In this document: one piece after another, positions 1-64,000 of the stretch
Position numbering within the stretch: position 1 is the stretch's first letter
How the letters are laid out: each line of letters starts with the position of its first letter
Assembly: GCA_008632985.1 (NCBI GenBank)
Contig: QPGO01000015.1
Coordinates: 125,998 to 189,997 of the forward strand
Source of the DNA: Psammoneis japonica
Taxonomy: Eukaryota
Direction of reading: 5' to 3'
DNA length: 64,000 nucleotides
Made by a program: the position numbers and the translations under genes
The notes under the pieces: model-generated
What the model saw: the letters and a program-made list of their open reading frames with translations, nothing else
The model's database searches: none
Told to the model about the DNA's origin: nothing

Positions 1-1900
1 CGCACTGATGGAGGATGGCGATGACGGGACCACGCTGGGTCTCAATGACGGCACCAGCGGTGACAACAGGGATGTCCACCAATTGATGATCGTCAATGCC
101 CTGAACGTCAACTTGGCGAGAGGTGCGTGCAATGATGCGAACGTCGTCGCCAGCAATGCCGCTGTTGGCCCCACGATCGACTGGAGCGCCAGTGCGTGCA
201 GAGCGATGAGCAGAGGCAGAGCAAATGACATTGTGGCTGTCAACGCGGCGGCAAGTGCGGCCGTTAAGTTCCATGTCATCTGCAGAAGCTGGCGGGGTAG
301 AGGGAGCGGCGGATGGCCCCGGTCGACTGGCATTGGTGGCTTGGTTGGGAGACAACAGACGTTGCAGATCACCGGGTGGCAGTGGCTTGCGCTTGGTGAG
401 GTGCGCCAGGATGGGATTATCCGAAGTGGCGTCCACATTTGGAGCGGAGTCACCAGAGTCAGCAGGAGTCGTGTTGGACAAGTTGACATCACCGTCACTC
501 CCAAGGCGTTGGTCGTGAAGGTTGGCCGTAACAGACTCATGGCAGTTGCTGGCTCGCGGGTTGCGGGGAGGCGGACGAGAATGCTCAAGGATGATCGCCT
601 TGGAGGAATCGGGCAACGAATCCCAGATCCGTTGGTGGTCGGGGGGGAGACGTTTCCATTGGTCACCGGCGAGGCTGGGACTGCGGGTGCAGGCAGCATT
701 GGCCTGAAGGACGTCAATGTCGCTGTCAATGTCGTAGAACACATCGTCGGACGGTTCCTCGGAGCAGACGTCGTGTGTGTGTGTGGCGCGTCGGGGAGCT
801 CGAGGTGTCGTCTTGGGTTAAAACGTGCTGTTGCACTGAGCTGCCGCGGAGAGGAGCAAGCCACAGCATTGATCGCATGTGAGGCTCTTGCCACTCTGCG
901 TGCGATGCTGATCAGCTTGGTTCTTGACAGCACGGAGTTCCTCGACAGGGTGTGCGGCATTCTCGAGCATGACGCGCTTCTGTCCTTCAGAGAAGTGGTC
1001 ACTGGCCGGGATGAGTGCCTCGCACTTGCGCAACTGATCTTGCCAATGAAGGATGAACCCGTGGGTCGGACCTTTCCAAGTGCCATCACCAAGACGTGCA
1101 GTGGCAAGGTGCGTCAGCAAGGTGGATGACTCAACAGATGCGCGGGTGGAGGCGAGCGCGTGCTCAGACAAGGCGCGGCAGACGGTCTGGGCGTCAGAAG
1201 ACCCCACATTTTCGCGGATGAGAGCCTTGCCCTTGGTGAGAAGGATGCGTTCGAAGACGGCGAACATGTGCTTTTGCTGTTCAGCAAAGAGCAGTTTGTC
1301 TTCGGGGCTGGTTGGTTTGTACGACGAGTCTAGAATGCACTCGACGTCTTGGGCACGGGCTTGTGCCACAAGTGAGGTGTGCCAAGTGTGCCACTGCTTG
1401 TCGGATTTGAGAGCCGTGAAAGCGGTGGGATCACACTTGATGCCTCGCTTGAAGTCCCGCACCGGGTCGCGTGCCTTGGACGGGTTGGTGACATGCGGAG
1501 GTGCAAGGGGTGAGCTGCCGATGGACACAGAAGACATGCAGTCGGGGCTGAGGCGGCAGGCAAGGAACTCGTCATGCGTGAACAACGAGGAGTCATTGGC
1601 AACGTCAAGACCTTTGTGTGCTTTGACAATGTGCAGACTGACTAGAGCTGCTAACATGTTCTTATGACCACGGGGCAAAGGGATCACATTGGTGCCGTTG
1701 TCGCACTCAAGCGAGTCGATTTGGGACGGCATGAACGTGAACAGTTCTTGATGCGAGTCCGCACCGTCTTGGGCCAAAGCCAAACGAAGAGGGCTCCCAG
1801 CACCTTGGGCAAGCACGGTTCCAACAACGTGCTCGAAACCATCGGTTTGTTGCTGACGAGTGAGAACCATGGCAGACAAAAGTGGTGTCAGGACAAGCAA
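1..1900 (-). pseudogene. gag-protease polyprotein of the copia element, with an in-frame stop at 818-820 and many Tyr-to-Cys/His changes
   Basis: Gag and protease share one frame, separated by a TAA at 820-818. Expected Tyr positions read as C/H (QQKHMF, AQTVC, LLTHL, LTCDQCC, LHQCA). Confidence 0.8.
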
Positions 1901-3085
1901 TTCTTGTTGGGAAGCGAAGGTGGGCTTGAAGCTTGGGCGAGAATGGACTTGACTTGAAACAGACTTGACTTGAAATCTTGATCTGTCTTAAAATCAGAAG
2001 TCGCCGGGCTTTGCCATCCCGTTCGTTGTCAAGTGCTAAACTTCCCATCCGGTCCGTAGACTTGTGCCGGCACGTCCGAACCCGCAGCTGGCGGCGCTTT
2101 GGGTTGCTTGCGAGCGGAGCAGCGGGTTGCAAACCCCTGCAGGCAAGCTGACTGGAGGTGGACAAGACCCCCGAACCGTTCTTGTTTTACATCGGTTGGA
2201 TTTCCCGATCAGGCTGGCCAGTTGACGCAGGCGTCAGGCGCTGTGGACGAACGAACAAACGCGGGAAAGCACCCTCGCCCCAATGCAGGCTGCAATCACG
2301 GCCACTTGCTCTCACAGTCGTCCTTGTGGACCCAGCAGAACTGCAGAGCACCAGCAGTCCAGGGCAGATCAGGCACAATGGACTCGGTGTGCTTGCAGAG
2401 TGGTGGCAAAACCGCAGTCCGAAGAGTGGGTGCAGGTTCTTGGCCGTGAAGACATGTGCACACACACATGTCTTCAGCGACGAAGATCCTTGAATGTGTG
2501 GGGTTCTTGACCGTCAACCGATGAATGGGTGCATCAAGGGATGAGGATCAAGGATGGACTTGGATGTGACCGTTGAATGTGTGTCTTCAGCGACCAAAGG
2601 CAGCACAATCAATCCAGATGCCAGCAGCAAGGAGACTTGACGGTGACGTTAACTTCCTGCCGATGCCCTGGTGTTGAATGCGCGTAGACTTGCCGATGTA
2701 TGTAGAACACACACGGAGGTCCACGTAGAATTGAAATAGCGTCGTTGGTAAATCAACGACGATGATGGCGGTTGCTCAATGGGTTGACAATGAGCAAGAC
2801 TGTTGATCTGACAGAAAAATGAAGGCAAATGGCAAGAATTCAAACAACAACTCCTCACTGCTGTCTAAATGGCAGATGAGTCTCCACTCAGAGACCGTTG
2901 CAGGAGCCGAAAGACGTGTGAGTCGGTACAATCGGGCTACTGTTGTCATTCTTGTGAGCCTTGTGGCTCGAAAGCAAACTACATCGCGCGCGAACGCGCG
3001 GAACTAAAGCACACAAAACTGTGCGCGGCAAACTAAACAGCGCGCGATGCTTCGCGCGCACCTAAATCCTGTTCAAATCCTGTCA
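1..3085 (-). mobile_element. Ty1/copia (CoDi-type) LTR retrotransposon, 5' part (putative LTR, leader, gag, protease); continues beyond the left edge
   Basis: The minus ORF 818-1900 has diatom copia gag motifs (DFKRGIKxDPTAF, W..W....AQARAQDV, FILHWQDQLR, MLENA). The same frame at 196-1 reads RTGAPVDRGANSGIAGDDVRII...GIDDHQL, the CoDi protease motif xVDRGAN. The minus strand begins TGACAGGATTT at 3085, resembling a CoDi LTR start. The inner end of the LTR is not resolved. Confidence 0.85.
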
Positions 3086-4760
3086 GCACTTGCCAAGATT
3101 TTAGACGACTCTGATGCACCAAGCAAACAAAGCAGAGAGTTCAACCCAATCCCAGTTGTCACAACATTGGGGACCATCCAATCACAAGCTGCCAAAGCTG
3201 ATCCAATCCCTTGCACTTGACTCAATGAGAGGTTGAAATCCATTCCATGCACTTGCCAAGGCCCTGAAGAGCATTCTGGATGTGAGACAACAAGAGAACA
3301 AGATGCTGAGTGTGATCACCTGTCAAGATTCAAGAATCAGTGTGGCTGAGATGCAACAAGCAAAGGACTGGGAGACAAAATGCTCACAGATTTGTCTTCA
3401 ATGCCAAGGAGTGCCAAGAAGGAATTTCTGCACTTCAAAACAAACTGAAGAAGTCAGCATTCAAGACATGGACAATTTGCCTGTTTGTGGAGAACAGCAC
3501 AATGATTGCTGCTGCAAGAGCTTAAAGAAGAGCTTTGTGAGAGCCTGTGGCCTGGGTAAAGACACCCATCTAAAGACTCTAGAGAAGGCAATGGATGTGC
3601 AACTGAGCCATCTAAAAGACAAGGATTCTTGCAATTGACACAAGAGGAGTGACAACAAGGGTGGCAATGGCAGCAGCAACAATCTTTTTAACAACATGAA
3701 GGGCCAAAGCCATGCCCAGAAGAGCAACCAGAACAACACCACAGTGTGTTGCTTTTGTGGTGTGAACCAAATTGCAAGTTCCAAGACTGCAAGCATTGAA
3801 GAGACATTGCATGTGACAAGTGGTTCAAGATCACAACAAGGAAACCAGACATTGAGGGACAGAGTTGCACACAGACAGGAGTTGGGGATGATGACCACTT
3901 GTTGATGGTGACAATGTGAGTGTCAGCGTCACCAGATCTGACCAATCAACTCTTTTCAGCCAAAGCAGCTGGAGAGTGCTGCATGGCATGGGTTGCAACT
4001 CTTCAATGAAAGACCCGAGACAAGCACAAGCAAAGCCAACAATGGCACACCAAGGTGGTTGAGGAGATCATCCTTGACAATGACTCTGCCTTTCAGCATG
4101 GCAGCAAGCCAGAGACCAGCGCACAATGAGTTGGCAAGGATCAAGATTGATCTGTCCATGAACACAGGAGTGGGCACCCCAGACAAAGACCGCATTCTCA
4201 GGTTGAAGGATGTGAAGCACAAATGCTGCACAACACATGACAGCCAAGTTGGAGAAAAGTTCTGGCTGCCAGACAAGAAGACTGGCAAACAAGTTGTGGT
4301 GTTCACACCTTTGCACCTGGTCAGAAGTTCTTCAAGAAGAAAGTGAGTTGCATGTGAGCATGCTGTCAAAGAAGAAGAAGAGCAACAAGAAGCACAGGAG
4401 TGCATCTGGAACTGCAGCTCTGACAATTGAGCAGAGCTCCATGGGCTGCACCAAGAAGGAGGCAGTGCCAAGTGCTGAGCAAGCACTCAGACTGTGCCAC
4501 AAGGCTGGATCACCCAGCATGAGGAGCTTCAAGTGATTTTCACAATCACATCAGGCAAAGAGCTTGTCCATTGTCTCCAAAGATGTGGACAGGATGGCGA
4601 CCATCTGGGGTCTGCCAACGGATGTGTGAAAAGGCAAGACCAGGCTTGCACATCACTCCCACAAGAGGAACAACATCACAGCTGTCCCACCTGCTGAGAC
4701 ATGCAAAAGAAGCAGAGAGAAGGCATTGATCCTCTGCATTGACATTGTGGAGTCAAGGTT
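3086..4760 (+). mobile_element. Degenerate copia gag/protease-region fragment, same family as 43887-51964
   Basis: Collinear similarity to ~44830-46550. For example, KSLKKSFVRACGLGKDTHLKTLEKAMD matches TSFKKSFIRDCSLGKDTCAKTPEKAMD, and DKKTGKQVVVF matches DKKTGKKVVVF. Confidence 0.8.
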
Positions 4761-5898
4761 TGCAGAGTTAAAAAAAGAAAAGATCTAAATTTTAAGTGCC
4801 ATCACTCTTTTGCCAGCTGTGCTGGTGCCAGCAGATCCACCACACTTCCAGTGCACCAGTGAATTCAGCAGAGCTTGCAAGGATTGGTCAAAGTTGGCAC
4901 CACCTTGCAGCAATGCCCATTTGAGGTAGCTGGGAACAATGAGACAATGCTTTGTGGAGTTCATTGCTTTTGCATGGACTTGAGTCATGGCTGCCATGGT
5001 TCATGTGCAACCATGCCATGTTCAAGAACACTGTCATGTCAAATGTGCACCAACAGAAAGAAGCAAATTCTGACACTCACAGTGCACACACCATTGTGCA
5101 ATGAAGGAACCTTGACTGTGACAAGCACTTTGAGTTTGCCTTTGGTGAATTTGTCCTGTCTCAAGTTGAGAACAACCCAATGAACACCATGGATGCACCA
5201 CATGGCATTGAGAGCTTGCATTTGCAACCATGCTTTGACACTCTGCTGGAGGGCAGCCACTGCACTGTGAACCACACATGGGCAAGCTTCTGAATCCCTG
5301 CAAGTGCACTGCTGTGCCCCTGGCCAACGCGCACATGCAAGCAGTTGTAAAGATGGCCACAGCACAAGAAATCAAAGATTTTAAATTTGTGGACATGCAT
5401 CTGACAGTGTCCATTCCACACAAAAACAAAGATCCTTTGTCTTTGGCATTGTGGTGCTTCTTGCACATGCCCTTGCCTTGTTGAACAAAGTTGGTGCCCA
5501 CAATGAAAAAATCAAGCTCCAACTGGTCATGTTGTTTGCATTTGTTTGGCCCAATTTCTTCCAGTCAAATGCACCAAGAAGAGAATCCAAATCCACGTCC
5601 TTCAATCCTTCAGGCTTGTGCTGCAAGAACTTTGACTCAACATTGATCAAAACCAACTTCCAAGAAACACATCTTTGGTTGCAAAAGTGCCAAAAACATT
5701 GCGGAAAACAAGGAGGCAAGTTGGTGCCTCCTTGGTGCCACCATGATGATTGAGTTGCAGGCTTGTTTTGCTTGAGTTTAGTTTGAGAGCATGATCACAG
5801 ATGGAAAGAATTTCAGCCATGGATGCATTGTGGTTGAGGGCAGACTTCTTCTTTGGATGACGGTGCAGGGACATCATGGTGCAGAGGGGGGGGGGGGG

Positions 5899-6038
5899 NN
5901 NNNNNNNNNNNNNNNNNNNNNNNNNNNNNNNNNNNNNNNNNNNNNNNNNNNNNNNNNNNNNNNNNNNNNNNNNNNNNNNNNNNNNNNNNNNNNNNNNNNN
6001 NNNNNNNNNNNNNNNNNNNNNNNNNNNNNNNNNNNNNN
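5899..6038. other. Assembly gap (N run) preceded by poly-G
   Basis: Run of n characters. Confidence 0.99.
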
Positions 6039-7530
6039 GACATGGACAACAACTTGTCAATGGGGGGCATGCCATCAATGTCACCTTTCAGGTGGGAGAG
6101 CAGAGTGGAAAACTTTTCCTTGACAGACTCAGCAGTGAACTCAGTGGGGAGAAAACCCATGGGAAGAAAAGCCACTGTTGCACTCTTCAGCAACTGGTCA
6201 AAGAAATTGCATTGTTGGTTGAATGCCATGAGGGCTTTGACAGAAACCAACTTCCTCTTCCAGAATTCTTGACAAAATTTGGGAGAGTCAAACTTGTGCT
6301 TGCCACCCTTTGAAAAATGCAGTCCTGCTGAATGTTGGAAAACAATGTTGCACATGAAATTTCCAAATGCAGAGTCATGCTCAGCCCTGGACTGTGTGAC
6401 GCTTGCGGCGGACTGTGCATTGTCAATGACCTGCAACAGTGTGAAATTTACAAAGACAACAAGTGCAAGAAAGGAACAGCACAAAGCCACTGCCCAATGC
6501 CGAGGCCTGTTGCTGTGACATGCCTGCCAACAAAGCACTCCAATTGACTGCTGCCTGCCTTTCATGGCATGAAAACATTGACGTGCCTGTGGAAGCTCTC
6601 ATTGAAGCACTTCAAATTACAATGAAAGATGATGTCTTCACATTTGGAGACACCACACTTGGCACCAACAAAATGGCACAGCAATGGGTGCAGCACTGCC
6701 CACTCCCCTGCATGCCACACTCTGCTGTGTGATCCATGAAGACATGCTCCTGGAGGAATTTAGCCCCCAGCTGCATTGTTGCAAATGCTTTGTCAATGAT
6801 GTCTTTGGCATTTGCAAAATCACCAACCTTGTCACTGCCACTGCCACTGCCACCTGGGAAGCATTCATCTCCAGGCTTGACAATTTTGATGTCACCTGGA
6901 TCACAAGCTCCAGAAGTTGTCAAGTGAACAACTTTGTGGATCTCACCATCTCACTCCAAGGCTCCCACATCTCCACAACACCCTCTGCAAAAAAGAAATG
7001 AATTTGTGTGTCACACCCCACCACACTCAGCACATCTGCCTGGAGTGCTTGCCAGCCCAATCATGGGCATGCTTTTTTTGCTTCAAAAGTCTTTGCTCTG
7101 ACCCAGCTGACGATGCAAAAGCAAAAATGGAGCTGCCCCACCCAGGCTGTGCAAACCAGATGCCACAAGTCCAGCAAACTGCAAACACTCTTCCAAAAAG
7201 TGTGTGATCTCATCTTTGGCAATGCAACAAGAACAGAAGAGCCCCAGTCAAACCCCATCTTCCTGCACATCCTGCACCACCCAAACAACCCACCATCAAG
7301 CAAGCTTCAGAAGCTGCTGCAGAAAGAGGAGCAACGACCAACCCTGTCTGAATGCTCACAACCCCTCTCAAACCTGTGCAACAACATGTGACAGTGCACA
7401 GGACTCAACTGCATGATTGTCTGTTGCAGCCATTTGCATGACCTTGGAAACCTGCTCTGGCACCACAAACTCAGTTTCTCCCATGGCCCCCCAGTTTCAT
7501 CCTGTTGGATTGCAAACAGGGAAGCCACTG

Positions 7531-7578
<48 letters not shown>
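7531..7578 (+). repeat. (AGAC)12 microsatellite
   Basis: Perfect tetranucleotide run directly after the PLE coding end. Confidence 0.95.
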
Positions 7579-7692
7579 CGCACATTGAAATGACTTGAAA
7601 AATCAACAGACCAACTCCACTTGCCTGCCCCTCCAATGCTGCTCAGATCCTTGTTTTAACACAACAACCTCAGCTGCATTGACAACACCAGC

Positions 7693-7740
7693 TGGCCGCT
7701 GATGAAGCTGCTTGAAAAGTCTCACTCTTGACTTTGGCCA
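7693..7740 (+). ncRNA. Type I hammerhead ribozyme, probably degenerate, in the PLE terminal repeat
   Basis: The sequence reads tggccg-CTGATGA-agctgctt-GAAA(A)-gtc-tcactctt-gac-TT-tggcca. It has the catalytic boxes, a 6-bp stem I (tggccg/tggcca) and stem III (agtc/gact). Stem II is weak. Confidence 0.65.
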
Positions 7741-7859
7741 ATGTGTCGTTGTGCTTGTTGTTCACTGAACAGCTGCCTCAGCTGCTTTCTGTTTGTTTGT
7801 CCCATTTCACAGTTCACAGAAAATCAGCTTTGCCAATTTTGTTCATTCACTCAAGACAG

Positions 7860-9186
7860 AGATGGAGAGAAGCACTTGCCCACACTGTCTTTAACAGACT
7901 TCGTTGTTCATGTCTCCATGGCATGTCCCCTGTGGATGAAGAGGCGCCACTTGGTGTGGAGTGCACACAAGAACATTGAGCAGTGGAGCAAAAAAACCTT
8001 CAAATGCACATTCGCTGCTGATGTGCCAATGTTTTCCTGCCATGATGATCCAAACCTGTCATCTGAGATTGGGTGGCATGCTGCAAAAGAGCGCACAAGA
8101 CCAAAGAATGTTGGCAAATTGTTGGGAGCCAAGCTGTGAGACAAGGTGAGGCATGCTGTCATTTCCTTGGAGAACACAACTGTCACAATGAACAAAAGAT
8201 GATGAGTGTGCTGCCAGATCAAGGGGCAACAAACTGCAGTCAGAAAAACATCAATGAATTGCACAGACTGTCAGCGGTCAGCTGTCCTGCCTGTGGTGTG
8301 GATGCATTTGGGGTTTGTGACACCCTTTTGTGCATCTCAACACCAGCCATTTTCCCAAAGTCAAAGCAAGTTGTTGCAGTCTTGTGTGAGGCACCAATGG
8401 CATTGTTTGTGACACCATGAACAAGCTGGATTTGCTCCTCTTCTGCTGTGACATCAACCAAGCAAGTTCTGTGATTTGATGAACTTGCCACAGGACATGG
8501 AGTTCTTTGATTTGACTCCTGAGACAATCAACAGTTGGATCATGGTCCTGATCATTGGCCTGCACCACTGCAAAATTGCAAAAAAGAGGACTCGTCATGA
8601 AGATGAGGAGCACTTTGTGGAGTGTGCACAAGGTGTGATGCACTTTTGTTTGACAACATGGTTGATTGCTCCAATGAGGGATGGCATGCCAACCTGCCAA
8701 TTTCGGACTTGCAGGATGTCAGCACTGAAGCAACAGGTGTGCCTGGTGGCATTGTGGTCACCACACAAGAGAAATCAGTTTTCCCTCAATGCCCCCAGCC
8801 AGTCTGCCAACTGGCAGAACACAAATGCAAGCAGCAAGAGTGTGTTGGAACATCTAGATTGTGGAGTTTTGAAAAACCTGGGTGTGTTGAAGAAAAGACA
8901 TTTTTGCTCCTGATGTGGTTTGATTGGTGACTCATTGTGTGAAAAGTTTCATCATCATCAATCTCTCATGTTTCAGTTTCACATGTCACTCTTTGGAGTG
9001 CATCATTTGGTTTGTGCAATTTGTCATTCAGCATCAGCAGGCACCTGTTGTCATGTGAGAGTTCACAGCTTGCACTGATGCCTTGGGCAACCCACAGCCA
9101 TTGCAGATTGCCAGGGCAAGTGCATCAAGCAGCACAGGAAGCCCAGTGGGATTTCCTTTTGGCAACATTGACTTGCCAGCTCAACA
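7860..9186 (+). mobile_element. 3' end of a degenerate copia element: extra ORF relic, PPT and 3' LTR
   Basis: Homologous to ~50600-51964. cacaagaccaaagaatgttggcaa matches cacaagaccaaaaaatgttggcaa, and EFFDL..ETINSWIM matches EFFEL..GVINNWVM. Confidence 0.8.
8843..9186 (+). repeat. LTR (TGTTG...TCAACA), same family as the LTRs at 43887 and 51462
   Basis: Preceded by a PPT-like GCAAGAGTG. Shares ctctttggagtg..tcatttgg, ggcacctgt and ggcaacccacagcca with the other two LTRs. Confidence 0.85.
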
Positions 9187-10762
9187 CATGCTGCACTGCA
9201 CACTCCAGCTCACTTCACCAGCAAAAAAGGGGCAGCCATTGCCTGTTGTTGCCATGTGGTGAACAAGAAAGGAACATGGCACATGCAATGTCTCTCACAC
9301 CAAAATGATGTGCATTGTGAAAAACAAAGCACTCTCAAAACAAGAACACTCTCTCATCTCAACAGCTCTTCACTCCCTCTGTGCAGCTGGTTTGCAGAGT
9401 GGCCTTTCCTGCTTTGTTTTTCAGCCCAGTGACATGACAACACCAGAGTGCACAATGATGTTGCGCAGTTCAGTTGTGCTGGTTTTTGTTGTTTCCGAAT
9501 GCAAAAGAATGGCACACACAGCACACATGTGTTTGTGTCCAACAACTTGCCACACTTCCTCCCTTGCACTGTCTTTTTTGTGTGTGCAGCTGTGCTTGAG
9601 AAAAAAATTGTTTGTGCCAATCCTGTTTGCAGTGTTCAGAGCCCCTTTTCACTTGTGCACACACCAAAAATGTGTGGTCCACTCATTGCTTCTAGGGGGA
9701 GGGAATGCAGGATTTGGGCTGCACAGAGAGAGAAGTGAAAAGCATTTGCAATGGCTGGGAATGGTGCACAGCAGCTCTCAAGCATGTTGTGAGTCAACCA
9801 CTTGGGTGCACACTTGTGGAGTCCAATTGCACCACATGGCAGATGCCACAAGAATGATGGCACTGCTGCCTGTGGCCCATGTCAAACCAATCAAGAACTT
9901 TTCAATTTCTTGCTTCTTGGTGCAGCAAATTGCAATTTTGGGTGAAGCATCACTGCCAATTTCATTGTCATCAACTTTGTTGTTGCTGCCAGCTTCTCTC
10001 TCTTTTTCCCCAGCAGTTCTTTCTCTTTTTGTCCATTGCCATCGGTGGCCACATTGCTGCTGGCATGTTAATCTGATTGCTGTTGCTGTGTTTTGCTGAA
10101 GCTTGTTGTTGCCACTTGGCTGCTTGAATTCTCAGTCAATCCCTCAAAGAATTCAAGCCAATCACAGCCAGGGGGGTGCATGTGATCTGATGGAGTCCCC
10201 CAACAATGTGCAGCATTTCTTGTGATTCAACTCTCAAGCAGTGTCCAGCAGCATTGGCAAAGACAACAGCAGCTCAACATTGCCACTTGAATTTCTTTCC
10301 AAGGTGCTCCTGCAAAGGGCAATGGCTGCACCACAGTCAAGCTGACATCCCCAAGTCACCACCAACTGTGCTGGTTTCTTCTGCAGATGGTGTCAGTTTT
10401 CCACCTTGTCAACAGTGCACAGCAAGTCCAGCACAGGTCAGTCAGCTGTTGTTTCTGCCTCCAGTCTTTGGCTCTGTCACAAGCATGTTCAGAGAACATT
10501 GTGGTTAAATTCAAGAATTTGCACACAACTGCTGGTTTGTCACATCTTGCGATCACATCGTGAGAACAGCTTGATGTTGGTGGTTTTGCCTTTGGATGGC
10601 AAAATCAATGAGTTGCTCAGCAGTGTCCCCACCAAGGTGGACATGGCAGCACATGATGACAAGCATGCCAAAGATGAGCCTTGATTTGCAGAGAGGGGTG
10701 CAGCATCAATGTGGACGGTGATGGGCCCACCACTGCAAGAAAAGCAGTTGCCTCCTTGCCTG

Positions 10763-10944
10763 GCATGTTTTCAGCAGATTGCTGTGTTGCAAGACAGCAC
10801 AAGGTTGTTTGTCATTTGTTTTGCATGTTGTCAGCAGATTGCTGTGTTGCAAGACAGCACAAGGTTGTTTGTCATTTGTTTTGCATGTGGTCAGCACATT
10901 GCTGTGTTGCAAGACAGCACAAGCTTGTTTGTCATTTGTTTTGC
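10763..10944 (+). repeat. Tandem repeat, 3 x 60 bp
   Basis: The unit gcatgtt.tcagcagattgctgtgttgcaagacagcacaaggttgtttgtcatttgtttt repeats at an exact 60-bp period with few substitutions. Confidence 0.95.
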
Positions 10945-13900
10945 TTTTTGTTGTGCACACTGTTGTTGTTGCTCCAGCTTGCTGTGGCTTCTTCAAAAAA
11001 CTTGTGTTGTTCCATCATGAGGAAGCTGCAAGCAATGCCAGTGCATTGTTGCCATGACATGTGGGAAAGCAGCCACACAACTGAGAAAGACAAAATCTCA
11101 CAAAGACCCTGTGGCAGAGTTCCAAACCAGCACTCTGTTTTGCAACATCATCCAAGAATGGCCTGGTCCACCAGGCTCAAGCAAAGCAGTGATTTTGGAT
11201 GTGCTGTCATTCCACCAGGTTGTGCAGTTGTGATGGATCTTAAGTTTGGCATCACAACATTCAGCAATGCCCAGCATTTTTGCATGTTTGATTTGAGAAC
11301 AACTGCACACATTTTGTTTTTCTTGCCAGATCACATTGTGCCACCACAAAAGCTGGCCCCTTGCATTCCATCCTTGAGCCCAAACTTCAGAATTTGAGCC
11401 AGTTTGGGCTCACCAGCTCCACTTGCCCTGTCAGAGTGTCCAGTGGAATGACCCTGTGTTCTTGCAGCTCTTTGGCTGAGACCTGAGCCAGAGATGCTTC
11501 CTGGTGGCCACACCACCAAATGCCTTTTCCTCAATGAAACAAGAGTGACAGAAAAAAGCCCTCTCAAGCTTTGTCTGGTGGCACATCATCATCCTCACCT
11601 TTTTGGTCATTGGCCTCATGGATTGAGTGGCACAGGTGCTGCCAACACTGTCGTGTCATTTGCCACCTGATTGAGTGGCATTCAGAGCAGCAAGGCAACT
11701 GTCACAGGCATCTCTTGCTTCATCCCCATTGCTGCCTGATTGATTTGTGCTCCAAGCAGACTGGCAATTTTGTCAATGGCTGTCATCATGGACACCATCA
11801 GCCAGCAACAACATTGCTGTTGCTGCACCATCATCCTTCACTGACTCCAACACCCAAAACCTGCATTGCCTCAAACCATCACCCTTGGAATTGGTTTGAA
11901 GAATGTTTGCACCAACATCAGAGTCAATTGTGATGGCATTCTTGGGTCATTGTGATGCCTCATGAATTTTGGTTTCAAACTCAAGATGCACTTTGGCAGA
12001 GATGGGAGCATGCAAATGAGCACCCAGCCCACCTTGTTGTTCCTTTTCCTTGCCTCTAAAAGGAGCCCCACAAGTGAGGGAGATTTGGCAGAGCAGAGTT
12101 AATGTGGTCCCACATGCTTTGATGAGATTCCATGGCTTCACCTTGTTTGCACCTTGCACCTGGTTTGATGCAATCACCAGGTCATTTCAGCACATCATGG
12201 ATCATCTTGCTGCAGCTGAACTGTCAAAAATGGCTCACATCAGCACTGACGCAAAGCCTTCCACCCAATGGTGCTTGGTCTCTTGGCACATGATGCCACC
12301 CAAAGCTTGCCTCTGGGCTTTCTGCAATTGGCACAGAAGTGCAAGAACATGCCATCAAATGGTGTCAACAAATTTTGGATTTAAACCACACTCACCAGAG
12401 TCTGGAGTGCTGTCTTCCACCATTCCAGTGGCACTGCTCACAGGGTGGTGCACCCAAAGCTCCTCCCACATCTGCACTTTCCATCATCAGTGCAGAGGTG
12501 TGATGCTGTGGAGTGGTGTCAAACAACTTAAACATGAGCTGCCTGAGGCCAGGACAGATAAAGTCTTTTGCCATTTCAGCCACTCAGCTCACAGGACAAT
12601 GTTCCCAAAGCTCATCTTCATGCTCTCCATTGCACACACTGAAAAACAAGAACATTCTGCCCAGTGTGGAAACTTGGACACAACCTTTCCATGCTGAGGT
12701 GGATGTCTTCTGTCACTTCAGTCATTTTTGTCTCAGAACCATGTGCCTGAAGCTTGCCTCCTTGCTTGGCATCATCTGAATGGATGGAAGTGCAGCATTT
12801 TGCAAAATGACATCAAACGTGCTGGACTTGAGAAACTGTGTCTGCCAGGGTGGGCATCTTTCACCATTTCCATGGTTTTGCCAAAAAAGAAACCACAATT
12901 CTGGCTCCAAGTGCTGCTGCACTGCTGATCAGAAAGCTGACATTGGCAAACCCACAATTCCAGTGCACTGCAACAGTGCAGCAGCAGAAGCCACTGTGGG
13001 GCTGGCCAAGGTCAGTGCCACCTTGCAGCAATGCTTGCCTGAGGCAACCAGGGACAACAAGACAACACTTCACAGAATTTGTTGCTTTTGGATGGACTGG
13101 AAACATGGCTGGCATGCCACAACAGCAAAGAACAATTGCTTTCAAAATTTGGTGTTTAAGAACAGCAAAAAAGGAGCGAGATCAAAACATGATCACCAAA
13201 TCACTGGCTGGCACACATCAAAATGGGGGGCACTTTCAAACCTCCAAGCAGTGCAGCAGCAGTGGAGAGATCACTGCATGGAGCAGGGATCTTGATTTGC
13301 CAGCAAGGAAGGGAGGAGTTGTCCAGGACTGGGAGATCAGAAATGGGAGCACTTGATGATGTGACCAGTCAGCTGTTGAAAAAAAAACGTTTTTCACACA
13401 CAGAAACCCAAGCTGAATCTTGCACAGAAATGCCAACACATGCAGCAAATGGAAGGCTGTCAATTGGTGCCCAAATGGGACACTTGCACTCATGCTTGTT
13501 GATGCCTCAACAGACTGGTGTCGGGGTTGGCAATGATGTGCACAGTGATCCTGCAAGTGTTTTCCACCATCACAAAAGTTGGCATGGAAACAAAGAAGCA
13601 TGCTTTCCATGGGTGCCAAAGAGGTGGCCAAGCAAGGCATGTCAATGCTGGGAACATTTCTTGTGCAACAAAACATGGTGCTTGATCAACTGTCTTCTGT
13701 TGTGTGTTCTGCCAATGGTGTCTTTCTTTCACAGTGGAGAAACACCAACAACTGGCAGCTGGACCTTTTTGAGATGTGCAGCAGGTGTCACATCCACAAA
13801 AACCATCCAAAGAAGCTGATGCAGCTGCCAAGTGCACATTGTTGCAGAGCTTTTGTTTCAAGCACATTGGCCAAGTGACGTTGCCACAAAAAACTGTGGG

Positions 13901-15559
13901 ACACATTTTTTCATGCTTTTGTGCTTCACAGCATTTTTGCTTGAGTTTTTGCTTGGTGCCAAATGCAGCATCCAAAATTGTTGTGGGAGCAGCTCATGGA
14001 TTTTTCATCAGACACACACTCACACAAGGCGTGAGTGACTCCTTGACCTGATTTTGTGGGAGATCTACAGCCCAGCCCCACCAAGCCAAGCACCTGAGGT
14101 CATCAAACAGCAGACAAACTCCATTCTGGGTGGTGGAAACACCTGCACCTGGTCAAAAATCTTTCACAAAAACCCAGCAGGTCAAATTGTGAGCTGACCA
14201 CACCCACAATGTTTGGCGCATGCAAAACAATCAGCCAAGTGCTCAAGTGAGCAAACAGGGGGGGGGGGGTTCCAATGTGCACACCAGAGCTGCCTGGAAA
14301 ACTCAGAAGCAGTTTTTCTGAGAAAACAGCTCATTGTGAGTGACACAGCACACACACCAAATGACAGTGCAAAAATTGCTTGGGCCAGAATCACTCATGC
14401 TGGTGGATGGGTTGGCCAGTCAGCTTGCGTGATCTTTGAAGAACCACCACATGCAGCAATCTTCACACAGCAGTCTTTTGACCTTGTGTCCAGCAGTGTC
14501 TGCATGTTTTTCCTTTTGTGATTTGCACTGTGAACTGTGCAGGACAATGATTTTGGACACCCAAACTTGACTTGATGCGGGGAATGAAAACAAATTGGAT
14601 TCTCCATTGTTTGGCACATTGAAATGTGAGCATGAAATTGGCAATTTTTGCAGCAATTTTTTCACATTGGGGATTCAACTGTTCTTAACACACACACACA
14701 CACACACAATTGACCATGCAACCAGAGCCAGAGTTGCACTGGCTTCTTTTGGTCCAGGGTGGTTGCTGCAGGTGCAAAGAGTGGGGCACATTGCAGCTGC
14801 AGGAGGGCAACAATGTGACGCTGAGTGTGTGCTGCCAAGCTGAGCAGCCCAGCTTGGTTGCAAGCCAAGCCCTGCCAGGCCAGCTGCCCACTGGCTCCAG
14901 TTGCTCCCAATGTGCATCAATTGTTGAAGGAGCACCACATTGACTCAAAAGCTGTGTTTTGAGTGGGACAGAGAGAAAAAGTTGTCATGTTGGCTGGTGC
15001 TTGCTTCAGACCCTGCATCATGAGTGCAAGCTCCTCTTGAGAAAAGAGCAAGAGACACTGCACACAGTCATTTTTGGCACCTGTCTTTGGTTGCCCACTT
15101 GTCAAATGACTCTTGAACCCAACCTCACTTGGAGTTTTGTCACTTTTCAACCACAAAAGCAGGGCCAACCTTTTGTTGGCTGTTGGCTTTTTTGTGGCTG
15201 GGGGTTGCTGTTGCAGGCACAAATGGTGGGCACATGCTGTGTGGCTGCAGGGCAACAATGTGATGCCAAGCATGTGCAACACACCAAGGAGCCAAGTGAC
15301 TCAGCTCATCTTTGAATGGAGCCCCAGGACAGCAGCCAGTTCTGGGTGTTCCCAGCATGGTTTGCTTGCTCAAGCTGTGCTGCATTCAACCCACACAAGG
15401 CTCTGTGTTGTGGCAGGGTGGCTTGTTGTTGCAAGCCATGAGGAGTCAGCAGTCAGCCAGGGGCCCATCTTGCAAAGGCCACACATGTTGACCCTGCAGA
15501 AAGCTGTGTGCTGAGGGGCCAGGCACAGGGACCTGCAATGATGAATGGCTTCATGGCCA

Positions 15560-15857
15560 TTGGCCCCAAGTTGGCATTTTAATTGAGAGCCAGTGCTGAG
15601 GGGCTGTGAAGTGTGGGGTCAGGAGCCCAGAGCCAGCTCAGCCTGCACTCTTTGTTGATGGCACAAAGTGCTGCTGCAGCTGTCTTTGCATTGCAACCAG
15701 CCAGGTGCAGTTGGCCCCAAGTTGGCACTCAATTGAGAGCTGCTGCCAAGGGGCTGTGAAGTGTGGGGTTGGGCAGTCCAGCCAGCTCACACTCTTTGCT
15801 GACAGCAGAAAGTGCTGTCACAGCTGTCTTTGCATTGTGGTGCCAGCCAGGTGCACA
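15560..15857 (+). repeat. Diverged tandem duplication, 2 x ~150 bp
   Basis: Units start ttggccccaagttggca at 15560 and 15711. Both contain ggggctgtgaagtgtgggg and cagctgtctttgcattg. Confidence 0.9.
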
Positions 15858-18800
15858 TGGCCAGAGCAGCCTTGGCGCATCCTGCTGACAAAGCTGGCAA
15901 AGATGGCAACTCTTGTGGTTGGGCTGGCATGCAGGAGGTCTGGTCACACCCCTGGGAAGTCAAACAGGAAGGAGGACTCAGCATTGCCACCAGCGCCAGA
16001 AATGCCAGCTTGTCTTGAGAGAGATTTGAGCCCACACAGCTCCGAGTTGGGTGTCTTGGCTGGCAGGTTAGAAAACATTCTTGAGCACAGTCTGGCATGT
16101 GGGCAGTGCTGTCACCAAGAGAGCTGCTCTGCAAAGGAAGAGGGAAATGGGCAACAACATTTTGCAAGAACTGCTTTGTCAATGGTCTGATGGGATGGGG
16201 CACCAGCATCTGGATTTTGACAGAGCATTTGGTGGACAAAGCTTGGGCACAGAGAGCTGTCCACTCAAGCTCCACAAGCAGCACATTCCAAAGATGGCAC
16301 CACACATGGGCCATGTGTTCATGCATCAACATGCCTCAAGCTGCAAGTCACATGAAAAACCACCACCAATCTTTCAACCAACCAACGTGGAAAGAACAGG
16401 GCAAGAGGATCAAAACAAGAGCAATTCATTGACTCTCTTTTTGTTTCATGCATTCAAGAGCTTCTTGCCCTTCTCAAATCTTTGATGTGCACTGGTGTTT
16501 TTTTTAATTCAAGTGCAAGGAGGAGTCACTTTTTTTTGTTTCTTTCTCTTGAGGGGCTGTTGTTGTTGGTTGTTGAGCGATGCAATTTTTGTTGTCACAA
16601 TTTTGGAAATGTTGGCAAACCCAACCACTGCTTGATTGTCAACCCATTTGCTGTTTTGAGTCTCTGTGGCATGAAATGCCACAGACTCAGAGCCCTCAAT
16701 TGTTTCATCAAACTCAGTGCTTTGAGGCAGGTCCAACATCAACTTGACTCAGTTGAAATCCCAGTTTGTGGGTGATGAAAAATCATGAATGTCAAACAAA
16801 TGGCTGCTTTTGAGGACATCAAGATGCCCAAGTTTAGTTTGAATGTGACGGTGCACCTCACAGCTTGCAGCCATGACACGTGCAAGCATGCTTTGTTGTT
16901 GTCATTCACCCACTCACATCAAAAATGCCAGCAGATCAAAGTTCAGGAAGAGGATGGAATGCAATTTCATTTGTGGATTCATCAGCAGCATTGGTGCAAT
17001 GACATTTTGCAGCAGAAGCAATCAAAAATTCTCATTCTTCATCACCGGCATTTCTGCATTGCTCAGAATTTGAAATCTGACTGCACGATTGATTTGACAA
17101 GAGAAGTTTTTGAGTTGCAGTGTGTGTCTTTTAAATTGCCAAAATCATCGTGAATGGGCATGAACAGTGTGTGCTCTTTGTCCAACCAAAATTGCACATG
17201 TGTGCTGCGAAGGCATCAAAAAAATTTGTTGGGATGAGTGCTTTTGATCTGGTCTTTGTCACAGTCAATGCCATTTTTAGCACTTCAAACCAAGATCCCA
17301 TGCACTTCCACTTTATGGTTGGTCAACACTTTGTTGATGTCAACAAACCTTGTGTAAATGCCCTTCTTTGCCTTTGCCACCCACGTGCAGCCAGAGTGGC
17401 AGCAAACTCCAAAGCCATCCAATGCCTCTCTGCACTCTTGCACATTGTTGATGTCATCATGGCCACAGCTTTTTGTGTGGTTGCGAGACACTCTCTTCTG
17501 CTGTCCTTGCTGCTGCCAAACTGTTTGTTGCAGTGCAGGCATCTGCAAACCCAAACATCAGCGCCGCCCACCACCTTTTTCGCGGGTTGCTCCACCAATG
17601 CTGGATGACAGTCACACAAGTGCTTGTTCTTAATGGCTTTTGCCCTTTCAACACTTTCCACGCTGCTGTCATTCAACACCCAGTTGCATCCTTGAAAGTC
17701 ACAGCCTGGATAAAATGTTGCGGCACCACATGTTTGGTGGAGTCGTGCTTCACTGCCATCAGGACAAAAGCTGCATTTCTTGATGTGCTCTGCCACAAAG
17801 TCATGCCTGGCTTCAAAAGCACAACCACAATCTTGGCAGCATCAGCAGACATGTGGGCAATTGCATCCAACCATGGCGCCATTGCCAGTCCTGTTTTTGT
17901 TTGTCCATCGGATTGAACAACATCGCTGCACACCCATCATTCGAAAAACAGCAAGAGAGAGCTGTTGTTTCATTGTTTGTGCTGTTTGTGGCTTGCAGCA
18001 GAAGACATCACATTCTGGAATTCACAACAGCTTCAGCGCATGGGTTGCAGTGGTGTGCTCAGCAGGTCTGGCACAAAACTTGACACACCAGAAAACTCAC
18101 ATGCGTTTCTGCACAATTTCAAAAAATTGCATCCAACGCACCTGCGCTCACTTTTTTGCCCAGTGCCGTTTTTCCTTTGCAATTGTCGGCAAACATGCTC
18201 TCTTTTCTGCTGCTTGTTTGTGCTGGCACATGTGAAGCAAGAATCAGGCAAGCTGGTTTGCATGCATTGCCCCCCACCTCTAAAATGACCCCTCTTCTCA
18301 TCCTTGGTGGCCCCCCTCTTCTTTGATGATGCCTCCAAATGCCAGGTCTCATGAGAGCAGTGCTTGAATTTTTGCTTGGAGGCCTGTGTCACCTCCTCCC
18401 ATTTCTCTGCTGCTGAAGCATCTTGGGCAATTTGGCGGAACTCAATCTGGGCATTTTTCTGTGTGCCACATCTCTTGGTTGGCTGGGCTCTGATGTTGGC
18501 TTTGTGTCGCAGTCGTGGAAATTGGGGTGCGATCATCACAGTCGGCAATGGCAAGCATTGTGACAAACAGATCATTTTCACACCCAAACAAGAAAGACAA
18601 AGCAGCCCCCATGAGAGACACTGGCTTCAACGCCTGATTGGACGGGCTCAAACAAGCCCAGCTCGCTGACACTTTGGCCCTCCATCGACCAGGGTGCCAA
18701 GCCCTGTGTCAATCCAAAACTGGCTGCAGCAACAAAATTTTCCAGGCAATGCCAACAGCTGTCCTGCATGTCTGTGTTTGTGGTGATTGCTTCACAAGAC

Positions 18801-19582
18801 ACGTGGGCCAGGATCCCACCCCGTGGCCAAGATTGTGGTGTTCTCTCCTTTCTCCTTTTGCCAATGTTCTTGCACTTTGATTTCTGCTGCGTCTCATGGG
18901 CACAGACCCCTGAAAACCTGTCCAAAGCAATGTGGCGCTCAATGAACAGAATCAATAAAAAAAAGTTCCTTTGAAATCGATGGTGTGTCCATGAGGCAAA
19001 AAAAAATTGTTGGGACGAGTGCTTTCGATCTTTCTTGTACTTTGATTTCTGCTTCACATCAAAATCCTATTCCTTGCAATATGGCGCAGAGGAAGCGTGT
19101 TGGGCTCATAACCCAAAGGTCCAAGGATCGAAACCTTGTATTGCAATCTTTTTGTAAATGCCGTTGATGACTAAAGTGGTGCGACGTCGCGTGAGGAGGG
19201 CTGATTTTCTTTACAATAACTGTTTTGCAAAATGCATGTACTGTAGTTTGTGTTATCTGCGAAGTAGCAAACACCATGTTTGAAATTGCGAAAAGCAATA
19301 CTCTAGTAGAGAGTTGCGTTTTCCAACGAAGCGAGAATGCCACGTGTAGCTCCACTTCTCTTACGTTCATTTTCTACCGCGTTCCACGTGCGTGTGGTCC
19401 ATCCCCGTCGCGCCCCACATGAACACCGCAAAAATGGCACACCAACAAACAACGAAGAGCTCAGGCAACACTGAACACCGCTTACTGTGTAGCTCTAGAG
19501 TAGCCACACACATTTGATCTCAAGACGACAGCGTATCCCCGAAAGCAACTCACTCTTCAACACTCTCAATATTGTTCTTGCC

Positions 19583-20607
19583 ATGAAGCCTTGTATAATC
19601 CCGCTCTATGTTTGCTCTTGAGCGCCATCGACATGGAGGCAGAGGCCGCCTCACCTTTTCTTTCGAGAACCGCCGTTCCAGTCGTAAAGACATCGCCGGC
19701 AGTCCAATCCATGTTGAACTTACCACGGGGTGGTATGCAGCTTTTTGTCAAGACTCTGACGGGAAAGACTGTTTCGATTGAAGTAGAAGAGGGTGAATCG
19801 ATCGAAGACGTCAAGGCGAAAATCTCTGAAAAGGAAGGTATTCCTCCAGAACAGCAACGACTTATTTTCGGAGGACAGCAACTACAGGATGCCAAGACCC
19901 TGGATGATTATGACGTGGGCGACGATGCAACGCTTCATCTTGTGCTTCGTTTGCGTGGTGGTATGCAGCTTTTTGTGAAAACTCTGACGGGAAAGACGGT
20001 CTCGATCGAAGTAGAGGAGGGAGAATCGATTGAAGATGTCAAGGCCAAGATTTCGGAAAAGGAAGGTATTCCTCCAGAACAGCAACGTCTTATTTTTGGA
20101 GGACAACAACTGCAGGATGCCAAGACTTTGGATGATTATGACGTGGGCGACGATGCAACGCTTCACCTTGTGCTTCGTCTTCGAGGAGGAACCCGAGTCA
20201 GCTCCATCATCAACAAGGTCATGGGTCGTGGTGCGTTTGAAGTGGACGAATCCTTTGTTAAGGAAAACATGGTGGGATTGACAGATCAAGATAGACAACT
20301 TCTGAATGCGTTTGTGGAACAGAGCCAAGAAGGAAGCGAGGAGGAAGAAACGAAACCGGAATCTCAACGGGTTCGTCGCGCCCTCTTTCGTATCGGAGAC
20401 ACCATGCCCAAGCCGTGTGACGATAGCCCCGTGTTTGATGCTCAGTATCCAGCGCAATCACGAGCGGGAGAGTTTGGCTACAGGGGCACCTTGGTACAGA
20501 CAGATGGGACGAACAAGAGCACAAAACTGACCCACAAATTGTTCAAGAGGAGAGACAACAATGGAAGGCTTATTGATTTCATTCGAAGCAAAAAGATTGA
20601 CAAGTAG
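19583..20607 (+). CDS. Leader-bearing tandem ubiquitin-like protein (2 x Ub plus C-terminal extension), probable symbiont-derived/periplastid (SELMA-type) ubiquitin
   Basis: Two identical 76-aa Ub-like units at 19735-19962 and 19963-20190 each end LRLRGG, with K48 changed to Q and K63 to D. A hydrophobic then S/T/P-rich leader ends LPRGG. The start is uncertain: the ATG at 19583 needs a 1-nt indel to join the main frame. Confidence 0.85.
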
Positions 20608-20730
20608 AGTACCTCAGTGGAGTTTGAAGTGTAGTTGTTCAAATAGTGCAATATGGTCTGCTATATGCAAATAGCCTTATTCTGCGTACTCAGTAACAAA
20701 ACGGAACTAGGAACAACAGGAATAGCAACT

Positions 20731-21897
20731 TCACTTTTCTTCAGCCCCTCGTGACCAATCGTAGTACATGTTGAAGGTTTGTGTCAAAAAGTCTCCAAAC
20801 GCCATGCCATTGTCGGTCCATCGAGAAGCAAGGGGAGGAACTCTTGATGTCCCGACTCCCGCCGACAAGACTTCGTCTCGAGAGCAACTCGCAGGCATGG
20901 CAAGAGAAAAGTCGGGCGGCGTGTCAATGAAGCAAGGCAAGCTAATGCGTGCCACGCTGGACGACTGCGCTCCTCTGACGCAATGGGGCGTCGCAACCAC
21001 GGCTCCACCCGTCATGATTTGTACGCACTCTCCAATTTGTACCGCCATGCAATCTGGAGGAATGTTGACTTGAATGACCTTGTCATTTCGCCCTACAACG
21101 TATAAGCCCGACTTTGGATCTGGACTCTTCTCCAAAACCCTTCCCGTGTCATGCTCGACATAAATATCACCGGCAAGAGCAGTAAGAAAACCAGAATCAT
21201 TATGCCATCCAATCCAAGAGTCTTCCTTTGCTTCGCTGTTGCTAGTTGTTTGTTCGAGTGGATAATAGTACAAGAGTCGCCCCTTTGCTTTGTCTGTATC
21301 CTTCATGGCATTGTAGAGTGATCCTGGCGTGTAGTTTGTCGTCCTCGTTTGTGCGTAATCGTCAATGTGCTTGCAAAGATGAACCACAACATCCTTCATG
21401 AGTCTTCCCAAATGCTTGGCTGCCGCTTCAAAACCGGGAATGCATTCGTCCTTGGGCCATACATTGCACGGGTAGCTCAAGGGGTACGCTTCACGATCCT
21501 GTTCTGTGCCAGGCTTGTCGACGAGCGGATTGAAATAAAAGGATCCCTTGGCCAAGTCTGGTTTGTCTCCAAGCTTTTCCTTTCCATGAGACCACCCCGC
21601 ATTATAGAGCGAATCTTTGTCAGTCAGTTCTTGTTCTAAATACTCTTGTGGTAGGTGAGCCAACGTGTGCGCCATTGGTAGCAACGACTGTTTGGCTTGA
21701 AGAAATCCTGGAACGTTTTTGATAACAACAAGTCCGAGTGGCGAATGTTCTCCATTGTCACGGCTCGACCCAAACGCTCGGTCGAGTTCCTTGATGAGAC
21801 AGTGGTCGGATGATGGGTCTCTCACAATATCCTGGTAGTCGAGAATAACAACATTGCCGTCGTCGCCTGGATTCTCGTTTGTTGATCCTCCGTTCAT
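20731..21897 (-). CDS. 2-oxoglutarate/Fe(II)-dependent dioxygenase (IPNS/clavaminate synthase-like)
   Basis: 388-aa ORF with HxD (WHNDSGFLT), the distal His (ATPHCVRG) and RxS (RISLPCF). Confidence 0.9.
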   Translation of the reverse strand: MNGGSTNENPGDDGNVVILDYQDIVRDPSSDHCLIKELDRAFGSSRDNGEHSPLGLVVIKNVPGFLQAKQSLLPMAHTLAHLPQEYLEQELTDKDSLYNAGWSHGKEKLGDKPDLAKGSFYFNPLVDKPGTEQDREAYPLSYPCNVWPKDECIPGFEAAAKHLGRLMKDVVVHLCKHIDDYAQTRTTNYTPGSLYNAMKDTDKAKGRLLYYYPLEQTTSNSEAKEDSWIGWHNDSGFLTALAGDIYVEHDTGRVLEKSPDPKSGLYVVGRNDKVIQVNIPPDCMAVQIGECVQIMTGGAVVATPHCVRGAQSSSVARISLPCFIDTPPDFSLAMPASCSRDEVLSAGVGTSRVPPLASRWTDNGMAFGDFLTQTFNMYYDWSRGAEEK

Positions 21898-22458
21898 TTT
21901 TGAATTGATAGAGTCAAGAAGTTGTATCGCTCTGAATTTTTTGAAAGACGATCTTGAGTGTGTGCGTGGCTGGTTAGCAGTGTTGGCAACAGTCGAATGC
22001 TGTCAACAACAGTTGTCGAGGGTCGACCGAGGTTTTGTGTGATCGCAAGATGGATTGGCACGTTGGTGGCAGTTTTAGCACATTTTGTATTTTGTGAGCT
22101 GCGAAATATCTTTCCTCGTTCATGAATGATTGTATGATAATTTTTATATTTATTCATTCATGAAGGTTTAAAATAGAGAGGTGCATATTTAAATAATTAT
22201 AATGATTAAGTTAATCATATTAACGGTCCAAAAACATCATGGTACTGATACCCTGTAGGCTCTACGAGGTCATTTTCCGTTCGTCATTTTCTTGTAGCCA
22301 GTAGAAAACATACTGAATCCTACGCCGTAACGGAGAAGAGACACAAAAACACGGGCGACAAGAAACCACGAGGGCGACGAAACACGCCGGAACACACCCA
22401 ACACACACGAACGACGTTGTTGCATTTGCAAAGCACAAAGCAACTGCTGCAAGGCACC

Positions 22459-23523
22459 ATGGCTTCCGAGGTAGACGGCGCGAAACTGTTGACAAAGGAA
22501 GAGGCCGAAAAGGCAAAAGCGGAAATAGCTGATGGAATCGAGGATGAGTTTGAAGACGCTGTCGAAGAAGAAGAGGGCGCCGATGCGAGCGGCAATTTCA
22601 AAGTGCTTCCCGAGGAGCTCGCTATTCTTCGCGCCGAGTTGGCCTGCGAGTTTCCTGAAGACTACAGCTACCTGAGCGACGCATACATCATATCGGTGGC
22701 TTCCAAGCCATACTCTAAAGACCCGTCCGTCCGCAGACCTCTCGAGTACACAATGGAGAAGCTGTCTCACGTGATGGAGTGGCGAGCAGAAGCAGGTGCG
22801 CCAGAGATGGAGGACTTGCTAAAGATGGCGAACGGACCCGAGTCGGCGGTGGAAGCGGTGGAAAACCCACAGATGCTGACAAAGGCAAAGGCTCTCGCAA
22901 CGTCGCTCAATACGGGCTCTCTGTACTGGCACGGATTCACCAAGGACGGACGCCCCATTCTTTGGGTACGCACCAACCGCAAGCCATGGTATCCAGACGT
23001 TGATGCAGACGTCAATGCGCTCATTCTCCTGGCAGACGCGGGGATTCGCTCTATGCCGGAAAACGTTACTGATTTCGTCTGCCTGTCGGACTCGACATCG
23101 CCGCCTCCGCCTAATCCCAACTTTATGATCAAGATGCTCAAAGCGCTGGTTCGTGGATACCCGGACCGCTTGAATTTGCTCGTGTCGGCTCCCATCTCCT
23201 CAATTGTTCAGTTTGTTATGAATCTGCTCTTGCCTCTTATGCCCGGCAGGCTGGCGTCAAAAGTCTGTCTTTTAGACTTGGAACGGATGAGGGAGAGGCT
23301 CCCCGAGATTCTGCTCAATGGAGAAGACGATATTCCCACCTTTTTTGGAGGCACAGCCAATCACGACGAGTTTTATCCTGAGGAGGGGTCTTGTCCGAAC
23401 CGAGGGGAGGGGTGTCTTAAATTCGACTACTTTGGTATGGTGGAGCGCCTCGAAAAGGCCAAGAAGGACTTCGAGGAGAAGAACGCTTCCCCCAAACCAT
23501 CTGAGAACGGCGATGACAACTAA
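22459..23523 (+). CDS. CRAL-TRIO/SEC14 lipid-binding domain protein
   Basis: Motifs LYWHGFTKDGRPILWVR and GYPDRL.LLVSAP. First in-frame ATG at 22459. Confidence 0.85.
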   Translation: MASEVDGAKLLTKEEAEKAKAEIADGIEDEFEDAVEEEEGADASGNFKVLPEELAILRAELACEFPEDYSYLSDAYIISVASKPYSKDPSVRRPLEYTMEKLSHVMEWRAEAGAPEMEDLLKMANGPESAVEAVENPQMLTKAKALATSLNTGSLYWHGFTKDGRPILWVRTNRKPWYPDVDADVNALILLADAGIRSMPENVTDFVCLSDSTSPPPPNPNFMIKMLKALVRGYPDRLNLLVSAPISSIVQFVMNLLLPLMPGRLASKVCLLDLERMRERLPEILLNGEDDIPTFFGGTANHDEFYPEEGSCPNRGEGCLKFDYFGMVERLEKAKKDFEEKNASPKPSENGDDN

Positions 23524-24039
23524 GTATTGCGGACTCCTCGAACGGAGGGAGTTGACGGGCACTTTGGTCTGAGTCTTGTTGTTTTATGGGAGACAAGAGT
23601 CCAAAGTGAAATGGTAGTTGTTGTACATGGCTTATCTACTAACTAGAGAGAACATTGTGAAAGAATAGTATGTACTGTACCTGCTGTGCGTGGGTGTCTC
23701 CGCCTTAGCAACGACCAAAAACAAGATGCCTGTAGCATAAGTAAAGTAGGTAGAGCAGTCGCACAATATGGACCACGCTGAGACCCCCTTGGGATCTGGA
23801 TTGGTAACCTTTGCCAAGCTACGTCTTGCTGCAGATAGTATGGTACATATGGAGACGGAAATCAAATTGGATGTCCTCTGATGGACCATGACAGCAGAAG
23901 CTGTGAAAGAAACAGCTACCGCAGCGAGTTTCAGATCGAAGTCTAGCTACTCTAGCTAGAGCTCCTACGGATGCAACGTCCAAGGTTTTGTGACCAAGCA
24001 AAAACTAGTTTACGAGATCTTCCACATACCCTACTGAAC

Positions 24040-24975
24040 TTAAAAGACAACCGTGTCCAGCATTGTACCCAAGCACTGGACAATGTTGGAGCTCATAAGG
24101 TCCGAAACACTGCTTTCCAAGTGCCGCTTGGGATCAATCTTTCCAACGTTCTCAACCATAACCTCCTCGGACGTCTTCCCCTCCTCTTGCTGAACACGCT
24201 CATTGTAGTCTGCCGTGAGCTTGAGCATCTTGTCAACGATGTCCTCGGTGCTCTTTTGGTGGTCCTCGAATCGGTTGACCGTCAGTCCTGAAGTCCAACT
24301 GCGCTTGTGTAAATTCATAAGCATCTGCTCTTCCAGCTCGTTCTTGCGATAGTCAATGACTATCGAATAGTAATGACGATTCAAACCATGAATTAAAGCC
24401 TGAATGGAAGGCTTTTGCAAGTGGCCAATATTCGAGGTGGTTTGCCGAGGCTCCGAACCCAACATCATCAACTGGGGATTGATGAGTCTGAAGCAATCAA
24501 TAACTACTTTGCCTTTGACACTCTGGATCGGGTCGACCACAAGCGCAACCGCACGATCGTTGAGCGCTTCGAATGAGCTCTGTGTGTTGATATCGGTCGA
24601 ACTCAACCAGCAGCCAAAGCCGGGATGCGAGTGGTACCAGCCAACCACCATTTCAGGGCGACCAGTCTGCTTGAGCATGTCAAGCATTGTTGCCTGAAAG
24701 GCGGGATCAACAGCCTCGACGGACACCGTCGTACCACTCTGAGGCATGGCAAACACATCCACGCAGTTGATGGTGTAGTCGTCAACAAACTGACCGAGCA
24801 TGAGACCCATCACCTCCATCGGAACACCCGCTCGTCCGTGCTTTAGCATTTTCAGCAAGGCAAGCGATGACACGTGAACCTTTTCAGCGCAATCCGGTGT
24901 AGGAGAGTCGGATCCACCGCCTCCACCCATACCACCTCCTGGCATTGTTCGCATTAGTTGTTGCAAGCGCTCCAT
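24040..24975 (-). CDS. RPN11: 26S proteasome deubiquitinase subunit Rpn11/PSMD14
   Basis: [26 protein letters not shown] and the JAMM motif [17 protein letters not shown]. The start is at 24975 or 24990. Confidence 0.97.
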
Positions 24976-25224
24976 GTTGTACAATCCCAATGTCTTTCTG
25001 GACTAAAAGTGCACCGGTACTTCTTGGCCATGGCGAAATTGAAAATGAAGAAGAAGCGTCGCGATGCGCTTGGAAGGTTACTTTGTGCTCCGTACACTTC
25101 TCTCGTATGTAGAAATAATACTGAAGATGATGTAGACAAATCTTTGTTATAATTGTTAGGTGATTGACCTGTTGGGTTCGGTTTTGTTGTGCGTGCGTGC
25201 GGTGCTTTACATTGTTACTAAACT

Positions 25225-25530
25225 TACTCTCTCTAGAGTAGCTAGCTACAGTAGCTCTACTCTAGCTCTAGAGAGCTACTACTCTCTAGCTAGCTCCTCT
25301 AGTAGTAGCTAGCTAGAGTAGCTATCGCAAGCTAGCTCTACTCTCTAGAGCTATGCTACCGGTAGCTACGCTCTAGTAGATGGCTATGCTCTCTACTAGC
25401 AGTAGCTACCGTAACTATCTAGAGCTACTCTCTAGAAGAGAGTAGCTACCGGTTGATACAGCACATGCTATCTAGAGCTAGGACTATCGGGTAGCAGCTA
25501 CTACTCTCTATAGGTAGCTGACTACTATTG
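25225..25530. repeat. Low-complexity TAG/CTA/AGCT/CTAG-rich tract
   Basis: About 300 bp built from shuffled tag, cta, agct, tctaga and gctagc words with no fixed period. Confidence 0.9.
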
Positions 25531-25729
25531 CATCTCCATTGATCCTGCCTTGGGTCAACTCCTGTCAAACCTATACGCATTGAGACGACGAACGTGTTCT
25601 ACATGGCCACACGAATCGACTCGATTGATTGTACACTGTGTAGCCTCATAAGCTGTTATTAGCAATTTAAAATCACTTCAGTGCGATCAATTCTTGTCCA
25701 TATAGCGACCCTTCTTTCGATCTAAAGAG

Positions 25730-27889
25730 CTATATCAATGACAAGTATCGCTGAAGCTGCTCCTTCTGTTTCCCGTCTTCCAGCCCGCTTGAGAACTCCT
25801 CCAATGCATCCTTTACAACTGCATCAAATCGAGAGCAAAAGGGCGTGAGCGAGCAGACCAAAACACACGCGCAGCACACATCACGACAATTCATCAAACC
25901 TACCACCAATTCCCGACTTTTGTAGGGTAAATTGTTCAAGAGTGTGTTCGTGGCCACGTTTTGATCCAACACAGCAAAATGCGGTAATGGCGCCCACACG
26001 ATGAAACAAGTCACCCCCACCTTTCAGTTTGGCACTCATCGCGGCAAGCTCTACTTCAGCTGAATCCATTTCCTCTTCGACGTCGCTTCGGTAAAAGCTG
26101 TACACTGCAGCTCTTGCTCTTTCGTCATATTTCAACGCTAGTTCCACAAGCCGGTCGCATTTTTCCTGTGGATTCGTCAATGCGCAAAATGGTGAGAATT
26201 GTCGTAAGCAGGCAGAAACGGTTTCGTGACTAGCGACTTACACAGTCTGCCTCCAGAAACTTGACCAACAAGCGTTCATAAGCCTCGTGAGGAGATGATT
26301 CCTTATATGCCTGGTAAGTGAGTACAGGATACGAATAGCATTCTCTCCAAAGACTGCAGCCACTCTCGCCGAGCTTGTTGCGTTCGTTTGCTCGTCTTGT
26401 TGGACTTGCCAGCATCAGTACAAGGTGCAGGTTTAGGTATAGACCGTCCCATAAAGATAGGAAAGATATATTTGAGTCCTCCAGCATCGATAAGGTGTTC
26501 ACACGCTTTGACGTATACTGGATCTGACCCACAAAAATCCAAAGTCTTGAGCGCCGCACCCCCGGCGTGTACCTTTTCTTTCAGACACCGCAGTACCAAC
26601 TCAATCCCCTGAGCTTGTAGAAAACGATGTACATTCTGTGGTTGGAACAACAAGGATGCCAAGGCCAAGCACTGATTCTCGAGAATCTCACACTCAGTCT
26701 CATTTGTCGGATGGCGTTTCCGATAAAGAGCAATGGCTTGCAACAACAACTCCATCCCATCAATCGTCTTTGATTCTAGTTTTCCCTCTAAAAATTCAGA
26801 TTGATAAGAAGGTAGCTCTCCAACATCTGGAACGTTAGCAGCACCGTCTTCCTGCTGCAATAGAAATGACAAGAGCTCTGCTGCACGACTTTGAACTTTT
26901 GATTCTGCATCCGTGGCTTGAGGCAAGAGCCACGAGATGAACGTAGTTTGCTTCAAAATCATGGCTGCCACCGGCGAGCTTTCTAGTAGACCGCCAAGGA
27001 GGACGTCTAACTCCAGAAATGACTCCATTACTGTGAGGGTATCTTCAATCCCTGAAATATCCTCGTCGTCTTCGTTTCCTAATCTTCCGAGATTACTCAC
27101 AATCAACTCGAGACAATTGTCGACGGTGGAGGCTGCAATTTGAGAAAAGCCATCGCGTGTATTTTCATCCGCATCAGTCATAGTCTCTGGATCCAACCAA
27201 TCCACCAAAACATTCATTACACTGAGCGCGACATCACTGTTCTCGTGGGACAATAATGTCGGGAACACGTCTTGCGTAACGCTCTGCAACAGCGGATACA
27301 ACTCTGGATTCGCCGCCACTGCTTTGAACATTGTAATTTGTCCGTGCAAGTTCAATTCGCTCTCCATGTACGACTCCGGTGAATCGGCATATTTTGCTCT
27401 CTCCATGGCATTTCGATCAAGCGCACGCTGCAAAGCCAACGTGCCCTGCTGCACTCCTCTTGGAGTGAGTTCCAATACTTTTTGATCTTGTGTTGCCTCT
27501 TCAGCCTGCTTTAGTAGCTCATCCCCCGTCAAGATCCGTACTTTATTTTGTTTCTCATCAATTCGCACCCCTTTACGCTTTCTGTTATTGCTCCTTTCCT
27601 CTGGTGCGTCTTCCTCTGTAGCTGCGGCTGGATCCTTGTGATAGCCTGTCCCCTTCTGCTTCGAGGTCCCAAAGTAGTATCCGTCCTTTGAACCCTGCCA
27701 TGTTTTGGATGGAATGAAATCTGGTCGCTTCTCTATGGGCAAAGAAGCAGCGGCGGATGACGATACACCAAAGCTGGTGTCGATCATGCGATCCAGAGTA
27801 TCCTCCATGGACGAAGATGCGTTTGCCTGACCATTGGTGTGTGTCGCTGTAGTTGTAGAAGTGTGAGACATCTTTGAATCATGATCCAT
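25730..27889 (-). CDS. CTNNBL1: Beta-catenin-like protein 1 (Prp19 complex), multi-exon, with apparent indels near 26300-26345
   Basis: Motifs RAKYADSPESYMESELNL, LLSHENSD, FLQAQGIEL and GGLKYIFPIFMG. The C-terminus continues in other frames and exons: RLLVKFLE, EKCDRLVEL (25881-26180), and a last exon ending at 25730. Confidence 0.88.
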
Positions 27890-28274
27890 AACAATACGTG
27901 TACTTTTGCTCTCTCGACAAGGACTTGCGGGGTAGGTGACGACCTGTGACCTTCGTCCACAACAACTTCACAAAGTCTAATTAGCTATTAATAGGCTAAG
28001 CCAAAGTTGTCGCTGATAGCTTGCAGATTTAGATTGCAGTTGCGTTGATGTGTTGGGTGAGGTATGGGGTATGGTGATGACTTTGCGAGCCACCTTGCTT
28101 TGTATGTGTGGCACGAAGATAAATTCCGTTTTCGTGTAGAAAGCTCGTGACAAATGGAATTTCAAATTTCGAAATTGATATGCGCAATTCTCCCTGGCAC
28201 CACCACCACACCTCGGTATCTGCGTGTTGGTTGTTGGCACTTGTTGCTGTTACGCCTTCTGCTTTGTATCAAAC

Positions 28275-29392
28275 ATGACAAAGAAATGGCTGATATGCCT
28301 CCTTCTTGTGTTTTTGTCGTTGCTCAATGATGCTGTTGCACACACTGGAGGAGCCTCAAAGGATTTGTACAAGATCTTGGGCGTTACAAAGAATGCAGAC
28401 TCAAAAGAATTGAAACGGGCATACCGAAAGTTGGTAAGTCTCGATTTTTCTTTGGCATGTCTCTCTGGAGAATACGGCATTATACTCAACGGCTCTTACC
28501 ATTTGCGATGGGCGAATTTCAGAGCTTGAAGCATCATCCTGACAAGGTGCCTCCCGAGAAGCGTGATCAAGCTGAAAAGAAATTTAAAGAAATCAATGAA
28601 GCGTATGAAACGTTATCGGATGAAGAAAAGCGATCCATGTATGATCAATTCGGTGAGGCAGGCTTGAATCCACAGTTCCAACCTGGCGGATTCGGTGGGG
28701 CTTCTGACGGCTTTAGTGGTTTCTCTTCGCGAGGTCGACAAGGACCAAGTCCGTTTGAGTTTTTCAGCAGCGATCCATCGATGTTTGGCGAAAGCGGCGG
28801 TGGCATTGACCTTGCTGATATCTGAGGAGTGTCCTTGGAGATAGGGCGCCTGGCGGAGGACAACGACGAAGAGCATCGTCGAGACCGCAGCAGTCACAAG
28901 AGTCTTTCACAAACATGATGCATGCAGTCTGGAGGAATTGGCGTCGGGAGCGACGAAAAAGATGAAAGTTACGCATCCCGTGAAACCCAACCCCTTTACA
29001 AACCAGCAGGAACTGCAAGAGAAAATCTATCATGTCCATTTGAAGCCAGGTTGGAAGAGCGGGACCAAGATAAGGTATCCTGCCAAGGACGGCTTCCCAG
29101 CTATTACGTTTGTAGTTCAAGAAAAGCCGCACGCGTTTCTGGAGCGACGAGGAAACGATCTGCACTACAACTGCAAGCTTACTCCAAAGCAAGCAGAGAA
29201 GGGGGCTCGCATCAAGATATCACTCCCCACCGGTGAGACGATCTCGGTTTCCACAGTCGAAGAGACCCCCACCAGAAATGGCCAGGTTATGACTATTTCA
29301 GGCAAAGGCATGCCCATCAAGGGTGTGATTCGCATAGAGGAGATCTCGTGATTGAGTTTCAAGTTGTGCCACAGACGTCGGCTGCAGCTTGA
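28275..29392 (+). CDS. Class B DnaJ/Hsp40 with signal peptide; intron 28434-28522; apparent indels near 28822 and 29330
   Basis: Signal-like N-terminus, J-domain (DLYKILGV...[12 protein letters not shown]), G/F-rich region and DnaJ_C ([22 protein letters not shown]). Confidence 0.9.
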
Positions 29393-29433
29393 ATATTCTT
29401 GTCAATCAGAAGAGCGTGACCTGGAAGACCGCA

Positions 29434-29802
29434 TTATGAGTCTGTAATTGCAAGTAACATGGCAATTTCTACGCTGGATTGAGAGCGCAACGAGGTCTTG
29501 ATCGATGGAACGGTGTTTCGTCGTTCTATGGATTGACGATCTGAAGAATTCGACAGCCCGACCCTCAATATCTTCTCAAGATCGTGATACGAGGCCATCA
29601 GGAGCTGATTTTGAAACAAGAGTTTGGCAGCTTCTGCGAGCACAGCACAGTGGCTTAAAGGATCGCTTGCGGGTCGCTTTCTTCGACGTTGTTGTGGACT
29701 CATCGACGGTGTTTGATATAGTTGCGCCAAATCATCGTAGGTCGACACTGCTAGTACGGCTTCGAGGTGCCAGTCGAGGGATTGTGAAACATGCTGTAGC
29801 AA
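29434..29802 (-). CDS. Possible hypothetical protein or terminal exon
   Basis: 122-codon ORF with normal composition, convergent with DnaJ. No recognisable motif and no clear ATG start. Confidence 0.3.
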   Translation of the reverse strand: MLQHVSQSLDWHLEAVLAVSTYDDLAQLYQTPSMSPQQRRRKRPASDPLSHCAVLAEAAKLLFQNQLLMASYHDLEKILRVGLSNSSDRQSIERRNTVPSIKTSLRSQSSVEIAMLLAITDS

Positions 29803-30321
29803 TCTTGTGAAACTACTTCTACTGAACCGAACGTGCCGTGACTTGAAAAGAGCCCTGATCTACCCATAACGCTCTCTACTTAGAGCTACTTGAGCAGTCT
29901 GTTTGCAAGGTTGGAAAGTTCAGAGATTCTTCTCCTACTTCGTAAGATAGTCACTCTGGTACGTGAAGGTCGTTCCAGGTTGGCAAAATCCCTCAACTTG
30001 GCGCACGGCGGACGCACGCAAACATTCGCGCTCTTTTTCGCGCGCCTAGCGACTCCAAAATGAAATGACCGAAAACTGCGTTGTAGATTCTACGTGATTC
30101 GTGTACCGGTATGAGGAATCCCCCATGGCGACTCCGACTCTTAGTTTTTTGAATGCCGTCTACGTGCGACCTACGACGTTTTCCCGTACAGATCTGGCTC
30201 CGTTCACCTGGTACATTTTCTACTTCGGCGAGCCGAATTCAAATCTCCCGCCGGAACGCAACCGCGGCGCGTTCGAATCACTTTTCGTTCGCTGTCGTCT
30301 CGTGAAGACTTTGTGATACGA

Positions 30322-32919
30322 ATGACATTCACCATGATGCTATCCTCTTCTACTCGCCCCCGTAATGGCTTCGCGCTTGCCTGGTCGGCCGTGCTTCTTG
30401 TCCTCTTCGCTTCGTTGAAACGCGGACAAGCCCGTCTCGATGAAGCGCACTTGGAAGGAAGTCTTCTTCGCGGTGGAAGCATTTTAGCAAGCAACCGTGA
30501 CTTGTTTGACCTTCCATCGCCCTTTGACTTCAACTCCGACGCGTGTCTAGCAAAGTGCACCGGTACGGACGACGAGGAACTAACCCCCTTTCTCAACGCT
30601 TGTCCAAAGTGCCCCGACAGGTACTCGAAGGAGCATTGCAACCATTGCTGCCTTGATGGCGCTTCATCGTTGAAGCTCCGCTGGCATGGATGCCCTCCTG
30701 GAGACTTCTCTTTTGCTTCTATCTCCGACATGAGCGAAGACTGCAATGTCGATACCGACGACTACGACGCTTTTGCCACTCCTCGCTTCGTCGATTGTGA
30801 GTGCTACGACGCCATCGCCAGTACCGAGTCATTCTCGCCTGTTGGATGTGATACGTTCAGCGTCTGGGACGTGACCCCAAGCAACGCAAGCTACTTTGAC
30901 ATCTGCATCGTATCGGTCTCGACTACTGGCGAGATGGACTTTTCCCAAGCTCTTTCGCCCGTTGTCGGCATAATCCATTCGTCCCCGGATACAGACGACG
31001 ATACGCACCCCTACATCTTCAAGAACGATACTACCGATTGGAACATGTATCCAATGACGACGTACTTCGACACGACGTGCAAGATTATCAATGGTGCCGA
31101 CTTTGTCCTACCAATTTTCCCTGGGTTCGGAAAGTTTCCCAACAGTTGCGCCAATGAGAGTTTCATTGACCTTGAAGAGCACGGAAATCCGCGGCTGCCG
31201 AGCGAAATTGACCACCATGATGGTGCGCCTCCGGAAGAAGCATTTTGGTTCGAGTTTATGGATGGAACAAGTACTTCGTTCTGGCCGAGCGACGGGACTG
31301 ATCTCGAGCATCATTCCTTCGACCCAACGTTTGCTGTTTGTTCGTGCACGGATTGCCAATCTCGCAATCCATCTGGTCCTCCTTCCGTATCGCCTCTCCC
31401 AAGTCCAACACGTTCTCCGGCTATTGATCCCACTAAAGAACCATCCATGTCCCCGACGGGCAAACCAACACCGTCACCAAGTGGTGATACGCCTTCCGTA
31501 CCGCCTTTCCCAAGTCCAACGCATTCTCCGGCTCTTGATCCAACTGAAGAACCATCCGTGTCCCCGACGGGCAAAACCACCACTTCTCCAAGTGGCGAAA
31601 CGCCTTCCGTATCGCCTCTCCCAAGTCCGACCCATTCTCCGGCTCTTGATCCCACTAAAGAACCATCCGTGTCCCCGACGGGCAAGCCAACCCCTTCAGG
31701 TGGAACGCCTTCCGTCTCGCCTTCCCCAAGTCCAACGCACGCACCGGCTGAGCCCTCTATCAGGCCTGTCACTCCGAAGCCCTCGCGCCGCCCTACAATT
31801 GGCACAAGTTCTCCGCCTACTATGCTTCCGACTCCGCCACAGTCACCAACTGTCAGCGCTACTGAGATACCCACAGCGCTCCCAACGTTCTCTCCGACGG
31901 CGGCGCCCACGGAGACGCAGGAAGATCCTCCTACTGAGAGCCCTTCGAATCAGCCCCACCAGCCCTCTCATCCTCCCGTTTTTCCTACCGAGCGTCCTTC
32001 GTCAAAGCCGTCGAACATGGCTTCTCCTACTATGACTCCTACAACGACGCCAACGGAGTATCCTACCTTCAGTCCTACTGCCTTGCCGACGGCTCTCCCG
32101 ACGTTCTCTCCAACGGCGGCGCCCACGGAAAGCCCTTCGAATCAGCCACACCAGCCCTCTCATCCTCCTATTTTTCCCACCGAGCGTCCTTCGTCAAAGC
32201 CGTCGAACGTTCCCACGGCTTCTCCTACTATGACTCCTACAACGACGCCAACGGAGTATCCCACCTTCGGTCCTACTGCCTTGCCGACGGCTCTCCCGAC
32301 GTTCTCTCCTACAAAGGCGCCAACGGAGTATCCCACCTTCAGTCCTACTGCCTTGCCGACGGCTCTCCCGACGTTCTCTCCTACCACAACGCCAACAGAG
32401 TATCCCACCTTCAGTCCTACTGCCTTGCCGACGGCTCTCCCGACGTTCTCTCCTACGACAACACCAACAGAGTATCCTACCTTCAGTCCGACGGTGATAC
32501 CAACGTCTCAACCGCACCAGCGTCCCTCGTCAAAGCCATCTCATGCTCCCAGCACTGGACCAACGACGCAACCAACTTACTGTGGACCTCATGAACCGAC
32601 TCTTCCGAAGACACCCACTCAGATTCCTTCCCAGGAACCATCTACTGCTCCAAGCGAGTGCGAAGATCGCCACTATGCAGAATGTAACACGTTTGCTCTG
32701 TTGCACTGCAGGACTAAAGCCGATGACGACTTTTGCTTCTTCCCTGGAACGAGGAAGCTACAAGCCTTGCAGTCATTTCTGTCTCAACTCGGTTCCCTTT
32801 CGTCGGTGGAGGAGGCTTTTCAGGGCGACGAAATCATTTCGAAAGAAGCGATTCTGACCGAGATTGGGAGTCACAAGGCCCGTCGCAGCATGCTTCAGCT
32901 CGGTTCTGAATCTGGATAG
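30322..32919 (+). CDS. Secreted/surface mucin-like protein with a Cys-rich N-domain and Pro/Thr/Ser tandem repeats
   Basis: ~865-aa ORF with a hydrophobic N-terminal segment, a Cys/Asp-rich domain, ~40-aa PSVSPLPSPT repeats (31380-31740) and PTEYPTFSPTALPTALPTFS repeats (~32050-32490). Confidence 0.88.
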   Translation: MTFTMMLSSSTRPRNGFALAWSAVLLVLFASLKRGQARLDEAHLEGSLLRGGSILASNRDLFDLPSPFDFNSDACLAKCTGTDDEELTPFLNACPKCPDRYSKEHCNHCCLDGASSLKLRWHGCPPGDFSFASISDMSEDCNVDTDDYDAFATPRFVDCECYDAIASTESFSPVGCDTFSVWDVTPSNASYFDICIVSVSTTGEMDFSQALSPVVGIIHSSPDTDDDTHPYIFKNDTTDWNMYPMTTYFDTTCKIINGADFVLPIFPGFGKFPNSCANESFIDLEEHGNPRLPSEIDHHDGAPPEEAFWFEFMDGTSTSFWPSDGTDLEHHSFDPTFAVCSCTDCQSRNPSGPPSVSPLPSPTRSPAIDPTKEPSMSPTGKPTPSPSGDTPSVPPFPSPTHSPALDPTEEPSVSPTGKTTTSPSGETPSVSPLPSPTHSPALDPTKEPSVSPTGKPTPSGGTPSVSPSPSPTHAPAEPSIRPVTPKPSRRPTIGTSSPPTMLPTPPQSPTVSATEIPTALPTFSPTAAPTETQEDPPTESPSNQPHQPSHPPVFPTERPSSKPSNMASPTMTPTTTPTEYPTFSPTALPTALPTFSPTAAPTESPSNQPHQPSHPPIFPTERPSSKPSNVPTASPTMTPTTTPTEYPTFGPTALPTALPTFSPTKAPTEYPTFSPTALPTALPTFSPTTTPTEYPTFSPTALPTALPTFSPTTTPTEYPTFSPTVIPTSQPHQRPSSKPSHAPSTGPTTQPTYCGPHEPTLPKTPTQIPSQEPSTAPSECEDRHYAECNTFALLHCRTKADDDFCFFPGTRKLQALQSFLSQLGSLSSVEEAFQGDEIISKEAILTEIGSHKARRSMLQLGSESG

Positions 32920-33123
32920 CGGGACTGGTCGACCTTTGACGCGAACGACAACTTTTTGTTGCGTCGCATTGGTTTCTTGGTGATAGAATCCAGTCGTTTT
33001 CCCATGCATAGCACTTGACTACTAACCAAAGTAAGCGAGATGATTATGAAACTGGTCAGATATGGTGCTTTCAGCAAACTCATTAATACAATGGACATTA
33101 TTATGCCCATTTGAGCAGTGACG

Positions 33124-34738
33124 TTATACGTTCTGATTCTTTATGAATTCCAAAGTGACAGCGGAGAAGAAAAAGTATACAGCCGACAGAGCGAAAATAA
33201 CGGAGTAACCCAACCGACTGTATTCCTCTTCCTCGTTAGTCTGTTCATCATGTTGGCTTCCCACTACGTACAAAAGTGGACCACCGAGCAGAGGGCCCAA
33301 AGCAGAGCCTATGAAGCCGGCAACACCCCAAATCCCTAGGAGCTGAGCATGACCCCCGCCTCCCTCGCCAACTTCTCGAGGCAAAGAATCAACCGCCAGG
33401 CTCGTATCCATAGTTAGATACACTCCATTTGCTGCGCCAAGAACAAGTACCGAAGTTGTAACATCATTCAAGCTCTGACAAATAATTAGGCTGAGAGTGG
33501 CGAGAAAAAGCAAAGTGCACGACAAGTAGACAAACGGCTTTCGACGGCTTCGGCAAAAACTATCAGATATCAGTCCAACGGGGTAGCATGTAACTGCACC
33601 TGTGCATTGACCGAGAATGGCAAGCGTTGCGACGGCAGTCTCGGGATCATCTCGAACGCCAATGACATCGTGGAGGTAGTAGAGGAAGAAAGTCTGAACC
33701 GAGATCCCCATGTAATACCACGTTCGGGAAACGGTTACCACAAAGAAATCATGAAACTTTGTCCTGTCAATAGTGTAGGACTGGCGAAGCGTACTCCAGT
33801 CCATGCTAGTCAATGGATCATACAGCATTGTCCGAAACAACAGAGAAGGCGTCAGGACGGTCGTCGGCGAAGCGGGTGTTTCACCGCGATCTTGTCGAAG
33901 CCTGCAAGCGTGTTCAACGTCCCCTGGGTGGGCATACAGGCAAGTGAGCACCGACGTGAAGATTATAATGCAGATGTATAATCCATACATGTCTGAAATT
34001 TTCTCGGAGAAGAGAGAATGGAAAAGTCCAAAGCCGAAGAGTGAGCCGGTGACGAGGAGGAGCGCCAAGGTACCGTTGGCCATTCCTGTTTGTGATTCTG
34101 AGATTTGATCGGGGATCAGGGCAATCATCGTAGTGTATACAATCATAAGCCCAATCATATGAAGAAAGAAGAAAAACCCGTATCTAAACCACTTTTTGAT
34201 AGAGAAAAACAAGTGGTTCAGGAAATCCGAGCACAATCAACTGCGTTGTAGCTATATAATTGACCAACATTCGTCCCGAACGTACCAGTGCTCGATCGGA
34301 TGAAAAAACCTGCCCAATCAGTCCGACGACTGTGAAAGCCGCACCGAGTACCAAATATGGCAAACGTTGTCCAACATCCTTTGGAGCGCGATAGTTGTCG
34401 CTTAAAGATCCGACTAATGGTGACACCAGTTGTACCGTTCCGGCAATTGCTACAAAGCAACCGAGAGCCACAGACTTTGGTATTGTTGAATCTCCTTTGT
34501 TGATGCGTTCGCATTCAACAGGGAGAGTTATCAGAAACAGTGTTGTCAGAATGCATCCGTACGCAAAAGCTGTCGATAGTATTGCAGAGATTTCCCACCA
34601 TTCTTTTTCGGTAGGAAAAGTGCCAGCGTGGATCTGCGTTTTTGATAGCCCGTCGTCTTCCTCGTCTTCTGTATTCTGCTCGGGTCCGTACCTGTGAGTA
34701 GCTCCATCGACAAGCCGCTGCTTTTCATAATCAACCAT
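33124..34738 (-). CDS. Major facilitator superfamily transporter, one intron (~34195-34284)
   Basis: Many TM segments and MFS motif A-like GSLSD...R.P and GLISD..RRKP, split over two frames joined by a GT..AG intron. Confidence 0.88.
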
Positions 34739-34949
34739 GATTTTCAACGCCTCGAAATATCACTTTCATTGCTCTTATTGGTCTTCGAAGGTTCTTCGTC
34801 TTCGGCCATCGTCAACACAGAAAATCCAGCAGTACAGTATGACTTTGCTGATTGCAATGTTGCGCGTGCGCGGGTGCGCAGAAAGATGCTGGAGATTTCC
34901 CCGCGCTCTCGAGATTTTTCAAAATCAAAGCCTCTTCTCACTTGCCAAA

Positions 34950-37900
34950 GCAGGTTGACGGTCACCGTGTTAACGGTGTTTGGGTTCCGCGTGGCGGCGT
35001 TGTTGCCAGCGCAGCGGTGGTTTGGGTTGTGTCTGTGGTGGCGGTTTGTTCCCGTGCAGGGTTTGTTGTGTCCATCGCCGACAGCAGTTGTCATGTGCCT
35101 GCTCCTGTTTTGTTGCATTTGCCATCATGTTCGTTGCGTCGAGGGACACAAAGGATTGTCAGGGGCGATTGGGTTGGCCAGTGAAGCATTTGCTGCTCTG
35201 GCTAGAGAGCAGCTCTGAAAATTGGCCACAAACGATTTGTGGCCAAATGAGAAATGGCTTGCACTTGCGCGCAAAAACAACAATGTCGGTGGCGAGGTTT
35301 CGACATTGTTGCTTGCACGCATGTCGGGGGCAGATCAGATTGAAATGCACTGCCCGAAAAAGAAAAACTTTCACCATGCTTCCCACGTGTGAAACCAAAA
35401 AGTGGCCAGTTTGTCTTTGTGGCCAATTTTCCATGTCACTGGAGTTTGAGGAGTTTGTCAATGACAAGCAGAATGACCTGGAATGACCTCCAAAGTGGGC
35501 ACAATTGCGAGAGGTCACAATCAGAAAAAATTCCACCATTTTGCATTTTGGCTGAAATTGCCATGCTCTTTCCCTTTCTCATCCTGCCCTTTCTCCTGCA
35601 TCAAAAAACTGTTGCCAATGAAATCAGGGCTGAAACATCACAAAAGTCTGGCAAGCCCCCACCTGCACACAAGGTCTGCAACTCAAGCAGTGTGCTCATG
35701 CCATGTGCTCATTGGTTGCTTGGCAGCCTCATTTGCTTTGGTCATGGGGAAGCAGATGCACAATCTTTGCATTTTCCCACAGACTTTGCACACCACAATC
35801 TGAGATGACCACGACAATGATCTCTGCAACAAGCTTGGCAAATTGTCTCTAAAAGTGCTGCGACACTGTGCCAGCACTCTGGGGCACCTCAGCTGGCAAG
35901 ACACCAGCAGTTTGGTGCAGGTGGGTGGCACCACCATGATCAAGGACTGCTGTGTGCTGCACTTGTTCATGGGCCTTCATTGCTTGTCCTTGCACTGTTT
36001 TTGCTCAACTTTCACAAGTGAGTGCCACCACAATGTGCTGGGAAGATGGAGCTGCAACTTGAAGCACCAAATTGTTCATGCAGAGTTAATTTTGCACACA
36101 CACACACACACTCACATCCAAGAAAATGCCAGCCAGATGACTCCATCCTGCTCACAGGTGGAGGTTGTGAGTTGGTGGAGCACTGGTGGGTGCAGCAGTG
36201 CAATTTGCATGATTGGCAATGGCACCAAATCAAAATTTTTGTGACAACAAACAATTGCAACAAGCTTTGTTGAATTCCTGCACAACTGCCTGACAGTGCT
36301 GTTGGCTGAACAACAACACAACCTTTTTTTCCTTTCCAAACTGCCCATGCAATGCTGGCAGCATGCTCTGGCACAACTGAAGGCACAGGTGCTCTTTTCT
36401 TGTGTGTGAAATGCTGCAAGATGCTGCACAGTGCATCATTTGCAGGGGGGCTGCTGTCTGCCTTGTTGCTTTTCTTGACACCCCTGCTGCTGTCTTCTTG
36501 TTTCCCCACACATTTTTTGCATCAAAGCTGCAACATTTAATTGTGGAAAGCAAAAGGTCACTCACACACTTGCCACAGATCTCACACACCCTTTGACAAC
36601 ACAAAATCTGGGCCACTTTTGTGTTTGCAAATTTGAGCTGGATTTCACTTTTTTTGATTTGGCGGATGAACAGCCAGGGGGTGCACACATGGTTCTGAGT
36701 TTCCAGGGCACAGGTGTGGTTGTGGAAAGAAGGCCACTTGCTGCAAGTGCAGCATGTGCATGTTTGAGCAAGACCAGACTGAGAGAATCAGAGATGCCAC
36801 CACCTTGGATGGGCTGCACCTTCTTGATGACTTGACATGGTGATGCTGGCTGCCAACTGAGTGCCTGCAACAGAGCCACACATGAGCACATCTGATGTGC
36901 AATGCATGCATGAGCACATGCCAGTCATTTGTGCATTTTGCCAACAGGGCAGTGTGGGTGGAAAGAGGGGGGCAAATCTGGGGAGGGCAATTGCACCATC
37001 TGTTCTTTTTTTTCATTGCCCGCTGCTGTGCAAAAACAGAGGGCCAGGAAGGGTGGGAATTTGTTGGCATTGTTGAGCCATTTTAGGCCAACACAGCTGA
37101 CCACATTGCTGCCAATGATTGTCTGAAGGTGCAACAAGGGGGCGCAGGGTTGGCTTCTCTCTTGTCATTTGTCTGACCTCCTGTGTGCTGCTGTCCTGTG
37201 CAGTGATTGCTTCAAGGAAAAGCTTGGCTGCCAACAAATGATCTTGTCCTTGTGCTTGGCTTGTTGTCTTGGCTGCAAGAGCTGGGGATTCTCACTGCTG
37301 CTGCCTTGTCTGGGCTGCACCTTGGCAACATGAGACACAGCATTGCCTCCAAATGGCAACATTTGCACAAATGAGTGTGTCTGGTGAGGTGCAGAAGCAC
37401 AGACATTTGTGTGTTGCAGCTGGCCAGCAGCCAGGGGAAAGGGCAACAAAAATCTGCAAATCCAGTTTGGCTCATTTTGTTCCTCAGCACAGCTGTGTGT
37501 GAGAGAGCAGAAGTCAAAGTGCTGCATGGAGTTCAAAGAAGGCAGGGACATTGCTGCCATCCAATTGTCATTGAGGAGGGCCCTGTGCTGCGGCAATCTG
37601 TGATGTGTTCTGTCTCTGGGGGGTGGGTGGACTCAGTGTGACATGAGATGCAAGCTGCAGAGCTCCATGTGCAAGCTCTGTGGCTCATGATGCATGGTGC
37701 AATGAACACACTTGTTGCTCTCAACATGAAAACAAATGACCACTTTTGCATCACATTTGCACCTCTTGTGCTTGAAATTCTGGAAAATCTGAATGAATGC
37801 ACTGCTGCAATCTGTGCAAACATGATCAGAGAGAGTGCAAAAGCAAACACAGACAGTTGTTGAATGCATGGTTCAACAATTGCGCTGGCCTGCAAACCAG

Positions 37901-39330
37901 AGAAGAATGGTCCAAGGTCTCACCCAGAGCTGGGGCTGAGAGCACAGCTTTGCAAATCTCAACCATGTGCACCATGCTGTGAGAAGAGATTCAGTGCAAG
38001 CAAAAATTTTGATTCCAACAATGTGAGGTTGCCCAGCCAGTGCTGTCATTGCAGCAGTGCAATTTCACACCCATCAATCAACCATGACAAGTTGTTGCAC
38101 ATTTGGCTTCATGTTCACAAGCATCTTGACCTGGTGGAAATCTGGCGCTGTTGGCTTCCATGACATTCTGATTGGCTGCAATTTGATTGCACCCCCCTGC
38201 AGTTGGCTGTTTGCACCTTGCTTGCTTCATCATGTGCTTGCTTTTCTGGATGGATTTTTGGCTCCACACTTCAGTTGTGCATCAACCATGAGAATGCAGG
38301 AGTGATTGAATCTGTTTGCATTTCATCCAAATGCCTGCATGCCTCATTGGAGGGAGCATGTTGTGCAGGCCACACAAGAGCACCACAACCAGAACAAATC
38401 TGCAGCTCAAATGTTGACCTGTGTCTTCCAGCAGCAATGAGGCACTGCACTCAGTCATGTTGCACACACTGTTGGCCTGTCAAGCAGTTGTCATTGGTCA
38501 TGCAACCGTTCCACACAATGTTGCACACACATTGCTCCATGAAGACAGTGCACAACCAGTGTGGCAGGAGCAACTGAAAAAACTTTGCACACCAAAGTGC
38601 ACCTGGCAGCACAAAGTGCAAGCTCTCCAGCAACTCAAAGAGAGAAAGATTGTGACCAGCAATCAACAGCCTCACAGCCCTTGGTTGTCAGCTCAAGGAG
38701 CTCTCACAACTTCAAGGAAGTTTCTCACATGTCCTGCTTGGGGCCAATGTCTGGCTGCAAACACAACCAAAGAAATGTGGGAGCTGGCAGGCTCACACAA
38801 AGAGACAGAGTGGGGTGGCCATGTCAGAAAGACAAGCAAGTTCTCAGTTGCCCAGTGCACAGAACTCACAAGCCAAATGTCCAAACCATCCAAACAACAC
38901 TGAGGATGAGCCGTTTCTCTGCACACACTCACCATTCCTCCAAGTGCACCAAGGGATCCACATTTTTGCAATGGCAAGTCTGCTGGGGTCAACAAAGTGC
39001 ACTGGCACTGCAAAGCCAACAATGGTCAAAAGCCTTGGCTCAGGAGATGCAAACAATGAGATCCCAAGCTCAGGTTTTTGCCCTCAAAGTCAATGACAGG
39101 CACAGACAGATGGAGCCCACTGCCCTTTTGCACCCACCCTTGAAGACAAGTGCACTGCAAAACAAAAAATCTGGTGCCAACCTGCCAGAGCACCCAACAA
39201 ATCATCAGGGTTGGCAGTGCAAGCCTTGTTTGAATGAAACCACTTGGGTTCAGCAAGCATTTCTGGAGTGAAGGGCCCACTTGTGAGAGACAGTTGGGAG
39301 CCCCTTCATGCTGCTTTTTTGGAGGTGGCT
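34950..39330. mobile_element. Hypermutated repeat/transposon relic DNA, class unresolved
   Basis: Abrupt switch to TpA-free sequence just upstream of the MFS gene. Only spurious Cys/His-rich ORFs are present. Confidence 0.5.
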
Positions 39331-39334
39331 GCAA

Positions 39335-42300
39335 CTCTTTCCGCACCCATGCTGTTTCTCGTGTTTTCGTTTTTTTATTTTCTCAGCACACAACAAAACA
39401 ACATCAAAATGTAAAACACCATGTAGAAACCAAAACAGGGCACATTTAAGCCGTTCTTGCTTTGTTGCATTCTCTTTCACTCCTGCTGACACTCTGTTGT
39501 TTATGAACCAATCAAAATGAGGACAATGTTGCCAACACACAGTGTTTTACTTTGAGCTCAAAATGCCGATGTTTTTGATGCTGATGATGACAGCAAGCAC
39601 GGAACTGATGATGGTTCTCTTTTTACGGAACGCACCCACAAGAGTGAGGACAGTGATGATTCATGCTCTGCACATGATGAAGACATGGAAGACAATGAAT
39701 TGGAGTGGTTGGCTGACAACCAAAGTGCTCCCATTGAGACTTTGCTAGAGACAGTCTGTTTTTCAGGCCATTCTGCTGCCGACAGCCAGGGTGATGAATT
39801 GGATCATGACAATGATGCAGCCGTGGATCCTTGGAATGAAACTGCCAGACCCTCTGTTGTAACTGCAGCTCAAAAAAAGCAGCGCAAAACCAATTCTGTT
39901 GCTCATCACTGGTTTGAGGAGAGCAGCGCCATTTTCATTTTTCTCGACGACTTGGAGACCAGTGGGGACCGCTGCGGAATTCTTCAGCTGTTGGCACAGT
40001 TGTTGGACCCAGAGGGTGAGACAGTTGCAGAAGACTTTGGTGAGCATGTTCAACCATCTGAAGGAGCAGTCTTCAATGCAACAGCTGCAGAAATGCATGG
40101 CATCCATGAAAATGACCCTTGCATCATGAACGCTGACCCCATTCAAGTCATTTGGCCAAGATTTGTCAAGCGTGTGGAAGACAACATGGACAACAGTCAA
40201 ATTGGAACAACAGTGGTCTGGAATGGTCAGACCTGTGACATGGAGTGGATCTGTGGGACACTCCATTCGCAAAAGCACTTGCACCATGAACTAAAAATGC
40301 TGAAGTTTTGCAACTTTTTCATGGATCCGCACCGTGTCATTGCCAAGTGCCACCAAGGTTGTGAGCTGCATCCCAACAAATCACAGCTGCCCAACTTGAG
40401 GCTTGGCACTTTTTGCAAGTTTGCAACTGGTCAGCCATTGGAAAATGCTCACAACTTTTTGGTGGATTGCAAGGCGCAGTTGGTCATGACATGCGATGAC
40501 AGGTTCAAGAAGCACTGGGACAAGTTGCTCTCAACAGTGTTGGTTGAAGAAATCTGGACAAAGAAACAAATGCGCCATCTAGAAGCAGAGAATGAGCCAA
40601 AGCAAGCAGTTCATGAAGCTTGGAAAGTAGACCAAGATGCTGAAGACTGGGAGCACCCAAGAAATTTGAGCTGCACATCCGCCGGCGGTGGTGGTGCAGT
40701 GGGCCCGTCCAGTGCAGTGTCCAAGGTCTGCTGCACTGGCAACCTTTCTGACTTGTGCAGATGCTTCCTAGATGATGAGGCACTGGACATGACAGCAAAG
40801 GAGTCCAGTTGTTGTGCTCACAGTGAATGGGTGGAAGAGGTGCCATGCCATGAAGGCAAGTCACGATGCTTTTGGAGGATTGACAAAAAGACTCCCACTG
40901 CATCATTGGGAGCATGAGCCGCATGGTTGGTGGTGCCCATGGATTTGCAATGTGATGAATCGTGATGCATTCAGTTTTGAAAAACGTTTCCTTCACTTTG
41001 CTTGGAGTTCAAGAGCACACCCAAAAGGCTCACCAGGCTGTGAACCATTGTTCAAAGTCAATCCAACACTCTACCTTCTATCCTCCAAATTGCAGAGAGG
41101 TTGGAACTGTGGCAAGAAGCTGATGACAGATGAGAGCATGATTCTTCACAAAGGGTGGGCCATCACTTTTGTGCAGTGCATGCCAGCAAAGCCCATCAAG
41201 CATGGGACAAAGGCATTTGCTCTGTGTTGTGCTGAATCTGCTTGTGTGTGTGTGTGTTCATTCTGCATCTGTGCTGGAAAAGACAACGCCAAAGAGACCA
41301 ACACCACCAAGATCGCAGCTCGTCTGATTCGTCAATGTGGCCTCTCTTGTTGGAAAGGCCACATCCTCTGCGTGGACAACTGCTGCACTACAACCGACCT
41401 TGTCAAGCACTGCATGGAACAGCGCAGTTGGTTGGTCATTGGCACCTGCAATCTTGCAGACAAAAAGGTGAAGGACCATGAGGAATGTGACTTTCCATTC
41501 CCCGTGATGTCGAATGGGGTGCTTGAACTCATCACATGTGGGTGGTCACGATGTGCTGCCTTGAGCATGAAGAAAGGCACTGGCTGCTGTGTTGTTCCAG
41601 CAACCATTTGGAAGGACAAGAAGCCAGTTGGGTGGCTGCACTCCCACAATGTCTGTGGGAATGATGGTTGCAAAGCATGGCGGCATGCATGAGGTCACGC
41701 ACAACCACTGGAAATTGATGTGCCGCCAGTGCAAAAAGACTGTGCTCTCAATTTCAATGTGGTTGACACATCTGACAAGGACAGTGCTGTGTGCAGCACA
41801 AGCCTTTGAAGCAACAGGTGGAACCTTTGGCATTTCTTCTTTTCTCTTGACTGAGTCATGTTCTCTTGCTGTGTCATCACAACACATTGTGCAAATTCCG
41901 GGTCCAAGCCAGATTGGAAAGACTGCCTTGACAAAGACCATGGCAGGTGCAGATTCCAAGTTGACTTGGGGCTTGCTTTGATTGAGGCAGGAACAAAAAT
42001 AGATTGGTCAGCTGCACATTCAGAAGATGGGAACAAGTGGGTGCAAAAAGTGTTTCTTTTGCAAAGCCAAAAAGACTTTGGGGGTGGCTCACAAGGTGAG
42101 GTGTGAAAAATTCACTCCTGATGATGCCAGTGCCACCAAATGTACAAAGAAAGAGAGGGTGACATGTCAGCACACAGCCAGTGGTGCATTGCATGCTTGA
42201 GGAAACGGCATCAACAGGTTGGTGAAGACAAGACTTGGGATGAAACCAAGCTGCATTGTCGTGGAATGACTGAAGGGTGCTTGCGCTGTAATGAACTGGT

Positions 42301-42503
42301 CTGCAAAGGTTGCTGGCCAAAATGCAGGCATGACAAGACTTGAAGGGAGTCATTGTTGTTGTTGTTTTTTATGACAGCACATTGTCAGCTCTGTCATCAG
42401 CATCAAGAATGCCAAATTGCATCAGCATTGATCGTGATGTTTGTGGTGTTGTGCACAAAACACGAGTGAGACAAAAAATTTTGTCCCGCAGGTGTGGAAA
42501 AAT
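39335..42503 (+). mobile_element. piggyBac-like DNA transposon, degenerate, with an exonuclease-transposase coding region
   Basis: Transposase motif DESMILHKG.AITFVQCMPAKPIKHG.KAFALC and second Asp motif CVDNCCT, plus a C-terminal Cys-rich domain. Degenerate TIRs are ctctttccgcacc (39335-47) and ggtgtggaaaaat followed by TTAA (42491-42507). An inverted ctcgtgtttt/aaaacacgag pair lies at 39358 and 42457. Confidence 0.85.
39685..42343 (+). pseudogene. DEDDh 3'-5' exonuclease + piggyBac DDE transposase + Cys-rich domain, frameshifted
   Basis: Exo I-like FIFLDDLETSG...ILQL, Exo II-like VVWNGQTCDMEWI and Exo III-like AHNFLVDCKA occur in 39685-40917. The transposase is in 40814-41692 and later fragments, with CIAC...CLRCNELVCKGC at 42140-42343. 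Confidence 0.8.
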
Positions 42504-43886
42504 TTAAAAAAACTTCCCCACAGAATCTCATCTGAAGGGTGGTCACAGCAACAGCCACAACAGTGGCCAAACAATGATGAAAACTCAGCTGCACACTGCC
42601 AGCAATGAAGCAAATGCCAAGCTTGATTTTGGCTGTTCACAATGAGTGCACATTGCCAGCAGCCATCTGGAGCTGGCAATGATGAACCAGAAGATGCTCC
42701 ACTGCTGGCATCTCCAGAACATCAGTGCCCCACTTCATGTCCATGCATTGGCAAATTTTGGCTAAAACAGCAGATGTGTCATGCAGGAGGTGCCCCAAGA
42801 CCTGCAGGAAAGGGACCAACAACAGCTTGGAGCACAGATGTGAGAGGAAATCAACCATGGCAGGTCTTGACTCAGCAGGAAAAGCTCCAAGAGTTTCTGG
42901 GAAAGGGAGCTTCTGACACAACTGAAAAGGCAACAAGCAAGAGCAAAATGGACAAAAAACATCATCTGCCACCTGCTGACACTCCAATCACCAGCCAAGT
43001 GCTTGCTTCAAAAATCAGCACAAAACAACAACAAGCACAAAATGCAGGCCAAATGGCTGTGCAACAGGTGCTGGCCCTGCAAAGATCCCATCAAAGCCCA
43101 GTTTTGCCAGCCAGAGCCAGTGTGAGGTTCTTGCTTGTCTGGATTTTGATGACCAAATTATTTCTGAAGTTTGTCAGATGAGAAAAAGTGAGTCAAAACC
43201 AAAGCTTGGCCCAAGTGACTCCATGATGGCAACAGTGCCAGTCAGAAAAAGAGTGCTGAAAATGGCAGCTTCCAAAGAACTCCTCATCCTCATGGTGCAT
43301 TCTGGTCAAGCCACATTTTGCTGACATGTTGTGCACTCTGAGCAAGCTGGAGGGTGGTGCTTCATTGTGCAACTCACACCAGCAGCAGTGTTGTTGGGAG
43401 CCGATCTCTTGGGTTGGGCAAGCACTTGGCAGCTCTCCAGCAGATCCAACACAAAAGCGGGCACAACACCCAATTTGGCCACCAACACTGGAGTGGGGTG
43501 GTTCAAAATCCAGAGAAAGTAAGTTGTCAACAGCCATGGAAGATGGCTCCAGCCAAAATGCACCATCAGAAATGGGGAATGGCCAGTTGAACAGTTTGTC
43601 AATGTCGACCAAACTGTGAGGCAATGAGCAAGAACAACTCAACAAAAGGGAGTGGACCAACAGCTGATTTGCAACCCCCCCTCCCTTGCATCCTTTGTGA
43701 GTGTGCTGTGTGCATTTTCTCTGGATCAACATTTGTGGGTTGATGGTTTCCATGTTTCAAACAAGCTCAAAAGTTCTCTCCTTTTAGCGCTGTGCACCAT
43801 GGCATCAGGCTGGAACACCATCTGTGCAAATGTGCTCAACAGCAGAGTTGACAATGGTGCTGACTTTCCTGCCCAAAAGGGAGACC

Positions 43887-44247
43887 TGTTAGAACAAGTT
43901 AGAAGATGGGAAATTTAGGAAATCCAGATGTGTTGTTGACAAAAAAAATTGTTGCTCCTGACATGGAGGATGCAGTGACTCACTGAGTGCAAAGGTGTGC
44001 CACCACCAAACTGACCCCACTTGTTTTGTTGTTCTCCCTCTTTGGAGTGAATCATTTGGCTTGTTAAGAACACATGATTGCACTGCATTGGCATCAACAG
44101 GCACCTGTCACATTGTGAGATTGAAGTTTACTTGGACAACTTTGCAGGCAACCCACAGCCACACAAGCAGCCAAGGCAAAAGCACAACAAGAGCAGAGGA
44201 AGCCTTGTGAGATTCCTGTTTGGTGCTGTTAAATTGCTGGTTCAACA
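43887..44247 (+). repeat. 5' LTR
   Basis: TGTTAGAACAA...CTGGTTCAACA, collinear with 51462-51964. Confidence 0.88.
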
Positions 44248-47200
44248 TTCACTCCAAAGAGCTGACAGCACAATCATGTTGGTGATTGTGGATGCTTTGC
44301 TGCCTGAAATTAAACAGATTGCTGAGCAGCAGCAATGTGAGTGGCAGAGGAAGTGCCAGAAACAATGACCAAGGCCAGGGTTGCAGTCATGGAAAGGGTG
44401 ACAACAGCCACAGCTCCTCTCAAGCCAAGAAGAAGACCACTGCTGAGAGATGCTTTTAGCCTCAGATGAAATTTCATCCTTCATCACTGATGGCAACAAC
44501 TCTTGTTGGAATGCAACCTTTGAAGATGTCCAGGAAAAGATTGTGAGGTGCGTGCAGAAGGAGTGCGCTCTCAAGGTGCACACATGGCAAGGTTCATTGA
44601 AGACATGGCTTGCAACAACTTCAGCACTGAAAGGCTGAAATTGGGAATGGCACTGATGGTGGCACTGACACCAGACAAGTCAGACAAGTTGCCACAGAGA
44701 CAACAAGAGGAAAAGGAACCAGAGCTCCAGTGCAAGGCAAAGCTTCCAAATGCAGTGGCCAAGCAAGGCAGCTCAAAGAGAACAAGACTGCAGCATTCAC
44801 CAACAAGACATCAGATGACTGCTGCACCAAGCAATTGAAGCAGAAAGTGCAAGCTGATCCCACTCATGCAAAGATCAGGGACAATCCAATCAAGCCATTG
44901 AAGCTGATCCAATCACTCACCTTCAACTCTGTGAGAGGTCAACACCCATTTCACAAGCTTGCCAGATCAATCCAGAATCTGCTGGATGAGAAACAACAAA
45001 ATCACAAGTCACTGAATGACTGCTTGTCAGGATTCAAGAATCAATGAGACACCACAAGTGAAGGTCTTGGCAAGCAAAGGCTGGATGAGTTCATTGAGAA
45101 TGCTGAAGAGTGCAAGGACAGTGCCAAAAGGCAACAAGGGGAAATGACAGATGCAGCATTTGAAACACAGACAACACACCTGTTTGTGCAGCATGATGAC
45201 AACTGCTTGTGCACAAGCTTCAAGAAGAGCTTCATCAGAGATTGCAGCCTGGGAAAGGACACATGTGCAAAGACCCCAGAGAAGGCAATGGATGCACTGC
45301 TGAATCATCTGAAAGACAAGAATCTTCACAAGAGAAACAACAAGAAGAACAACAAGCATGCAAATGATGACAACAAGAGCAAGAGGTCCGATTGTAGAAA
45401 GGACCAAAGCCATGCTCAGAAGAGCAACCAGAAGGACACTGTGACATGTCGCTGCTGTGGGGAAGCAAGCCACATGGCCCCAGACCCAGACTGCAAGCAC
45501 AAAAGAACAAGACAGTGTGTGATGATTGGCTCAAGGTTGCCGGCAGGAAACCAGATGCAAGGGGACAAAGTCATTTTCAGAAACAAGACAAAGACATCTC
45601 TTCTTTGAACATTGACAACACCAGTGCAAATGCCACCAGATCTGACCAATCCACCTGTTCAAACCAAAAAGCAGAGGAGCTGCATGGCATGGATTGCAGC
45701 TGGTCAACAAGAAACCAGAGTCAAGCATGAACCAAGTCAACAAAGACATTGGCATGGATGAGATCATCCTCAACAATGGTTTGACCCTCAGCAGCATGGT
45801 GGCCAGCTGGAGACCAGTGCACAATGTGTGACCCGCCAGGCCAAGATGGACCTGTCCAAGAATGCAGGAGTGGGCACTTTAGATGAGGCTGCACCACACC
45901 CAGATGGGAGGACATGAAGCTTAAATTGCAAGAAAATGTGTCAGCAAATGTTCTCAGGCCAAAGGATGTGAAGAGCAAACACCATCTTGCACATGACAGC
46001 CGAGTGGCAGACAAGTTGCAGCTGCTGGACAAGAAGACTGGCAAGAAAGTTGTGGTGTTCAAAGTCAACAACATCAGACTGCATGCCTTTGCACCAAGCC
46101 AGAAGTTCTTCAGCTGCACAAAAGATCTCCAAGAAAGCAAGCCCCATGTGAGCAGCTGTCAAAGACAAAGGAAAGGCTCAAAAAGAAGGGCAACACAAAA
46201 GCAGCAATGAGAGGCACCACAGGAGTGCACATGGAACTGTGGTTCTGATGCTCCCAGAGGGAGGTGGCGAATGCTGAGCAAGTGCTCAGGCCATGTTGCA
46301 AAGCCAGAATCCCCAGTGTGAGAGATTTCAAGCTGTTTTTACAATCAAAACAGGTGAAGAATCTGTCTGTCACACCTGAAGACGTGGACAGAATGGCGGA
46401 CATTTGGGGACCATCTGTCAAGGTGCCAAGAGAAAAGACCAAATGCACACATTGATCCCATGAGAGGAGCAACATCATTGCAATGACACTTGAGACACAA
46501 ACAAGAAACAGAGAGAAGGCATGATCCTCTGTGCTGACATTGTGGAAGCATGTGGAGCAAAGATCCTGCATGCAATCGACAAGACAATCAAGCGTTGATC
46601 AAATGTGAGACTGTGATCCAAGAAACATGCTGATGTGTGCAACATGTTGGACATGATGCTGCACCAATGCAGCATGGCTTTGTTCAAGATTGAATTTGTT
46701 GAGTGCAATTGCAAATTCAAGGACATGCTGGAAGACACTGCTGATGACCTGAACCTCAAACTGCCATCTGCAAATGCCAGCAACCATGTTCCTGAAAATG
46801 AGTGAAGTGTTGACACCATCAAGGAACAATCTTGAGCCACGGTGCACCACATGCCACACAAGGTGACACCCAAGCTGATGTTCAAGCACACAATGATCAA
46901 GAACACTGTGATGGTGAACACCAGCCTGCAAAAGGAAGGAATCTTTGACATGTGCAGTCCACACACTGTCATGCAAAGAAGAGTCCTTGTCCCATGTCAA
47001 AAATGGCTTGACAAACATGACAGAAGTGTGTGGTGTCAACAGCATGTGCCCCTGTGACCACATCTTGATGCACCCAAGGGTGGAGACTGCATGATGAACC
47101 TGCACACAGGGAAACTGCTGAACCCTGCAAATGCACTGCTGCACCCCTGACTGACATGCATGTGAGAGCAGCCAGTCAAGAAGATGGCCTCAGCAAAAGG

Positions 47201-47522
47201 CATCAAAGACTTTGAGTTTGTGGGAAAATGTGGAGACAACCTGCATGATGCTGATTGGACTGCAAGAGTGGACAACAAAAGAAAACAACAAAAACAAAGA
47301 AGACAACAACAACAGCAAAGAGGAAAGTGACAGCAAAGACAAAAACAAGTGCAAGATGATGGCAACTGAGTGACCAAATCAGAAGACAAACACTGCTGTG
47401 AAGAAGAGCCTGATCCAGAAGATGAATGTGAAGAAGCGAACAAATTGCTGGCAGGCAAAAGGTCCAATTCCAGTCAAAACACAAAGACAACGAGACAACA
47501 AAGAACAAGAAGACTGTGAAGA

Positions 47523-48140
47523 TGACAGAATGCCGAAGGTCAATGATGACAGAGGTGTGAAAGACTCCCCAAGCACCAGGACTGTGACAACACGAGCACC
47601 AGCAGATGAGAAAGTGAGAGGCAGATCTCAGAGAGATCTGCTCGTCATCTAGATGGTCTTGCCGTCATCCGCGTGCAGTCTGTCCATCGCAGGACAGTTG
47701 CATGTTCTTGAAATTCACAACAGATCTCTGCAATGGACATTGGAGCGGCCTTTGCAAGGTCGGGAGATGCCATGGTTTTACTTGGTGAGGGCATTTTTGG
47801 TCATGCACATGCAGAAATCTGGCATGTTTCTATGATCGTGAAAAATGCTGGGAAAGCGAGAAAAAAATGTTGTTGGAACAGACGATGAGGCTTGCTCGGT
47901 CGGCTCACAAAACAAACAAATCAAGACAGAAAGCTTGGAGCAGAGTTCTGTGGCACAGCGCAAGGCCATGACCTGACAGAATGCCAAAGGTCAATGATGA
48001 CAGAGGTGTGAAAGACTCCCCAAGCACTGGGACCACGAGCACCAGCAGATGAGAAAGTGAGAGGCAGATCTCAGAGAGATCTGCTCATCTGTCCAGATGG
48101 TCTTGCCATCATCCGTGTGCAGTCTGTCTGTCGCAGGATA
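47523..48140 (-). mobile_element. TRIM-like miniature LTR element nested in the copia pol region
   Basis: Direct repeats at 47523-47696 and 47974-48140 (~170 bp) flank a 277-bp non-coding core. On the minus strand the first repeat ends TGTCA and is followed by GGTCATGGCCTTGCG, resembling the GGTTATG half-tRNA-iMet PBS. No clear TSD or PPT. Confidence 0.65.
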
Positions 48141-51100
48141 GATGGGCTGACAGAAGAGTCAGATGAAGAATCAGAAGAAGATCCAGAAAGGGACAAATCA
48201 TCCACTGAAGGTCATGGAGAACTGAGACTGATGAATGAGGCAGACAGACTGCCAGGCAGAGTGACAAGGAGGAGTGGCACAAGATGTGGTGCAGCAATGA
48301 CGTGAAATCACTGGGACACTGAGAGAACAAAGTTTGGGTTGCAGGAGTGACAGACACAGCAACAGAAAAGGAGTGCAGAAAGCTTGAGTGCTGCATTCAC
48401 TTGAGAACTGACATTGGCTCAAATCCAGAGGATGACAATGTCAAATGTGATGCAGATGCAGGAATGACAGTGGCAGCTCACATGTGAGATCAACGGCCAA
48501 CTCCAATCAGAAAAGGGTGTTTCCTTTGCCCAGCAGTGCCCACTGCATGAGGCCCAACAGCATTTGGCCAGAGGACATGAAGCCCCAGAGAAAGAAGCAA
48601 AACAGCTGCATGACAGAGTGTGCTTTGCACTGATCTCAGTGAAAGACATGTCTCCGACTGAAAGGAGGATGAAGGCCATGATTGCCTTGATGTTCCTGAT
48701 GGAGAAGCACAATGGTCACACAAAAGGGCAATGGTTTGCAGTGGGAAACCAACTGGGGAATGGCTGGACAAGGAAGATTTGGCTGACCCAACTGCATCAC
48801 TAGAAGGTGTGCTGACAACAGCTGCCATTGATGCAATGGAAGAGCATGATGCAATGTGGGCTGATGTGCTGAATGCATTCATGCAGACATGGCACATGGA
48901 TCTTGGAGCCAAAGGAAGGCAAAGACCAGATCACAGCAAAGACCGCAGGAGTGTTGGTCAACATGTTGGCAAGCATGATTGATCCCAACCTGTGCAGACC
49001 ATGCACAGTCATGGAAAAGAGGAAGAGAGTCCTCTCTGCATCCAAGTCATTAAAGCAACAGCATGTGGCACGTTGATCGCAGCTTTGCTGTGGCACAAGC
49101 AGCTCTGCAAAGACTTGGAGAAGATTGGGTTTAAGCTCAGCCTGTGCAATCCATGCATTGCCAATTGGTTGATCCACAGCAAGCAGCACACCACGCCTTT
49201 TCACATTTGCAAGCTGTTGTTGAGCCACAAGAACCTCAGCGTCAACGGCAAACTTTTGAGCCAACATGCATGGAATTTTTGGTGAGGTTGTCATGACATG
49301 AGGAAAGAAACATGACTGCCTTGGGATGACACTGGACTTCAGCCACAAGGGCAAGGTGAAAGTTGATGTGACCAACTGTGTCCACACAAGATGATTGATC
49401 AATTCCCAGACAAGATCAAGAGCACCAACACCATCATGATGCCAGCAGGGAGAACCTGTTTGATGCAGGCGGCACTAGAATGTCAGCCAAAAAAGCAAAA
49501 ACATTCCATGCACGGGTGGCCAAGGGACTGTTTGCACCCAAAAGAGGCCAGACAGATGTGCGCCCAACCATTGCAGTGCTGTGCACACAAGTCAAGGGAC
49601 CAACCAACAAGGGGGTTGGGGGAAGCTGGTTCATTGTCTCAAGCATTTGAACTGGACAAGAAATGAAGTTGCTGCATCAAGTGCAAAGGACCTCTGAGTT
49701 GTCAAGTGGCACGCAGATGCATCATGTGAAGTGCACCTGGATTTCAAGACCCCTGCCGGAGGAGTTGTGACTGTGGGCAATGGAGCAGTGTGCAGGCCAT
49801 GTCAAAGCAACAGAAGCTCAACACCCAAAGCAGCACAGAAGCTGAGCTGGCAGGAGTTGACAATCCCACAACTGTGGTGCTGTGGACAAAGTTGTTCATG
49901 GAGCACCAAGGCTGTCCAATCAACAAAAACATCCTTTCTCAGGGCAATCTCAGAGTGCAGTGCTGTCCCACCAATGACATTCTTGGAGACTTCTTCATGA
50001 CTCAGCCCTCACAGGCCAGGGTGAGCAGTTTTGAAAACTGAAGAGAGCCATTCTGAGCTGTTGACATCAACAAGCATGACAGGAGCATTTCCTGTTTGTG
50101 ATGTCAGACAAGAATTCTGATGCATGTGGGTGAAAGAACCCTGCAATCTGGAAGATGCATTGAGCCGTGTGGTTCAACCAACCACCATTGTTCATTTTGA
50201 CATGAACCATGATGATCTCAATGGCCATTTGTGCCAATCCTGAAGAGGAAGATGCAAAGTGGGCTGTGGAGAAGCTTGAGCCAAATGATGTGTTCATGCA
50301 ATGGTGGCCACAACAGCATTTGGATGAGTTCCCAAAGTCAGACAAACTGTCAACAAGAGAAAGGAAAAGGCCATGAGACAAAGATTTCCAGAAGGCACTG
50401 GAAGAACATGACAAATGAAAGCAAGGTCATTGACATGCATTTGTTTGTGATCAAGTTCATGGAAGGCTGAGAGGAGAACTGGAACTCTTGGTGAGGACTT
50501 CCAGAAGAGCACGGGAAAGAATTTGAGTGAATGTGGCATGAGCTGTGGACAGCAAGACACAAAAAACAATGGGACACATGCACAAGGTGAAACAGCACAG
50601 ATGGTCCAATCATGCATGCATGACATTGTGTGTCCACTGCTGCACTGATGATCTCCTCACTTGACAATGGAGAGGAGACATTGACCGTGGTCAAGGACTT
50701 TGCAAGAGCAGCACACAAGACCAAAAAATGTTGGCAAGTTGAGATGACACAGGCACAAGGACTTCCATGTTTCAGGCTGTGACTCCAGCTGAGTGATGGC
50801 TTTAACCCAAGAGAACAACACAACATGAAAATGATTGTGGAGCCACACAGTGACAAACTCCATTTTGCATTAGATGCAAAGGACACCCGCTGCATGGGAA
50901 GGCTGTCAACATCAGGCTGTCCCACACACAGCATGGGTCATTGCAGGACATGCGAACCTTGCTCTTGTGAAGCTCACCACCAACCATCCCATGGAAACTT
51001 AAAAAAAAGTGGCAACTTGGGTTGTTGTGAGACAACAACAGAGGAGTTGTCTTTGATGCTTTGAAGCTGGCACAATTCTTCAAGCACAAAAATGTCAAAG

Positions 51101-51461
51101 CAAGGCCTCACAAGGAACAGACTTGTCACAATCTGGAGTTCTTTGAGTTGGGCCATGGAGTCATCAACAATTGGGTGATGGAGTCAATCAGACATGCCAG
51201 CCCACACAGCATTGCTGTGCAAGAGAAGACTTGGCATGCTTGTGTGAAGTGTTTCATGGATCAAGCATGCAAGATCACAAATGCATTTAACAATTTGCAG
51301 AGTCCACATGTTTGCAGGCTGAGTGGACATGCCAACGGAAGCATTGAAATGACCAGCAGGCCAGGAGGGCATGTTGTTGAGAACAAGGAGAAAATGCAAA
51401 GCCAGAGCATCAAGAGATGAAGTTGAGTGTGTGCAGAAAATTGGTGCAAGAGGCAGGAGTG

Positions 51462-51964
51462 TGTTGGAACAATTTAGAAGAAGGGAAATTTAGGAAAATC
51501 CCAGGTGCACTGAAGAAAAGACATTGTTGCTCCTCCTGACATGCTGGAGGATGTGGTGACTCACCAAGTGCAAAGGTGTGCCATCACCAAGCTGACCCCA
51601 TCCATTTTGACATTCTCACTCTTTGGAGTGAATCATTTGGCTCATCAAAAATGTGCGATCGCATTGCATCGGTGTTGCTGGAGAAATGCACTCTGACCCT
51701 GTCCACAGTTGTGGATTGAACGGCATGCCAGGCATTGTCAAAAGCTTGGTGCAGGCAGCAGTTGGCAAGGGCTGTGTAAATTTTAAGATTGAGTTGAATT
51801 GCATTGGTGTTGCTGGACACACCTGTCACATTGCAAGATTGAAGTTTGCACAGACAACTTTTGCAGGCAACCCACAGCCATGCAAGCAGCCAAGGTGAGT
51901 GCAATGAGAGCACAGGAAGGCACACATGATTCCCGTTTGGTGCCACCAACTTGCTGGTTCAACA
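51462..51964 (+). repeat. 3' LTR, about 140 bp longer than the 5' LTR
   Basis: TGTTGGAACAA...CTGGTTCAACA after the PPT, with an extra internal segment at ~51680-51810. Confidence 0.88.
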
Positions 51965-54900
51965 AAACCAGCATGATGTGGCTGTCCTGTGGTGCACAAC
52001 AAGGTGGGGCATGCCCTTGACCAGCAAACTAAAGATGCCACATGGTCATTCAAAAATGCAAGAAGCCCGTCACAGCTTGGCTGATGTGATCTTGGTCGAG
52101 GTCAGAGAGACTTGCTTTCCCAGCCCACAGGATGACCTTGAAGTTCATCAAAGTCAATGTTTCCACACTCCCAAAGAGCAGAGGTTCAGCAAAGGTGCCA
52201 CATGCATCTGGAGCAACACAACAAAAATTGTCCCAACAATGAACACAGCTGCCTGCCCAGGAGGATGAGAGAGTGGCTCTTGTGCTTGTGGCAATGCCAC
52301 ATGAGCCTGCCATTGCTGATGATTTGCTGCTTTCCAGTTTTGCCAAAAGCCACACTGTGGCAGCACAGGAGCAAATCAGTCGGGTCAAAATCTTCATCAC
52401 AAGCCTTCACAACAAGCCCGGGAGTTGCTGACAACAAAGATGATGTTTGAAGCAAAATTGGCAGTGGCTGTGCACCAGAGGTCATGTTGCCAGACTTCCT
52501 GGAGATCGCATGCCATCATTCCTCAACAATCTTGGAACACTGGGGACAATGACCCACAAAAAACACAAGAAAAGTTGAGAATGCTGACATTCATGCCAAG
52601 ATGAACAGTTGTTGAGGCACTTGGCAGCTGATCATTGAACTTAGCTGAAAGCACAAATCTCGCCAAAAACTTGTTGGCACAAGCTGGGAAAAATGCAATG
52701 ACTTGGTGAAAAGCATCCGTGATCAGCTTGGTCACAAGGTGGGCCTGCAAAACTTCATTCTTTGAATCCTCAAGGATTTCACCAAAGACCAACTTGATTC
52801 TTCCCAGCACAATCACTTCAGATCCAGCAGCCACCTTGTGGCAAAAAGCAAAAAAGCAATGGGCTTTGGCATCAGATGCTTTCTCTTCAAGTGATTGTTT
52901 TTCTTGGTCTCAGGAGTTTTGACACCACTGTTGGAGTGCTGTTGCAAGTTTTGATGGCAGCCAGAGCCAAAACTGGACAGTGGTTCTCAGTGACTGCAGC
53001 ACAACATCGGAGAATGTCTTGATGGGGGATTTGGATGCAGAGGCACATGCAACAGCCTGACAATCATTGCCGCCAAAGTTGTTGCCACAGTTGTGACAGA
53101 AAAAGTCAGCACACCTGGCAAAATGCAGCAGGCCCCTTGATTGAGGGAGAAGCCCCCACTCTGTGTTGGATGACACAAGCAATGATGGCTTTGCATCACA
53201 CAATCAAGGCCAGAAAATTGGCTGCCACGGTGAAGGTTCTTCTTGCCACCTGGGACAAACTCCTGATGGCAAGAATGACACCCCAGGGGGTGCTGCTGGG
53301 GGTGGAGTTGCTGCCGGGGGGGGGGGGGGGGGGCAACAATGACCAGCTGCTCAGCAGCAGCAGCAGTCATGGTGCTCCAAACAAAGGCACTCATGAGATT
53401 GAGGGTTGTTTGTGCCATTGGCAGGAGCTGGGCTCTCAATGTTGTCCAGAGGAGTCTTGGTGCCAGACAGGTTCAAGGTGATGTTGCCTGTTTTTGTTTT
53501 TGACAACAAGAAAGGAGACAACAAAATGTCCCTCAGAACACTCTTGATGAGACCTGTCATGGGGGTGTGACTTCACTGACAGTGTTTGAAAAATTCAGAC
53601 AAACTTGTGTTTGTGTCGCCACCATGATTGCTGACAAAAAAGGGGGTGGCTGCTTTGATGACAGGAACAGTGCAACCTTCATGGAGCACACAGAGGCAGC
53701 ACAGGTCAAATTGACTGTGGGCACAACAAAAAGTGTCAGAAGAGCTGGCACCATGACAAAGACAAGGAGTTGTTTGGTTGTGAGAACACTGTTTTTGGAG
53801 CTCAATGTTGAGGAACACTTGGCAGGGTGAAGTTTTCCAGTGCTCAATCACCACAAGGGTGCCAGCAGCCATGTGTGGTGCTGCAGAGGAGTGCAAAGTT
53901 GGGCAGAGTGGATCAGAGCACACATTTTGTGAACAGAGCTGAGGAACTGACTGACTCTGCAGTGGAAAACACAGAGGCGGCATGCCAGCTTCACATTCGA
54001 GGCTGGCTGCTTGCAAAAAATGTGGTCCAGAGAGGTGAGCATGAAAATGTGCACAACTGGGTGTCAGCAAATTTGTGTGAAAATGCTCCATGCAATGGAC
54101 AGGGGTTTGAGGTCTTGCCCAAACAACACTCGGAAGAAGACACAAGCACCATCAGAAGTCATTTTGCAGCACAAAAGATGCAAAATTTGGAGATGATGTT
54201 GCAATGGTCAAAAAGAAGATTCATTGTTGACCAACAAAAGACTGAAGACAACATTGATGACTGCAACAGAGGACAAGAAAAAATGGCATGAAGGCCATTT
54301 TTTGAATCAACCCTGGTGGCTGCAGGGCAAGCCATCAGAAGAGACCCAACACGATGTCAGCATGAGATTGGGCAAGAAGATTGCCCATGTTCTGATGCAG
54401 CAGATCAGAAAATCAAACCAGAGTTGAGATTGCAACCAGAATGGGATGGATGGTGGAGATTTTCCAAATCGAGCACAGCGGCAAAGTGGACTTTGCGGCA
54501 GCTGCTTGTTGAAAAGTCTGGCTTGCCAGCCTCGTCACCAAGCCAAGCAACGAAGGCAAAAAAGCTTCTCACACTCCAATGCAACATGCCAGAAAAGACA
54601 AAGCAGATTGAGATTGCAGACAAAAGTGACCAATCTGTGGAAATTTTCCGGATGTGGCACACAACAGCAGCAACACGGGTTTCTTTGTGGTGTTGCAAAG
54701 GGGCGAAATGGGGGGTCAAATGAAACTTTGAGGAGCAAAAAAAAAAAAAACACACACACACCAATGAATGCAGTGGTTCACGTGTGATTGCATGAGACAT
54801 GAAATCAACAAAACGAGATTGTCTGGCATTGTTGGCCCATTTTGGGTTGCCGCAACTGATCCCATCTCTTGGCCGGCTGCCGGCAGCAGTCTGTGTCCGT

Positions 54901-55010
54901 CTGTCCATTCCACTCTCATCATCTGTCGTCTGTCCATCCTGCTTCGCGGCAGAAGTGAGAAGTGAGAACCCGACACATGGCGGCAAGTGGGAGACAATGA
55001 TTTTAGACCT
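51965..55010. mobile_element. Hypermutated repeat/transposon relic DNA, class unresolved
   Basis: TpA is nearly absent until ~55000, where normal composition resumes. Some fragments look protein-like (53827-54291) but were not recognised. Confidence 0.5.
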
Positions 55011-55156
55011 AGCCTAATGCGGTGCGACAACAAACATCAACCCTCTTCAATTATCAAACTTTCATCTTTTCAGAAGTGTTTCCCTTTGCTGCTTTTCTGC
55101 TGTTGACCCAATCTGTCTTAACCTAAAAAGGACAAAGGTTTTTTCCGTCTTCAGTG

Positions 55157-56039
55157 ATGGTTTCCACCTCCGTTTCGAGAATGATGATGCTCACCGCATT
55201 CCTTTTGAGTGTGGCTCCGATCTCGTCACTTTGTTCTCTTCTAAGATGGCTTATGAAAGGTGGTAATGGAAATTCATTCTTTTACGTCGCTTCATTCACC
55301 GCAAGGACTGATGATCCAGCGTCGCAACTTTCGAATGTGCTTCAAAATCCTGATGCAACCATTGATGATGTGCTGGCAGTTGTGGCAAAACATCCACTTC
55401 TGTTCAACAGCAATCAATTGAGAATGCACCAATTTACCATCGTAGTACCATGGGCAATATCTCTGATACTAGGCGTAATTGTGCCTTGCATTCTGGCAGT
55501 ACGATCGCGCTTCCAGGAACAAAGCGGGAGGAGACGAGACTTTGACCACGAAATCGGTCGGCCATGGGGCCCAAGGTTGGATCGAAAAGAAGCTCGTCTG
55601 GCGCGTTTAGTACTGGCTCTCAGACAATACAAACAGGTGAGCCGTCGAAGTCGTTCATTTCTTTATTTGTCCACGGATATCTTTTTCACACTCGTACTGG
55701 ACGGTGTCTTTCTCGAATAATCTCTAGAAATTGGAGGAATGTGATTTCCTTGAACAACAGAATGCTGACGACAATGATGCTTGTAAAGTCAGGTTACCGG
55801 CACCTGGAGAGGCTCTTGATTTGGTAGAAAACTATAGGACTGTCGGTGCTGTTTGTGCTATATGTTTGGCCCCGTATGCCAGCGGTCAGGTTGTGGTTTG
55901 GTCGCAAAACCACAAGTGTCAGCACGTGTTTCACGAAGACTGCATCATGTCATGGCTTTTGAGAAAAAGAAAGCATAGCTGTCCATGTTGTCGGAGATCA
56001 TTTTTAAGGGCGACCAAAGACTATAACTCAACGAAATGA
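55157..56039 (+). CDS. Transmembrane RING-H2 E3 ubiquitin ligase (ATL-like); intron 55637-55727
   Basis: Exon 1 has a hydrophobic N-terminus and a TM segment. Exon 2 has CAICL...C.HVFHEDCI.SWL...CPCCR. The GT-AG splice keeps the frame. Confidence 0.9.
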
Positions 56040-56344
56040 GTAACAATAGGTCGCGCAACTTACGTTAATTTACACATTGCGAACCCAAGCTTGTGCTACA
56101 GTATTAGAAAACATCTTTGTAGGGCGATCAAACGCTAGAACTGGTGGTAAATACAATGCAACCTACAAAGACAATGCAATATTAACTTTTACACATTTTT
56201 ATTCGAAAGCATGCATATTCACATTCATATATCACGTAACAACTATGTACTTCAAATACCGGTAGAGTAGCTTGCATGGAGAGTTGTGAAACGACGCGTA
56301 TATGTGCCATGAAGATGCGTCGTGTAGCAGACGAAAATGCGCAC

Positions 56345-59111
56345 TCACAGATTGTCTTCGTCTTCGGAAGGACTCATCCCTCCATTGTAATCCATTGGTA
56401 CCTCGACGACAGTCCCTCGCGGAATCGGATCCATGGGTTCTTCCGAGTAGAAATCAGGTTCACTACTCGGGTCGCCCGGTTTTCTGGTTCCATTCCCATT
56501 GATCTTTGTGCGTACCATCTTCTGTGCCAGACTCGGCTTACCGCGTAAGAAGTTCGCGTGAAAGTAGGCCCCCTTATCTCGTCCGGCAGTAAATCTCGAA
56601 AATTGGTAAAGGTGGAGTTGGCGTTGAAAAGAAGAAAACTTGGTTTGACGAAAGTATTCGGGCATAAACTTCCGAACGAACTCAGCTTGATCGTGGACAA
56701 TGAAGGCTCGGCCGTGCGGCAACCAAGAGATTGCGCTCGTGTTGCCGTCAGCTTCGAACCTGTCCAACATCGACTGAAGCTTCAACGGGAAAGAGACATG
56801 CAGGTTTCCGAAATGCGGGTGTGCTCGGGAAGGTGATTCCTTGTTAGAAGAGATCAACACATGCTCAAGAGTACTTTTTAATTGATCTCGTGACGCCTGA
56901 TTCGTGCCTTCCTCTTCTTCGTACTCTTCTTCTTCCTCGGACTCCTCCTCCTCCTCCTCCTCATCTTCGTCAATGGAGCCTGAATCTCGTGGAACTGATG
57001 GCATCGCATAGAAGTTTGGTTCCATATCCGGATTACCAGCGGAGCGAATGCCGTTCCCATTTACCTTCATCCGCACCATGCGTCTACAGAGGAACTCCAT
57101 GCCTCTGAGAAACAGTGAGTGATAGTAAGCTCCCTTATCAGGTCCAGCGCTAAAACGATTGAAACCTAAGCGATCGCGAATCAAAGAAAACGAGGATGAG
57201 TGGATTGAAGATTAAAGAGGATCTACGAAGGCGAAGACATCGAAGCAGAAGAAACACGGAAAGCTCTCACCATACAAATTCAATTGTCTTAAGAAGCTTG
57301 ACTTCTTTGTCATTTGGCAGTAATTCGGTAGAATGACATCAAGGAACTCTTGGTGCTTGTGTATCTTGAAACAGCGCCCGTGAGATAACCATGAGATGAT
57401 GTGACCATGCCCATCCTTTTCGATCTGAGAAAGCATTTGATGTAGCTTGACTGGGAAGGCAGTGCCAACCGTTTTCCCACGTGCTGAATACAAGGGCGAC
57501 TCAGACATTGGCGGTGCCTTCTCTAAGGAGTGGTCGTGATATTTGTGCTGGACGAATTGTCTTCTGTTGTTCTTGGCAGTCTTACCCGGGCGGAGCTTCT
57601 TATACGGCACGGGTGGTGATCCTTTTTCCTGACGATCACGTGATGGTGACGTGGGCTTGGCTTGGTCGTTTTTCGTTGTCACAACGGGCGAAGTAACCCG
57701 TTTCGGAGAAGCATCATCATCGGGGCGAAGTCTGTCCCCAACTGCTCCCAGAGATGACGGGCGCTCGCTGACCTCCTGGCTAATCCTCGCTAGCATTTCC
57801 ATTGAATCAACACGAGGTCCGGCGGCCGCGGCGACACCCTCGCGCCGTCCTTCTTGGCTCTGCAAAAGTCCAGAGTCTGCAGCGGTTTTTTGCGCTTGCT
57901 GCGCTTGCTTTATCTGCTGTTGCTGCAATGCCGCTACAGCGGCTCTCTCCACCGCACTCCTTTGCGCATCTGCGTTTGTTTGAACCGTCACACAGGCGAC
58001 GGCGGTGCATATGCTGACGTCTGGGTCGTCTTTTCCTGTTGACGAATGGAATAACCATGATTGATTCGTGAGGTGCGTGTGCTCAAGCATTCAATGTTTC
58101 CCGAATCTGAGCTGTCTTACCTGACACTGCTAAGCCCCCTACGACCACGTCAACAGGGAGTATCGGAATTGATCGAGGAAGAACTGATGCTATCCTACTC
58201 ATGTCAACAATCATGGGCTCCACTCGTGTCAAGACATCGGACCGGGGTGGAACGCCAATCTTCACGTGGATCTGAAACGGGCTGCGATGCACGTTACCAG
58301 TGGCATTTGGCGGAAGACGAACAGTACTACGTTCCATAGCATCTCGTAAGGCTCGAACGGCTGCCTCGGTGGCATCCCAGTTGTTGTGCATGGACTGCCT
58401 TGGATCTACACCAAATCCAACGGTATATAAAAGCGTCTGAGGCATACCTGCAATGGAAGAAGGCTCGGGAACCTGGGTTCTACCCAAGCCAGCCATAGGA
58501 GTTGGTTGCGGGGGCTCGACTTGCGTTCTACCGAACCCTTGGAGCGCAGCAAGTGCAGCCCAAGCCATTGGCATATTTGAAGCAACGCCATTCGCACCTA
58601 CTGCAGCTGGACCTACAGTAGCTGGTCCACCCACTGGCAACAGACCTTGATTCATATTCAAAGCTGCCGCAAGGTCGGCCGGGAGGATGCCCGCGGTCTG
58701 CGGAAGGATCCCGGTGGGGAAGCCACTTTGAAGCTTAGGAGATTGCTTTCGGATGTCTTCTTTGGATGCCTTGGGACGCAACGGGGGTTGCTGCTGAACT
58801 CGGGGGAGGGTGTGGTTCGACTGAGACCACTCGGTGTTCTCTTCTTCAGCATCAGCGACATCATCTTCATCTGAGACCTTCTTGGCTCGCGGTTTCCTCC
58901 CCCCATCATCGTCGTCGTTATCATGGTCTCCTCCAGTGGACTCTTCTTCATTCATCTCACGTTTCCTCTTTCCAACAACTTTTGCTTCATCTCCCGCTTC
59001 ACCTTCGGCCTCGTCCTCGACTATGGGGGTCGCTATGACCGAAGCGCCTGGATTAACACCCAGCGCATCTCCACGGACTAATCCAAACCGATCTTTGACT
59101 GATCCCCTCAT
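56345..59111 (-). CDS. Lin0512-like domain + two HSF DNA-binding domains; introns 58036-58120 and 57166-57270
   Basis: Both GT-AG introns give in-frame joins (VSG/KDD and NLYG/FNR). The HSF DBDs are FPVKLHQML...ISWLSHGRCF...SSFLRQLNLYGF and FPLKLQSML...ISWLPHGRAF...SSFQRQLHLYQF. Exon 1 has GFGVD...DATEAAVRALRDA...VKIGVP...VVGGL. Confidence 0.88.
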
Positions 59112-59558
59112 TGACGCTATCTTTCTATGATTCAATCGATTCCAACTAATCTCGATACCGTTGATAAATGTATGCGTTAGTTTGCAGTCACAATGTTCAC
59201 TGCGCTTCTGGTTGCATTGCGGTAGTTTTTTGTTGTGTGGTGACTGAAAAACGAACTTGCTGAACGAACGTGACACAATCAACGCGTAGAATACATACTG
59301 GAATTCCCGTAGAAAAGAGGGAAAAATCAGAACTCATGAGAACCGCGTGTCACAGCTGTGCGCTGAACACGATCCCTTCGCGATTGCGTGCGTCAGAAAA
59401 GAGGATTCACTTTGTTCGTACATGAATGATTGTGATAAAAGGTTCGCATTCTAAAATATAAACATCAATACCGAACATAATGACACTATAACGGACGACG
59501 GAGCTACGGTTCCCGCGCAAATCGGTGCGGTCGGTACCATACCGTATGTTGCTGTTGG

Positions 59559-60305
59559 TCAGCATCCATCGCGAGTGGAGTAGGTTGTGTGGCTTTTCTG
59601 TTGTGAGGACCCGTTATCATAACCAAGGGATACACTAGCGGCAACGCAAATTGCAGTATCATCGGTGTCACCCAGTTCCTCCACCACTCGTCCAGTTGGA
59701 AAAGACAAACCTCCAATGACTATTTCTAGAGGCATCAGCTTACCATACGGAAAAACCTTGGCAACTTCAAGTACATTCACCGGTAGTGGATCGCCCCCAT
59801 CAAAGGAAGGAACGCCTAATTTAACTTGTATCATCATTTCTTTACGACCTCCGGGTATGGCTTCGATAACACCTGGTATAGAGTTAAACTCAATTGCATT
59901 CCTCACTGCTCGAACTGATGCCTTTGTTGCATCTTGATTTCCATGCTGGTCTACACCGAACCCTAACTGCACAAACATAAGATTGGTTAGCTGCCCATCA
60001 TTTACCAAGCGCGCACCTAAGCCCAGCGCTTCCCACTCTTTCGACCAAGATGGCCGGCTTTCCTGTGACGACTCAGTCCAGGACGAAAAGCGCCGGGTTT
60101 CCATCTTGGAAAATAAAGATCTCCTTGATTGGGTTTCGTACTGAGTGGTCTCTTCACTCGAGACCGCTTGGATGTCCACAACTGGCACCTGACCATCATG
60201 CCGACGAAAGCTTCGTATGCTTGATCGCCAATGAAAAAATGAAGAATCAGCTGTAGCCAACCATCGGTGAAACAAAGGACCGGCTTTCTGCGATTTCTTG
60301 TACAT
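59559..60305 (-). CDS. Lin0512-family protein with N-terminal extension (possible organellar targeting)
   Basis: FVQLGFGVDQHGNQDATKASVRAVRNAIEFNSIP...VKLGVP...VFPYG...IGGL matches the Lin0512 family pattern. The N-terminus is R/S/F-rich. Confidence 0.85.
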   Translation of the reverse strand: MYKKSQKAGPLFHRWLATADSSFFHWRSSIRSFRRHDGQVPVVDIQAVSSEETTQYETQSRRSLFSKMETRRFSSWTESSQESRPSWSKEWEALGLGARLVNDGQLTNLMFVQLGFGVDQHGNQDATKASVRAVRNAIEFNSIPGVIEAIPGGRKEMMIQVKLGVPSFDGGDPLPVNVLEVAKVFPYGKLMPLEIVIGGLSFPTGRVVEELGDTDDTAICVAASVSLGYDNGSSQQKSHTTYSTRDGC

Positions 60306-60652
60306 TGCTGGCACTACTGTTCAGATCGGTGGTTTACTTCGTGGTAAGACTTCAGCATTCAGTATCACAAGTTGACAGGGAGCAGAGAGTTGCAGAAGAC
60401 CGCGGCGATCGCCGACGGCCGGTAGAATTCAGGTGGAAAGGCGCGCGGAATTTTTCGCGATCGAACGGATCGAACGGATCACAAAAATCGGATTCCGCGC
60501 CGCCACCTGGCCGCCACCTCACTTCTTCTCCACAGTCGTCCTCAGTGCTCTTTTTCTCTCTTCGCAACTGTCGTTTGCAATGCCAAAAAGCGACGCTCGA
60601 ATTTGCCTACAAGTAATAGTAGCTCTATCATCGGAAAAAGAATAGGCCCGCC

Positions 60653-61429
60653 ATGACTGTTCCCTTGAAACTCTTATCTCTAGCCGCATTTATGTCGCTT
60701 CAACTTGGTGTGGAAGGTTTTGCTTTTGTCCCACGTCGGGAGAGAGGCCCGCTCTTCATGAGCGAGCCATCTGATACATCAAGCGACGGCATTTTAACTG
60801 TCGAAAGTGAGCCGTATTCACCGAGTGAAAACGAGGCCCTCGTCACATCGGTAATGGATGAACTCCCGGACCTTCTTGGTGAAGTGAATAGTGAAACCCG
60901 CTCTTCCATCAATGAGCTGTTGCTCAAATTGGAATCGATGAATCCCACCGAGGAACCCACAATGTCGAACCTGCTCAACGGTGTTTGGGAACTTCGGTAT
61001 GCCGCAAACTACTCGCCTGAGTGGGCCGCTCCAAGTCCTACACGACAAATCGCCCTCTTCATATATTCTGGCGGATACAGTCCAGGCCTATTCGCCCTAT
61101 CACTAGCACAGAAACTCCCACCGCAGCTGGTGGATCTCGGAGACCCCGAGATTTCTATTTCACGGGAACAGCCGCGCATTGAAGCGAGAGTTTCTGCGAA
61201 GTTTCTGGGAGGCAATGAGAACGACATCGTAGTCAAGGCTCGCCTGAACCTGGAATCTGGTGTTCGAATGAAGGAAACTTATGAATCCGCCACAATCCTT
61301 GACCAAGAAATCGAACTTCCGGACGCAGTTCAGTATGCTCGTGACTTGTATATCACCTACCTAGATGACGATCTTTTGATTGTCCGGGATGCAAGTGGTG
61401 TGCCAGAGGTTCTAGTGCGTAAGAAATAA
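60653..61429 (+). CDS. Plastid lipid-associated protein / fibrillin (PAP_fibrillin)
   Basis: Signal peptide followed by Phe (VEG-FAF), plus LESMNPT, LLNGVWELRY and ITYLDDDLLIVRD. Confidence 0.92.
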   Translation: MTVPLKLLSLAAFMSLQLGVEGFAFVPRRERGPLFMSEPSDTSSDGILTVESEPYSPSENEALVTSVMDELPDLLGEVNSETRSSINELLLKLESMNPTEEPTMSNLLNGVWELRYAANYSPEWAAPSPTRQIALFIYSGGYSPGLFALSLAQKLPPQLVDLGDPEISISREQPRIEARVSAKFLGGNENDIVVKARLNLESGVRMKETYESATILDQEIELPDAVQYARDLYITYLDDDLLIVRDASGVPEVLVRKK

Positions 61430-61647
61430 GAAATAAAAGCAGTAGCGGAATAGATTGAAAATAATAGTTATTTCCTCCATTTTGTCATTCTGGTTGAGGA
61501 GCAGTTTCAAGTTGCAGTTTCGATCCGAACACGGCTTTTTGGCATGCACAAATGCCGCTGAAGGACTGTGAGGATGACGAGAATTCGCGGCCCGTGGTTT
61601 ATAATCTATTTCGTGCGCGATATTCTCTGTCTGGAGCGCAGGGTCTG

Positions 61648-63969
61648 TCAACCGGAGTGGCTATGCTTCAACACAGGCATGCTAAGGACATCCATATCGT
61701 GGCGATCCTCGATCCGCGAATTAAGTGGTGCAGTAAGAACTCCGCTGTTGTCGCTTGTGCTTCTTTTTTCCATGAGAGAGGGAGCACGGAAATCATGGTT
61801 GCTCCACATGCTGCCATGCTCGTGGCCGTTGCCAGTCAGTATATCAAACGCGCTTTCAACGGCAGAATCAAACCAAGTATCTTTATCTTCGGAAGCCACA
61901 ATGGAACCCTTGTCTAGTGAAAGCGATTCTCTTTCAGATGCTCTATTCGGTAGGATTTCCATAGCAGCGTCGAAAGCGCCAGCGAAACCTCCGCATCCGA
62001 CAAGATCGGCACACGGAGCGAAGCCAAGTTCACACAGTCCTGTAGGAGCCGATGCCCCTCTGGCGCCTGACTTCGGTTCGGGTGTCTTGCAGCAGTACAT
62101 GTAGTTGTTCAGAAAGGCATCGCTATCTTTGACGGAAACAAACAACCCGCGTGTCCTTGCAGACATTGCACTAGCTTTCGGTGAGTGAGTCGAAAGACGC
62201 TTCAGCATGCTTTTCGCTGCGAGATCGAACCTCGTTGCCAGGCTTGATCCACCAGGCTCTGATTTTCCTGCGGAGAAGTGCTTCTTCAGATCCGGCAAAT
62301 GAAAACTCGACGCAAAGCTTGGTGCACCAGGTTCTGATGAGATTGCTGTCGCGTTGCGTACCTCGTGCTTGCCGCCAACAATAGTGTGGTCAGAAGAGCC
62401 CTTTGGTACGTCGCTCAGTGAAGGGAGGGACATGACTCGGCGTAGACTTCTCCGTCTGTCATTTTTTACCAACTGTTTGTGTGGATCTGCATTGCCAACC
62501 GCAGCTGCATCCGAGGTGTAGCTTTCTGCTGTGAAGGCGGGCGCCGCCAAGAATTCACAGGGATTGTATGGCGGGGTCTGCATACATTCGTTCACTTCTT
62601 TGCTTCCACTGTCGAAAGATGATGCAACAAAAAGATCGTTGGAGGGGTCCTGATTTTCTGGCTCTGTAAAACGTGGACGGCCATAACATGAATCTTTCTG
62701 TGCTGAAGCGCAGCCATTGGATGACATGTTTACATTCGAGGACAAATCGTGGTCGCCCCCTCCCTTTATGAAAACGCCTTCGTGCTGCGCTTCCTCATCA
62801 CACGCCTTAGGAATCCTCCGCAATGATCCAGTGATGTCTCCCTCACTCGATAATCCTTGAGATTCTTCCTCTTTGCAAGTTCTAGAGCTGGGGGTCATTC
62901 CGCCAGTGACATTTGCGGGGCAAACACCTACATCGTCTTGGGTTCCAACCTCAAAGTCTGAAGTCTCGACAAGATCAGATAAGCCATTCCGTAAAGGTCG
63001 CATGGGCAGGGCAAATGAAGAGGATCCACTGGGTGCAGAAAGGTCCAACAAAGCAATTTTTCTGTCTCCATTTTGGAAAGGAGTATCTTCATGCATAATC
63101 TCCCCATCAGACGAACAGCGTCGGCGCTTTCCTTTTATGCCTTTCAATCGAATTGGTGTCATAAATTCTGTAGTCAAGCCGATTGGTGGGTGTCTTTCTA
63201 CGTCTTCGCACTCTTCTGATGCTCCAGCTAGCTCGGAATCAAGCTGACGGCTTGTTGCCCCGTGCCCAAGACAGGATGATGATGTAGATGATGCAGTAGA
63301 AACGGTCCTGTTATCCATGATGTCAAAGGGAGGTCGAGGTAACTGAGCTTTCTCTTCTCGCATCTGGCTTTCTCCCTCGATATTCGGGATGTGCAATCCG
63401 GACGGAATCCGGATTGGACCACGAGTACGCGGCGGTCCCGAAACTATTTGTTGGGCAAGCACCTTGCCTACGCCTCCCGAATCAAACAGAGAGTACTTGC
63501 TACTTTCGCCATTTAAATTTTCGTGTGATGGCAACTCATTGACAACATCTCTGTCATCATAATCAGCTTCGCCGGAATCGATGAGAGAGTTGGGGGAAAA
63601 CTCAGAATCTTCTTTGAATATTGATCTCTTGGGCGTTAATATCGACATTCTCCTCGATGCTTCTGTGCGAGGGGATAGATATTCCCGTGGGTTTGTATTG
63701 CTGTGACTTCCAATAGTCGTCGCAACCTTTTTTGGGGCGTCTTCATCACGGTCAACCCCCCAAAGCTTCAGCTTCCTCAAGAACGCAATTGACTGCCCCA
63801 TACTGTGTGCAGCGCTAGACGTGTCAGACCCATCCGTGTGCTGAGGACGTTTCCGCCGGTGTGGAAGGAGAGTTTGTTGATCAACGCCGCGCTGAGCCAT
63901 ATGTGATCTTAAGTTTTTGTGGAGAGCTTCCAAGCGAGGGATAACCTCGTTCACATCCCGAAGCGCCAC
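61648..63969 (-). CDS. Hypothetical Ser-rich, probably disordered protein; 5' end likely outside the window
   Basis: Uninterrupted 773-codon ORF in normal-composition DNA. No recognisable domain. Confidence 0.75.
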   Translation of the reverse strand: MALRDVNEVIPRLEALHKNLRSHMAQRGVDQQTLLPHRRKRPQHTDGSDTSSAAHSMGQSIAFLRKLKLWGVDRDEDAPKKVATTIGSHSNTNPREYLSPRTEASRRMSILTPKRSIFKEDSEFSPNSLIDSGEADYDDRDVVNELPSHENLNGESSKYSLFDSGGVGKVLAQQIVSGPPRTRGPIRIPSGLHIPNIEGESQMREEKAQLPRPPFDIMDNRTVSTASSTSSSCLGHGATSRQLDSELAGASEECEDVERHPPIGLTTEFMTPIRLKGIKGKRRRCSSDGEIMHEDTPFQNGDRKIALLDLSAPSGSSSFALPMRPLRNGLSDLVETSDFEVGTQDDVGVCPANVTGGMTPSSRTCKEEESQGLSSEGDITGSLRRIPKACDEEAQHEGVFIKGGGDHDLSSNVNMSSNGCASAQKDSCYGRPRFTEPENQDPSNDLFVASSFDSGSKEVNECMQTPPYNPCEFLAAPAFTAESYTSDAAAVGNADPHKQLVKNDRRRSLRRVMSLPSLSDVPKGSSDHTIVGGKHEVRNATAISSEPGAPSFASSFHLPDLKKHFSAGKSEPGGSSLATRFDLAAKSMLKRLSTHSPKASAMSARTRGLFVSVKDSDAFLNNYMYCCKTPEPKSGARGASAPTGLCELGFAPCADLVGCGGFAGAFDAAMEILPNRASERESLSLDKGSIVASEDKDTWFDSAVESAFDILTGNGHEHGSMWSNHDFRAPSLMEKRSTSDNSGVLTAPLNSRIEDRHDMDVLSMPVLKHSHSG

Positions 63970-64000
63970 AACCTTAAGTTTCGGCGCTGAGCGAAATGAT

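Follow-up and report, generated by a model that had tools for sequence, protein, structure and literature searches.

Repeat-induced point mutation (RIP) of ascomycetes, which requires duplicated sequence and a sexual phase, is a defence by context-specific transitions that leaves islands of aberrant composition beside unaffected genes and may wipe out a family in all its copies. In these respects it resembles the locus described here, but RIP converts CpA to TpA, creating TA and lowering G+C, whereas in our case TA is destroyed and G+C is unchanged. The AID/APOBEC and ADAR enzymes of animals also drive context-specific hypermutation of selfish nucleic acids by deamination; however, APOBEC produces C>T in TC/CC on single-stranded DNA, ADAR, a metazoan family, acts on RNA, and neither yields A>G at TpA in the chromosomal copy of a DNA transposon. 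We know of no cellular process described before 2026 that specifically removes TpA from DNA. The sole precedent is a preprint on one chlorarachniophyte and mainly on integrated viruses, which reports that mutation-accumulation lines of Bigelowiella natans undergo A>G/T>C hypermutation restricted to TpA (Mettrop et al., 10.64898/2026.01.13.699255): of the 231 mutations that fell in two integrated viral regions, 230 were A>G or T>C, every one of them at TpA. The targets are integrated giant-virus and virophage DNA, for which a RIP-like defence was proposed, and the B. natans genome contains TpA-poor, CpA- and TpG-rich clusters that carry transposon (DDE and reverse-transcriptase) domains (10.64898/2026.01.13.699255).

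We compared with these systems a window, that is, the whole stretch of 64,000 nucleotides analysed, from Psammoneis japonica (GCA_008632985.1 QPGO01000015.1:125998-189997). With a probability of about 0.8, this diatom nuclear window holds islands of dead transposons between expressed genes, in which two context-specific transition processes have run near to completion. The islands share with the B. natans system the dinucleotide target and the outcome, TpA to TpG or CpA according to the strand, as well as regional borders that confine the process to selfish or foreign DNA (here, within the window), and they appear to be a new, saturated instance of a process of the B. natans type in a second supergroup. 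The host is, however, a diatom (Stramenopila) and not a chlorarachniophyte (Rhizaria), and the targets are transposon islands with a TA observed/expected ratio (o/e) of 0.04-0.05, against a Rho_TpA of 0.45 in the B. natans viral region. Most of the island DNA has also lost nearly all CpG, a term with 0 occurrences in the preprint, and an extended context, the sparing of TTAA, is seen here, whereas the Results and Discussion of the preprint describe the TpA dinucleotide alone. Moreover, the rate was measured directly in B. natans, while here it is deduced from end states, no de novo mutation having been seen. The literature searched contained no description of TpA being lost from transposons of diatoms; the first-pass annotation, which knew of no account of the process and proposed it as a candidate undescribed one, is outdated on this point, given the hypermutation at TpA in B. 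natans (10.64898/2026.01.13.699255).

In island A (3111-19050, with an assembly gap of 140 N at 5899-6038), defined by composition, dinucleotide counts gave 44 TA for 1078 expected (o/e 0.04) and 92 CG for 900 (0.10), with CA and TG both at an o/e of 1.89. Island B (34841-55003), also defined by composition and reproduced by contigs of the public run X1, has 61 TA for 1337 expected (0.05), 195 CG for 1157 (0.17), and CA and TG o/e values of 1.80 and 1.94. The gene blocks, in contrast, have 625 TA for 1017 and 947 CG for 955 (0.61 and 0.99; 19051-34840), and 320 TA for 580 (0.55) and 539 CG for 544 (55004-64000), at a G+C of 0.49 versus 0.48 in the islands. The borders are sharp: the final sparse TA of island A lies at 19038 and dense TA begins at 19068, a change within tens of bases, and island B is bounded by the final dense TA at 34838 and the return of TA at 55004. 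The near-absence of TA over kilobases beside gene blocks of normal TA, as proposed in the first-pass annotation, was confirmed for both islands, although the left edge of island B falls at about 34841 rather than 34950, and positions 1-3110, which had been included, are only partly depleted (o/e 0.20). This last stretch is GC-rich (56%), retains normal CpG (0.91) and contains no recognisable gene, Pfam giving no match in 10 of its ORFs. Stops had rightly been described as nearly all TGA (91% of stop triplets on both strands of both islands, versus 51-55% in the gene blocks), which is a trivial consequence of TA loss. A strand bias was considered and rejected: on A-rich strands the o/e is higher for TG than for CA, but the raw counts are opposite, so that the apparent bias is a normalisation effect.

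The loss of CpG, previously mentioned merely as background, in fact accompanies that of TA over most of both islands, and the two are separable. In the left edge zone of island B (34841-35400) TA is reduced to 2 for 31 expected while CpG is intact at 35 for 37 (o/e 0.06 and 0.94); in the right edge zone (54470-55003) there is no TA for 33 expected and CpG is partly retained, 19 for 32 (0.00 and 0.59); and in 1-3110 the ratios are 0.20 and 0.91. Since TA is erased where CpG is untouched, the TpA process is independent of CpG decay, and the suggested link to methylated chromatin is weakened. The change of CG to TG/CA with a CpG deficit in the islands would fit decay of methyl-CpG, cytosine methylation here being presumed. 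Such decay, known from vertebrates, plants and diatoms, accounts for the CG half of the pattern but is unable to remove TA. Diatoms encode RID-related DNMT4 enzymes whose function is given as unknown (PMC9998398), and these could bear on the CpG half, not on the TA half. Within the piggyBac gene described below, 5 of 11 conserved Arg are kept, the others being read as H, H, C, W, Q and K, with CAY, TGY, TGG and CAA among the readings of the lost codons. The CG o/e of 0.05-0.12 found here is far below that of 80 related loci, which have a minimum of 0.11, reached with normal TA, and a median of about 0.8.

The surviving TA are not randomly placed: TTAA makes up 34 of the 105 in the islands versus 31 of 943 in genes (odds ratio 14, p 1.6e-19), and survival according to the 5' neighbour is 0.024 after A, 0.045 after G, 0.119 after C and 0.34 after T. 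TA before T or C (equivalently, after A or G) is the most completely erased and TTAA is the best survivor, a preference that presumes that the flanks of TA in the ancestral elements were distributed as in the gene blocks.

The best-defined element is a degraded piggyBac-type transposon gene on the plus strand (39556-42340), assigned by Pfam PF13843 (DDE_Tnp_1_7; E 8.3e-15, 55.4 bits versus a cut-off of 22.4), homologues and the codon test described below. An ORF at 39556-40914 constitutes the N-terminal part and a second one, at 40793-41689, contains the DDE domain; the gene is interrupted by TGA codons in frame and has been frameshifted at least once, and segment 41033-42340 was translated through six in-frame TGA. 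The region 39001-42400 has a TA o/e of 0.09 and a CG o/e of 0.25. We identified 781 homologues at E<=1e-3, the top one among the matches listed having E 1e-88 and 41% identity across 430 residues; the ORF had no match to longer proteins in a word-indexed homologue search, nor to the PDB in a sequence search. Eight Tyr-poor homologues are present among the matches listed, all of them metagenome proteins. The motifs FVQCMP (41168-41185) and DNCCT (41375-41389), which had been listed among examples from three element classes, both lie inside this gene and do not represent two classes.

Island B also contains, on the plus strand, an LTR-like repeat in two copies matched by self-BLAST (80% and 79%), at 43887-44247 and at 51462-51964, the latter with an extra insert of about 230 bases at 51591-51819; a third, weaker self-BLAST copy is located at 8826-9010. 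Between the two lie three short ORFs in two frames (48468-49391, plus strand), putative copia-type reverse transcriptase remnants within a multi-copy element flanked by the repeats (ESM Atlas match to a Bacillariophyta cluster at a score of 0.93; 21% of a cluster carries RVT_2), and six read-through frames over 44300-47901 and 47800-51401 gave no Pfam family match. In island A, a 122-aa ORF (6633-6998, plus strand) carries reverse-transcriptase-like motifs, including HATLCC at 6711-6728 (ESM Atlas 0.92-0.93; RVT_1 on 32% of one cluster); three read-through frames of the Penelope-like candidate at 6040-8441 had no Pfam match, and GIY-YIG was not matched in Pfam scans that covered part of island A. 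Tyr positions read as Cys or His had been claimed for piggyBac, copia and Penelope-like elements; of these classes piggyBac is confirmed, while the other two are weak ESM Atlas leads. A further degraded copy at 3094-4751 (plus strand) belongs to the same family as 44804-46546 (self-BLAST, 64% identity over 1806 columns). Among 147 of the 164 island ORFs of at least 97 aa, the piggyBac match alone exceeded the Pfam threshold, and we discarded IL12p40_C, NNH3 and DUF7879 as sub-threshold chance matches.

Comparison of repeat copies showed an excess of adjacent double swaps between CA and TG: 74 between 3094-4751 and 44804-46546 over 1.8 kb (shuffle mean 9.6, maximum 19) and 11 in the LTR-like pair (shuffle mean 0.70, maximum 5 of 1000), versus 0 in two gene-block repeat controls. 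The LTR BLAST segments have 13 such swaps in 319 aligned bases, and YR<->YR changes account for 30 of their 62 differing sites; they also have 21 transversions, so the LTR-like pair is either old or no true pair from one insertion. Read from the aligned copies, the swaps are proof of in-place YR mutation, in which ancestral TA and ancestral CG are indistinguishable from the swaps alone. The direction was addressed by aligning the piggyBac read-through with 23 long homologues, picked by eye for their coverage from the 150 listed, a codon test that covers one element and nine Tyr columns. None of the nine conserved Tyr is kept (six TGY Cys, one CAC His, one CGC Arg and one AAC Asn), versus 96 of 131 other conserved residues (Fisher p 1.6e-5; Arg excluded, as counted under CpG decay), among them Lys 9/12, Phe 8/10 and Leu 9/11. 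The Cys:His split of 6:1 at these codons involves numbers too few to support a strand bias. Tyr constitutes 0.46% of the window piggyBac protein versus a median of 4.4% in the 150 homologues listed, and Cys 9.4%. Eighty related-element loci from metagenomes, which at 27-47% protein identity are relatives and not ancestors, have a TA o/e of 0.49-0.92, none of them TA-poor.

These observations support a directional TA to CA/TG transition that acts in place, on both strands and, within the window, in the islands alone. The targeted T:A to C:G process at TpA postulated in the first-pass annotation agrees with the paralogue swaps, with the loss of all nine Tyr and with relatives that are not TA-poor: changes in TA context far exceed other A/T changes, and related elements (0/80 depleted) are not equally TA-free.

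The TA-free islands are no consensus artefact, as the pattern is also present outside the assembly consensus, in contigs built independently from run X1. Long Logan contigs of this run match the islands with 0-5 differences each, and the word depth over island B is 64-75, versus 63 in the adjoining gene. The assembly probably shares its sample and study with run X1, which consists here of contigs and not reads and has an unrecorded library type, so the independence of this run from the assembly data is limited. The part from 43.7 to 52.3 kb is multi-copy, with word depth in run X1 up to 3562 (in 47.7-48.3 kb). Relative to the window, contigs that represent other copies carry mainly transitions (233 A>G, 207 T>C, 212 C>T and 224 G>A), each transversion type numbering 24-61. 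From 35.4 to 43.7 kb the depth, counted at >=80% likeness, is close to that of a single copy, yet this part is as TA-free as the multi-copy one; earlier copies may have diverged past recognition. In single-copy island DNA, window and contigs show eight allelic differences, of which six are CG<->TG/CA, as methyl-CpG decay would account for, and one is TA<->TG, at 48802.

That the elements, or a foreign donor, always lacked TA and CG is a practically negligible possibility: nothing beyond composition itself speaks for it, whereas conserved Tyr are read as Cys/His and conserved Arg as Cys, His, Trp and Gln, TA is at normal levels in relatives from elsewhere, CA<->TG swaps separate the copies, and a transposase protein set devoid of Tyr codons is not viable. 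A sequencing or assembly artefact, in which a modified heterochromatin base is misread and TA and CG are truly present, could draw on the known nanopore base-calling errors at methylated motifs and on the shared sample and unrecorded library of run X1, but we consider it very improbable. The contigs of this run are 1-4.3 kb long with a 31-letter-word depth of 64-75, equal to that of the flanking gene, which fits accurate short reads and not noisy long ones; strand-specific misreading of TA would mix CA and TG at each site, halve the depth and shatter the contigs, none of which was observed; the coding damage comes with frameshifts and in-frame stops; and the same signature is found in the B. 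natans Illumina mutation-accumulation data (10.64898/2026.01.13.699255). ADAR-like A-to-I hyperediting of transposon dsRNA, fixed by reverse transcription and reinsertion, would agree with the presence of retroelements and with the preference of ADAR for U 5' of the edited A (as given in 10.64898/2026.01.13.699255). It is hardly credible, since piggyBac, a DNA transposon, is equally strongly affected, LTR-like copies diverged by CA<->TG swaps post-insertion, and TA is just as absent from unrecognisable and edge DNA, the borders enclosing whole blocks without following single elements. One dual-specificity, ADAT2-like deaminase acting on A and C in DNA would explain why TA and CG losses coincide, with similar completeness, across most of both islands, and would involve no cytosine methylation; amphioxus and Trypanosoma ADAT2 enzymes are cited in the preprint as deaminating both bases (10.64898/2026.01.13.699255). 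We regard it as improbable, given that the losses separate at the island edges and in 1-3110 (TA 0.00-0.20, CG 0.59-0.94), that CpG falls to 0.11 with normal TA among the 80 related loci, and that diatom transposons are reported as CpG-methylated (PMC9998398).

If the process itself is taken as real, thymine-centred or repair-based chemistry in place of adenine deamination is unlikely, though it is the main alternative. The data show T:A to C:G at TA and are silent on which base is attacked, and a palindromic target with a random strand outcome suits either. The thymine of TpA in silent chromatin could be oxidised or hypermodified (5-hydroxymethyl- or 5-formyl-uracil, base-J-like) and then mispair with G or be misrepaired; alternatively, mismatch repair could be biased specifically in heterochromatin. 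Dinoflagellate DNA contains 5-hydroxymethyluracil in place of much of its thymine, with a preference for TpA and TpC, and 5-formyluracil forms mispairs with G, but we know of no such thymine modification in diatoms. Passive mispairing would also need a rate at least that of methyl-CpG decay, because TA loss is at least as complete as CG loss in every segment, and the bursts of 2-45 mutations within individual B. natans lines (10.64898/2026.01.13.699255) look enzymatic.

In the reading that we prefer, the islands (piggyBac, an LTR element, RT-bearing elements and unrecognisable DNA) would have undergone ordinary decay of methylated cytosine, from CpG to TpG/CpA, and a second process from TpA to CpA/TpG, i.e. 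T:A to C:G at the palindromic TA with random strand. Both share CA/TG as a sink, so that CA/TG is doubled while G+C is still 48%. The second process acts on the chromosomal copy after insertion, halting within tens of bases of the adjoining genes, and would rewrite every Tyr, TAA/TAG, ATA, TTA, CTA and GTA codon, destroying the coding capacity of the selfish DNA. It seems to be of the same kind as the B. natans hypermutation, which is A>G/T>C at TpA only, and if so would be a chromatin- or RNA-guided defence against selfish DNA. The most likely chemistry, at a little short of even odds, is the deamination of adenine to hypoxanthine by an enzyme that acts in a 5'-TA context; TadA/ADAT2-type enzymes that deaminate A34 of tRNA always meet U33 5' of their target. 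More tentatively, and rather unlikely in its full extent, we hypothesize an ancient TpA defence widespread in the SAR supergroup (diatoms and chlorarachniophytes), independent of cytosine methylation, guided by chromatin or small RNA up to promoter edges and carried out by a nuclear DNA adenine deaminase derived from TadA/ADAT2, with co-opted U33-A34 specificity. Such a pathway would be a natural "adenine base editor" and the mirror image of fungal RIP.

The same signature is now seen in a diatom, a member of a group of major marine primary producers, saturated over 36 kb of transposon DNA; the TpA process is probably no single-species curiosity, and its targets would extend beyond viruses to transposons. 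The extended sequence preference is a constraint that any candidate enzyme must reproduce, and an enzyme that proved to be a natural TA-preferring DNA adenine deaminase would be relevant to the base-editing field. In addition, transposon annotation by homology fails on such islands (1 of 147 ORFs was recognised by Pfam); they also skew k-mer and dinucleotide statistics and will mislead the dating of LTR insertions.

According to Pfam, the gene block at 19051-34840 encodes ubiquitin, a 2OG-Fe(II) oxygenase, CRAL/TRIO, RPN11, CTNNBL, a PT-repeat protein and an MFS transporter, and the block at 55004-64000 two HSF-type factors, two Lin0512-family proteins and a plastid PAP/fibrillin. Run X2 is probably a transcriptome; it covers only the gene flank and run X3 covers nothing, so neither is informative on island expression. 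The MFS transporter gene (33124-34822, minus strand; Pfam MFS_1) is matched by a run X2 contig that spans 33210-34191 and 34286-34822, omitting 34192-34285, a probable intron, and that stops 19 bases short of the TA-free island B.

Within the 64-kb window, dinucleotide composition was followed by a 1-kb scan and by block totals, both expressed as observed/expected (o/e) ratios. Two islands of dead transposon DNA, island A (3111–19050) and island B (34841–55003), have lost nearly all TA (44 observed for 1078 expected, 0.04, and 61 for 1337, 0.05) and most CG (92 for 900, 0.10, and 195 for 1157, 0.17), with CA and TG both at 1.89 in island A, and at 1.80 and 1.94 in island B. In the gene blocks (19051–34840 and 55004–64000), TA stands at 0.61 (625/1017) and 0.55 (320/580), CG at 0.99 in both (947/955 and 539/544), CA at 1.06 and 1.10, and TG at 1.15 and 1.14. 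The contrast between islands nearly free of TA and normal gene blocks, noticed in the first-pass annotation, is thus borne out and sharpened: the transitions span tens of bases (19038/19068, 34838/34971 and 55004). G+C is equal (0.48 in the islands versus 0.49 outside) and the fraction of pyrimidine–purine (YR) steps is near-constant (0.243–0.245 in islands versus 0.236–0.237 in genes), as predicted for transitions among the four YR steps. The dominance of TGA among stops, also remarked on in that annotation, was recovered (91% of island stop triplets versus 51–55% in genes) and is trivially expected once TA is lost.

The island DNA was recognized in a public sequencing run (X1), which contains 0.97 of the words sampled from 33001–43000 and whose Logan contigs match the island within 33001–53000 in pieces of 1–4.3 kb with 0–5 differences each, although these contigs come from the same sample as the probable assembly source, so that the isolate is not independent. 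The depth of 31-letter words is 64–75 in the island versus 63 in the flanking gene; from this depth and from contigs of up to 315 kb, X1 probably consists of accurate reads. A misread modified base at the palindromic TA would give a mixture of CA and TG at each site and therefore broken contigs, neither of which was seen in the X1 contigs, and a sequencing artefact is contradicted by intact island contigs at gene-like depth. In a second run (X2), probably a transcriptome, coverage of 33001–53000 is limited to an MFS transporter gene (33124–34822, minus strand) and skips 34192–34285, probably a 94-nt intron. The contig resembles a spliced transcript and, with its end at 34822, stops 19 bases short of TA-free island B; the island border therefore seems to match the 5' end of the transcript. 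The TA-free zone covers the DNA directly upstream of two flanking genes (34841–35400 and 54470–55003), with CpG kept there; if these stretches hold the promoters of those genes, TATA-like elements in them would be erased.

Repeated copies indicate that the change took place in situ. By self-BLAST, we identified an LTR-like pair (43887–44247 and 51462–51964, 79–80% identity) and a 1.8-kb paralogue pair (3094–4751 and 44804–46546, 64% identity). Aligned, the LTR-like copies show conspicuous coupled two-base differences, where CA in one copy faces TG in the other, as would arise when an ancestral palindromic step (TA or CG) mutated on opposite strands in the two copies. Such swaps number 11 in the LTR-like pair, a count that omits the insert specific to the 3' copy (51591–51819), versus 0.70 on average, and at most 5, in 1000 column shuffles. 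The paralogue pair has 74 (shuffle mean 9.6, maximum 19), and two gene-block repeat controls have none. Within the BLAST segments of the LTR-like pair, YR-to-YR changes account for 30 of 62 differing sites (13 CA/TG swaps, 2 TA/TG, 1 CA/TA and 1 CG/TG), the others being 11 transitions and 21 transversions. Compared with the window, contigs that represent other genomic copies show mostly transitions, in near-equal numbers (A>G 233, T>C 207, C>T 212 and G>A 224), with swaps at 46532–3, 47917–8 and 47969–70 among the 40 differences listed of 1265. The islands also contain short tandem duplications detected by self-BLAST (10763–10972, 88–91%; 15560–15862, 79%; 47523–48144, 88%), a microsatellite of the (GACAGACA) type near 7.3 kb that translates to DRQT repeats, and, in island A, a run of 140 N (5899–6038, an assembly gap) adjoining a reverse transcriptase-like remnant; the assignment of remnants to copia-like and reverse transcriptase-like classes is a weak lead.

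The direction of change was read from one element, a piggyBac transposase recognized by Pfam (40793–41689, E 8.3e-15), whose read-through (41033–42340, with X at six in-frame TGA) matches 781 proteins at E<=1e-3 (best E 1e-88, 41% identity). Using 23 long homologues picked from 150 listed, and columns with 10 or more homologues of which 60% or more share a residue, we observed that conserved Tyr is kept at 0/9 positions (TGC/TGT at six, and CAC, CGC and AAC at one each), versus 96/131 for all other conserved residues together, Arg apart (Fisher p 1.6e-5 for Tyr versus all others). Gly is kept at 11/14, Lys at 9/12, Asp at 10/12, Phe at 8/10 and Trp at 7/8, while Arg is kept at 5/11, the others being CAC, CAT, TGT, TGG, CAA and AAG. 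TA-context changes are thus far more frequent than other A/T changes, an excess for which the first-pass annotation had asked. Tyr makes up 0.46% of the window protein versus a median of 4.4% among the 150 homologues listed, and Cys 9.4%. A native composition inherited from the family is contradicted by 80 related metagenome loci, in which TA o/e is 0.49–0.92 and CG falls to 0.11 in several. Eight of the 150 homologue representatives listed are Tyr-poor (0–1.1%; P0136, P0138, P0165, P0182, P0200, P0250, P0259 and P0265), and the four of these that entered the alignment (P0136, P0138, P0250 and P0259) carry His, Cys or Arg where other homologues conserve Tyr. All eight are metagenome proteins, and their source organisms may also erase TpA in this way. 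In the long homologues of this transposase (P0122, P0123, P0124, P0127 and P0129, 881–1065 aa), the N-terminal ~500 residues contain motifs that, by eye, resemble DEDDh/DnaQ-type exonucleases ('FISFDLETGG', 'WNG.SCD.EWI' and 'AH.SLVD..AQ', alignment columns ~170–480). Degraded equivalents are present in the window in an upstream ORF (39556–40914, plus strand), in which Pfam gave no match, and these proteins may form a candidate piggyBac–exonuclease fusion family.

Loss of TA and loss of CpG are two processes, not one. TA depletion equals or exceeds CG depletion in each of six segments: 34841–35400 (TA 0.06, CG 0.94), 54470–55003 (0.00, 0.59), 17001–19050 (0.06, 0.34), the piggyBac segment 39001–42400 (0.09, 0.25), 35401–39000 (0.02, 0.05) and the first 3.1 kb (1–3110; 0.20, 0.91), which is unlike the islands and has a G+C of 0.56. 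Since TA is low in segments that retain CG, CpG loss is unnecessary for TA loss. In the piggyBac gene, 73% of the other conserved residues survive and ORFs still span 299–453 codons, yet no conserved Tyr is left. With ~95% conversion versus a background divergence of roughly 5–10%, the rate per TA site would be well over ten times that at an average site, and would equal or surpass methyl-CpG decay, both being read from end states in one window. In single-copy island DNA, the window differs from contigs by six CG/TG or CG/CA changes, one TA/TG change (48802) and one transversion, which hints that CG sites and, from a single case, TA sites are still mutable. Surviving TA is enriched in TTAA (34/105 in islands versus 31/943 in gene blocks; odds ratio 14, p 1.6e-19), and, with both strands counted, the fraction of TA that survives is 0.024 after a 5' A, 0.045 after G, 0.119 after C and 0.34 after T, a preference that assumes ancestral flank usage similar to that of the gene blocks; the 14-fold TTAA effect is unlikely to arise from this assumption alone. 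Relative to the adenine, loss is most complete at TAT and TAC, lower at TAG and lowest at TAA.

The first-pass annotation took the process to be undescribed, a view now outdated by a precedent in the chlorarachniophyte Bigelowiella natans (Mettrop et al., bioRxiv 10.64898/2026.01.13.699255), the one relevant work that our full-text literature search returned apart from papers on fungal RIP. In that preprint, 231 of 302 nuclear mutations in 15 mutation-accumulation lines fell in integrated giant virus and virophage DNA, and 230 of these were A>G or T>C changes, every one in a TpA context. The B. natans genome has 124 TpA-poor, CpA- and TpG-rich clusters, whose TpA-depleted coding sequences are enriched in DDE and reverse-transcriptase domains, and deamination of adenine by an ADAT2-like enzyme was proposed. 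The preprint mentions neither CpG nor diatoms. In diatoms, CpG methylation of transposons was reported, together with RID-related DNMT4 genes of unknown function in many species (Hoguin et al., 2023; PMC9998398), which bears on the CpG half of the signature only. Occurrence in a diatom, saturation, separability from CpG decay and sparing of TTAA are new as far as the literature was searched.

Within the chromosome, TA steps have undergone T:A-to-C:G conversion, on either strand at random, across whole islands that end at genes, and independently of CpG loss; RNA editing as the source is contradicted by specific results of the analysis. This pattern points to a targeted, probably enzymatic process that would act as a transposon defence. 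The A34 on which enzymes of the TadA/ADAT2 type act always follows an invariant U33. The most likely chemistry (probability about 0.45) seems to be deamination of adenine in a 5'-TA context, because it gives the right transition, matches this U33–A34 specificity and the B. natans bursts look enzymatic. Its main rival, thymine modification or biased repair, is less probable, and a single deaminase acting on both A and C, which might explain both losses, is unlikely, since the borders of TA loss and CG loss are separable.

The gene blocks contain long, uninterrupted ORFs, whose products include ubiquitin, RPN11, CTNNBL, the MFS transporter, two HSF-type factors and a plastid fibrillin. The named relatives of CTNNBL are diatoms only (35–40% identity; best matches 46%), as are the closest ones of RPN11 (Nitzschia, Cylindrotheca, Epithemia, Fistulifera and Trieres, 87–89%; best match overall 94%), which places the host among the diatoms, with no close sequenced relative represented in the protein collection. 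A gene of the 2OG-Fe(II) oxygenase superfamily, which includes nucleic-acid base oxidases, lies 1.7 kb from island A (20731–22002, minus strand, E 1.2e-6), a closeness that is probably coincidental. In the second gene block, two adjacent HSF-type DNA-binding genes (56345–57211 and 57212–58090, minus strand) and two Lin0512-family genes (58083–59333 and 59559–60320) look like tandem duplicates within 55127–61429.

Follow-up and report, generated by a model that had tools for sequence, protein, structure and literature searches.

The question raised by this locus is whether the loss of TA dinucleotides from mobile DNA is a process in its own right or a by-product of the decay of methylated CpG. 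The window (the whole stretch of DNA that was analysed, 64,000 nucleotides from the diatom Psammoneis japonica) begins within a copia-like element. A preliminary description had put this element at about 15–20 TA dinucleotides in 2.6 kb by eye and had called it still CpG-rich, and dinucleotide counts agree on both points: positions 1–2650 feature 15 TA (o/e 0.12) and 186 CG (o/e 0.88), with CA and TG at o/e 1.50 and 1.43, respectively. Genic 2-kb windows (20–34 kb and 56–64 kb) have TA o/e values of 0.45–0.86, and the GC-matched genic window at 30001–32000 (GC 0.547) has a value of 0.55. The older relics had been described as having lost both dinucleotides, which holds for 4–17 kb and 36–54 kb, with TA o/e at 0.01–0.08 and CG o/e at 0.04–0.25. 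Over all TA-poor DNA, TA o/e is 0.01–0.15 and CA/TG o/e is 1.4–2.0. The footprint of 5-methylcytosine decay, which is CpG depletion with an excess of TpG and CpA, is present in the relics and is absent or slight in the copy at 1–2649. The results support the view, proposed in the preliminary description, that TA and CpG are lost by separable processes and that the former loss is no by-product of the latter, in that the element is TA-poor yet has kept its CpG. Homologue names at 35–46% identity, together with a plastid-type signal, likewise point to a diatom-like alga as the host, whereas an Atlas search with RPN11 returned no informative taxon.

The element occupies 1..3085 on the minus strand and probably represents the 5' portion of a copia-like LTR retrotransposon of very high copy number, comprising the outer LTR end, the leader, gag and the start of pol; it is cut by the window start. 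Its end had been placed at 2650; the repeat unit actually reaches 3085, where the outer end (...TGTCA) is seen and behind which the contigs diverge. The outer LTR part (2650..3085, minus strand) belongs to the same repeat unit as gag and pol, and contigs carrying the family majority bridge 2185–2803. This part features 14 TA (o/e ~0.4), a CG o/e of ~1.1 and the highest contig depth, a combination that speaks against a simple rule by which all repeats are struck. Neither the second LTR nor the inner LTR boundary falls within the window, and the age of the copy cannot be derived because the window has one LTR only. No second copy of the 1–3100 element is present within the 64-kb window. The summed contig depth of the family is 45,000–360,000 versus ~62–69 for exact single-copy contigs, which places it in the order of a thousand single-copy equivalents. 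The read data are four runs from one sample, and these runs may be the data behind the window's own assembly, so that they cannot count as separate confirmation of its letters.

The gag reading frame (818..1987, minus strand; Met at 1868–1870) is followed by the N-terminus of pol (2..817, minus strand), which features the protease-like motif GAPVDRGANSG. A single in-frame TAA (818..820, minus strand) lies between the two. This stop is private to the copy or its sublineage: place 820 is G in 99% of the family depth, which gives CAA instead of TAA, and the frame of the relatives is open at this site. As evidence of youth, the almost intact gag-protease frame noted earlier is weak, because TA loss removes TAA and TAG; even so, a single stop interrupts the 662 codons of the gag frame, versus 6–32 in the remaining five frames. 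There are 37 relatives of gag, with identities up to 54%, and gag as well as the protease-like block DRGANGG...IQGIDNH is conserved in relatives; the DRG triplet is native to the clade. The nearest Atlas clusters to the pol of the relatives are diatom clusters with copia-type families, in which RVT_2 occurs in 44% and gag_pre-integrs in 19–39% of members, and these neighbours serve as leads only. A weak retroviral-integrase match follows the protease in one relative (residues 929–1040, E 0.03). Pfam searches returned no match for the element's gag and pol N-terminus, and none at E ≤ 1e-5 for the 1,356–1,375-residue frames of four relatives or the 376-residue frame of the metagenome relative L002; at E up to 1, three of these relative and L002 frames gave one chance-level match. 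No reverse transcriptase or integrase is found inside the window.

The codons of the element reveal what became of its TA sites. Fifteen alignment columns are Tyr in at least 60% of relatives, 11 in gag (37 relatives) and 4 in the pol N-terminus (9 longer relatives picked from the 37), and of these columns the element encodes Cys in 8, His in 4, Phe in 1 and Tyr in 2. Conserved columns other than Tyr are kept in 193 of 234 cases (Fisher p 5e-8 against Tyr). The losses consist of 12 transitions (TAC>TGC 8 times and TAC>CAC 4 times) and 1 transversion, so that the Tyr-to-Cys/His changes noticed earlier apply to 12 of the 15 conserved Tyr. The change from ALVDRG to APVDRG through CTA>CCA is likewise confirmed: the window codon at 182–184 is CCA, the relatives have Leu in 7/7 cases, 91% of the family contig depth has at place 183 the letter that gives CTA, and Pro is thus private to this copy. 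In gag alone, 10/11 conserved Tyr are lost and 9/10 CGN-Arg codons are kept, and over both parts 16/17 CGN-Arg codons are intact relative to the relatives. Loss per site is therefore 12/15 for the TA of Tyr codons versus 1/17 for the CpG of CGN-Arg codons (p 3e-5).

These codons bear on the proposal that TA is simply disfavoured by native composition or selection (codon usage, a TA-reading nuclease or transcript stability), with no special mutator. The mildly low TA of host genes agrees with it, as does L002 (497 codons), which has kept 11 Tyr TAs and has only 4 TAs at other codon positions; the purging of synonymous TAs with retention of Tyr indicates that selection is involved in that relative, and the same pressure plus selection would give this outcome. 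The proposal is already contradicted by the replacement of near-invariant Tyr residues (36/37 and 34/35 relatives) with Cys or His in the element. It is also at odds with the erasure of non-coding, dead relic DNA to a TA o/e of 0.01–0.08, with the sharp edges of the TA-free DNA, and with a more than 40-fold range of TA survival by flank (TTAA 0.753 versus GTAC 0.017, with no ATAC or ATAT left). Codon-usage bias was rejected, and an origin in composition or selection as a whole is extremely improbable.

A second proposal, in which the decay of methylated CpG, or the repair of that decay, takes TA away as a side effect, was weighed using 128 windows of 500 bp over the 64 kb. Both dinucleotides are lost in 64 of the 128, a coincidence that such a side effect would produce. 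However, TA is lost with CG kept or half kept in 13 windows (the element and 12 further ones), which already contradicts the proposal, and no window among the 128 has lost CG with TA kept. Both dinucleotides are normal in 48 windows, all outside TA-poor stretches except for 2501–3000, which is the element's outer LTR part. Additionally, 10 metagenome relatives feature the reverse pattern, CpG decay (CG o/e ≤ 0.2) with normal TA (o/e 0.44–0.78), and the conserved codons described above lost TA far more often than CpG. A side effect of CpG decay is thus next to impossible. Among 54 related metagenome loci TA o/e is 0.27–0.85 (median ~0.65), and the element lies below each of the 54, which suggests that TA erasure is specific to the host rather than to the clade.

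The preliminary description had further proposed that TA erasure is faster than CpG decay and precedes it. The first part holds per site, as given by the codon comparison. Precedence with copy age does not follow from the data, since the family as a whole shares some of the deficit in TA and since CpG retention may track the reach of methylation. At 3/3 island borders CpG runs on for 0.4–1.5 kb into TA-free DNA, and since CpG persists past the TA edges its retention may reflect methylation reach rather than age. CpG decay is thus slower per site than TA loss and acts over a slightly smaller domain.

Comparison with other copies separates what this copy acquired from what its family shares. Copies of the family differ by transitions at 451 places and by transversions at 143, and the family-majority contigs are ~3% different from this copy in the coding part. 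Loose bounds from the best-supported 40 of 600 differences give the family majority a TA o/e of ~0.16–0.42 over 1–681 and 0.07–0.52 over 530–1428. Part of the TA deficit is a trait of this very-high-depth family, and much of it may have been inherited rather than acquired in place. Changes private to the copy affect at least 5 of 20 TA sites versus 6 of 192 CpG sites (p 0.0014), again among the best-supported 40 of 600 differences, and CA<->TG double differences between this copy and the family number at least 6. At double-difference sites variants have shares of 24%, 55% and 60%. The codon at 779–781, the sole Cys/His codon resolved across the family, is His in the window and Cys in 24% of the family depth; rows 780 and 781 are equal in other-depth, and hence no Tyr variant was seen at this codon. 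Active copies with the same Cys/His residues had been named in advance as evidence against the proposal of a faster and earlier TA erasure, and such sharing with other copies was found in part, at 779–781.

The shared deficit could also be explained by editing of transcripts (A>I next to U) that reverse transcription would make permanent in each copying round, with the family becoming TA-poor while it replicates. RNA adenosine deaminases prefer U before the edited A (bioRxiv 10.64898/2026.01.13.699255, Discussion), the deficit is partly common to large fractions of the family, and the shares of 24%, 55% and 60% show that mutated copies multiplied. However, sense-strand editing gives Tyr>Cys only, and 4 of the 12 changes are Tyr>His. 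Three further observations oppose it: TA is also erased from a piggyBac DNA transposon and from relic DNA of no recognisable type, repeat pairs within the window have TG|CA discordances that arose after duplication, and the TA-free DNA reaches the island borders. Editing of sense RNA was rejected on the Tyr>His changes, the piggyBac erasure and the repeat-pair discordances, and RNA editing in general is very improbable.

Two TE-relic islands carry the same footprint beyond the element. The first (3086..18955, no strand assigned) has TA and CG erased with CA/TG o/e of ~1.9–2.0, and CpG is partly kept at 17384–18955; it includes an assembly gap at 5899–6038, and exact single-copy contigs lie over 3064–4292, 4385–5126 and 5277–5800. 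The second (34972..55003, no strand assigned) has TA erased throughout and CG erased except for the edges at 34975–35386 and 54352–55000, with CG also partly kept over a piggyBac relic. The TA-free DNA ends abruptly at 18956, 34971 and 55004, adjoining genes. The relic at 40793..41689 on the plus strand is a piggyBac-type transposase (DDE_Tnp_1_7), which was aligned with 28 of the best 29 among 1,713 HMMER matches; a protein search found no relatives of it among longer proteins. None of its 7 conserved Tyr remains (Cys replaces 5, His 1 and Arg 1), and 5/9 conserved Arg are kept. Because this relic lost 7/7 conserved Tyr, a DNA transposon is struck as well as a retroelement, and TA loss does not depend on reverse transcription. 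Among the 164 relic frames that span 90 codons or more, a Pfam search of the longest 134 gave only piggyBac and four chance-level matches, and the identified remains in the islands are copia-like and piggyBac. Across the 64 kb there are 82 open frames of at least 150 codons. Erasure of TA removes TAA and TAG and so produces long open frames in dead transposon DNA, a possible source of false gene calls; in addition, it makes LTR elements look too old when they are dated by transitions.

The strand and flank rules were determined from the islands and their repeats. Between repeat pairs within the window TG|CA accounts for 100 of 319 double-difference dinucleotides, the next class being 18, and both strands are struck by TpA loss. 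With genic DNA as the reference, no ATAC or ATAT site survives, and relative survival is 0.017 for GTAC and 0.753 for TTAA. By class, RTAY sites number 2 versus 279 and YTAR sites 75 versus 148 (chi-square 209, p 4e-40) against a genic baseline that need not match the composition of the ancestral TEs, although the pooled relatives are similar in this respect (RTAY 2417, mixed 4249, YTAR 1593). At pyrimidine-preceded Tyr codons the outcome is TG in 6 cases versus CA in 1, which is a weak pointer. Enrichment of product tetranucleotides was tried as a way to split the -2 from the +1 flank effect and was set aside, as it is confounded by CpG-derived TG and CA.

These rules bear on a proposal in which a heritable modification of TpA in silenced DNA, N6-methyladenine (6mA) or of the hydroxymethyl-uracil type, leads to A>G or T>C through decay or miscoding. 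Such a modification would parallel 5-methylcytosine at CpG, since palindromic TpA can be maintained on both strands, with RTAY as a possible recognition site. The symmetric target with both strands affected, the domain-like distribution with sharp edges and the palindromic form of RTAY itself all agree with it, and the hydroxymethyl-uracil of dinoflagellates favours TpA. Known eukaryotic 6mA, however, is located at ApT, and AT is not depleted in the relic windows (o/e 0.67–0.98). The ratio of 6 TG to 1 CA at pyrimidine-preceded Tyr codons suits an agent that reads T-A-pyrimidine on one strand no less well than one that reads a palindrome. A heritable modification is unlikely on this evidence.

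The explanation that we consider probable is a DNA-level process that is confined to mobile elements, acts on both strands, depends on the flanking bases and is distinct from CpG decay. The process would turn TpA into TpG or CpA on either strand (A:T>G:C transitions), its targets being mobile-element DNA, i.e. the copia-like element at 1–3085 and the two neighbouring TE islands, and it would end sharply at host-gene borders. RTAY sites would be nearly eliminated, YTAR sites would survive and TTAA would be left almost untouched, with the CpG>TpG/CpA decay of methylated cytosine present as a separate process. The footprint, its specificity for TpA, its action on both strands and on a DNA transposon besides a retroelement, its independence of CpG and its flank rule are direct observations. 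The family presumably went on multiplying while its TpA sites were consumed. A plausible if tentative candidate for the agent is an adenine deaminase of nucleic acids that works on DNA, producing A>I, with I read as G. The window is a natural lead to a DNA adenine-editing activity, and simple oligonucleotides would suffice to try the flank rule (RTAY versus YTAR/TTAA) on candidate deaminases or modifying enzymes.

Known systems differ in how closely they match. Ascomycete RIP is likewise a dinucleotide-directed transition hypermutation of mobile or repeated DNA that leaves saturated relics. RIP turns CpA into TpA, so that TA rises and CA/TG fall. Fungal RIP was rejected because the direction here is the opposite, with TA lost and CA/TG raised to an o/e of up to ~2. 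Decay by deamination of 5-methylcytosine is shared with this locus in that CpG>TpG/CpA loss is seen both in the relics and among family copies; it leaves TpA untouched, however, and here it stops short of the edges of the TA-free islands. ADAR-type editing of animal retroelement RNA resembles the process in being A>G with U/T preferred before the edited A (bioRxiv 10.64898/2026.01.13.699255, Discussion), and differs in being an RNA-level, sense-strand-only activity of animal enzymes that is fixed via reverse transcription, whereas the present footprint lies on both strands and extends to a DNA transposon. The diatom CoDi elements (PMC2806351), for which CpG methylation of diatom elements has been noted in the same source, resemble the element as copia-like LTR retrotransposons in a diatom, and the Atlas neighbours of its relatives' pol are diatom clusters of copia type. 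In contrast to these, the element is known without reverse transcriptase or integrase in the window and has no Pfam match in gag. A literature search returned no report of TpA erasure in diatoms, including term searches in the accessible text of PMC2806351 and bioRxiv 10.1101/2025.10.24.684338.

The closest known counterpart is found in the chlorarachniophyte Bigelowiella natans, whose integrated viral DNA is hypermutated from TpA to TpG or CpA. In mutation-accumulation lines of B. natans, Mettrop et al. (bioRxiv 10.64898/2026.01.13.699255) reported that A>G and T>C make up 230 of the 231 mutations found in two viral integrations and that TpA is the site of every one of these GC-biased changes. 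According to the preprint text, integrated NCLDV and virophage DNA is hypermutated, the process is active in some lines only, an ADAT2-like deaminase is a candidate, and TpA-poor clusters rich in CpA and TpG occur genome-wide and are enriched in RT and DDE domains. The two systems share TpA>TpG/CpA transitions on either strand and TpA-poor, CpA- and TpG-rich clusters in foreign or mobile DNA with host genes spared, and by this analogy the same kind of targeted hypermutation would be at work in both. They differ in that the B. natans process was measured live in a viral region that is mildly depleted (Rho TpA 0.45), whereas the diatom provides a footprint only, saturated (o/e 0.01–0.08) across islands of 16–20 kb, which shows a strong flank rule and can be compared directly with CpG decay. 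The preprint text, when searched for these terms, mentions neither CpG nor diatoms nor flanking bases, and its supplements may hold context data. If the process is the same, the mutator is not limited to one chlorarachniophyte, and a major phytoplankton group would have a second, A:T-directed arm of defence beside cytosine methylation. A broader and more speculative reading, which may or may not hold and which we put forward with some reserve, is that TpA-directed hypermutation is a defence shared by distant SAR algae (diatoms and chlorarachniophytes), with its own rule of attacking T-A-pyrimidine (RTAY) and sparing TTAA, and independent of cytosine methylation. Transposons would answer it in dinucleotide space: one relative purged its dispensable TAs and keeps its Tyr codons, and the window's family, having lost even these, would be out of targets and hypermutation-proof. 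To the preprint text the window adds relics at saturation level, the comparison with CpG decay and the flank rule.

The copia-like LTR retrotransposon at the start of the window (1-3085, minus strand) is represented in the window by one copy with one LTR. Its gag frame lies at 818-1987 with a Met at 1868-1870, and the N-terminus of pol (2-817) continues on the same minus strand, in frame with gag beyond a single TAA at 818-820. A Pfam profile search of gag gave no match; a protein search found 37 gag relatives with identities of up to 54%, and in the alignment of the pol N-terminus the DRG motif is native to the clade. The element had been described as ending at 2650, however, public contigs of the family diverge behind 3085 (...TGTCA) and the majority contigs span 2185-2803, therefore the repeat unit ends at 3085. 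Dinucleotide counts in 1-2650 gave 15 TA (observed/expected ratio, o/e, of 0.12) and 186 CG (o/e 0.88), with CA and TG at o/e 1.50 and 1.43. Genic 2-kb windows within the 64 kb have a TA o/e of 0.45-0.86, and the genic stretch 30001-32000, which has a similar GC content to 1-2650 (0.547), has a TA o/e of 0.55; the TA deficit is thus 4- to 5-fold beyond any composition or coding effect in this genome.

Conserved codons indicate that this deficit is mutational. Gag was aligned with all 37 relatives and the pol N-terminus with 9 longer relatives picked from these, and a column was called Tyr when at least 60% of the relatives have Tyr. The 11 Tyr columns of gag are occupied in the window by 1 Tyr, 6 Cys, 3 His, and 1 Phe, whereas 115 of the 139 remaining conserved columns are kept. 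The 4 Tyr columns of pol hold 2 Cys, 1 His, and 1 Tyr, compared with 78 of 95 other conserved columns kept. Pooled, Tyr is kept in 2/15 columns versus 193/234 for the others (p 5e-8), which bears out the Tyr-to-Cys/His changes noticed in the preliminary description, as 12 of the 15 are now Cys (8) or His (4). The replacement codons are only TGC or CAC; TAC>TGC, a sense-strand A>G, occurs eight times and TAC>CAC, a sense-strand T>C, four times, so that both strands were struck. Conserved CGN-Arg codons in gag and the pol N-terminus are intact in 16 of 17 cases, with one now TGT, so that TA was lost from 12/15 Tyr codons versus CpG from 1/17 Arg codons (p 3e-5). The Pro of GAPVDRG (codon CCA) is Leu in 7/7 relatives and place 183 reads CTA in 91% of family depth, which directly confirms the proposed change of ALVDRG to APVDRG through CTA>CCA.

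The family was followed in contigs from four sequencing runs of one sample, which may be the data behind the window assembly. At 80% likeness over 1-5800, 8,108 contigs aligned, 1,688 of them with a likeness of 99% or more; exact contigs with a depth of 62-69 cover relic DNA at 3064-4292, 4385-5126, and 5277-5800. Summed contig depth, which is not a copy number, is 45,000-136,000 over 1-2716 and 271,000-360,000 over 2717-3104, and at face value it gives a family of the order of a thousand copies. Three very small runs assemble 1-3104 only, which fits a high-copy family. The outer part of the LTR (2650-3085) is the most abundant piece of the repeat unit and keeps 14 TA (RTAY 2, mixed 7, YTAR 5; R, purine; Y, pyrimidine), with a TA o/e of ~0.4 and a CG o/e of ~1.1. 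Possible readings of this part are a promoter region that was spared, a module gained recently, and DNA 5' of the transcription start. A 3-base in-frame insertion behind 1234, relative to this copy, makes up ~45% of family depth in run X1, and the three small runs have it in their contigs as well.

Between majority-type (low-coverage) contigs and this copy the difference is ~3% in the coding part, compared with 7-9% in 2185-2800. Context classes refer to the 40 places listed among 600 that differ. Among these 40, a family TA is TG in the window at 7 places (183, 347, 1666, 2556, 2566, 2581, and 2920), a family TG or CA is TA at 3 (419, 820, and 1643), a family CG is TG or CA at 8, and a family TG is CG at 1; there are six CA<->TG double differences, and 9 further rows fall outside all these classes. 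On the plus strand, all seven private TA losses listed are A>G, and none reads CA against TA, which may be chance. For majority differences within 1-2649, again among the 40 listed, this copy lost at least 5/20 TA versus 6/192 CpG (p 0.0014). At that rate the six double differences cannot plausibly derive from CpG, with ~0.1 expected by our own estimate. The TA o/e of the majority contigs can be given as bounds only, about 0.16-0.42 (1-681) and 0.07-0.52 (530-1428). Place 820, in the sole stop TAA, gives CAA in 99% of family depth, so that this copy is dead through a private nonsense change at 818-820. The codon at 779-781 is Tyr in 8/9 relatives, CAC in the window, and TGC in 24% of family depth, and the contigs contain no Tyr variant of it (identical other-depth in rows 780 and 781). 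A single ancestral TAC gave rise to both codons within this family, and each form went on to multiply.

Among 500-bp windows of the 64 kb, 64 have lost both TA and CG, 48 have lost neither, 13 have lost TA with CG kept (6) or half kept (7), and 3 show intermediate TA; no window combines CG loss with kept TA. At three island borders with host genes TA returns abruptly (18956, 34971, and 55004), and the border zones 17384-18955, 34975-35386, and 54352-55000 are TA-free with CpG at moderate to normal density. Because CpG persists 0.4-1.5 kb inside TA-free DNA, TA loss and CpG loss differ in spatial domain as well as in rate. The preliminary description had proposed two separable processes in which TA erasure is faster than, and precedes, methyl-CpG decay. 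Separability and the faster TA loss are upheld by the conserved codons and the private losses; precedence does not follow, since part of the TA-poor state belongs to the family as a whole and CpG may have been kept for spatial reasons.

Within the relics only one gene can still be recognised, a piggyBac transposase (40793-41689, plus strand), which was compared with 28 relatives. Conserved Tyr is lost in 7/7 columns (5 Cys, 1 His, 1 Arg), conserved Arg is kept in 5/9 (the others being 2 His, 1 Cys, and 1 Lys), and of the remaining conserved columns 73/91 are retained. Tyr makes up 0.33% of residues versus 4.63% in the relatives, and Cys 9.0% versus 1.9%. Since a DNA transposon is affected too, a route needing reverse transcription is excluded. 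A comparison of six repeat pairs inside the window gave 319 double-difference dinucleotides, of which 100 are TG|CA, with the next class at 18; this discordance is the mark of the same ancestral sites resolved independently, in place, after duplication. Because TAA and TAG are erased, dead transposon DNA in the TA-erased stretches (1-2649, 3103-18950, 34975-55000) has many long open frames; the 64 kb hold 82 frames of 150 codons or more, on both strands, and those inside the relics reach 453 codons. Such frames would mislead gene callers. The stretch 44001-54000 is strongly skewed towards A over T (AT skew 0.12-0.29) and CA exceeds TG (752 vs 624 in 44-50 kb), possibly from a strand bias of both deamination-type changes or simply from ancestral composition. 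Relic island 1 (3086-18955) contains an assembly gap of 140 N at 5899-6038.

Survival of TA depends on its flanks. With reverse complements pooled, 117 surviving TA in 38.5 kb of erased DNA were compared with 946 TA in 25 kb of genic DNA. Measured against the genic sites, survival is 0 for ATAC and ATAT, 0.017 for GTAC, 0.024 for ATAG, 0.033 for CTAC, 0.049 for ATAA, 0.12 for GTAA, 0.15 for CTAG, 0.27 for CTAA, and 0.75 for TTAA. Erased versus genic counts are 2 versus 279 for RTAY and 75 versus 148 for YTAR (chi-square 209, p 4e-40), and the pooled relatives have a similar flank baseline (RTAY 2417, mixed 4249, YTAR 1593). Lost Tyr codons that follow a pyrimidine in gag, the pol N-terminus, and piggyBac became TG six times and CA once, a weak pointer that the pyrimidine 3' of the mutated A may matter most.

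The 54 related loci on metagenome contigs have a TA o/e of 0.27-0.85 (median ~0.65) and a CG o/e of 0.02-1.17. Ten of them (L013, L018, L020, L022, L029, L031, L032, L037, L040, and L043) have a CG o/e of at most 0.2 with a TA o/e of 0.44-0.78; in these other hosts CpG has decayed and TA has not been lost, the reverse of what the window element shows. L002, the closest gag relative on a metagenome contig (46% identity), is TA-poor at 801-3516 (TA o/e 0.04-0.21, CG o/e 0.35-0.53). Its 497-codon frame has 11 of 15 TA in Tyr codons and 1 + 3 at the other two codon positions, compared with 38 : 29 : 48 by codon position in 1,046 codons of the related locus L003. L002 resembles an element that faces the same TA pressure but has remained under selection.

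The host genes in the window are intron-poor and encode polyubiquitin, RPN11, a beta-catenin-like protein, an MFS transporter, two HSF, two Lin0512 paralogues, and fibrillin. The host is not Bigelowiella natans (B. natans), the genes of which are intron-rich. The beta-catenin-like protein matches diatoms (Seminavis, Thalassiosira, Skeletonema, and Cylindrotheca) at 35-40% identity; the best matches, outside these named diatoms, reach 46%. The fibrillin N-terminus has a signal peptide followed by GFAF, which we take to be a complex-plastid targeting signal, and the clusters nearest to relatives of the element in the Atlas are those of diatoms. On these grounds the host is called a diatom-like alga. 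At 56345-58090 and 58083-60320, the two adjoining HSF-type DNA-binding genes and the two adjoining Lin0512-family genes look like tandem paralogues. A 924-codon frame at 30145-32919 has PT repeats and internal repeats.

The footprint is probably best explained by TpA-directed hypermutation at the DNA level, which would have changed A:T to G:C in mobile-element DNA to saturation in a diatom-like alga, with a slower, differently targeted CpG decay running alongside. No report of TpA erasure in diatoms was found in the literature searched, including term searches of two diatom TE papers. Hoguin et al. (PMC9998398) relate diatom DNMT4, of unknown function, to the fungal RIP enzyme; this kinship was set aside as evidence because the direction of change differs from RIP. 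The precedent is B. natans. The main text of a preprint (bioRxiv 10.64898/2026.01.13.699255) reports that 231 of 302 nuclear mutations in mutation-accumulation lines fell in integrated giant-virus and virophage regions, and that 230 of these 231 were A>G or T>C, all on TpA, at ~6e-7 per site per generation and in some lines only. The same source describes 124 TpA-poor, CpA+TpG-rich clusters in the genome, an enrichment of RT and DDE domains in TpA-poor genes, and an ADAT2-like DNA adenine deaminase as the proposed agent; in a term search of the main text, supplements aside, neither CpG nor diatoms nor flanking bases came up. Both cases point to TpA-directed A:T>G:C hypermutation, which was seen live in the B. 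natans lines and is read here from a sequence footprint. Unlike in B. natans, the host here is a diatom-like alga and the erasure appears to have been carried to saturation.

Follow-up and report, generated by a model that had tools for sequence, protein, structure and literature searches.

A decayed piggyBac-superfamily element of Psammoneis japonica and its relatives with a predicted N-terminal DEDDh exonuclease

The piggyBac transposon is a major tool for gene insertion, and its chemistry is thought to require no end processing. In the account of canonical piggyBac given in PMC7351741 the 5' TTAA overhangs anneal and are ligated, and the steps described there do not include an exonuclease. 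The first ~110 residues of the T. ni transposase are described as disordered in the same source, which places no domain ahead of the core.

Transposases of other superfamilies have been described together with DnaQ-like 3'-5' exonucleases. In the Dada elements of Laccaria and Ectocarpus such an exonuclease is part of the DDE transposase polypeptide, and a function in 3'-end processing was proposed for it as well; according to the relevant sections of PMC3706591 it is of the DEDDy type and is located inside the catalytic domain and not N-terminally, and superfamily and targets differ from those discussed here. A DEDDh exonuclease is also encoded by KolobokD, which belongs to another DDE superfamily that targets TTAA; its authors named likenesses of this exonuclease to Exuperantia, TREX and ERI1, the same set that turned out best for the AlphaFold model described below. 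However, KolobokD has a transposase of a different superfamily, its hosts are molluscs, arthropods and cnidarians, not diatoms, and in the parts of PMC9587614 that deal with it the exonuclease is listed under the accessory proteins and is not called a fusion.

For piggyBac itself just one sentence was found in the literature that mentions a DEDDh, DnaQ or RNase_T exonuclease (PMC3627910). It pairs the same superfamily with the same class of nuclease, so this kind of element was already reported, and the novelty claimed by the sequence-only reading of our locus was too strong. That one line names neither a host nor an analysis and does not say whether the exonuclease is fused or encoded by a separate gene, and it may refer to something different from the diatom clade presented here. 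The meeting report cited at that place (PMC3520738) names, in its pertinent part, neither DEDDh nor piggyBac. As far as these accounts go, the similar domains in Dada, Kolobok and, by report, P elements point to a recurring solution to a problem that is so far undefined.

Cas2-DEDDh trims 3' overhangs ahead of integration. Here, too, a DEDDh exonuclease is joined to a DNA-integration machine (PDB 8fyc). The protein is prokaryotic and its integrase is unrelated, and its resemblance to our model is an analogy only.

The Psammoneis japonica copy

The window, which is the whole stretch of 64,000 nucleotides analysed here, was taken from contig QPGO01000015.1 of Psammoneis japonica. Positions 39335-42503 of this window are one decayed copy of a piggyBac-superfamily element. 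A search by blastn for a second copy in the 64-kb window returned the self-match only. The copy is dead and heavily mutated; its ancestor was very probably an autonomous piggyBac-superfamily DNA transposon, with a transposase of ~1000 aa that was built, in this order, of an acidic disordered tail, a DEDDh exonuclease, a linker, a DDD core and a Cys-rich domain. The DEDDh motifs, the DDD core and the Cys-rich tail, which had been recognized from the letters alone, were all recovered at the same positions of the plus strand, to which all features below belong unless stated otherwise. The family HMM (979 positions) matches four segments of the element with E values of 2e-93, 1.5e-121, 1.4e-7 and 1.3e-8.

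The probable original start is the ATG at 39517-39519, which with 12 further codons (39517..39555) lies in the same frame as the stop-free frame that follows and runs into an in-frame TGA at 39553-39555. The stop-free frame, termed ORF A (39556-40917, 453 codons), covers the three exonuclease motifs and extends to where the piggyBac domain starts, LCRCFLDDEALDMTAKE (40753-40803). Its openness is weaker evidence than it appears, since the DNA contains almost no TpA, so that TAA and TAG cannot occur. The first part of ORF A (39556..39888) encodes an acidic N-terminal region which is predicted to be disordered (AlphaFold pLDDT <50 for residues 1-90) and which is likewise acidic in the relatives. 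The DEDDh 3'-5' exonuclease domain is assigned to 39889..40590 on the basis of the family profile, the AlphaFold fold and five catalytic residues, and comprises Exo I (DDLETSG, 39946-39966), Exo II (WNGQTCDMEWI, 40219-40251) and Exo III (AHNFLVDCKA, 40447-40476). It is followed by a linker (40591..40752) with the motif W...W..P...Y..GG..GP, the columns of which are conserved in the family alignments A1 and A2; the segment SAGGGGAVGPS at 40678-40710 belongs to it.

The piggyBac transposase domain begins in the frame of the exonuclease (40753..40854, family HMM positions up to 427), and the Pfam DDE_Tnp_1_7 match of the relatives begins at the point equivalent to 40753. At 40855..40900 the coding region is broken: ~45-48 family codons are absent, as nothing in the element corresponds to family HMM positions 428-475, and tblastn switches the frame. 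The DDD core then continues in a second frame (40862..42049, family HMM 476-869, E 1.5e-121). The expected match to DDE_Tnp_1_7 (PF13843) was obtained for the element itself in 40793-41692 with an E value of 8.3e-15, and its score of 55.4 bits exceeds the cut-off of 22.4; the relatives score between 1e-27 and 1e-45. Three Asp motifs are located at 41126-41155, 41366-41392 and 41750-41782, and in each of them the Asp is kept (TDESM at 41126, VDNCCTT at 41366, VVDTSD at 41750), the first being part of TDESM...MPAKPIKHG at 41126-41206. The C-terminal Cys-rich domain (42036..42343) is recognized by the family HMM in two frames, at 42036-42170 (positions 875-923, E 1.4e-7) and 42146-42337 (positions 916-978, E 1.3e-8). 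Its Cys-rich stretches lie at 42042-42095 and 42278-42316, with Cys columns that are conserved in alignment A2, and the terminal TGA is found at 42341-42343.

With canonical piggyBac (T. ni, PDB 6x67/6x68; piggyBat, PDB 9c0f) the clade shares the DDE_Tnp_1_7 core and also its three Asp motifs. In P0003, one of the relatives, the motifs read IDESM, DNYYTS and GVDxxD and align with those of piggyBat and also with those of T. ni piggyBac; the whole protein matches piggyBat with E 9.2e-19 and T. ni piggyBac with E 5.7e-13. Further likenesses are the C-terminal Cys-rich domain, the acidic N-terminus, the TTAA duplication and ends that start with CC(C). T. ni piggyBac lacks the ~230-residue folded DEDDh exonuclease and the conserved linker which, in the diatom clade, separate the acidic tail from the core; the proteins of the clade comprise 880-1145 aa versus ~590 in canonical piggyBac.

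A pair of degenerate terminal inverted repeats had been proposed to enclose the element. The left one, CTCTTTCCGCACCC..., occupies 39335..39350 and agrees in seven of eight positions with the end CCCTTTCC that characterizes the intact relatives; the right one is located on the minus strand at 42488..42503, where the reverse complement reads ATTTTTCCACACCT..., and was placed by alignment and by the divergence of contigs from run X1. The outermost letters are CTCTTTCC on the left and ATTTTTCC on the right (reverse complement). The right repeat is followed by a TTAA target-site duplication at 42504..42507, which is read directly; a single further TTAA is present in 38.5-43.5 kb. The place of the left duplication, 39331..39334, which aligns with the right-end TTAA and with the TTAA of the relatives, is occupied by GCAA. 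A change of TpA to CpA would have given TCAA, hence one further change would be required.

Taken alone, the pair of repeats does not rise above chance. When the 159 inverted pairs are ranked by length, it falls outside the first 25, its score of 28.5 in a transition-tolerant alignment of the ends is reached by 26 of 1000 random pairs, and for TTAACCCTTTCC with at most three mismatches the window contains 36 occurrences, where 38 are expected. What upholds the proposed ends is the likeness to the family end, the distance from the left end to the in-frame ATG at 39517 (182 nt, compared with 183 nt in locus L007 and 177 nt in locus L010) and two other X1 contigs, which share only 42470-42507/8 with the element and diverge directly past the TTAA. 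From runs X2 and X3 no contig was placed. The ends are therefore accepted because of family comparison and position and not because of the statistics. A TTAA at 39446 was also considered as the left end and rejected; the end that follows it fits the right arm worse (5/15 versus 10/15, counted manually), and another X1 contig is similar across both of its sides (39428-39496).

Relatives of the element and their mobility

The search with ORF A revealed 411 relatives at E<=1e-3, most of them from short contigs of unknown origin, for which the counts of intact and truncated members depend on gene calls. Among the best 150 of these relatives seven members reach at least 800 aa, and both domains are present in all seven. 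The intact single ORFs of relatives, with 881-1145 aa and both domains, bear out the earlier proposal of an ancestral product in which exonuclease and transposase formed a single polypeptide; by comparison of these protein sequences the fusion is shown to be ancestral to the clade.

Homologues of the P0003 core (n=61) comprise 55 proteins of the close clade and six distant canonical piggyBacs. Within the close clade the exonuclease is complete in 40 proteins and partial at the first residue in nine, making 49 proteins that show it, while six begin within the linker. As the first residue of these six proteins falls within the linker, they are regarded as N-terminally truncated. Accordingly, no intact member that lacks the exonuclease, which would speak against the fusion, was found among these 55 core relatives of the clade. 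None of the six distant canonical piggyBacs has an exonuclease.

The window contains only one copy of the element, which would also be compatible with an unrelated exonuclease fragment that inserted by chance into a single piggyBac copy. However, the same domain order recurs in dozens of sequences that are only 25-50% identical to each other; chance nesting is already refuted by this recurrence and its probability is close to nil.

All named hosts of the relatives are diatoms, and the genes of the window likewise indicate a diatom, which fits the stramenopile distribution that had been guessed; further relatives derive from marine metagenomes. Viral contigs gave 54 pattern matches, none of which was a relative. 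Few DNA transposons of diatoms are catalogued, and the clade adds to them.

The sequence-only reading had suggested looking for intact single-ORF copies with TTAA duplications, and such copies do exist among the metagenome loci (L007 and L010). L007 has the structure TTAA|CCTTTTCCTTCCTAG...CTAGGAAGGAAAGGG|TTAA around an ORF of 1017 aa. Altogether four metagenome loci, L007, L010, L025 and L037, are flanked by TTAA at either end and possess inverted ends of the type CCYTTT..., and at least one TTAACCYTTT-type end is present in 17 of 45 loci. Copies with internal deletions were found at L025, L027, L029, L030, L036 and L045; the deletion derivatives L025 and L037 retain both ends. Pairs of loci are either ~65-73% identical, with saturated synonymous sites, or 98-99.8% identical. 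Judged by these ends and target sites, the members of the clade are shown to be mobile cut-and-paste transposons that target TTAA, have CCYTTT... ends and leave internal-deletion derivatives.

Many relatives are located on contigs of ~3-4 kb, which are possibly transcripts, and the lineage of locus L012 contains a spliceosomal intron. Both observations would be in line with fused ORFs that are domesticated host genes, in which case the element would be a pseudogene of one of them. This is very improbable in view of the TTAA-flanked inverted ends around the ORF in L007 and L010, the retention of both ends in the deletions of L025 and L037, the 17 loci with family-type ends, and additional right-end copies that occupy other TTAA sites in the organism of the window.

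The exonuclease domain and its possible role

The exonuclease is not recognized by direct searches with the element. Pfam assigned no family to ORF A at E<=1, and phmmer gave zero matches of ORF A to the PDB at E<=10. The domain became detectable only by a family profile and an AlphaFold model. The profile of 79 relatives matches CRN-4 (E 1.1e-7), ERI2 (1.3e-4) and ERI1 (1.4e-3). RNase_T (PF00929) is listed in nine of 20 relatives and exceeds the cut-off of 24 bits in four of them (25.8, 24.4, 25.8 and 28.0). The model has a pLDDT >90 over residues 110-350 and matches TREX1 with a Z of 17.6 and an rmsd of 2.8 over 199 aligned residues; other structural matches are Exuperantia (Z 17.1), 3'hExo (Z 15.6), ERI2 (Z 15.2) and Cas2-DEDDh (Z 12.9), and RNase T is matched by Foldseek at E 4.9e-7. 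With the CRN-4 match of the profile, the four relatives above the RNase_T cut-off and the TREX1 match, the DEDD assignment that had been made from short motifs is supported.

The cellular DEDDh exonucleases (TREX1/2, Exuperantia, ERI1/3'hExo, ERI2, CRN-4 and RNase T) share the fold (Z 17.6 to 14.0, Foldseek E ~1e-6) and the five catalytic residues with the clade, at an identity of just 10-21%. Differing from them, the clade has its own motif variants (DLETGG..GI.QLSA, AWNG..CD..W and GAH.SLVD..AQ), and its exonuclease occurs only fused to a transposase. The order of kinship depends on the approach: the sequence profile ranks CRN-4, ERI2 and ERI1 first, the structure TREX1 and Exuperantia. ERI1, ERI2 and CRN-4, which match best by sequence, comprise RNA exonucleases as well, an observation that counts against a role on DNA, and the acquisition of DnaQ-like exonucleases by other cut-and-paste superfamilies, as described for Dada (PMC3706591) and KolobokD (PMC9587614), is one that supports it.

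The five catalytic residues are D and E in Exo I, D in Exo II, and H and D in Exo III (H-x4-D). All five are kept in the element (D132, E134, D228, H299 and D304 in the numbering of ORF A), and of the 95 complete exonuclease domains 85 retain the full set, each position being conserved to 94-100%. The exonuclease of the clade is likely to be catalytically active. TREX1 and RNase T function as dimers, which can be counted for the view that the domain is a catalytically silent scaffold, comparable to Exuperantia, for dimerisation or nucleic-acid binding during assembly of the transposase. The EXO-like domain of Exuperantia is the third-best structural match, and piggyBac is described as acting as a dimer (PMC7351741). 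However, such a retention of all five residues in domains of 25-50% identity is unexpected for a dead site, and a silent scaffold appears improbable.

DNA and RNA as substrates are discriminated neither by the fold nor by the sequence. As the exonuclease is always tethered to the transposase, we infer that it would act within the transposition complex, on DNA 3' ends. There it could trim or clean the 3' ends of the excised transposon or of the donor DNA so that joining proceeds. Against such a role stands the piggyBac reaction itself, which does not obviously call for a 3'-5' exonuclease because the TTAA overhangs anneal and are ligated, at least in the steps outlined in PMC7351741. For the processing of DNA 3' ends as such the chances seem about even; the explanation as a whole, in which this role is included, is reasonably probable.

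Another function would be a counter-defence, in which the exonuclease, in the manner of ERI-1, trims or degrades small RNAs of the host or their precursors and thereby weakens small-RNA and methylation silencing. The best matches of the sequence profile do belong to the ERI1/ERI2/CRN-4 group, 3'hExo and ERI2 are found among the structural matches as well, a 3'-5' exonuclease is not evidently needed by the piggyBac chemistry as given in PMC7351741, and the loss of CpG shows that the host silences or mutates the DNA of the element. Yet a free protein would suffice for that purpose, whereas the exonuclease is fused to the transposase in 40/40 complete members. Moreover, unrelated transposases took up similar domains, one of them within the catalytic core (PMC3706591), the best structural matches are DNA exonucleases, namely TREX1 and DNA-bound RNase T, and Pfam found no SAP domain as an RNA-binding module in 20 relatives. 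We consider a counter-defence unlikely. Somewhat more doubtful still is that an ERI-1-like exonuclease is delivered by the transposase to the locus or the transcripts of the element and would there destroy the small RNAs by which its silencing and methylation are guided; if true, the clade would be the first DNA transposon shown to have its own suppressor of RNA silencing.

That an intact exonuclease is kept across a large natural clade suggests that some cellular step gains from 3'-end trimming or RNA degradation. With the intact ORFs of L007, at 5244-8294, and of L010, at 301-3375, this question becomes testable by comparison of wild-type and exonuclease-dead transposase.

Decay of the copy

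Besides lacking ~45 codons the copy changes frame three times and is interrupted by in-frame TGA stops, those in the core being located at 41690, 41807 and 41852. Every stop in the copy is TGA. All conserved tyrosines are lost because the DNA is depleted of both CpG and TpA. Loss of CpG is only one part of the decay, as TpA is lost too. An assembly artefact was considered as the cause and rejected, since Logan contigs of run X1 (depth ~70) bear identical letters, X1 being possibly the source sample and not independent. Of the 55 ORFs of at least 130 aa that were inspected for other coding remnants in CpG/TpA-free DNA, none has a Pfam match at E<=0.001. The copy is a fossil without functional consequence, and its interest lies in the completeness with which the host has rewritten it, CpG and TpA both being removed.

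Coding content and ends of the piggyBac copy

The decayed piggyBac copy occupies window positions 39335-42503 on the forward strand, bounds which the sequence-only reading had placed exactly to the base. An ORF scan reveals a stop-free forward frame of 453 codons at 39556-40917 (ORF A), which starts with an acidic stretch, followed by the DEDDh exonuclease motifs DDLETSG (39946-39966), WNGQTCDMEWI (40219-40251) and AHNFLVDCKA (40447-40476), and continues without frame change into the first helix of the piggyBac transposase domain, LCRCFLDDEALDMTAKE (40753-40803). All five DEDDh catalytic residues are kept. A second frame at 40793-41692 matches DDE_Tnp_1_7 (Pfam, E 8.3e-15, profile positions 62-233 of 349). 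ORF A is assigned to no Pfam family, even at E<=1, and has no phmmer match in the PDB; therefore the exonuclease claim could not be settled from the window copy alone. Of the two Pfam profiles named by the sequence-only reading, the window copy matches that of the transposase and not RNase_T.

Compared to the family HMM of 979 positions, the copy aligns at 39586-40854 (HMM 31-427), at 40862-42049 in another frame (HMM 476-869), at 42036-42170 in the third frame (HMM 875-923) and at 42146-42337 in the second frame again (HMM 916-978). The whole copy comprises three frame changes, and about 45-48 codons are gone at the first break. In-frame TGA stops are located at 41690, 41807 and 41852, and a TGA at 39553 parts the probable ATG (39517) from ORF A.

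The left end (CTCTTTCC..., 39335) has the aligned flank GCAA instead of TTAA, and the right end (42503; reverse complement ATTTTTCC...) is followed by TTAA. Taken alone, these inverted ends are not significant in chance comparisons within the window; they match the family end. The distance from the left end to the ATG is 182 nt, compared to 183, 177 and 176 nt in the metagenome loci L007, L010 and L025, and that from the stop to the right end is 160 nt (L010, 187 nt; L025, 176 nt). Contigs of the Logan sequencing run X1 hold diverged copies of the 5' subterminal piece 39428-39496 and of the right end 42470-42508. The right-end copies lie at other TTAA sites, on two contigs that share only 42470-42507/8 with the window and diverge right past TTAA; another contig carries a Cys-rich variant with 97 nt skipped (42164-42262). 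As X1 may be the source sample of the window, it shows further copies in the organism and is not an independent confirmation of the sequence.

Loss of CpG and TpA

Outside the genes, at about 4-17.5 kb and 35.5-54.5 kb of the window, the observed/expected ratio is 0.04-0.25 for CpG, 0.01-0.08 for TpA and 1.8-2.0 for TpG/CpA, with unchanged GC, compared to near 1 for CpG and 0.45-0.86 for TpA in the gene islands. The piggyBac copy retains Tyr at none of the 19 columns where at least 60% of 35 full-length relatives have Tyr; eleven are Cys (TAY>TGY) and three His (TAY>CAY). Arg is retained at 9 of 24 columns chosen likewise, the substitutes including Q, W, H, C and stop, and every stop of the copy is TGA. 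Agreement with the family consensus amounts to 64% of 307 conserved columns (family median 85%, minimum 64%) and to 71% without the Tyr and Arg columns (family median 84%, minimum 63%). These figures indicate that much of the damage is due to transitions at the two self-complementary pyrimidine-purine dinucleotides. The tail described as Cys-rich by the sequence-only reading is a real domain by homology; the impression of richness stems partly from Tyr-to-Cys changes.

DNA free of TA lacks TAA and TAG, and long open frames are therefore cheap and spurious on both strands. The 55 ORFs of at least 130 aa in 3500-18500, 35500-39400 and 42400-55500 all lack a Pfam match at E<=0.001; in the repeat tracts of this genome a long ORF does not point to a gene. 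The CpG loss is consistent with deamination of methyl-cytosine. We know of no mechanism for the T:A>C:G change that TpA has undergone in parallel, and no published account of it was found in a literature search; it may be repeat-directed hypermutation or reflect a base modification at TpA.

A DEDDh exonuclease domain joined to a piggyBac transposase

An exhaustive phmmer search of 1.84 billion protein representatives with the 453 aa of ORF A revealed 411 relatives at E<=1e-3, 190 at E<=1e-10 and 27 at E<=1e-30. Among the best 150 of the 411, all seven proteins of at least 800 aa (881-1065 aa) combine the exonuclease match with a piggyBac core. For 20 tested relatives Pfam lists RNase_T (PF00929) in nine, four of them exceeding the 24-bit cut-off, and DDE_Tnp_1_7 in nine; one JGI record is named "Transposase IS4/Exonuclease". 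A profile of 79 relatives matches the solved structures of CRN-4 (3cg7, E 1.1e-7), a bacterial 3'-5' exonuclease (7t2s, E 4.8e-5), ERI2 (7n8v, E 1.3e-4) and ERI1 (1w0h, E 1.4e-3). The AlphaFold model of ORF A, built with the same alignment, exceeds pLDDT 90 at residues 110-350 and resembles RNase T and TREX1/2 (Foldseek E about 1e-6, TM 0.6-0.7 on target). An aligner independent of Foldseek retrieved TREX1 (Z 17.6, rmsd 2.8, 199 residues aligned), the Exuperantia EXO-like domain (Z 17.1), 3'hExo/ERI1 (Z 15.6), Pol III epsilon (Z 15.3) and Cas2-DEDDh (Z 12.9). Profile, fold and retained catalytic residues together bear out the DEDDh identity first proposed from motifs.

A search with residues 480-971 of P0003, the transposase half of this intact relative, yielded 61 proteins, which were scored with custom HMMs of exonuclease and core. 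The exonuclease domain is complete in 40 close relatives, partial from the first residues on in nine and missing in six; the remaining six are distant canonical piggyBacs without exonuclease, which have unrelated N-termini of 77-218 residues. In the six close relatives without the domain, the match to the family HMM begins at positions 344-456 and no later than residue 24 of the protein; they start inside the linker and look N-truncated from their sequences. The exonuclease always precedes the transposase core, within a single polypeptide. Both domains occur in intact relatives, and no intact member without exonuclease was found among the 55 close ones, a count limited by short-contig gene calls, which upholds the proposed ancestral single exonuclease-transposase product.

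P0003 aligns across the three Asp motifs with piggyBat (9c0f, E 9.2e-19) and T. ni piggyBac (6x67, E 5.7e-13). A scan for the Exo I pattern in metagenome contigs of JGI gave 45 loci, four of which (L001, L002, L007, L010) encode the whole protein in one frame. L007 carries a 1017-aa ORF (5244-8294) bounded by TTAA|CCTTTTCCTTCCTAG... at 5057 and ...CTAGGAAGGAAAGGG|TTAA at 8774, and L010 has the ends TTAA|CCCTTTCTTTAC and TTAA|CCCTTTCCTTAC; intact single-ORF copies with TTAA duplications, for which the sequence-only reading had advised to look, hence exist. Ends of the TTAACCYTTT form are found in 17 of 45 loci (left type 15, right type 6, both 4). L025 and L037 have internally deleted genes and retain both TTAA-flanked ends. 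L027, L029, L030, L036 and L045 lack the middle, the exonuclease start at the N-terminus being joined directly to the C-terminal portion of the core or to the Cys-rich part. Such internal-deletion copies are the customary debris of cut-and-paste elements. L012, L013 and L014, on different metagenome contigs, are 98-99.8% identical and share a short GT...AG intron that interrupts the transposase core (L012, 1830-1912) and marks one family lineage. The exonuclease-piggyBac elements are or were mobile.

The exonuclease-piggyBac kind is already noted in print (PMC3627910, one line), and the diatom-centred member is new. Documented here are the architecture, ends, catalytic conservation and fold of this family; the meeting report cited for the earlier mention gives no such detail (PMC3520738). 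No further account of the fusion was found in full-text literature searches, and Repbase or paper supplements may hold the family.

Proposed role of the exonuclease domain, hosts and neighbouring genes

The 5' TTAA overhangs left by canonical piggyBac are complementary to each other and require no trimming (PMC7351741), and therefore the need for an exonuclease domain is not obvious. We favour, at about an even chance, that the predicted exonuclease would act on DNA 3' ends inside the transposition complex, because its tether to the transposase is invariant, the nearest structures are DNA exonucleases, and other DDE transposons took up DnaQ-like exonucleases independently. Dada has such a domain inside the catalytic domain (PMC3706591), in contrast to its position N-terminal to the core in the diatom-clade piggyBac, and KolobokD contains a DEDDh domain likened by its authors to Exuperantia, TREX and ERI1 (PMC9587614). 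A putative ERI-1-like action against small-RNA silencing, also raised by the earlier reading, is clearly less probable than the favoured action at DNA 3' ends. The active-site residues of the family are under constraint: each catalytic position is 94-100% conserved in the relatives, and all five are present in 85 of 95 complete domains. A silent scaffold role of an exonuclease-like domain is unlikely given this conserved active site.

The relatives with a named source belong to Thalassiosira profunda, T. exigua, Cyclotella meneghiniana and Cylindrotheca closterium, besides one MMETSP transcript; none of the pattern matches checked in viral contigs is a family relative. Of the 107 members of the ESM Atlas cluster nearest to P0003, 99% carry DDE_Tnp_1_7 and 15% RNase_T; the few taxon labels of this cluster, mostly Chlorophyta, are a lead only.

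The gene islands of the window include a compact, apparently intron-poor island of long ORFs (19504-34236) encoding polyubiquitin, a 2OG-Fe(II) oxygenase, a CRAL/TRIO protein, RPN11, beta-catenin-like protein 1, a 924-aa PT-repeat protein and an MFS transporter. Among named sequences, this beta-catenin-like protein matches those of diatoms best (35-40% identity; best unnamed 46%), which assigns the window to a diatom or a close ochrophyte other than the sequenced model species. Two adjoining ORFs on the reverse strand (56345-58090) code for one HSF-type DNA-binding domain each (E 1.2e-20 and 2e-13), and their neighbours are a pair of Lin0512_fam ORFs (58083-60320) and a gene for a PAP-fibrillin (60623-61429). 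Tandem HSF genes are consistent with diatom genomes.
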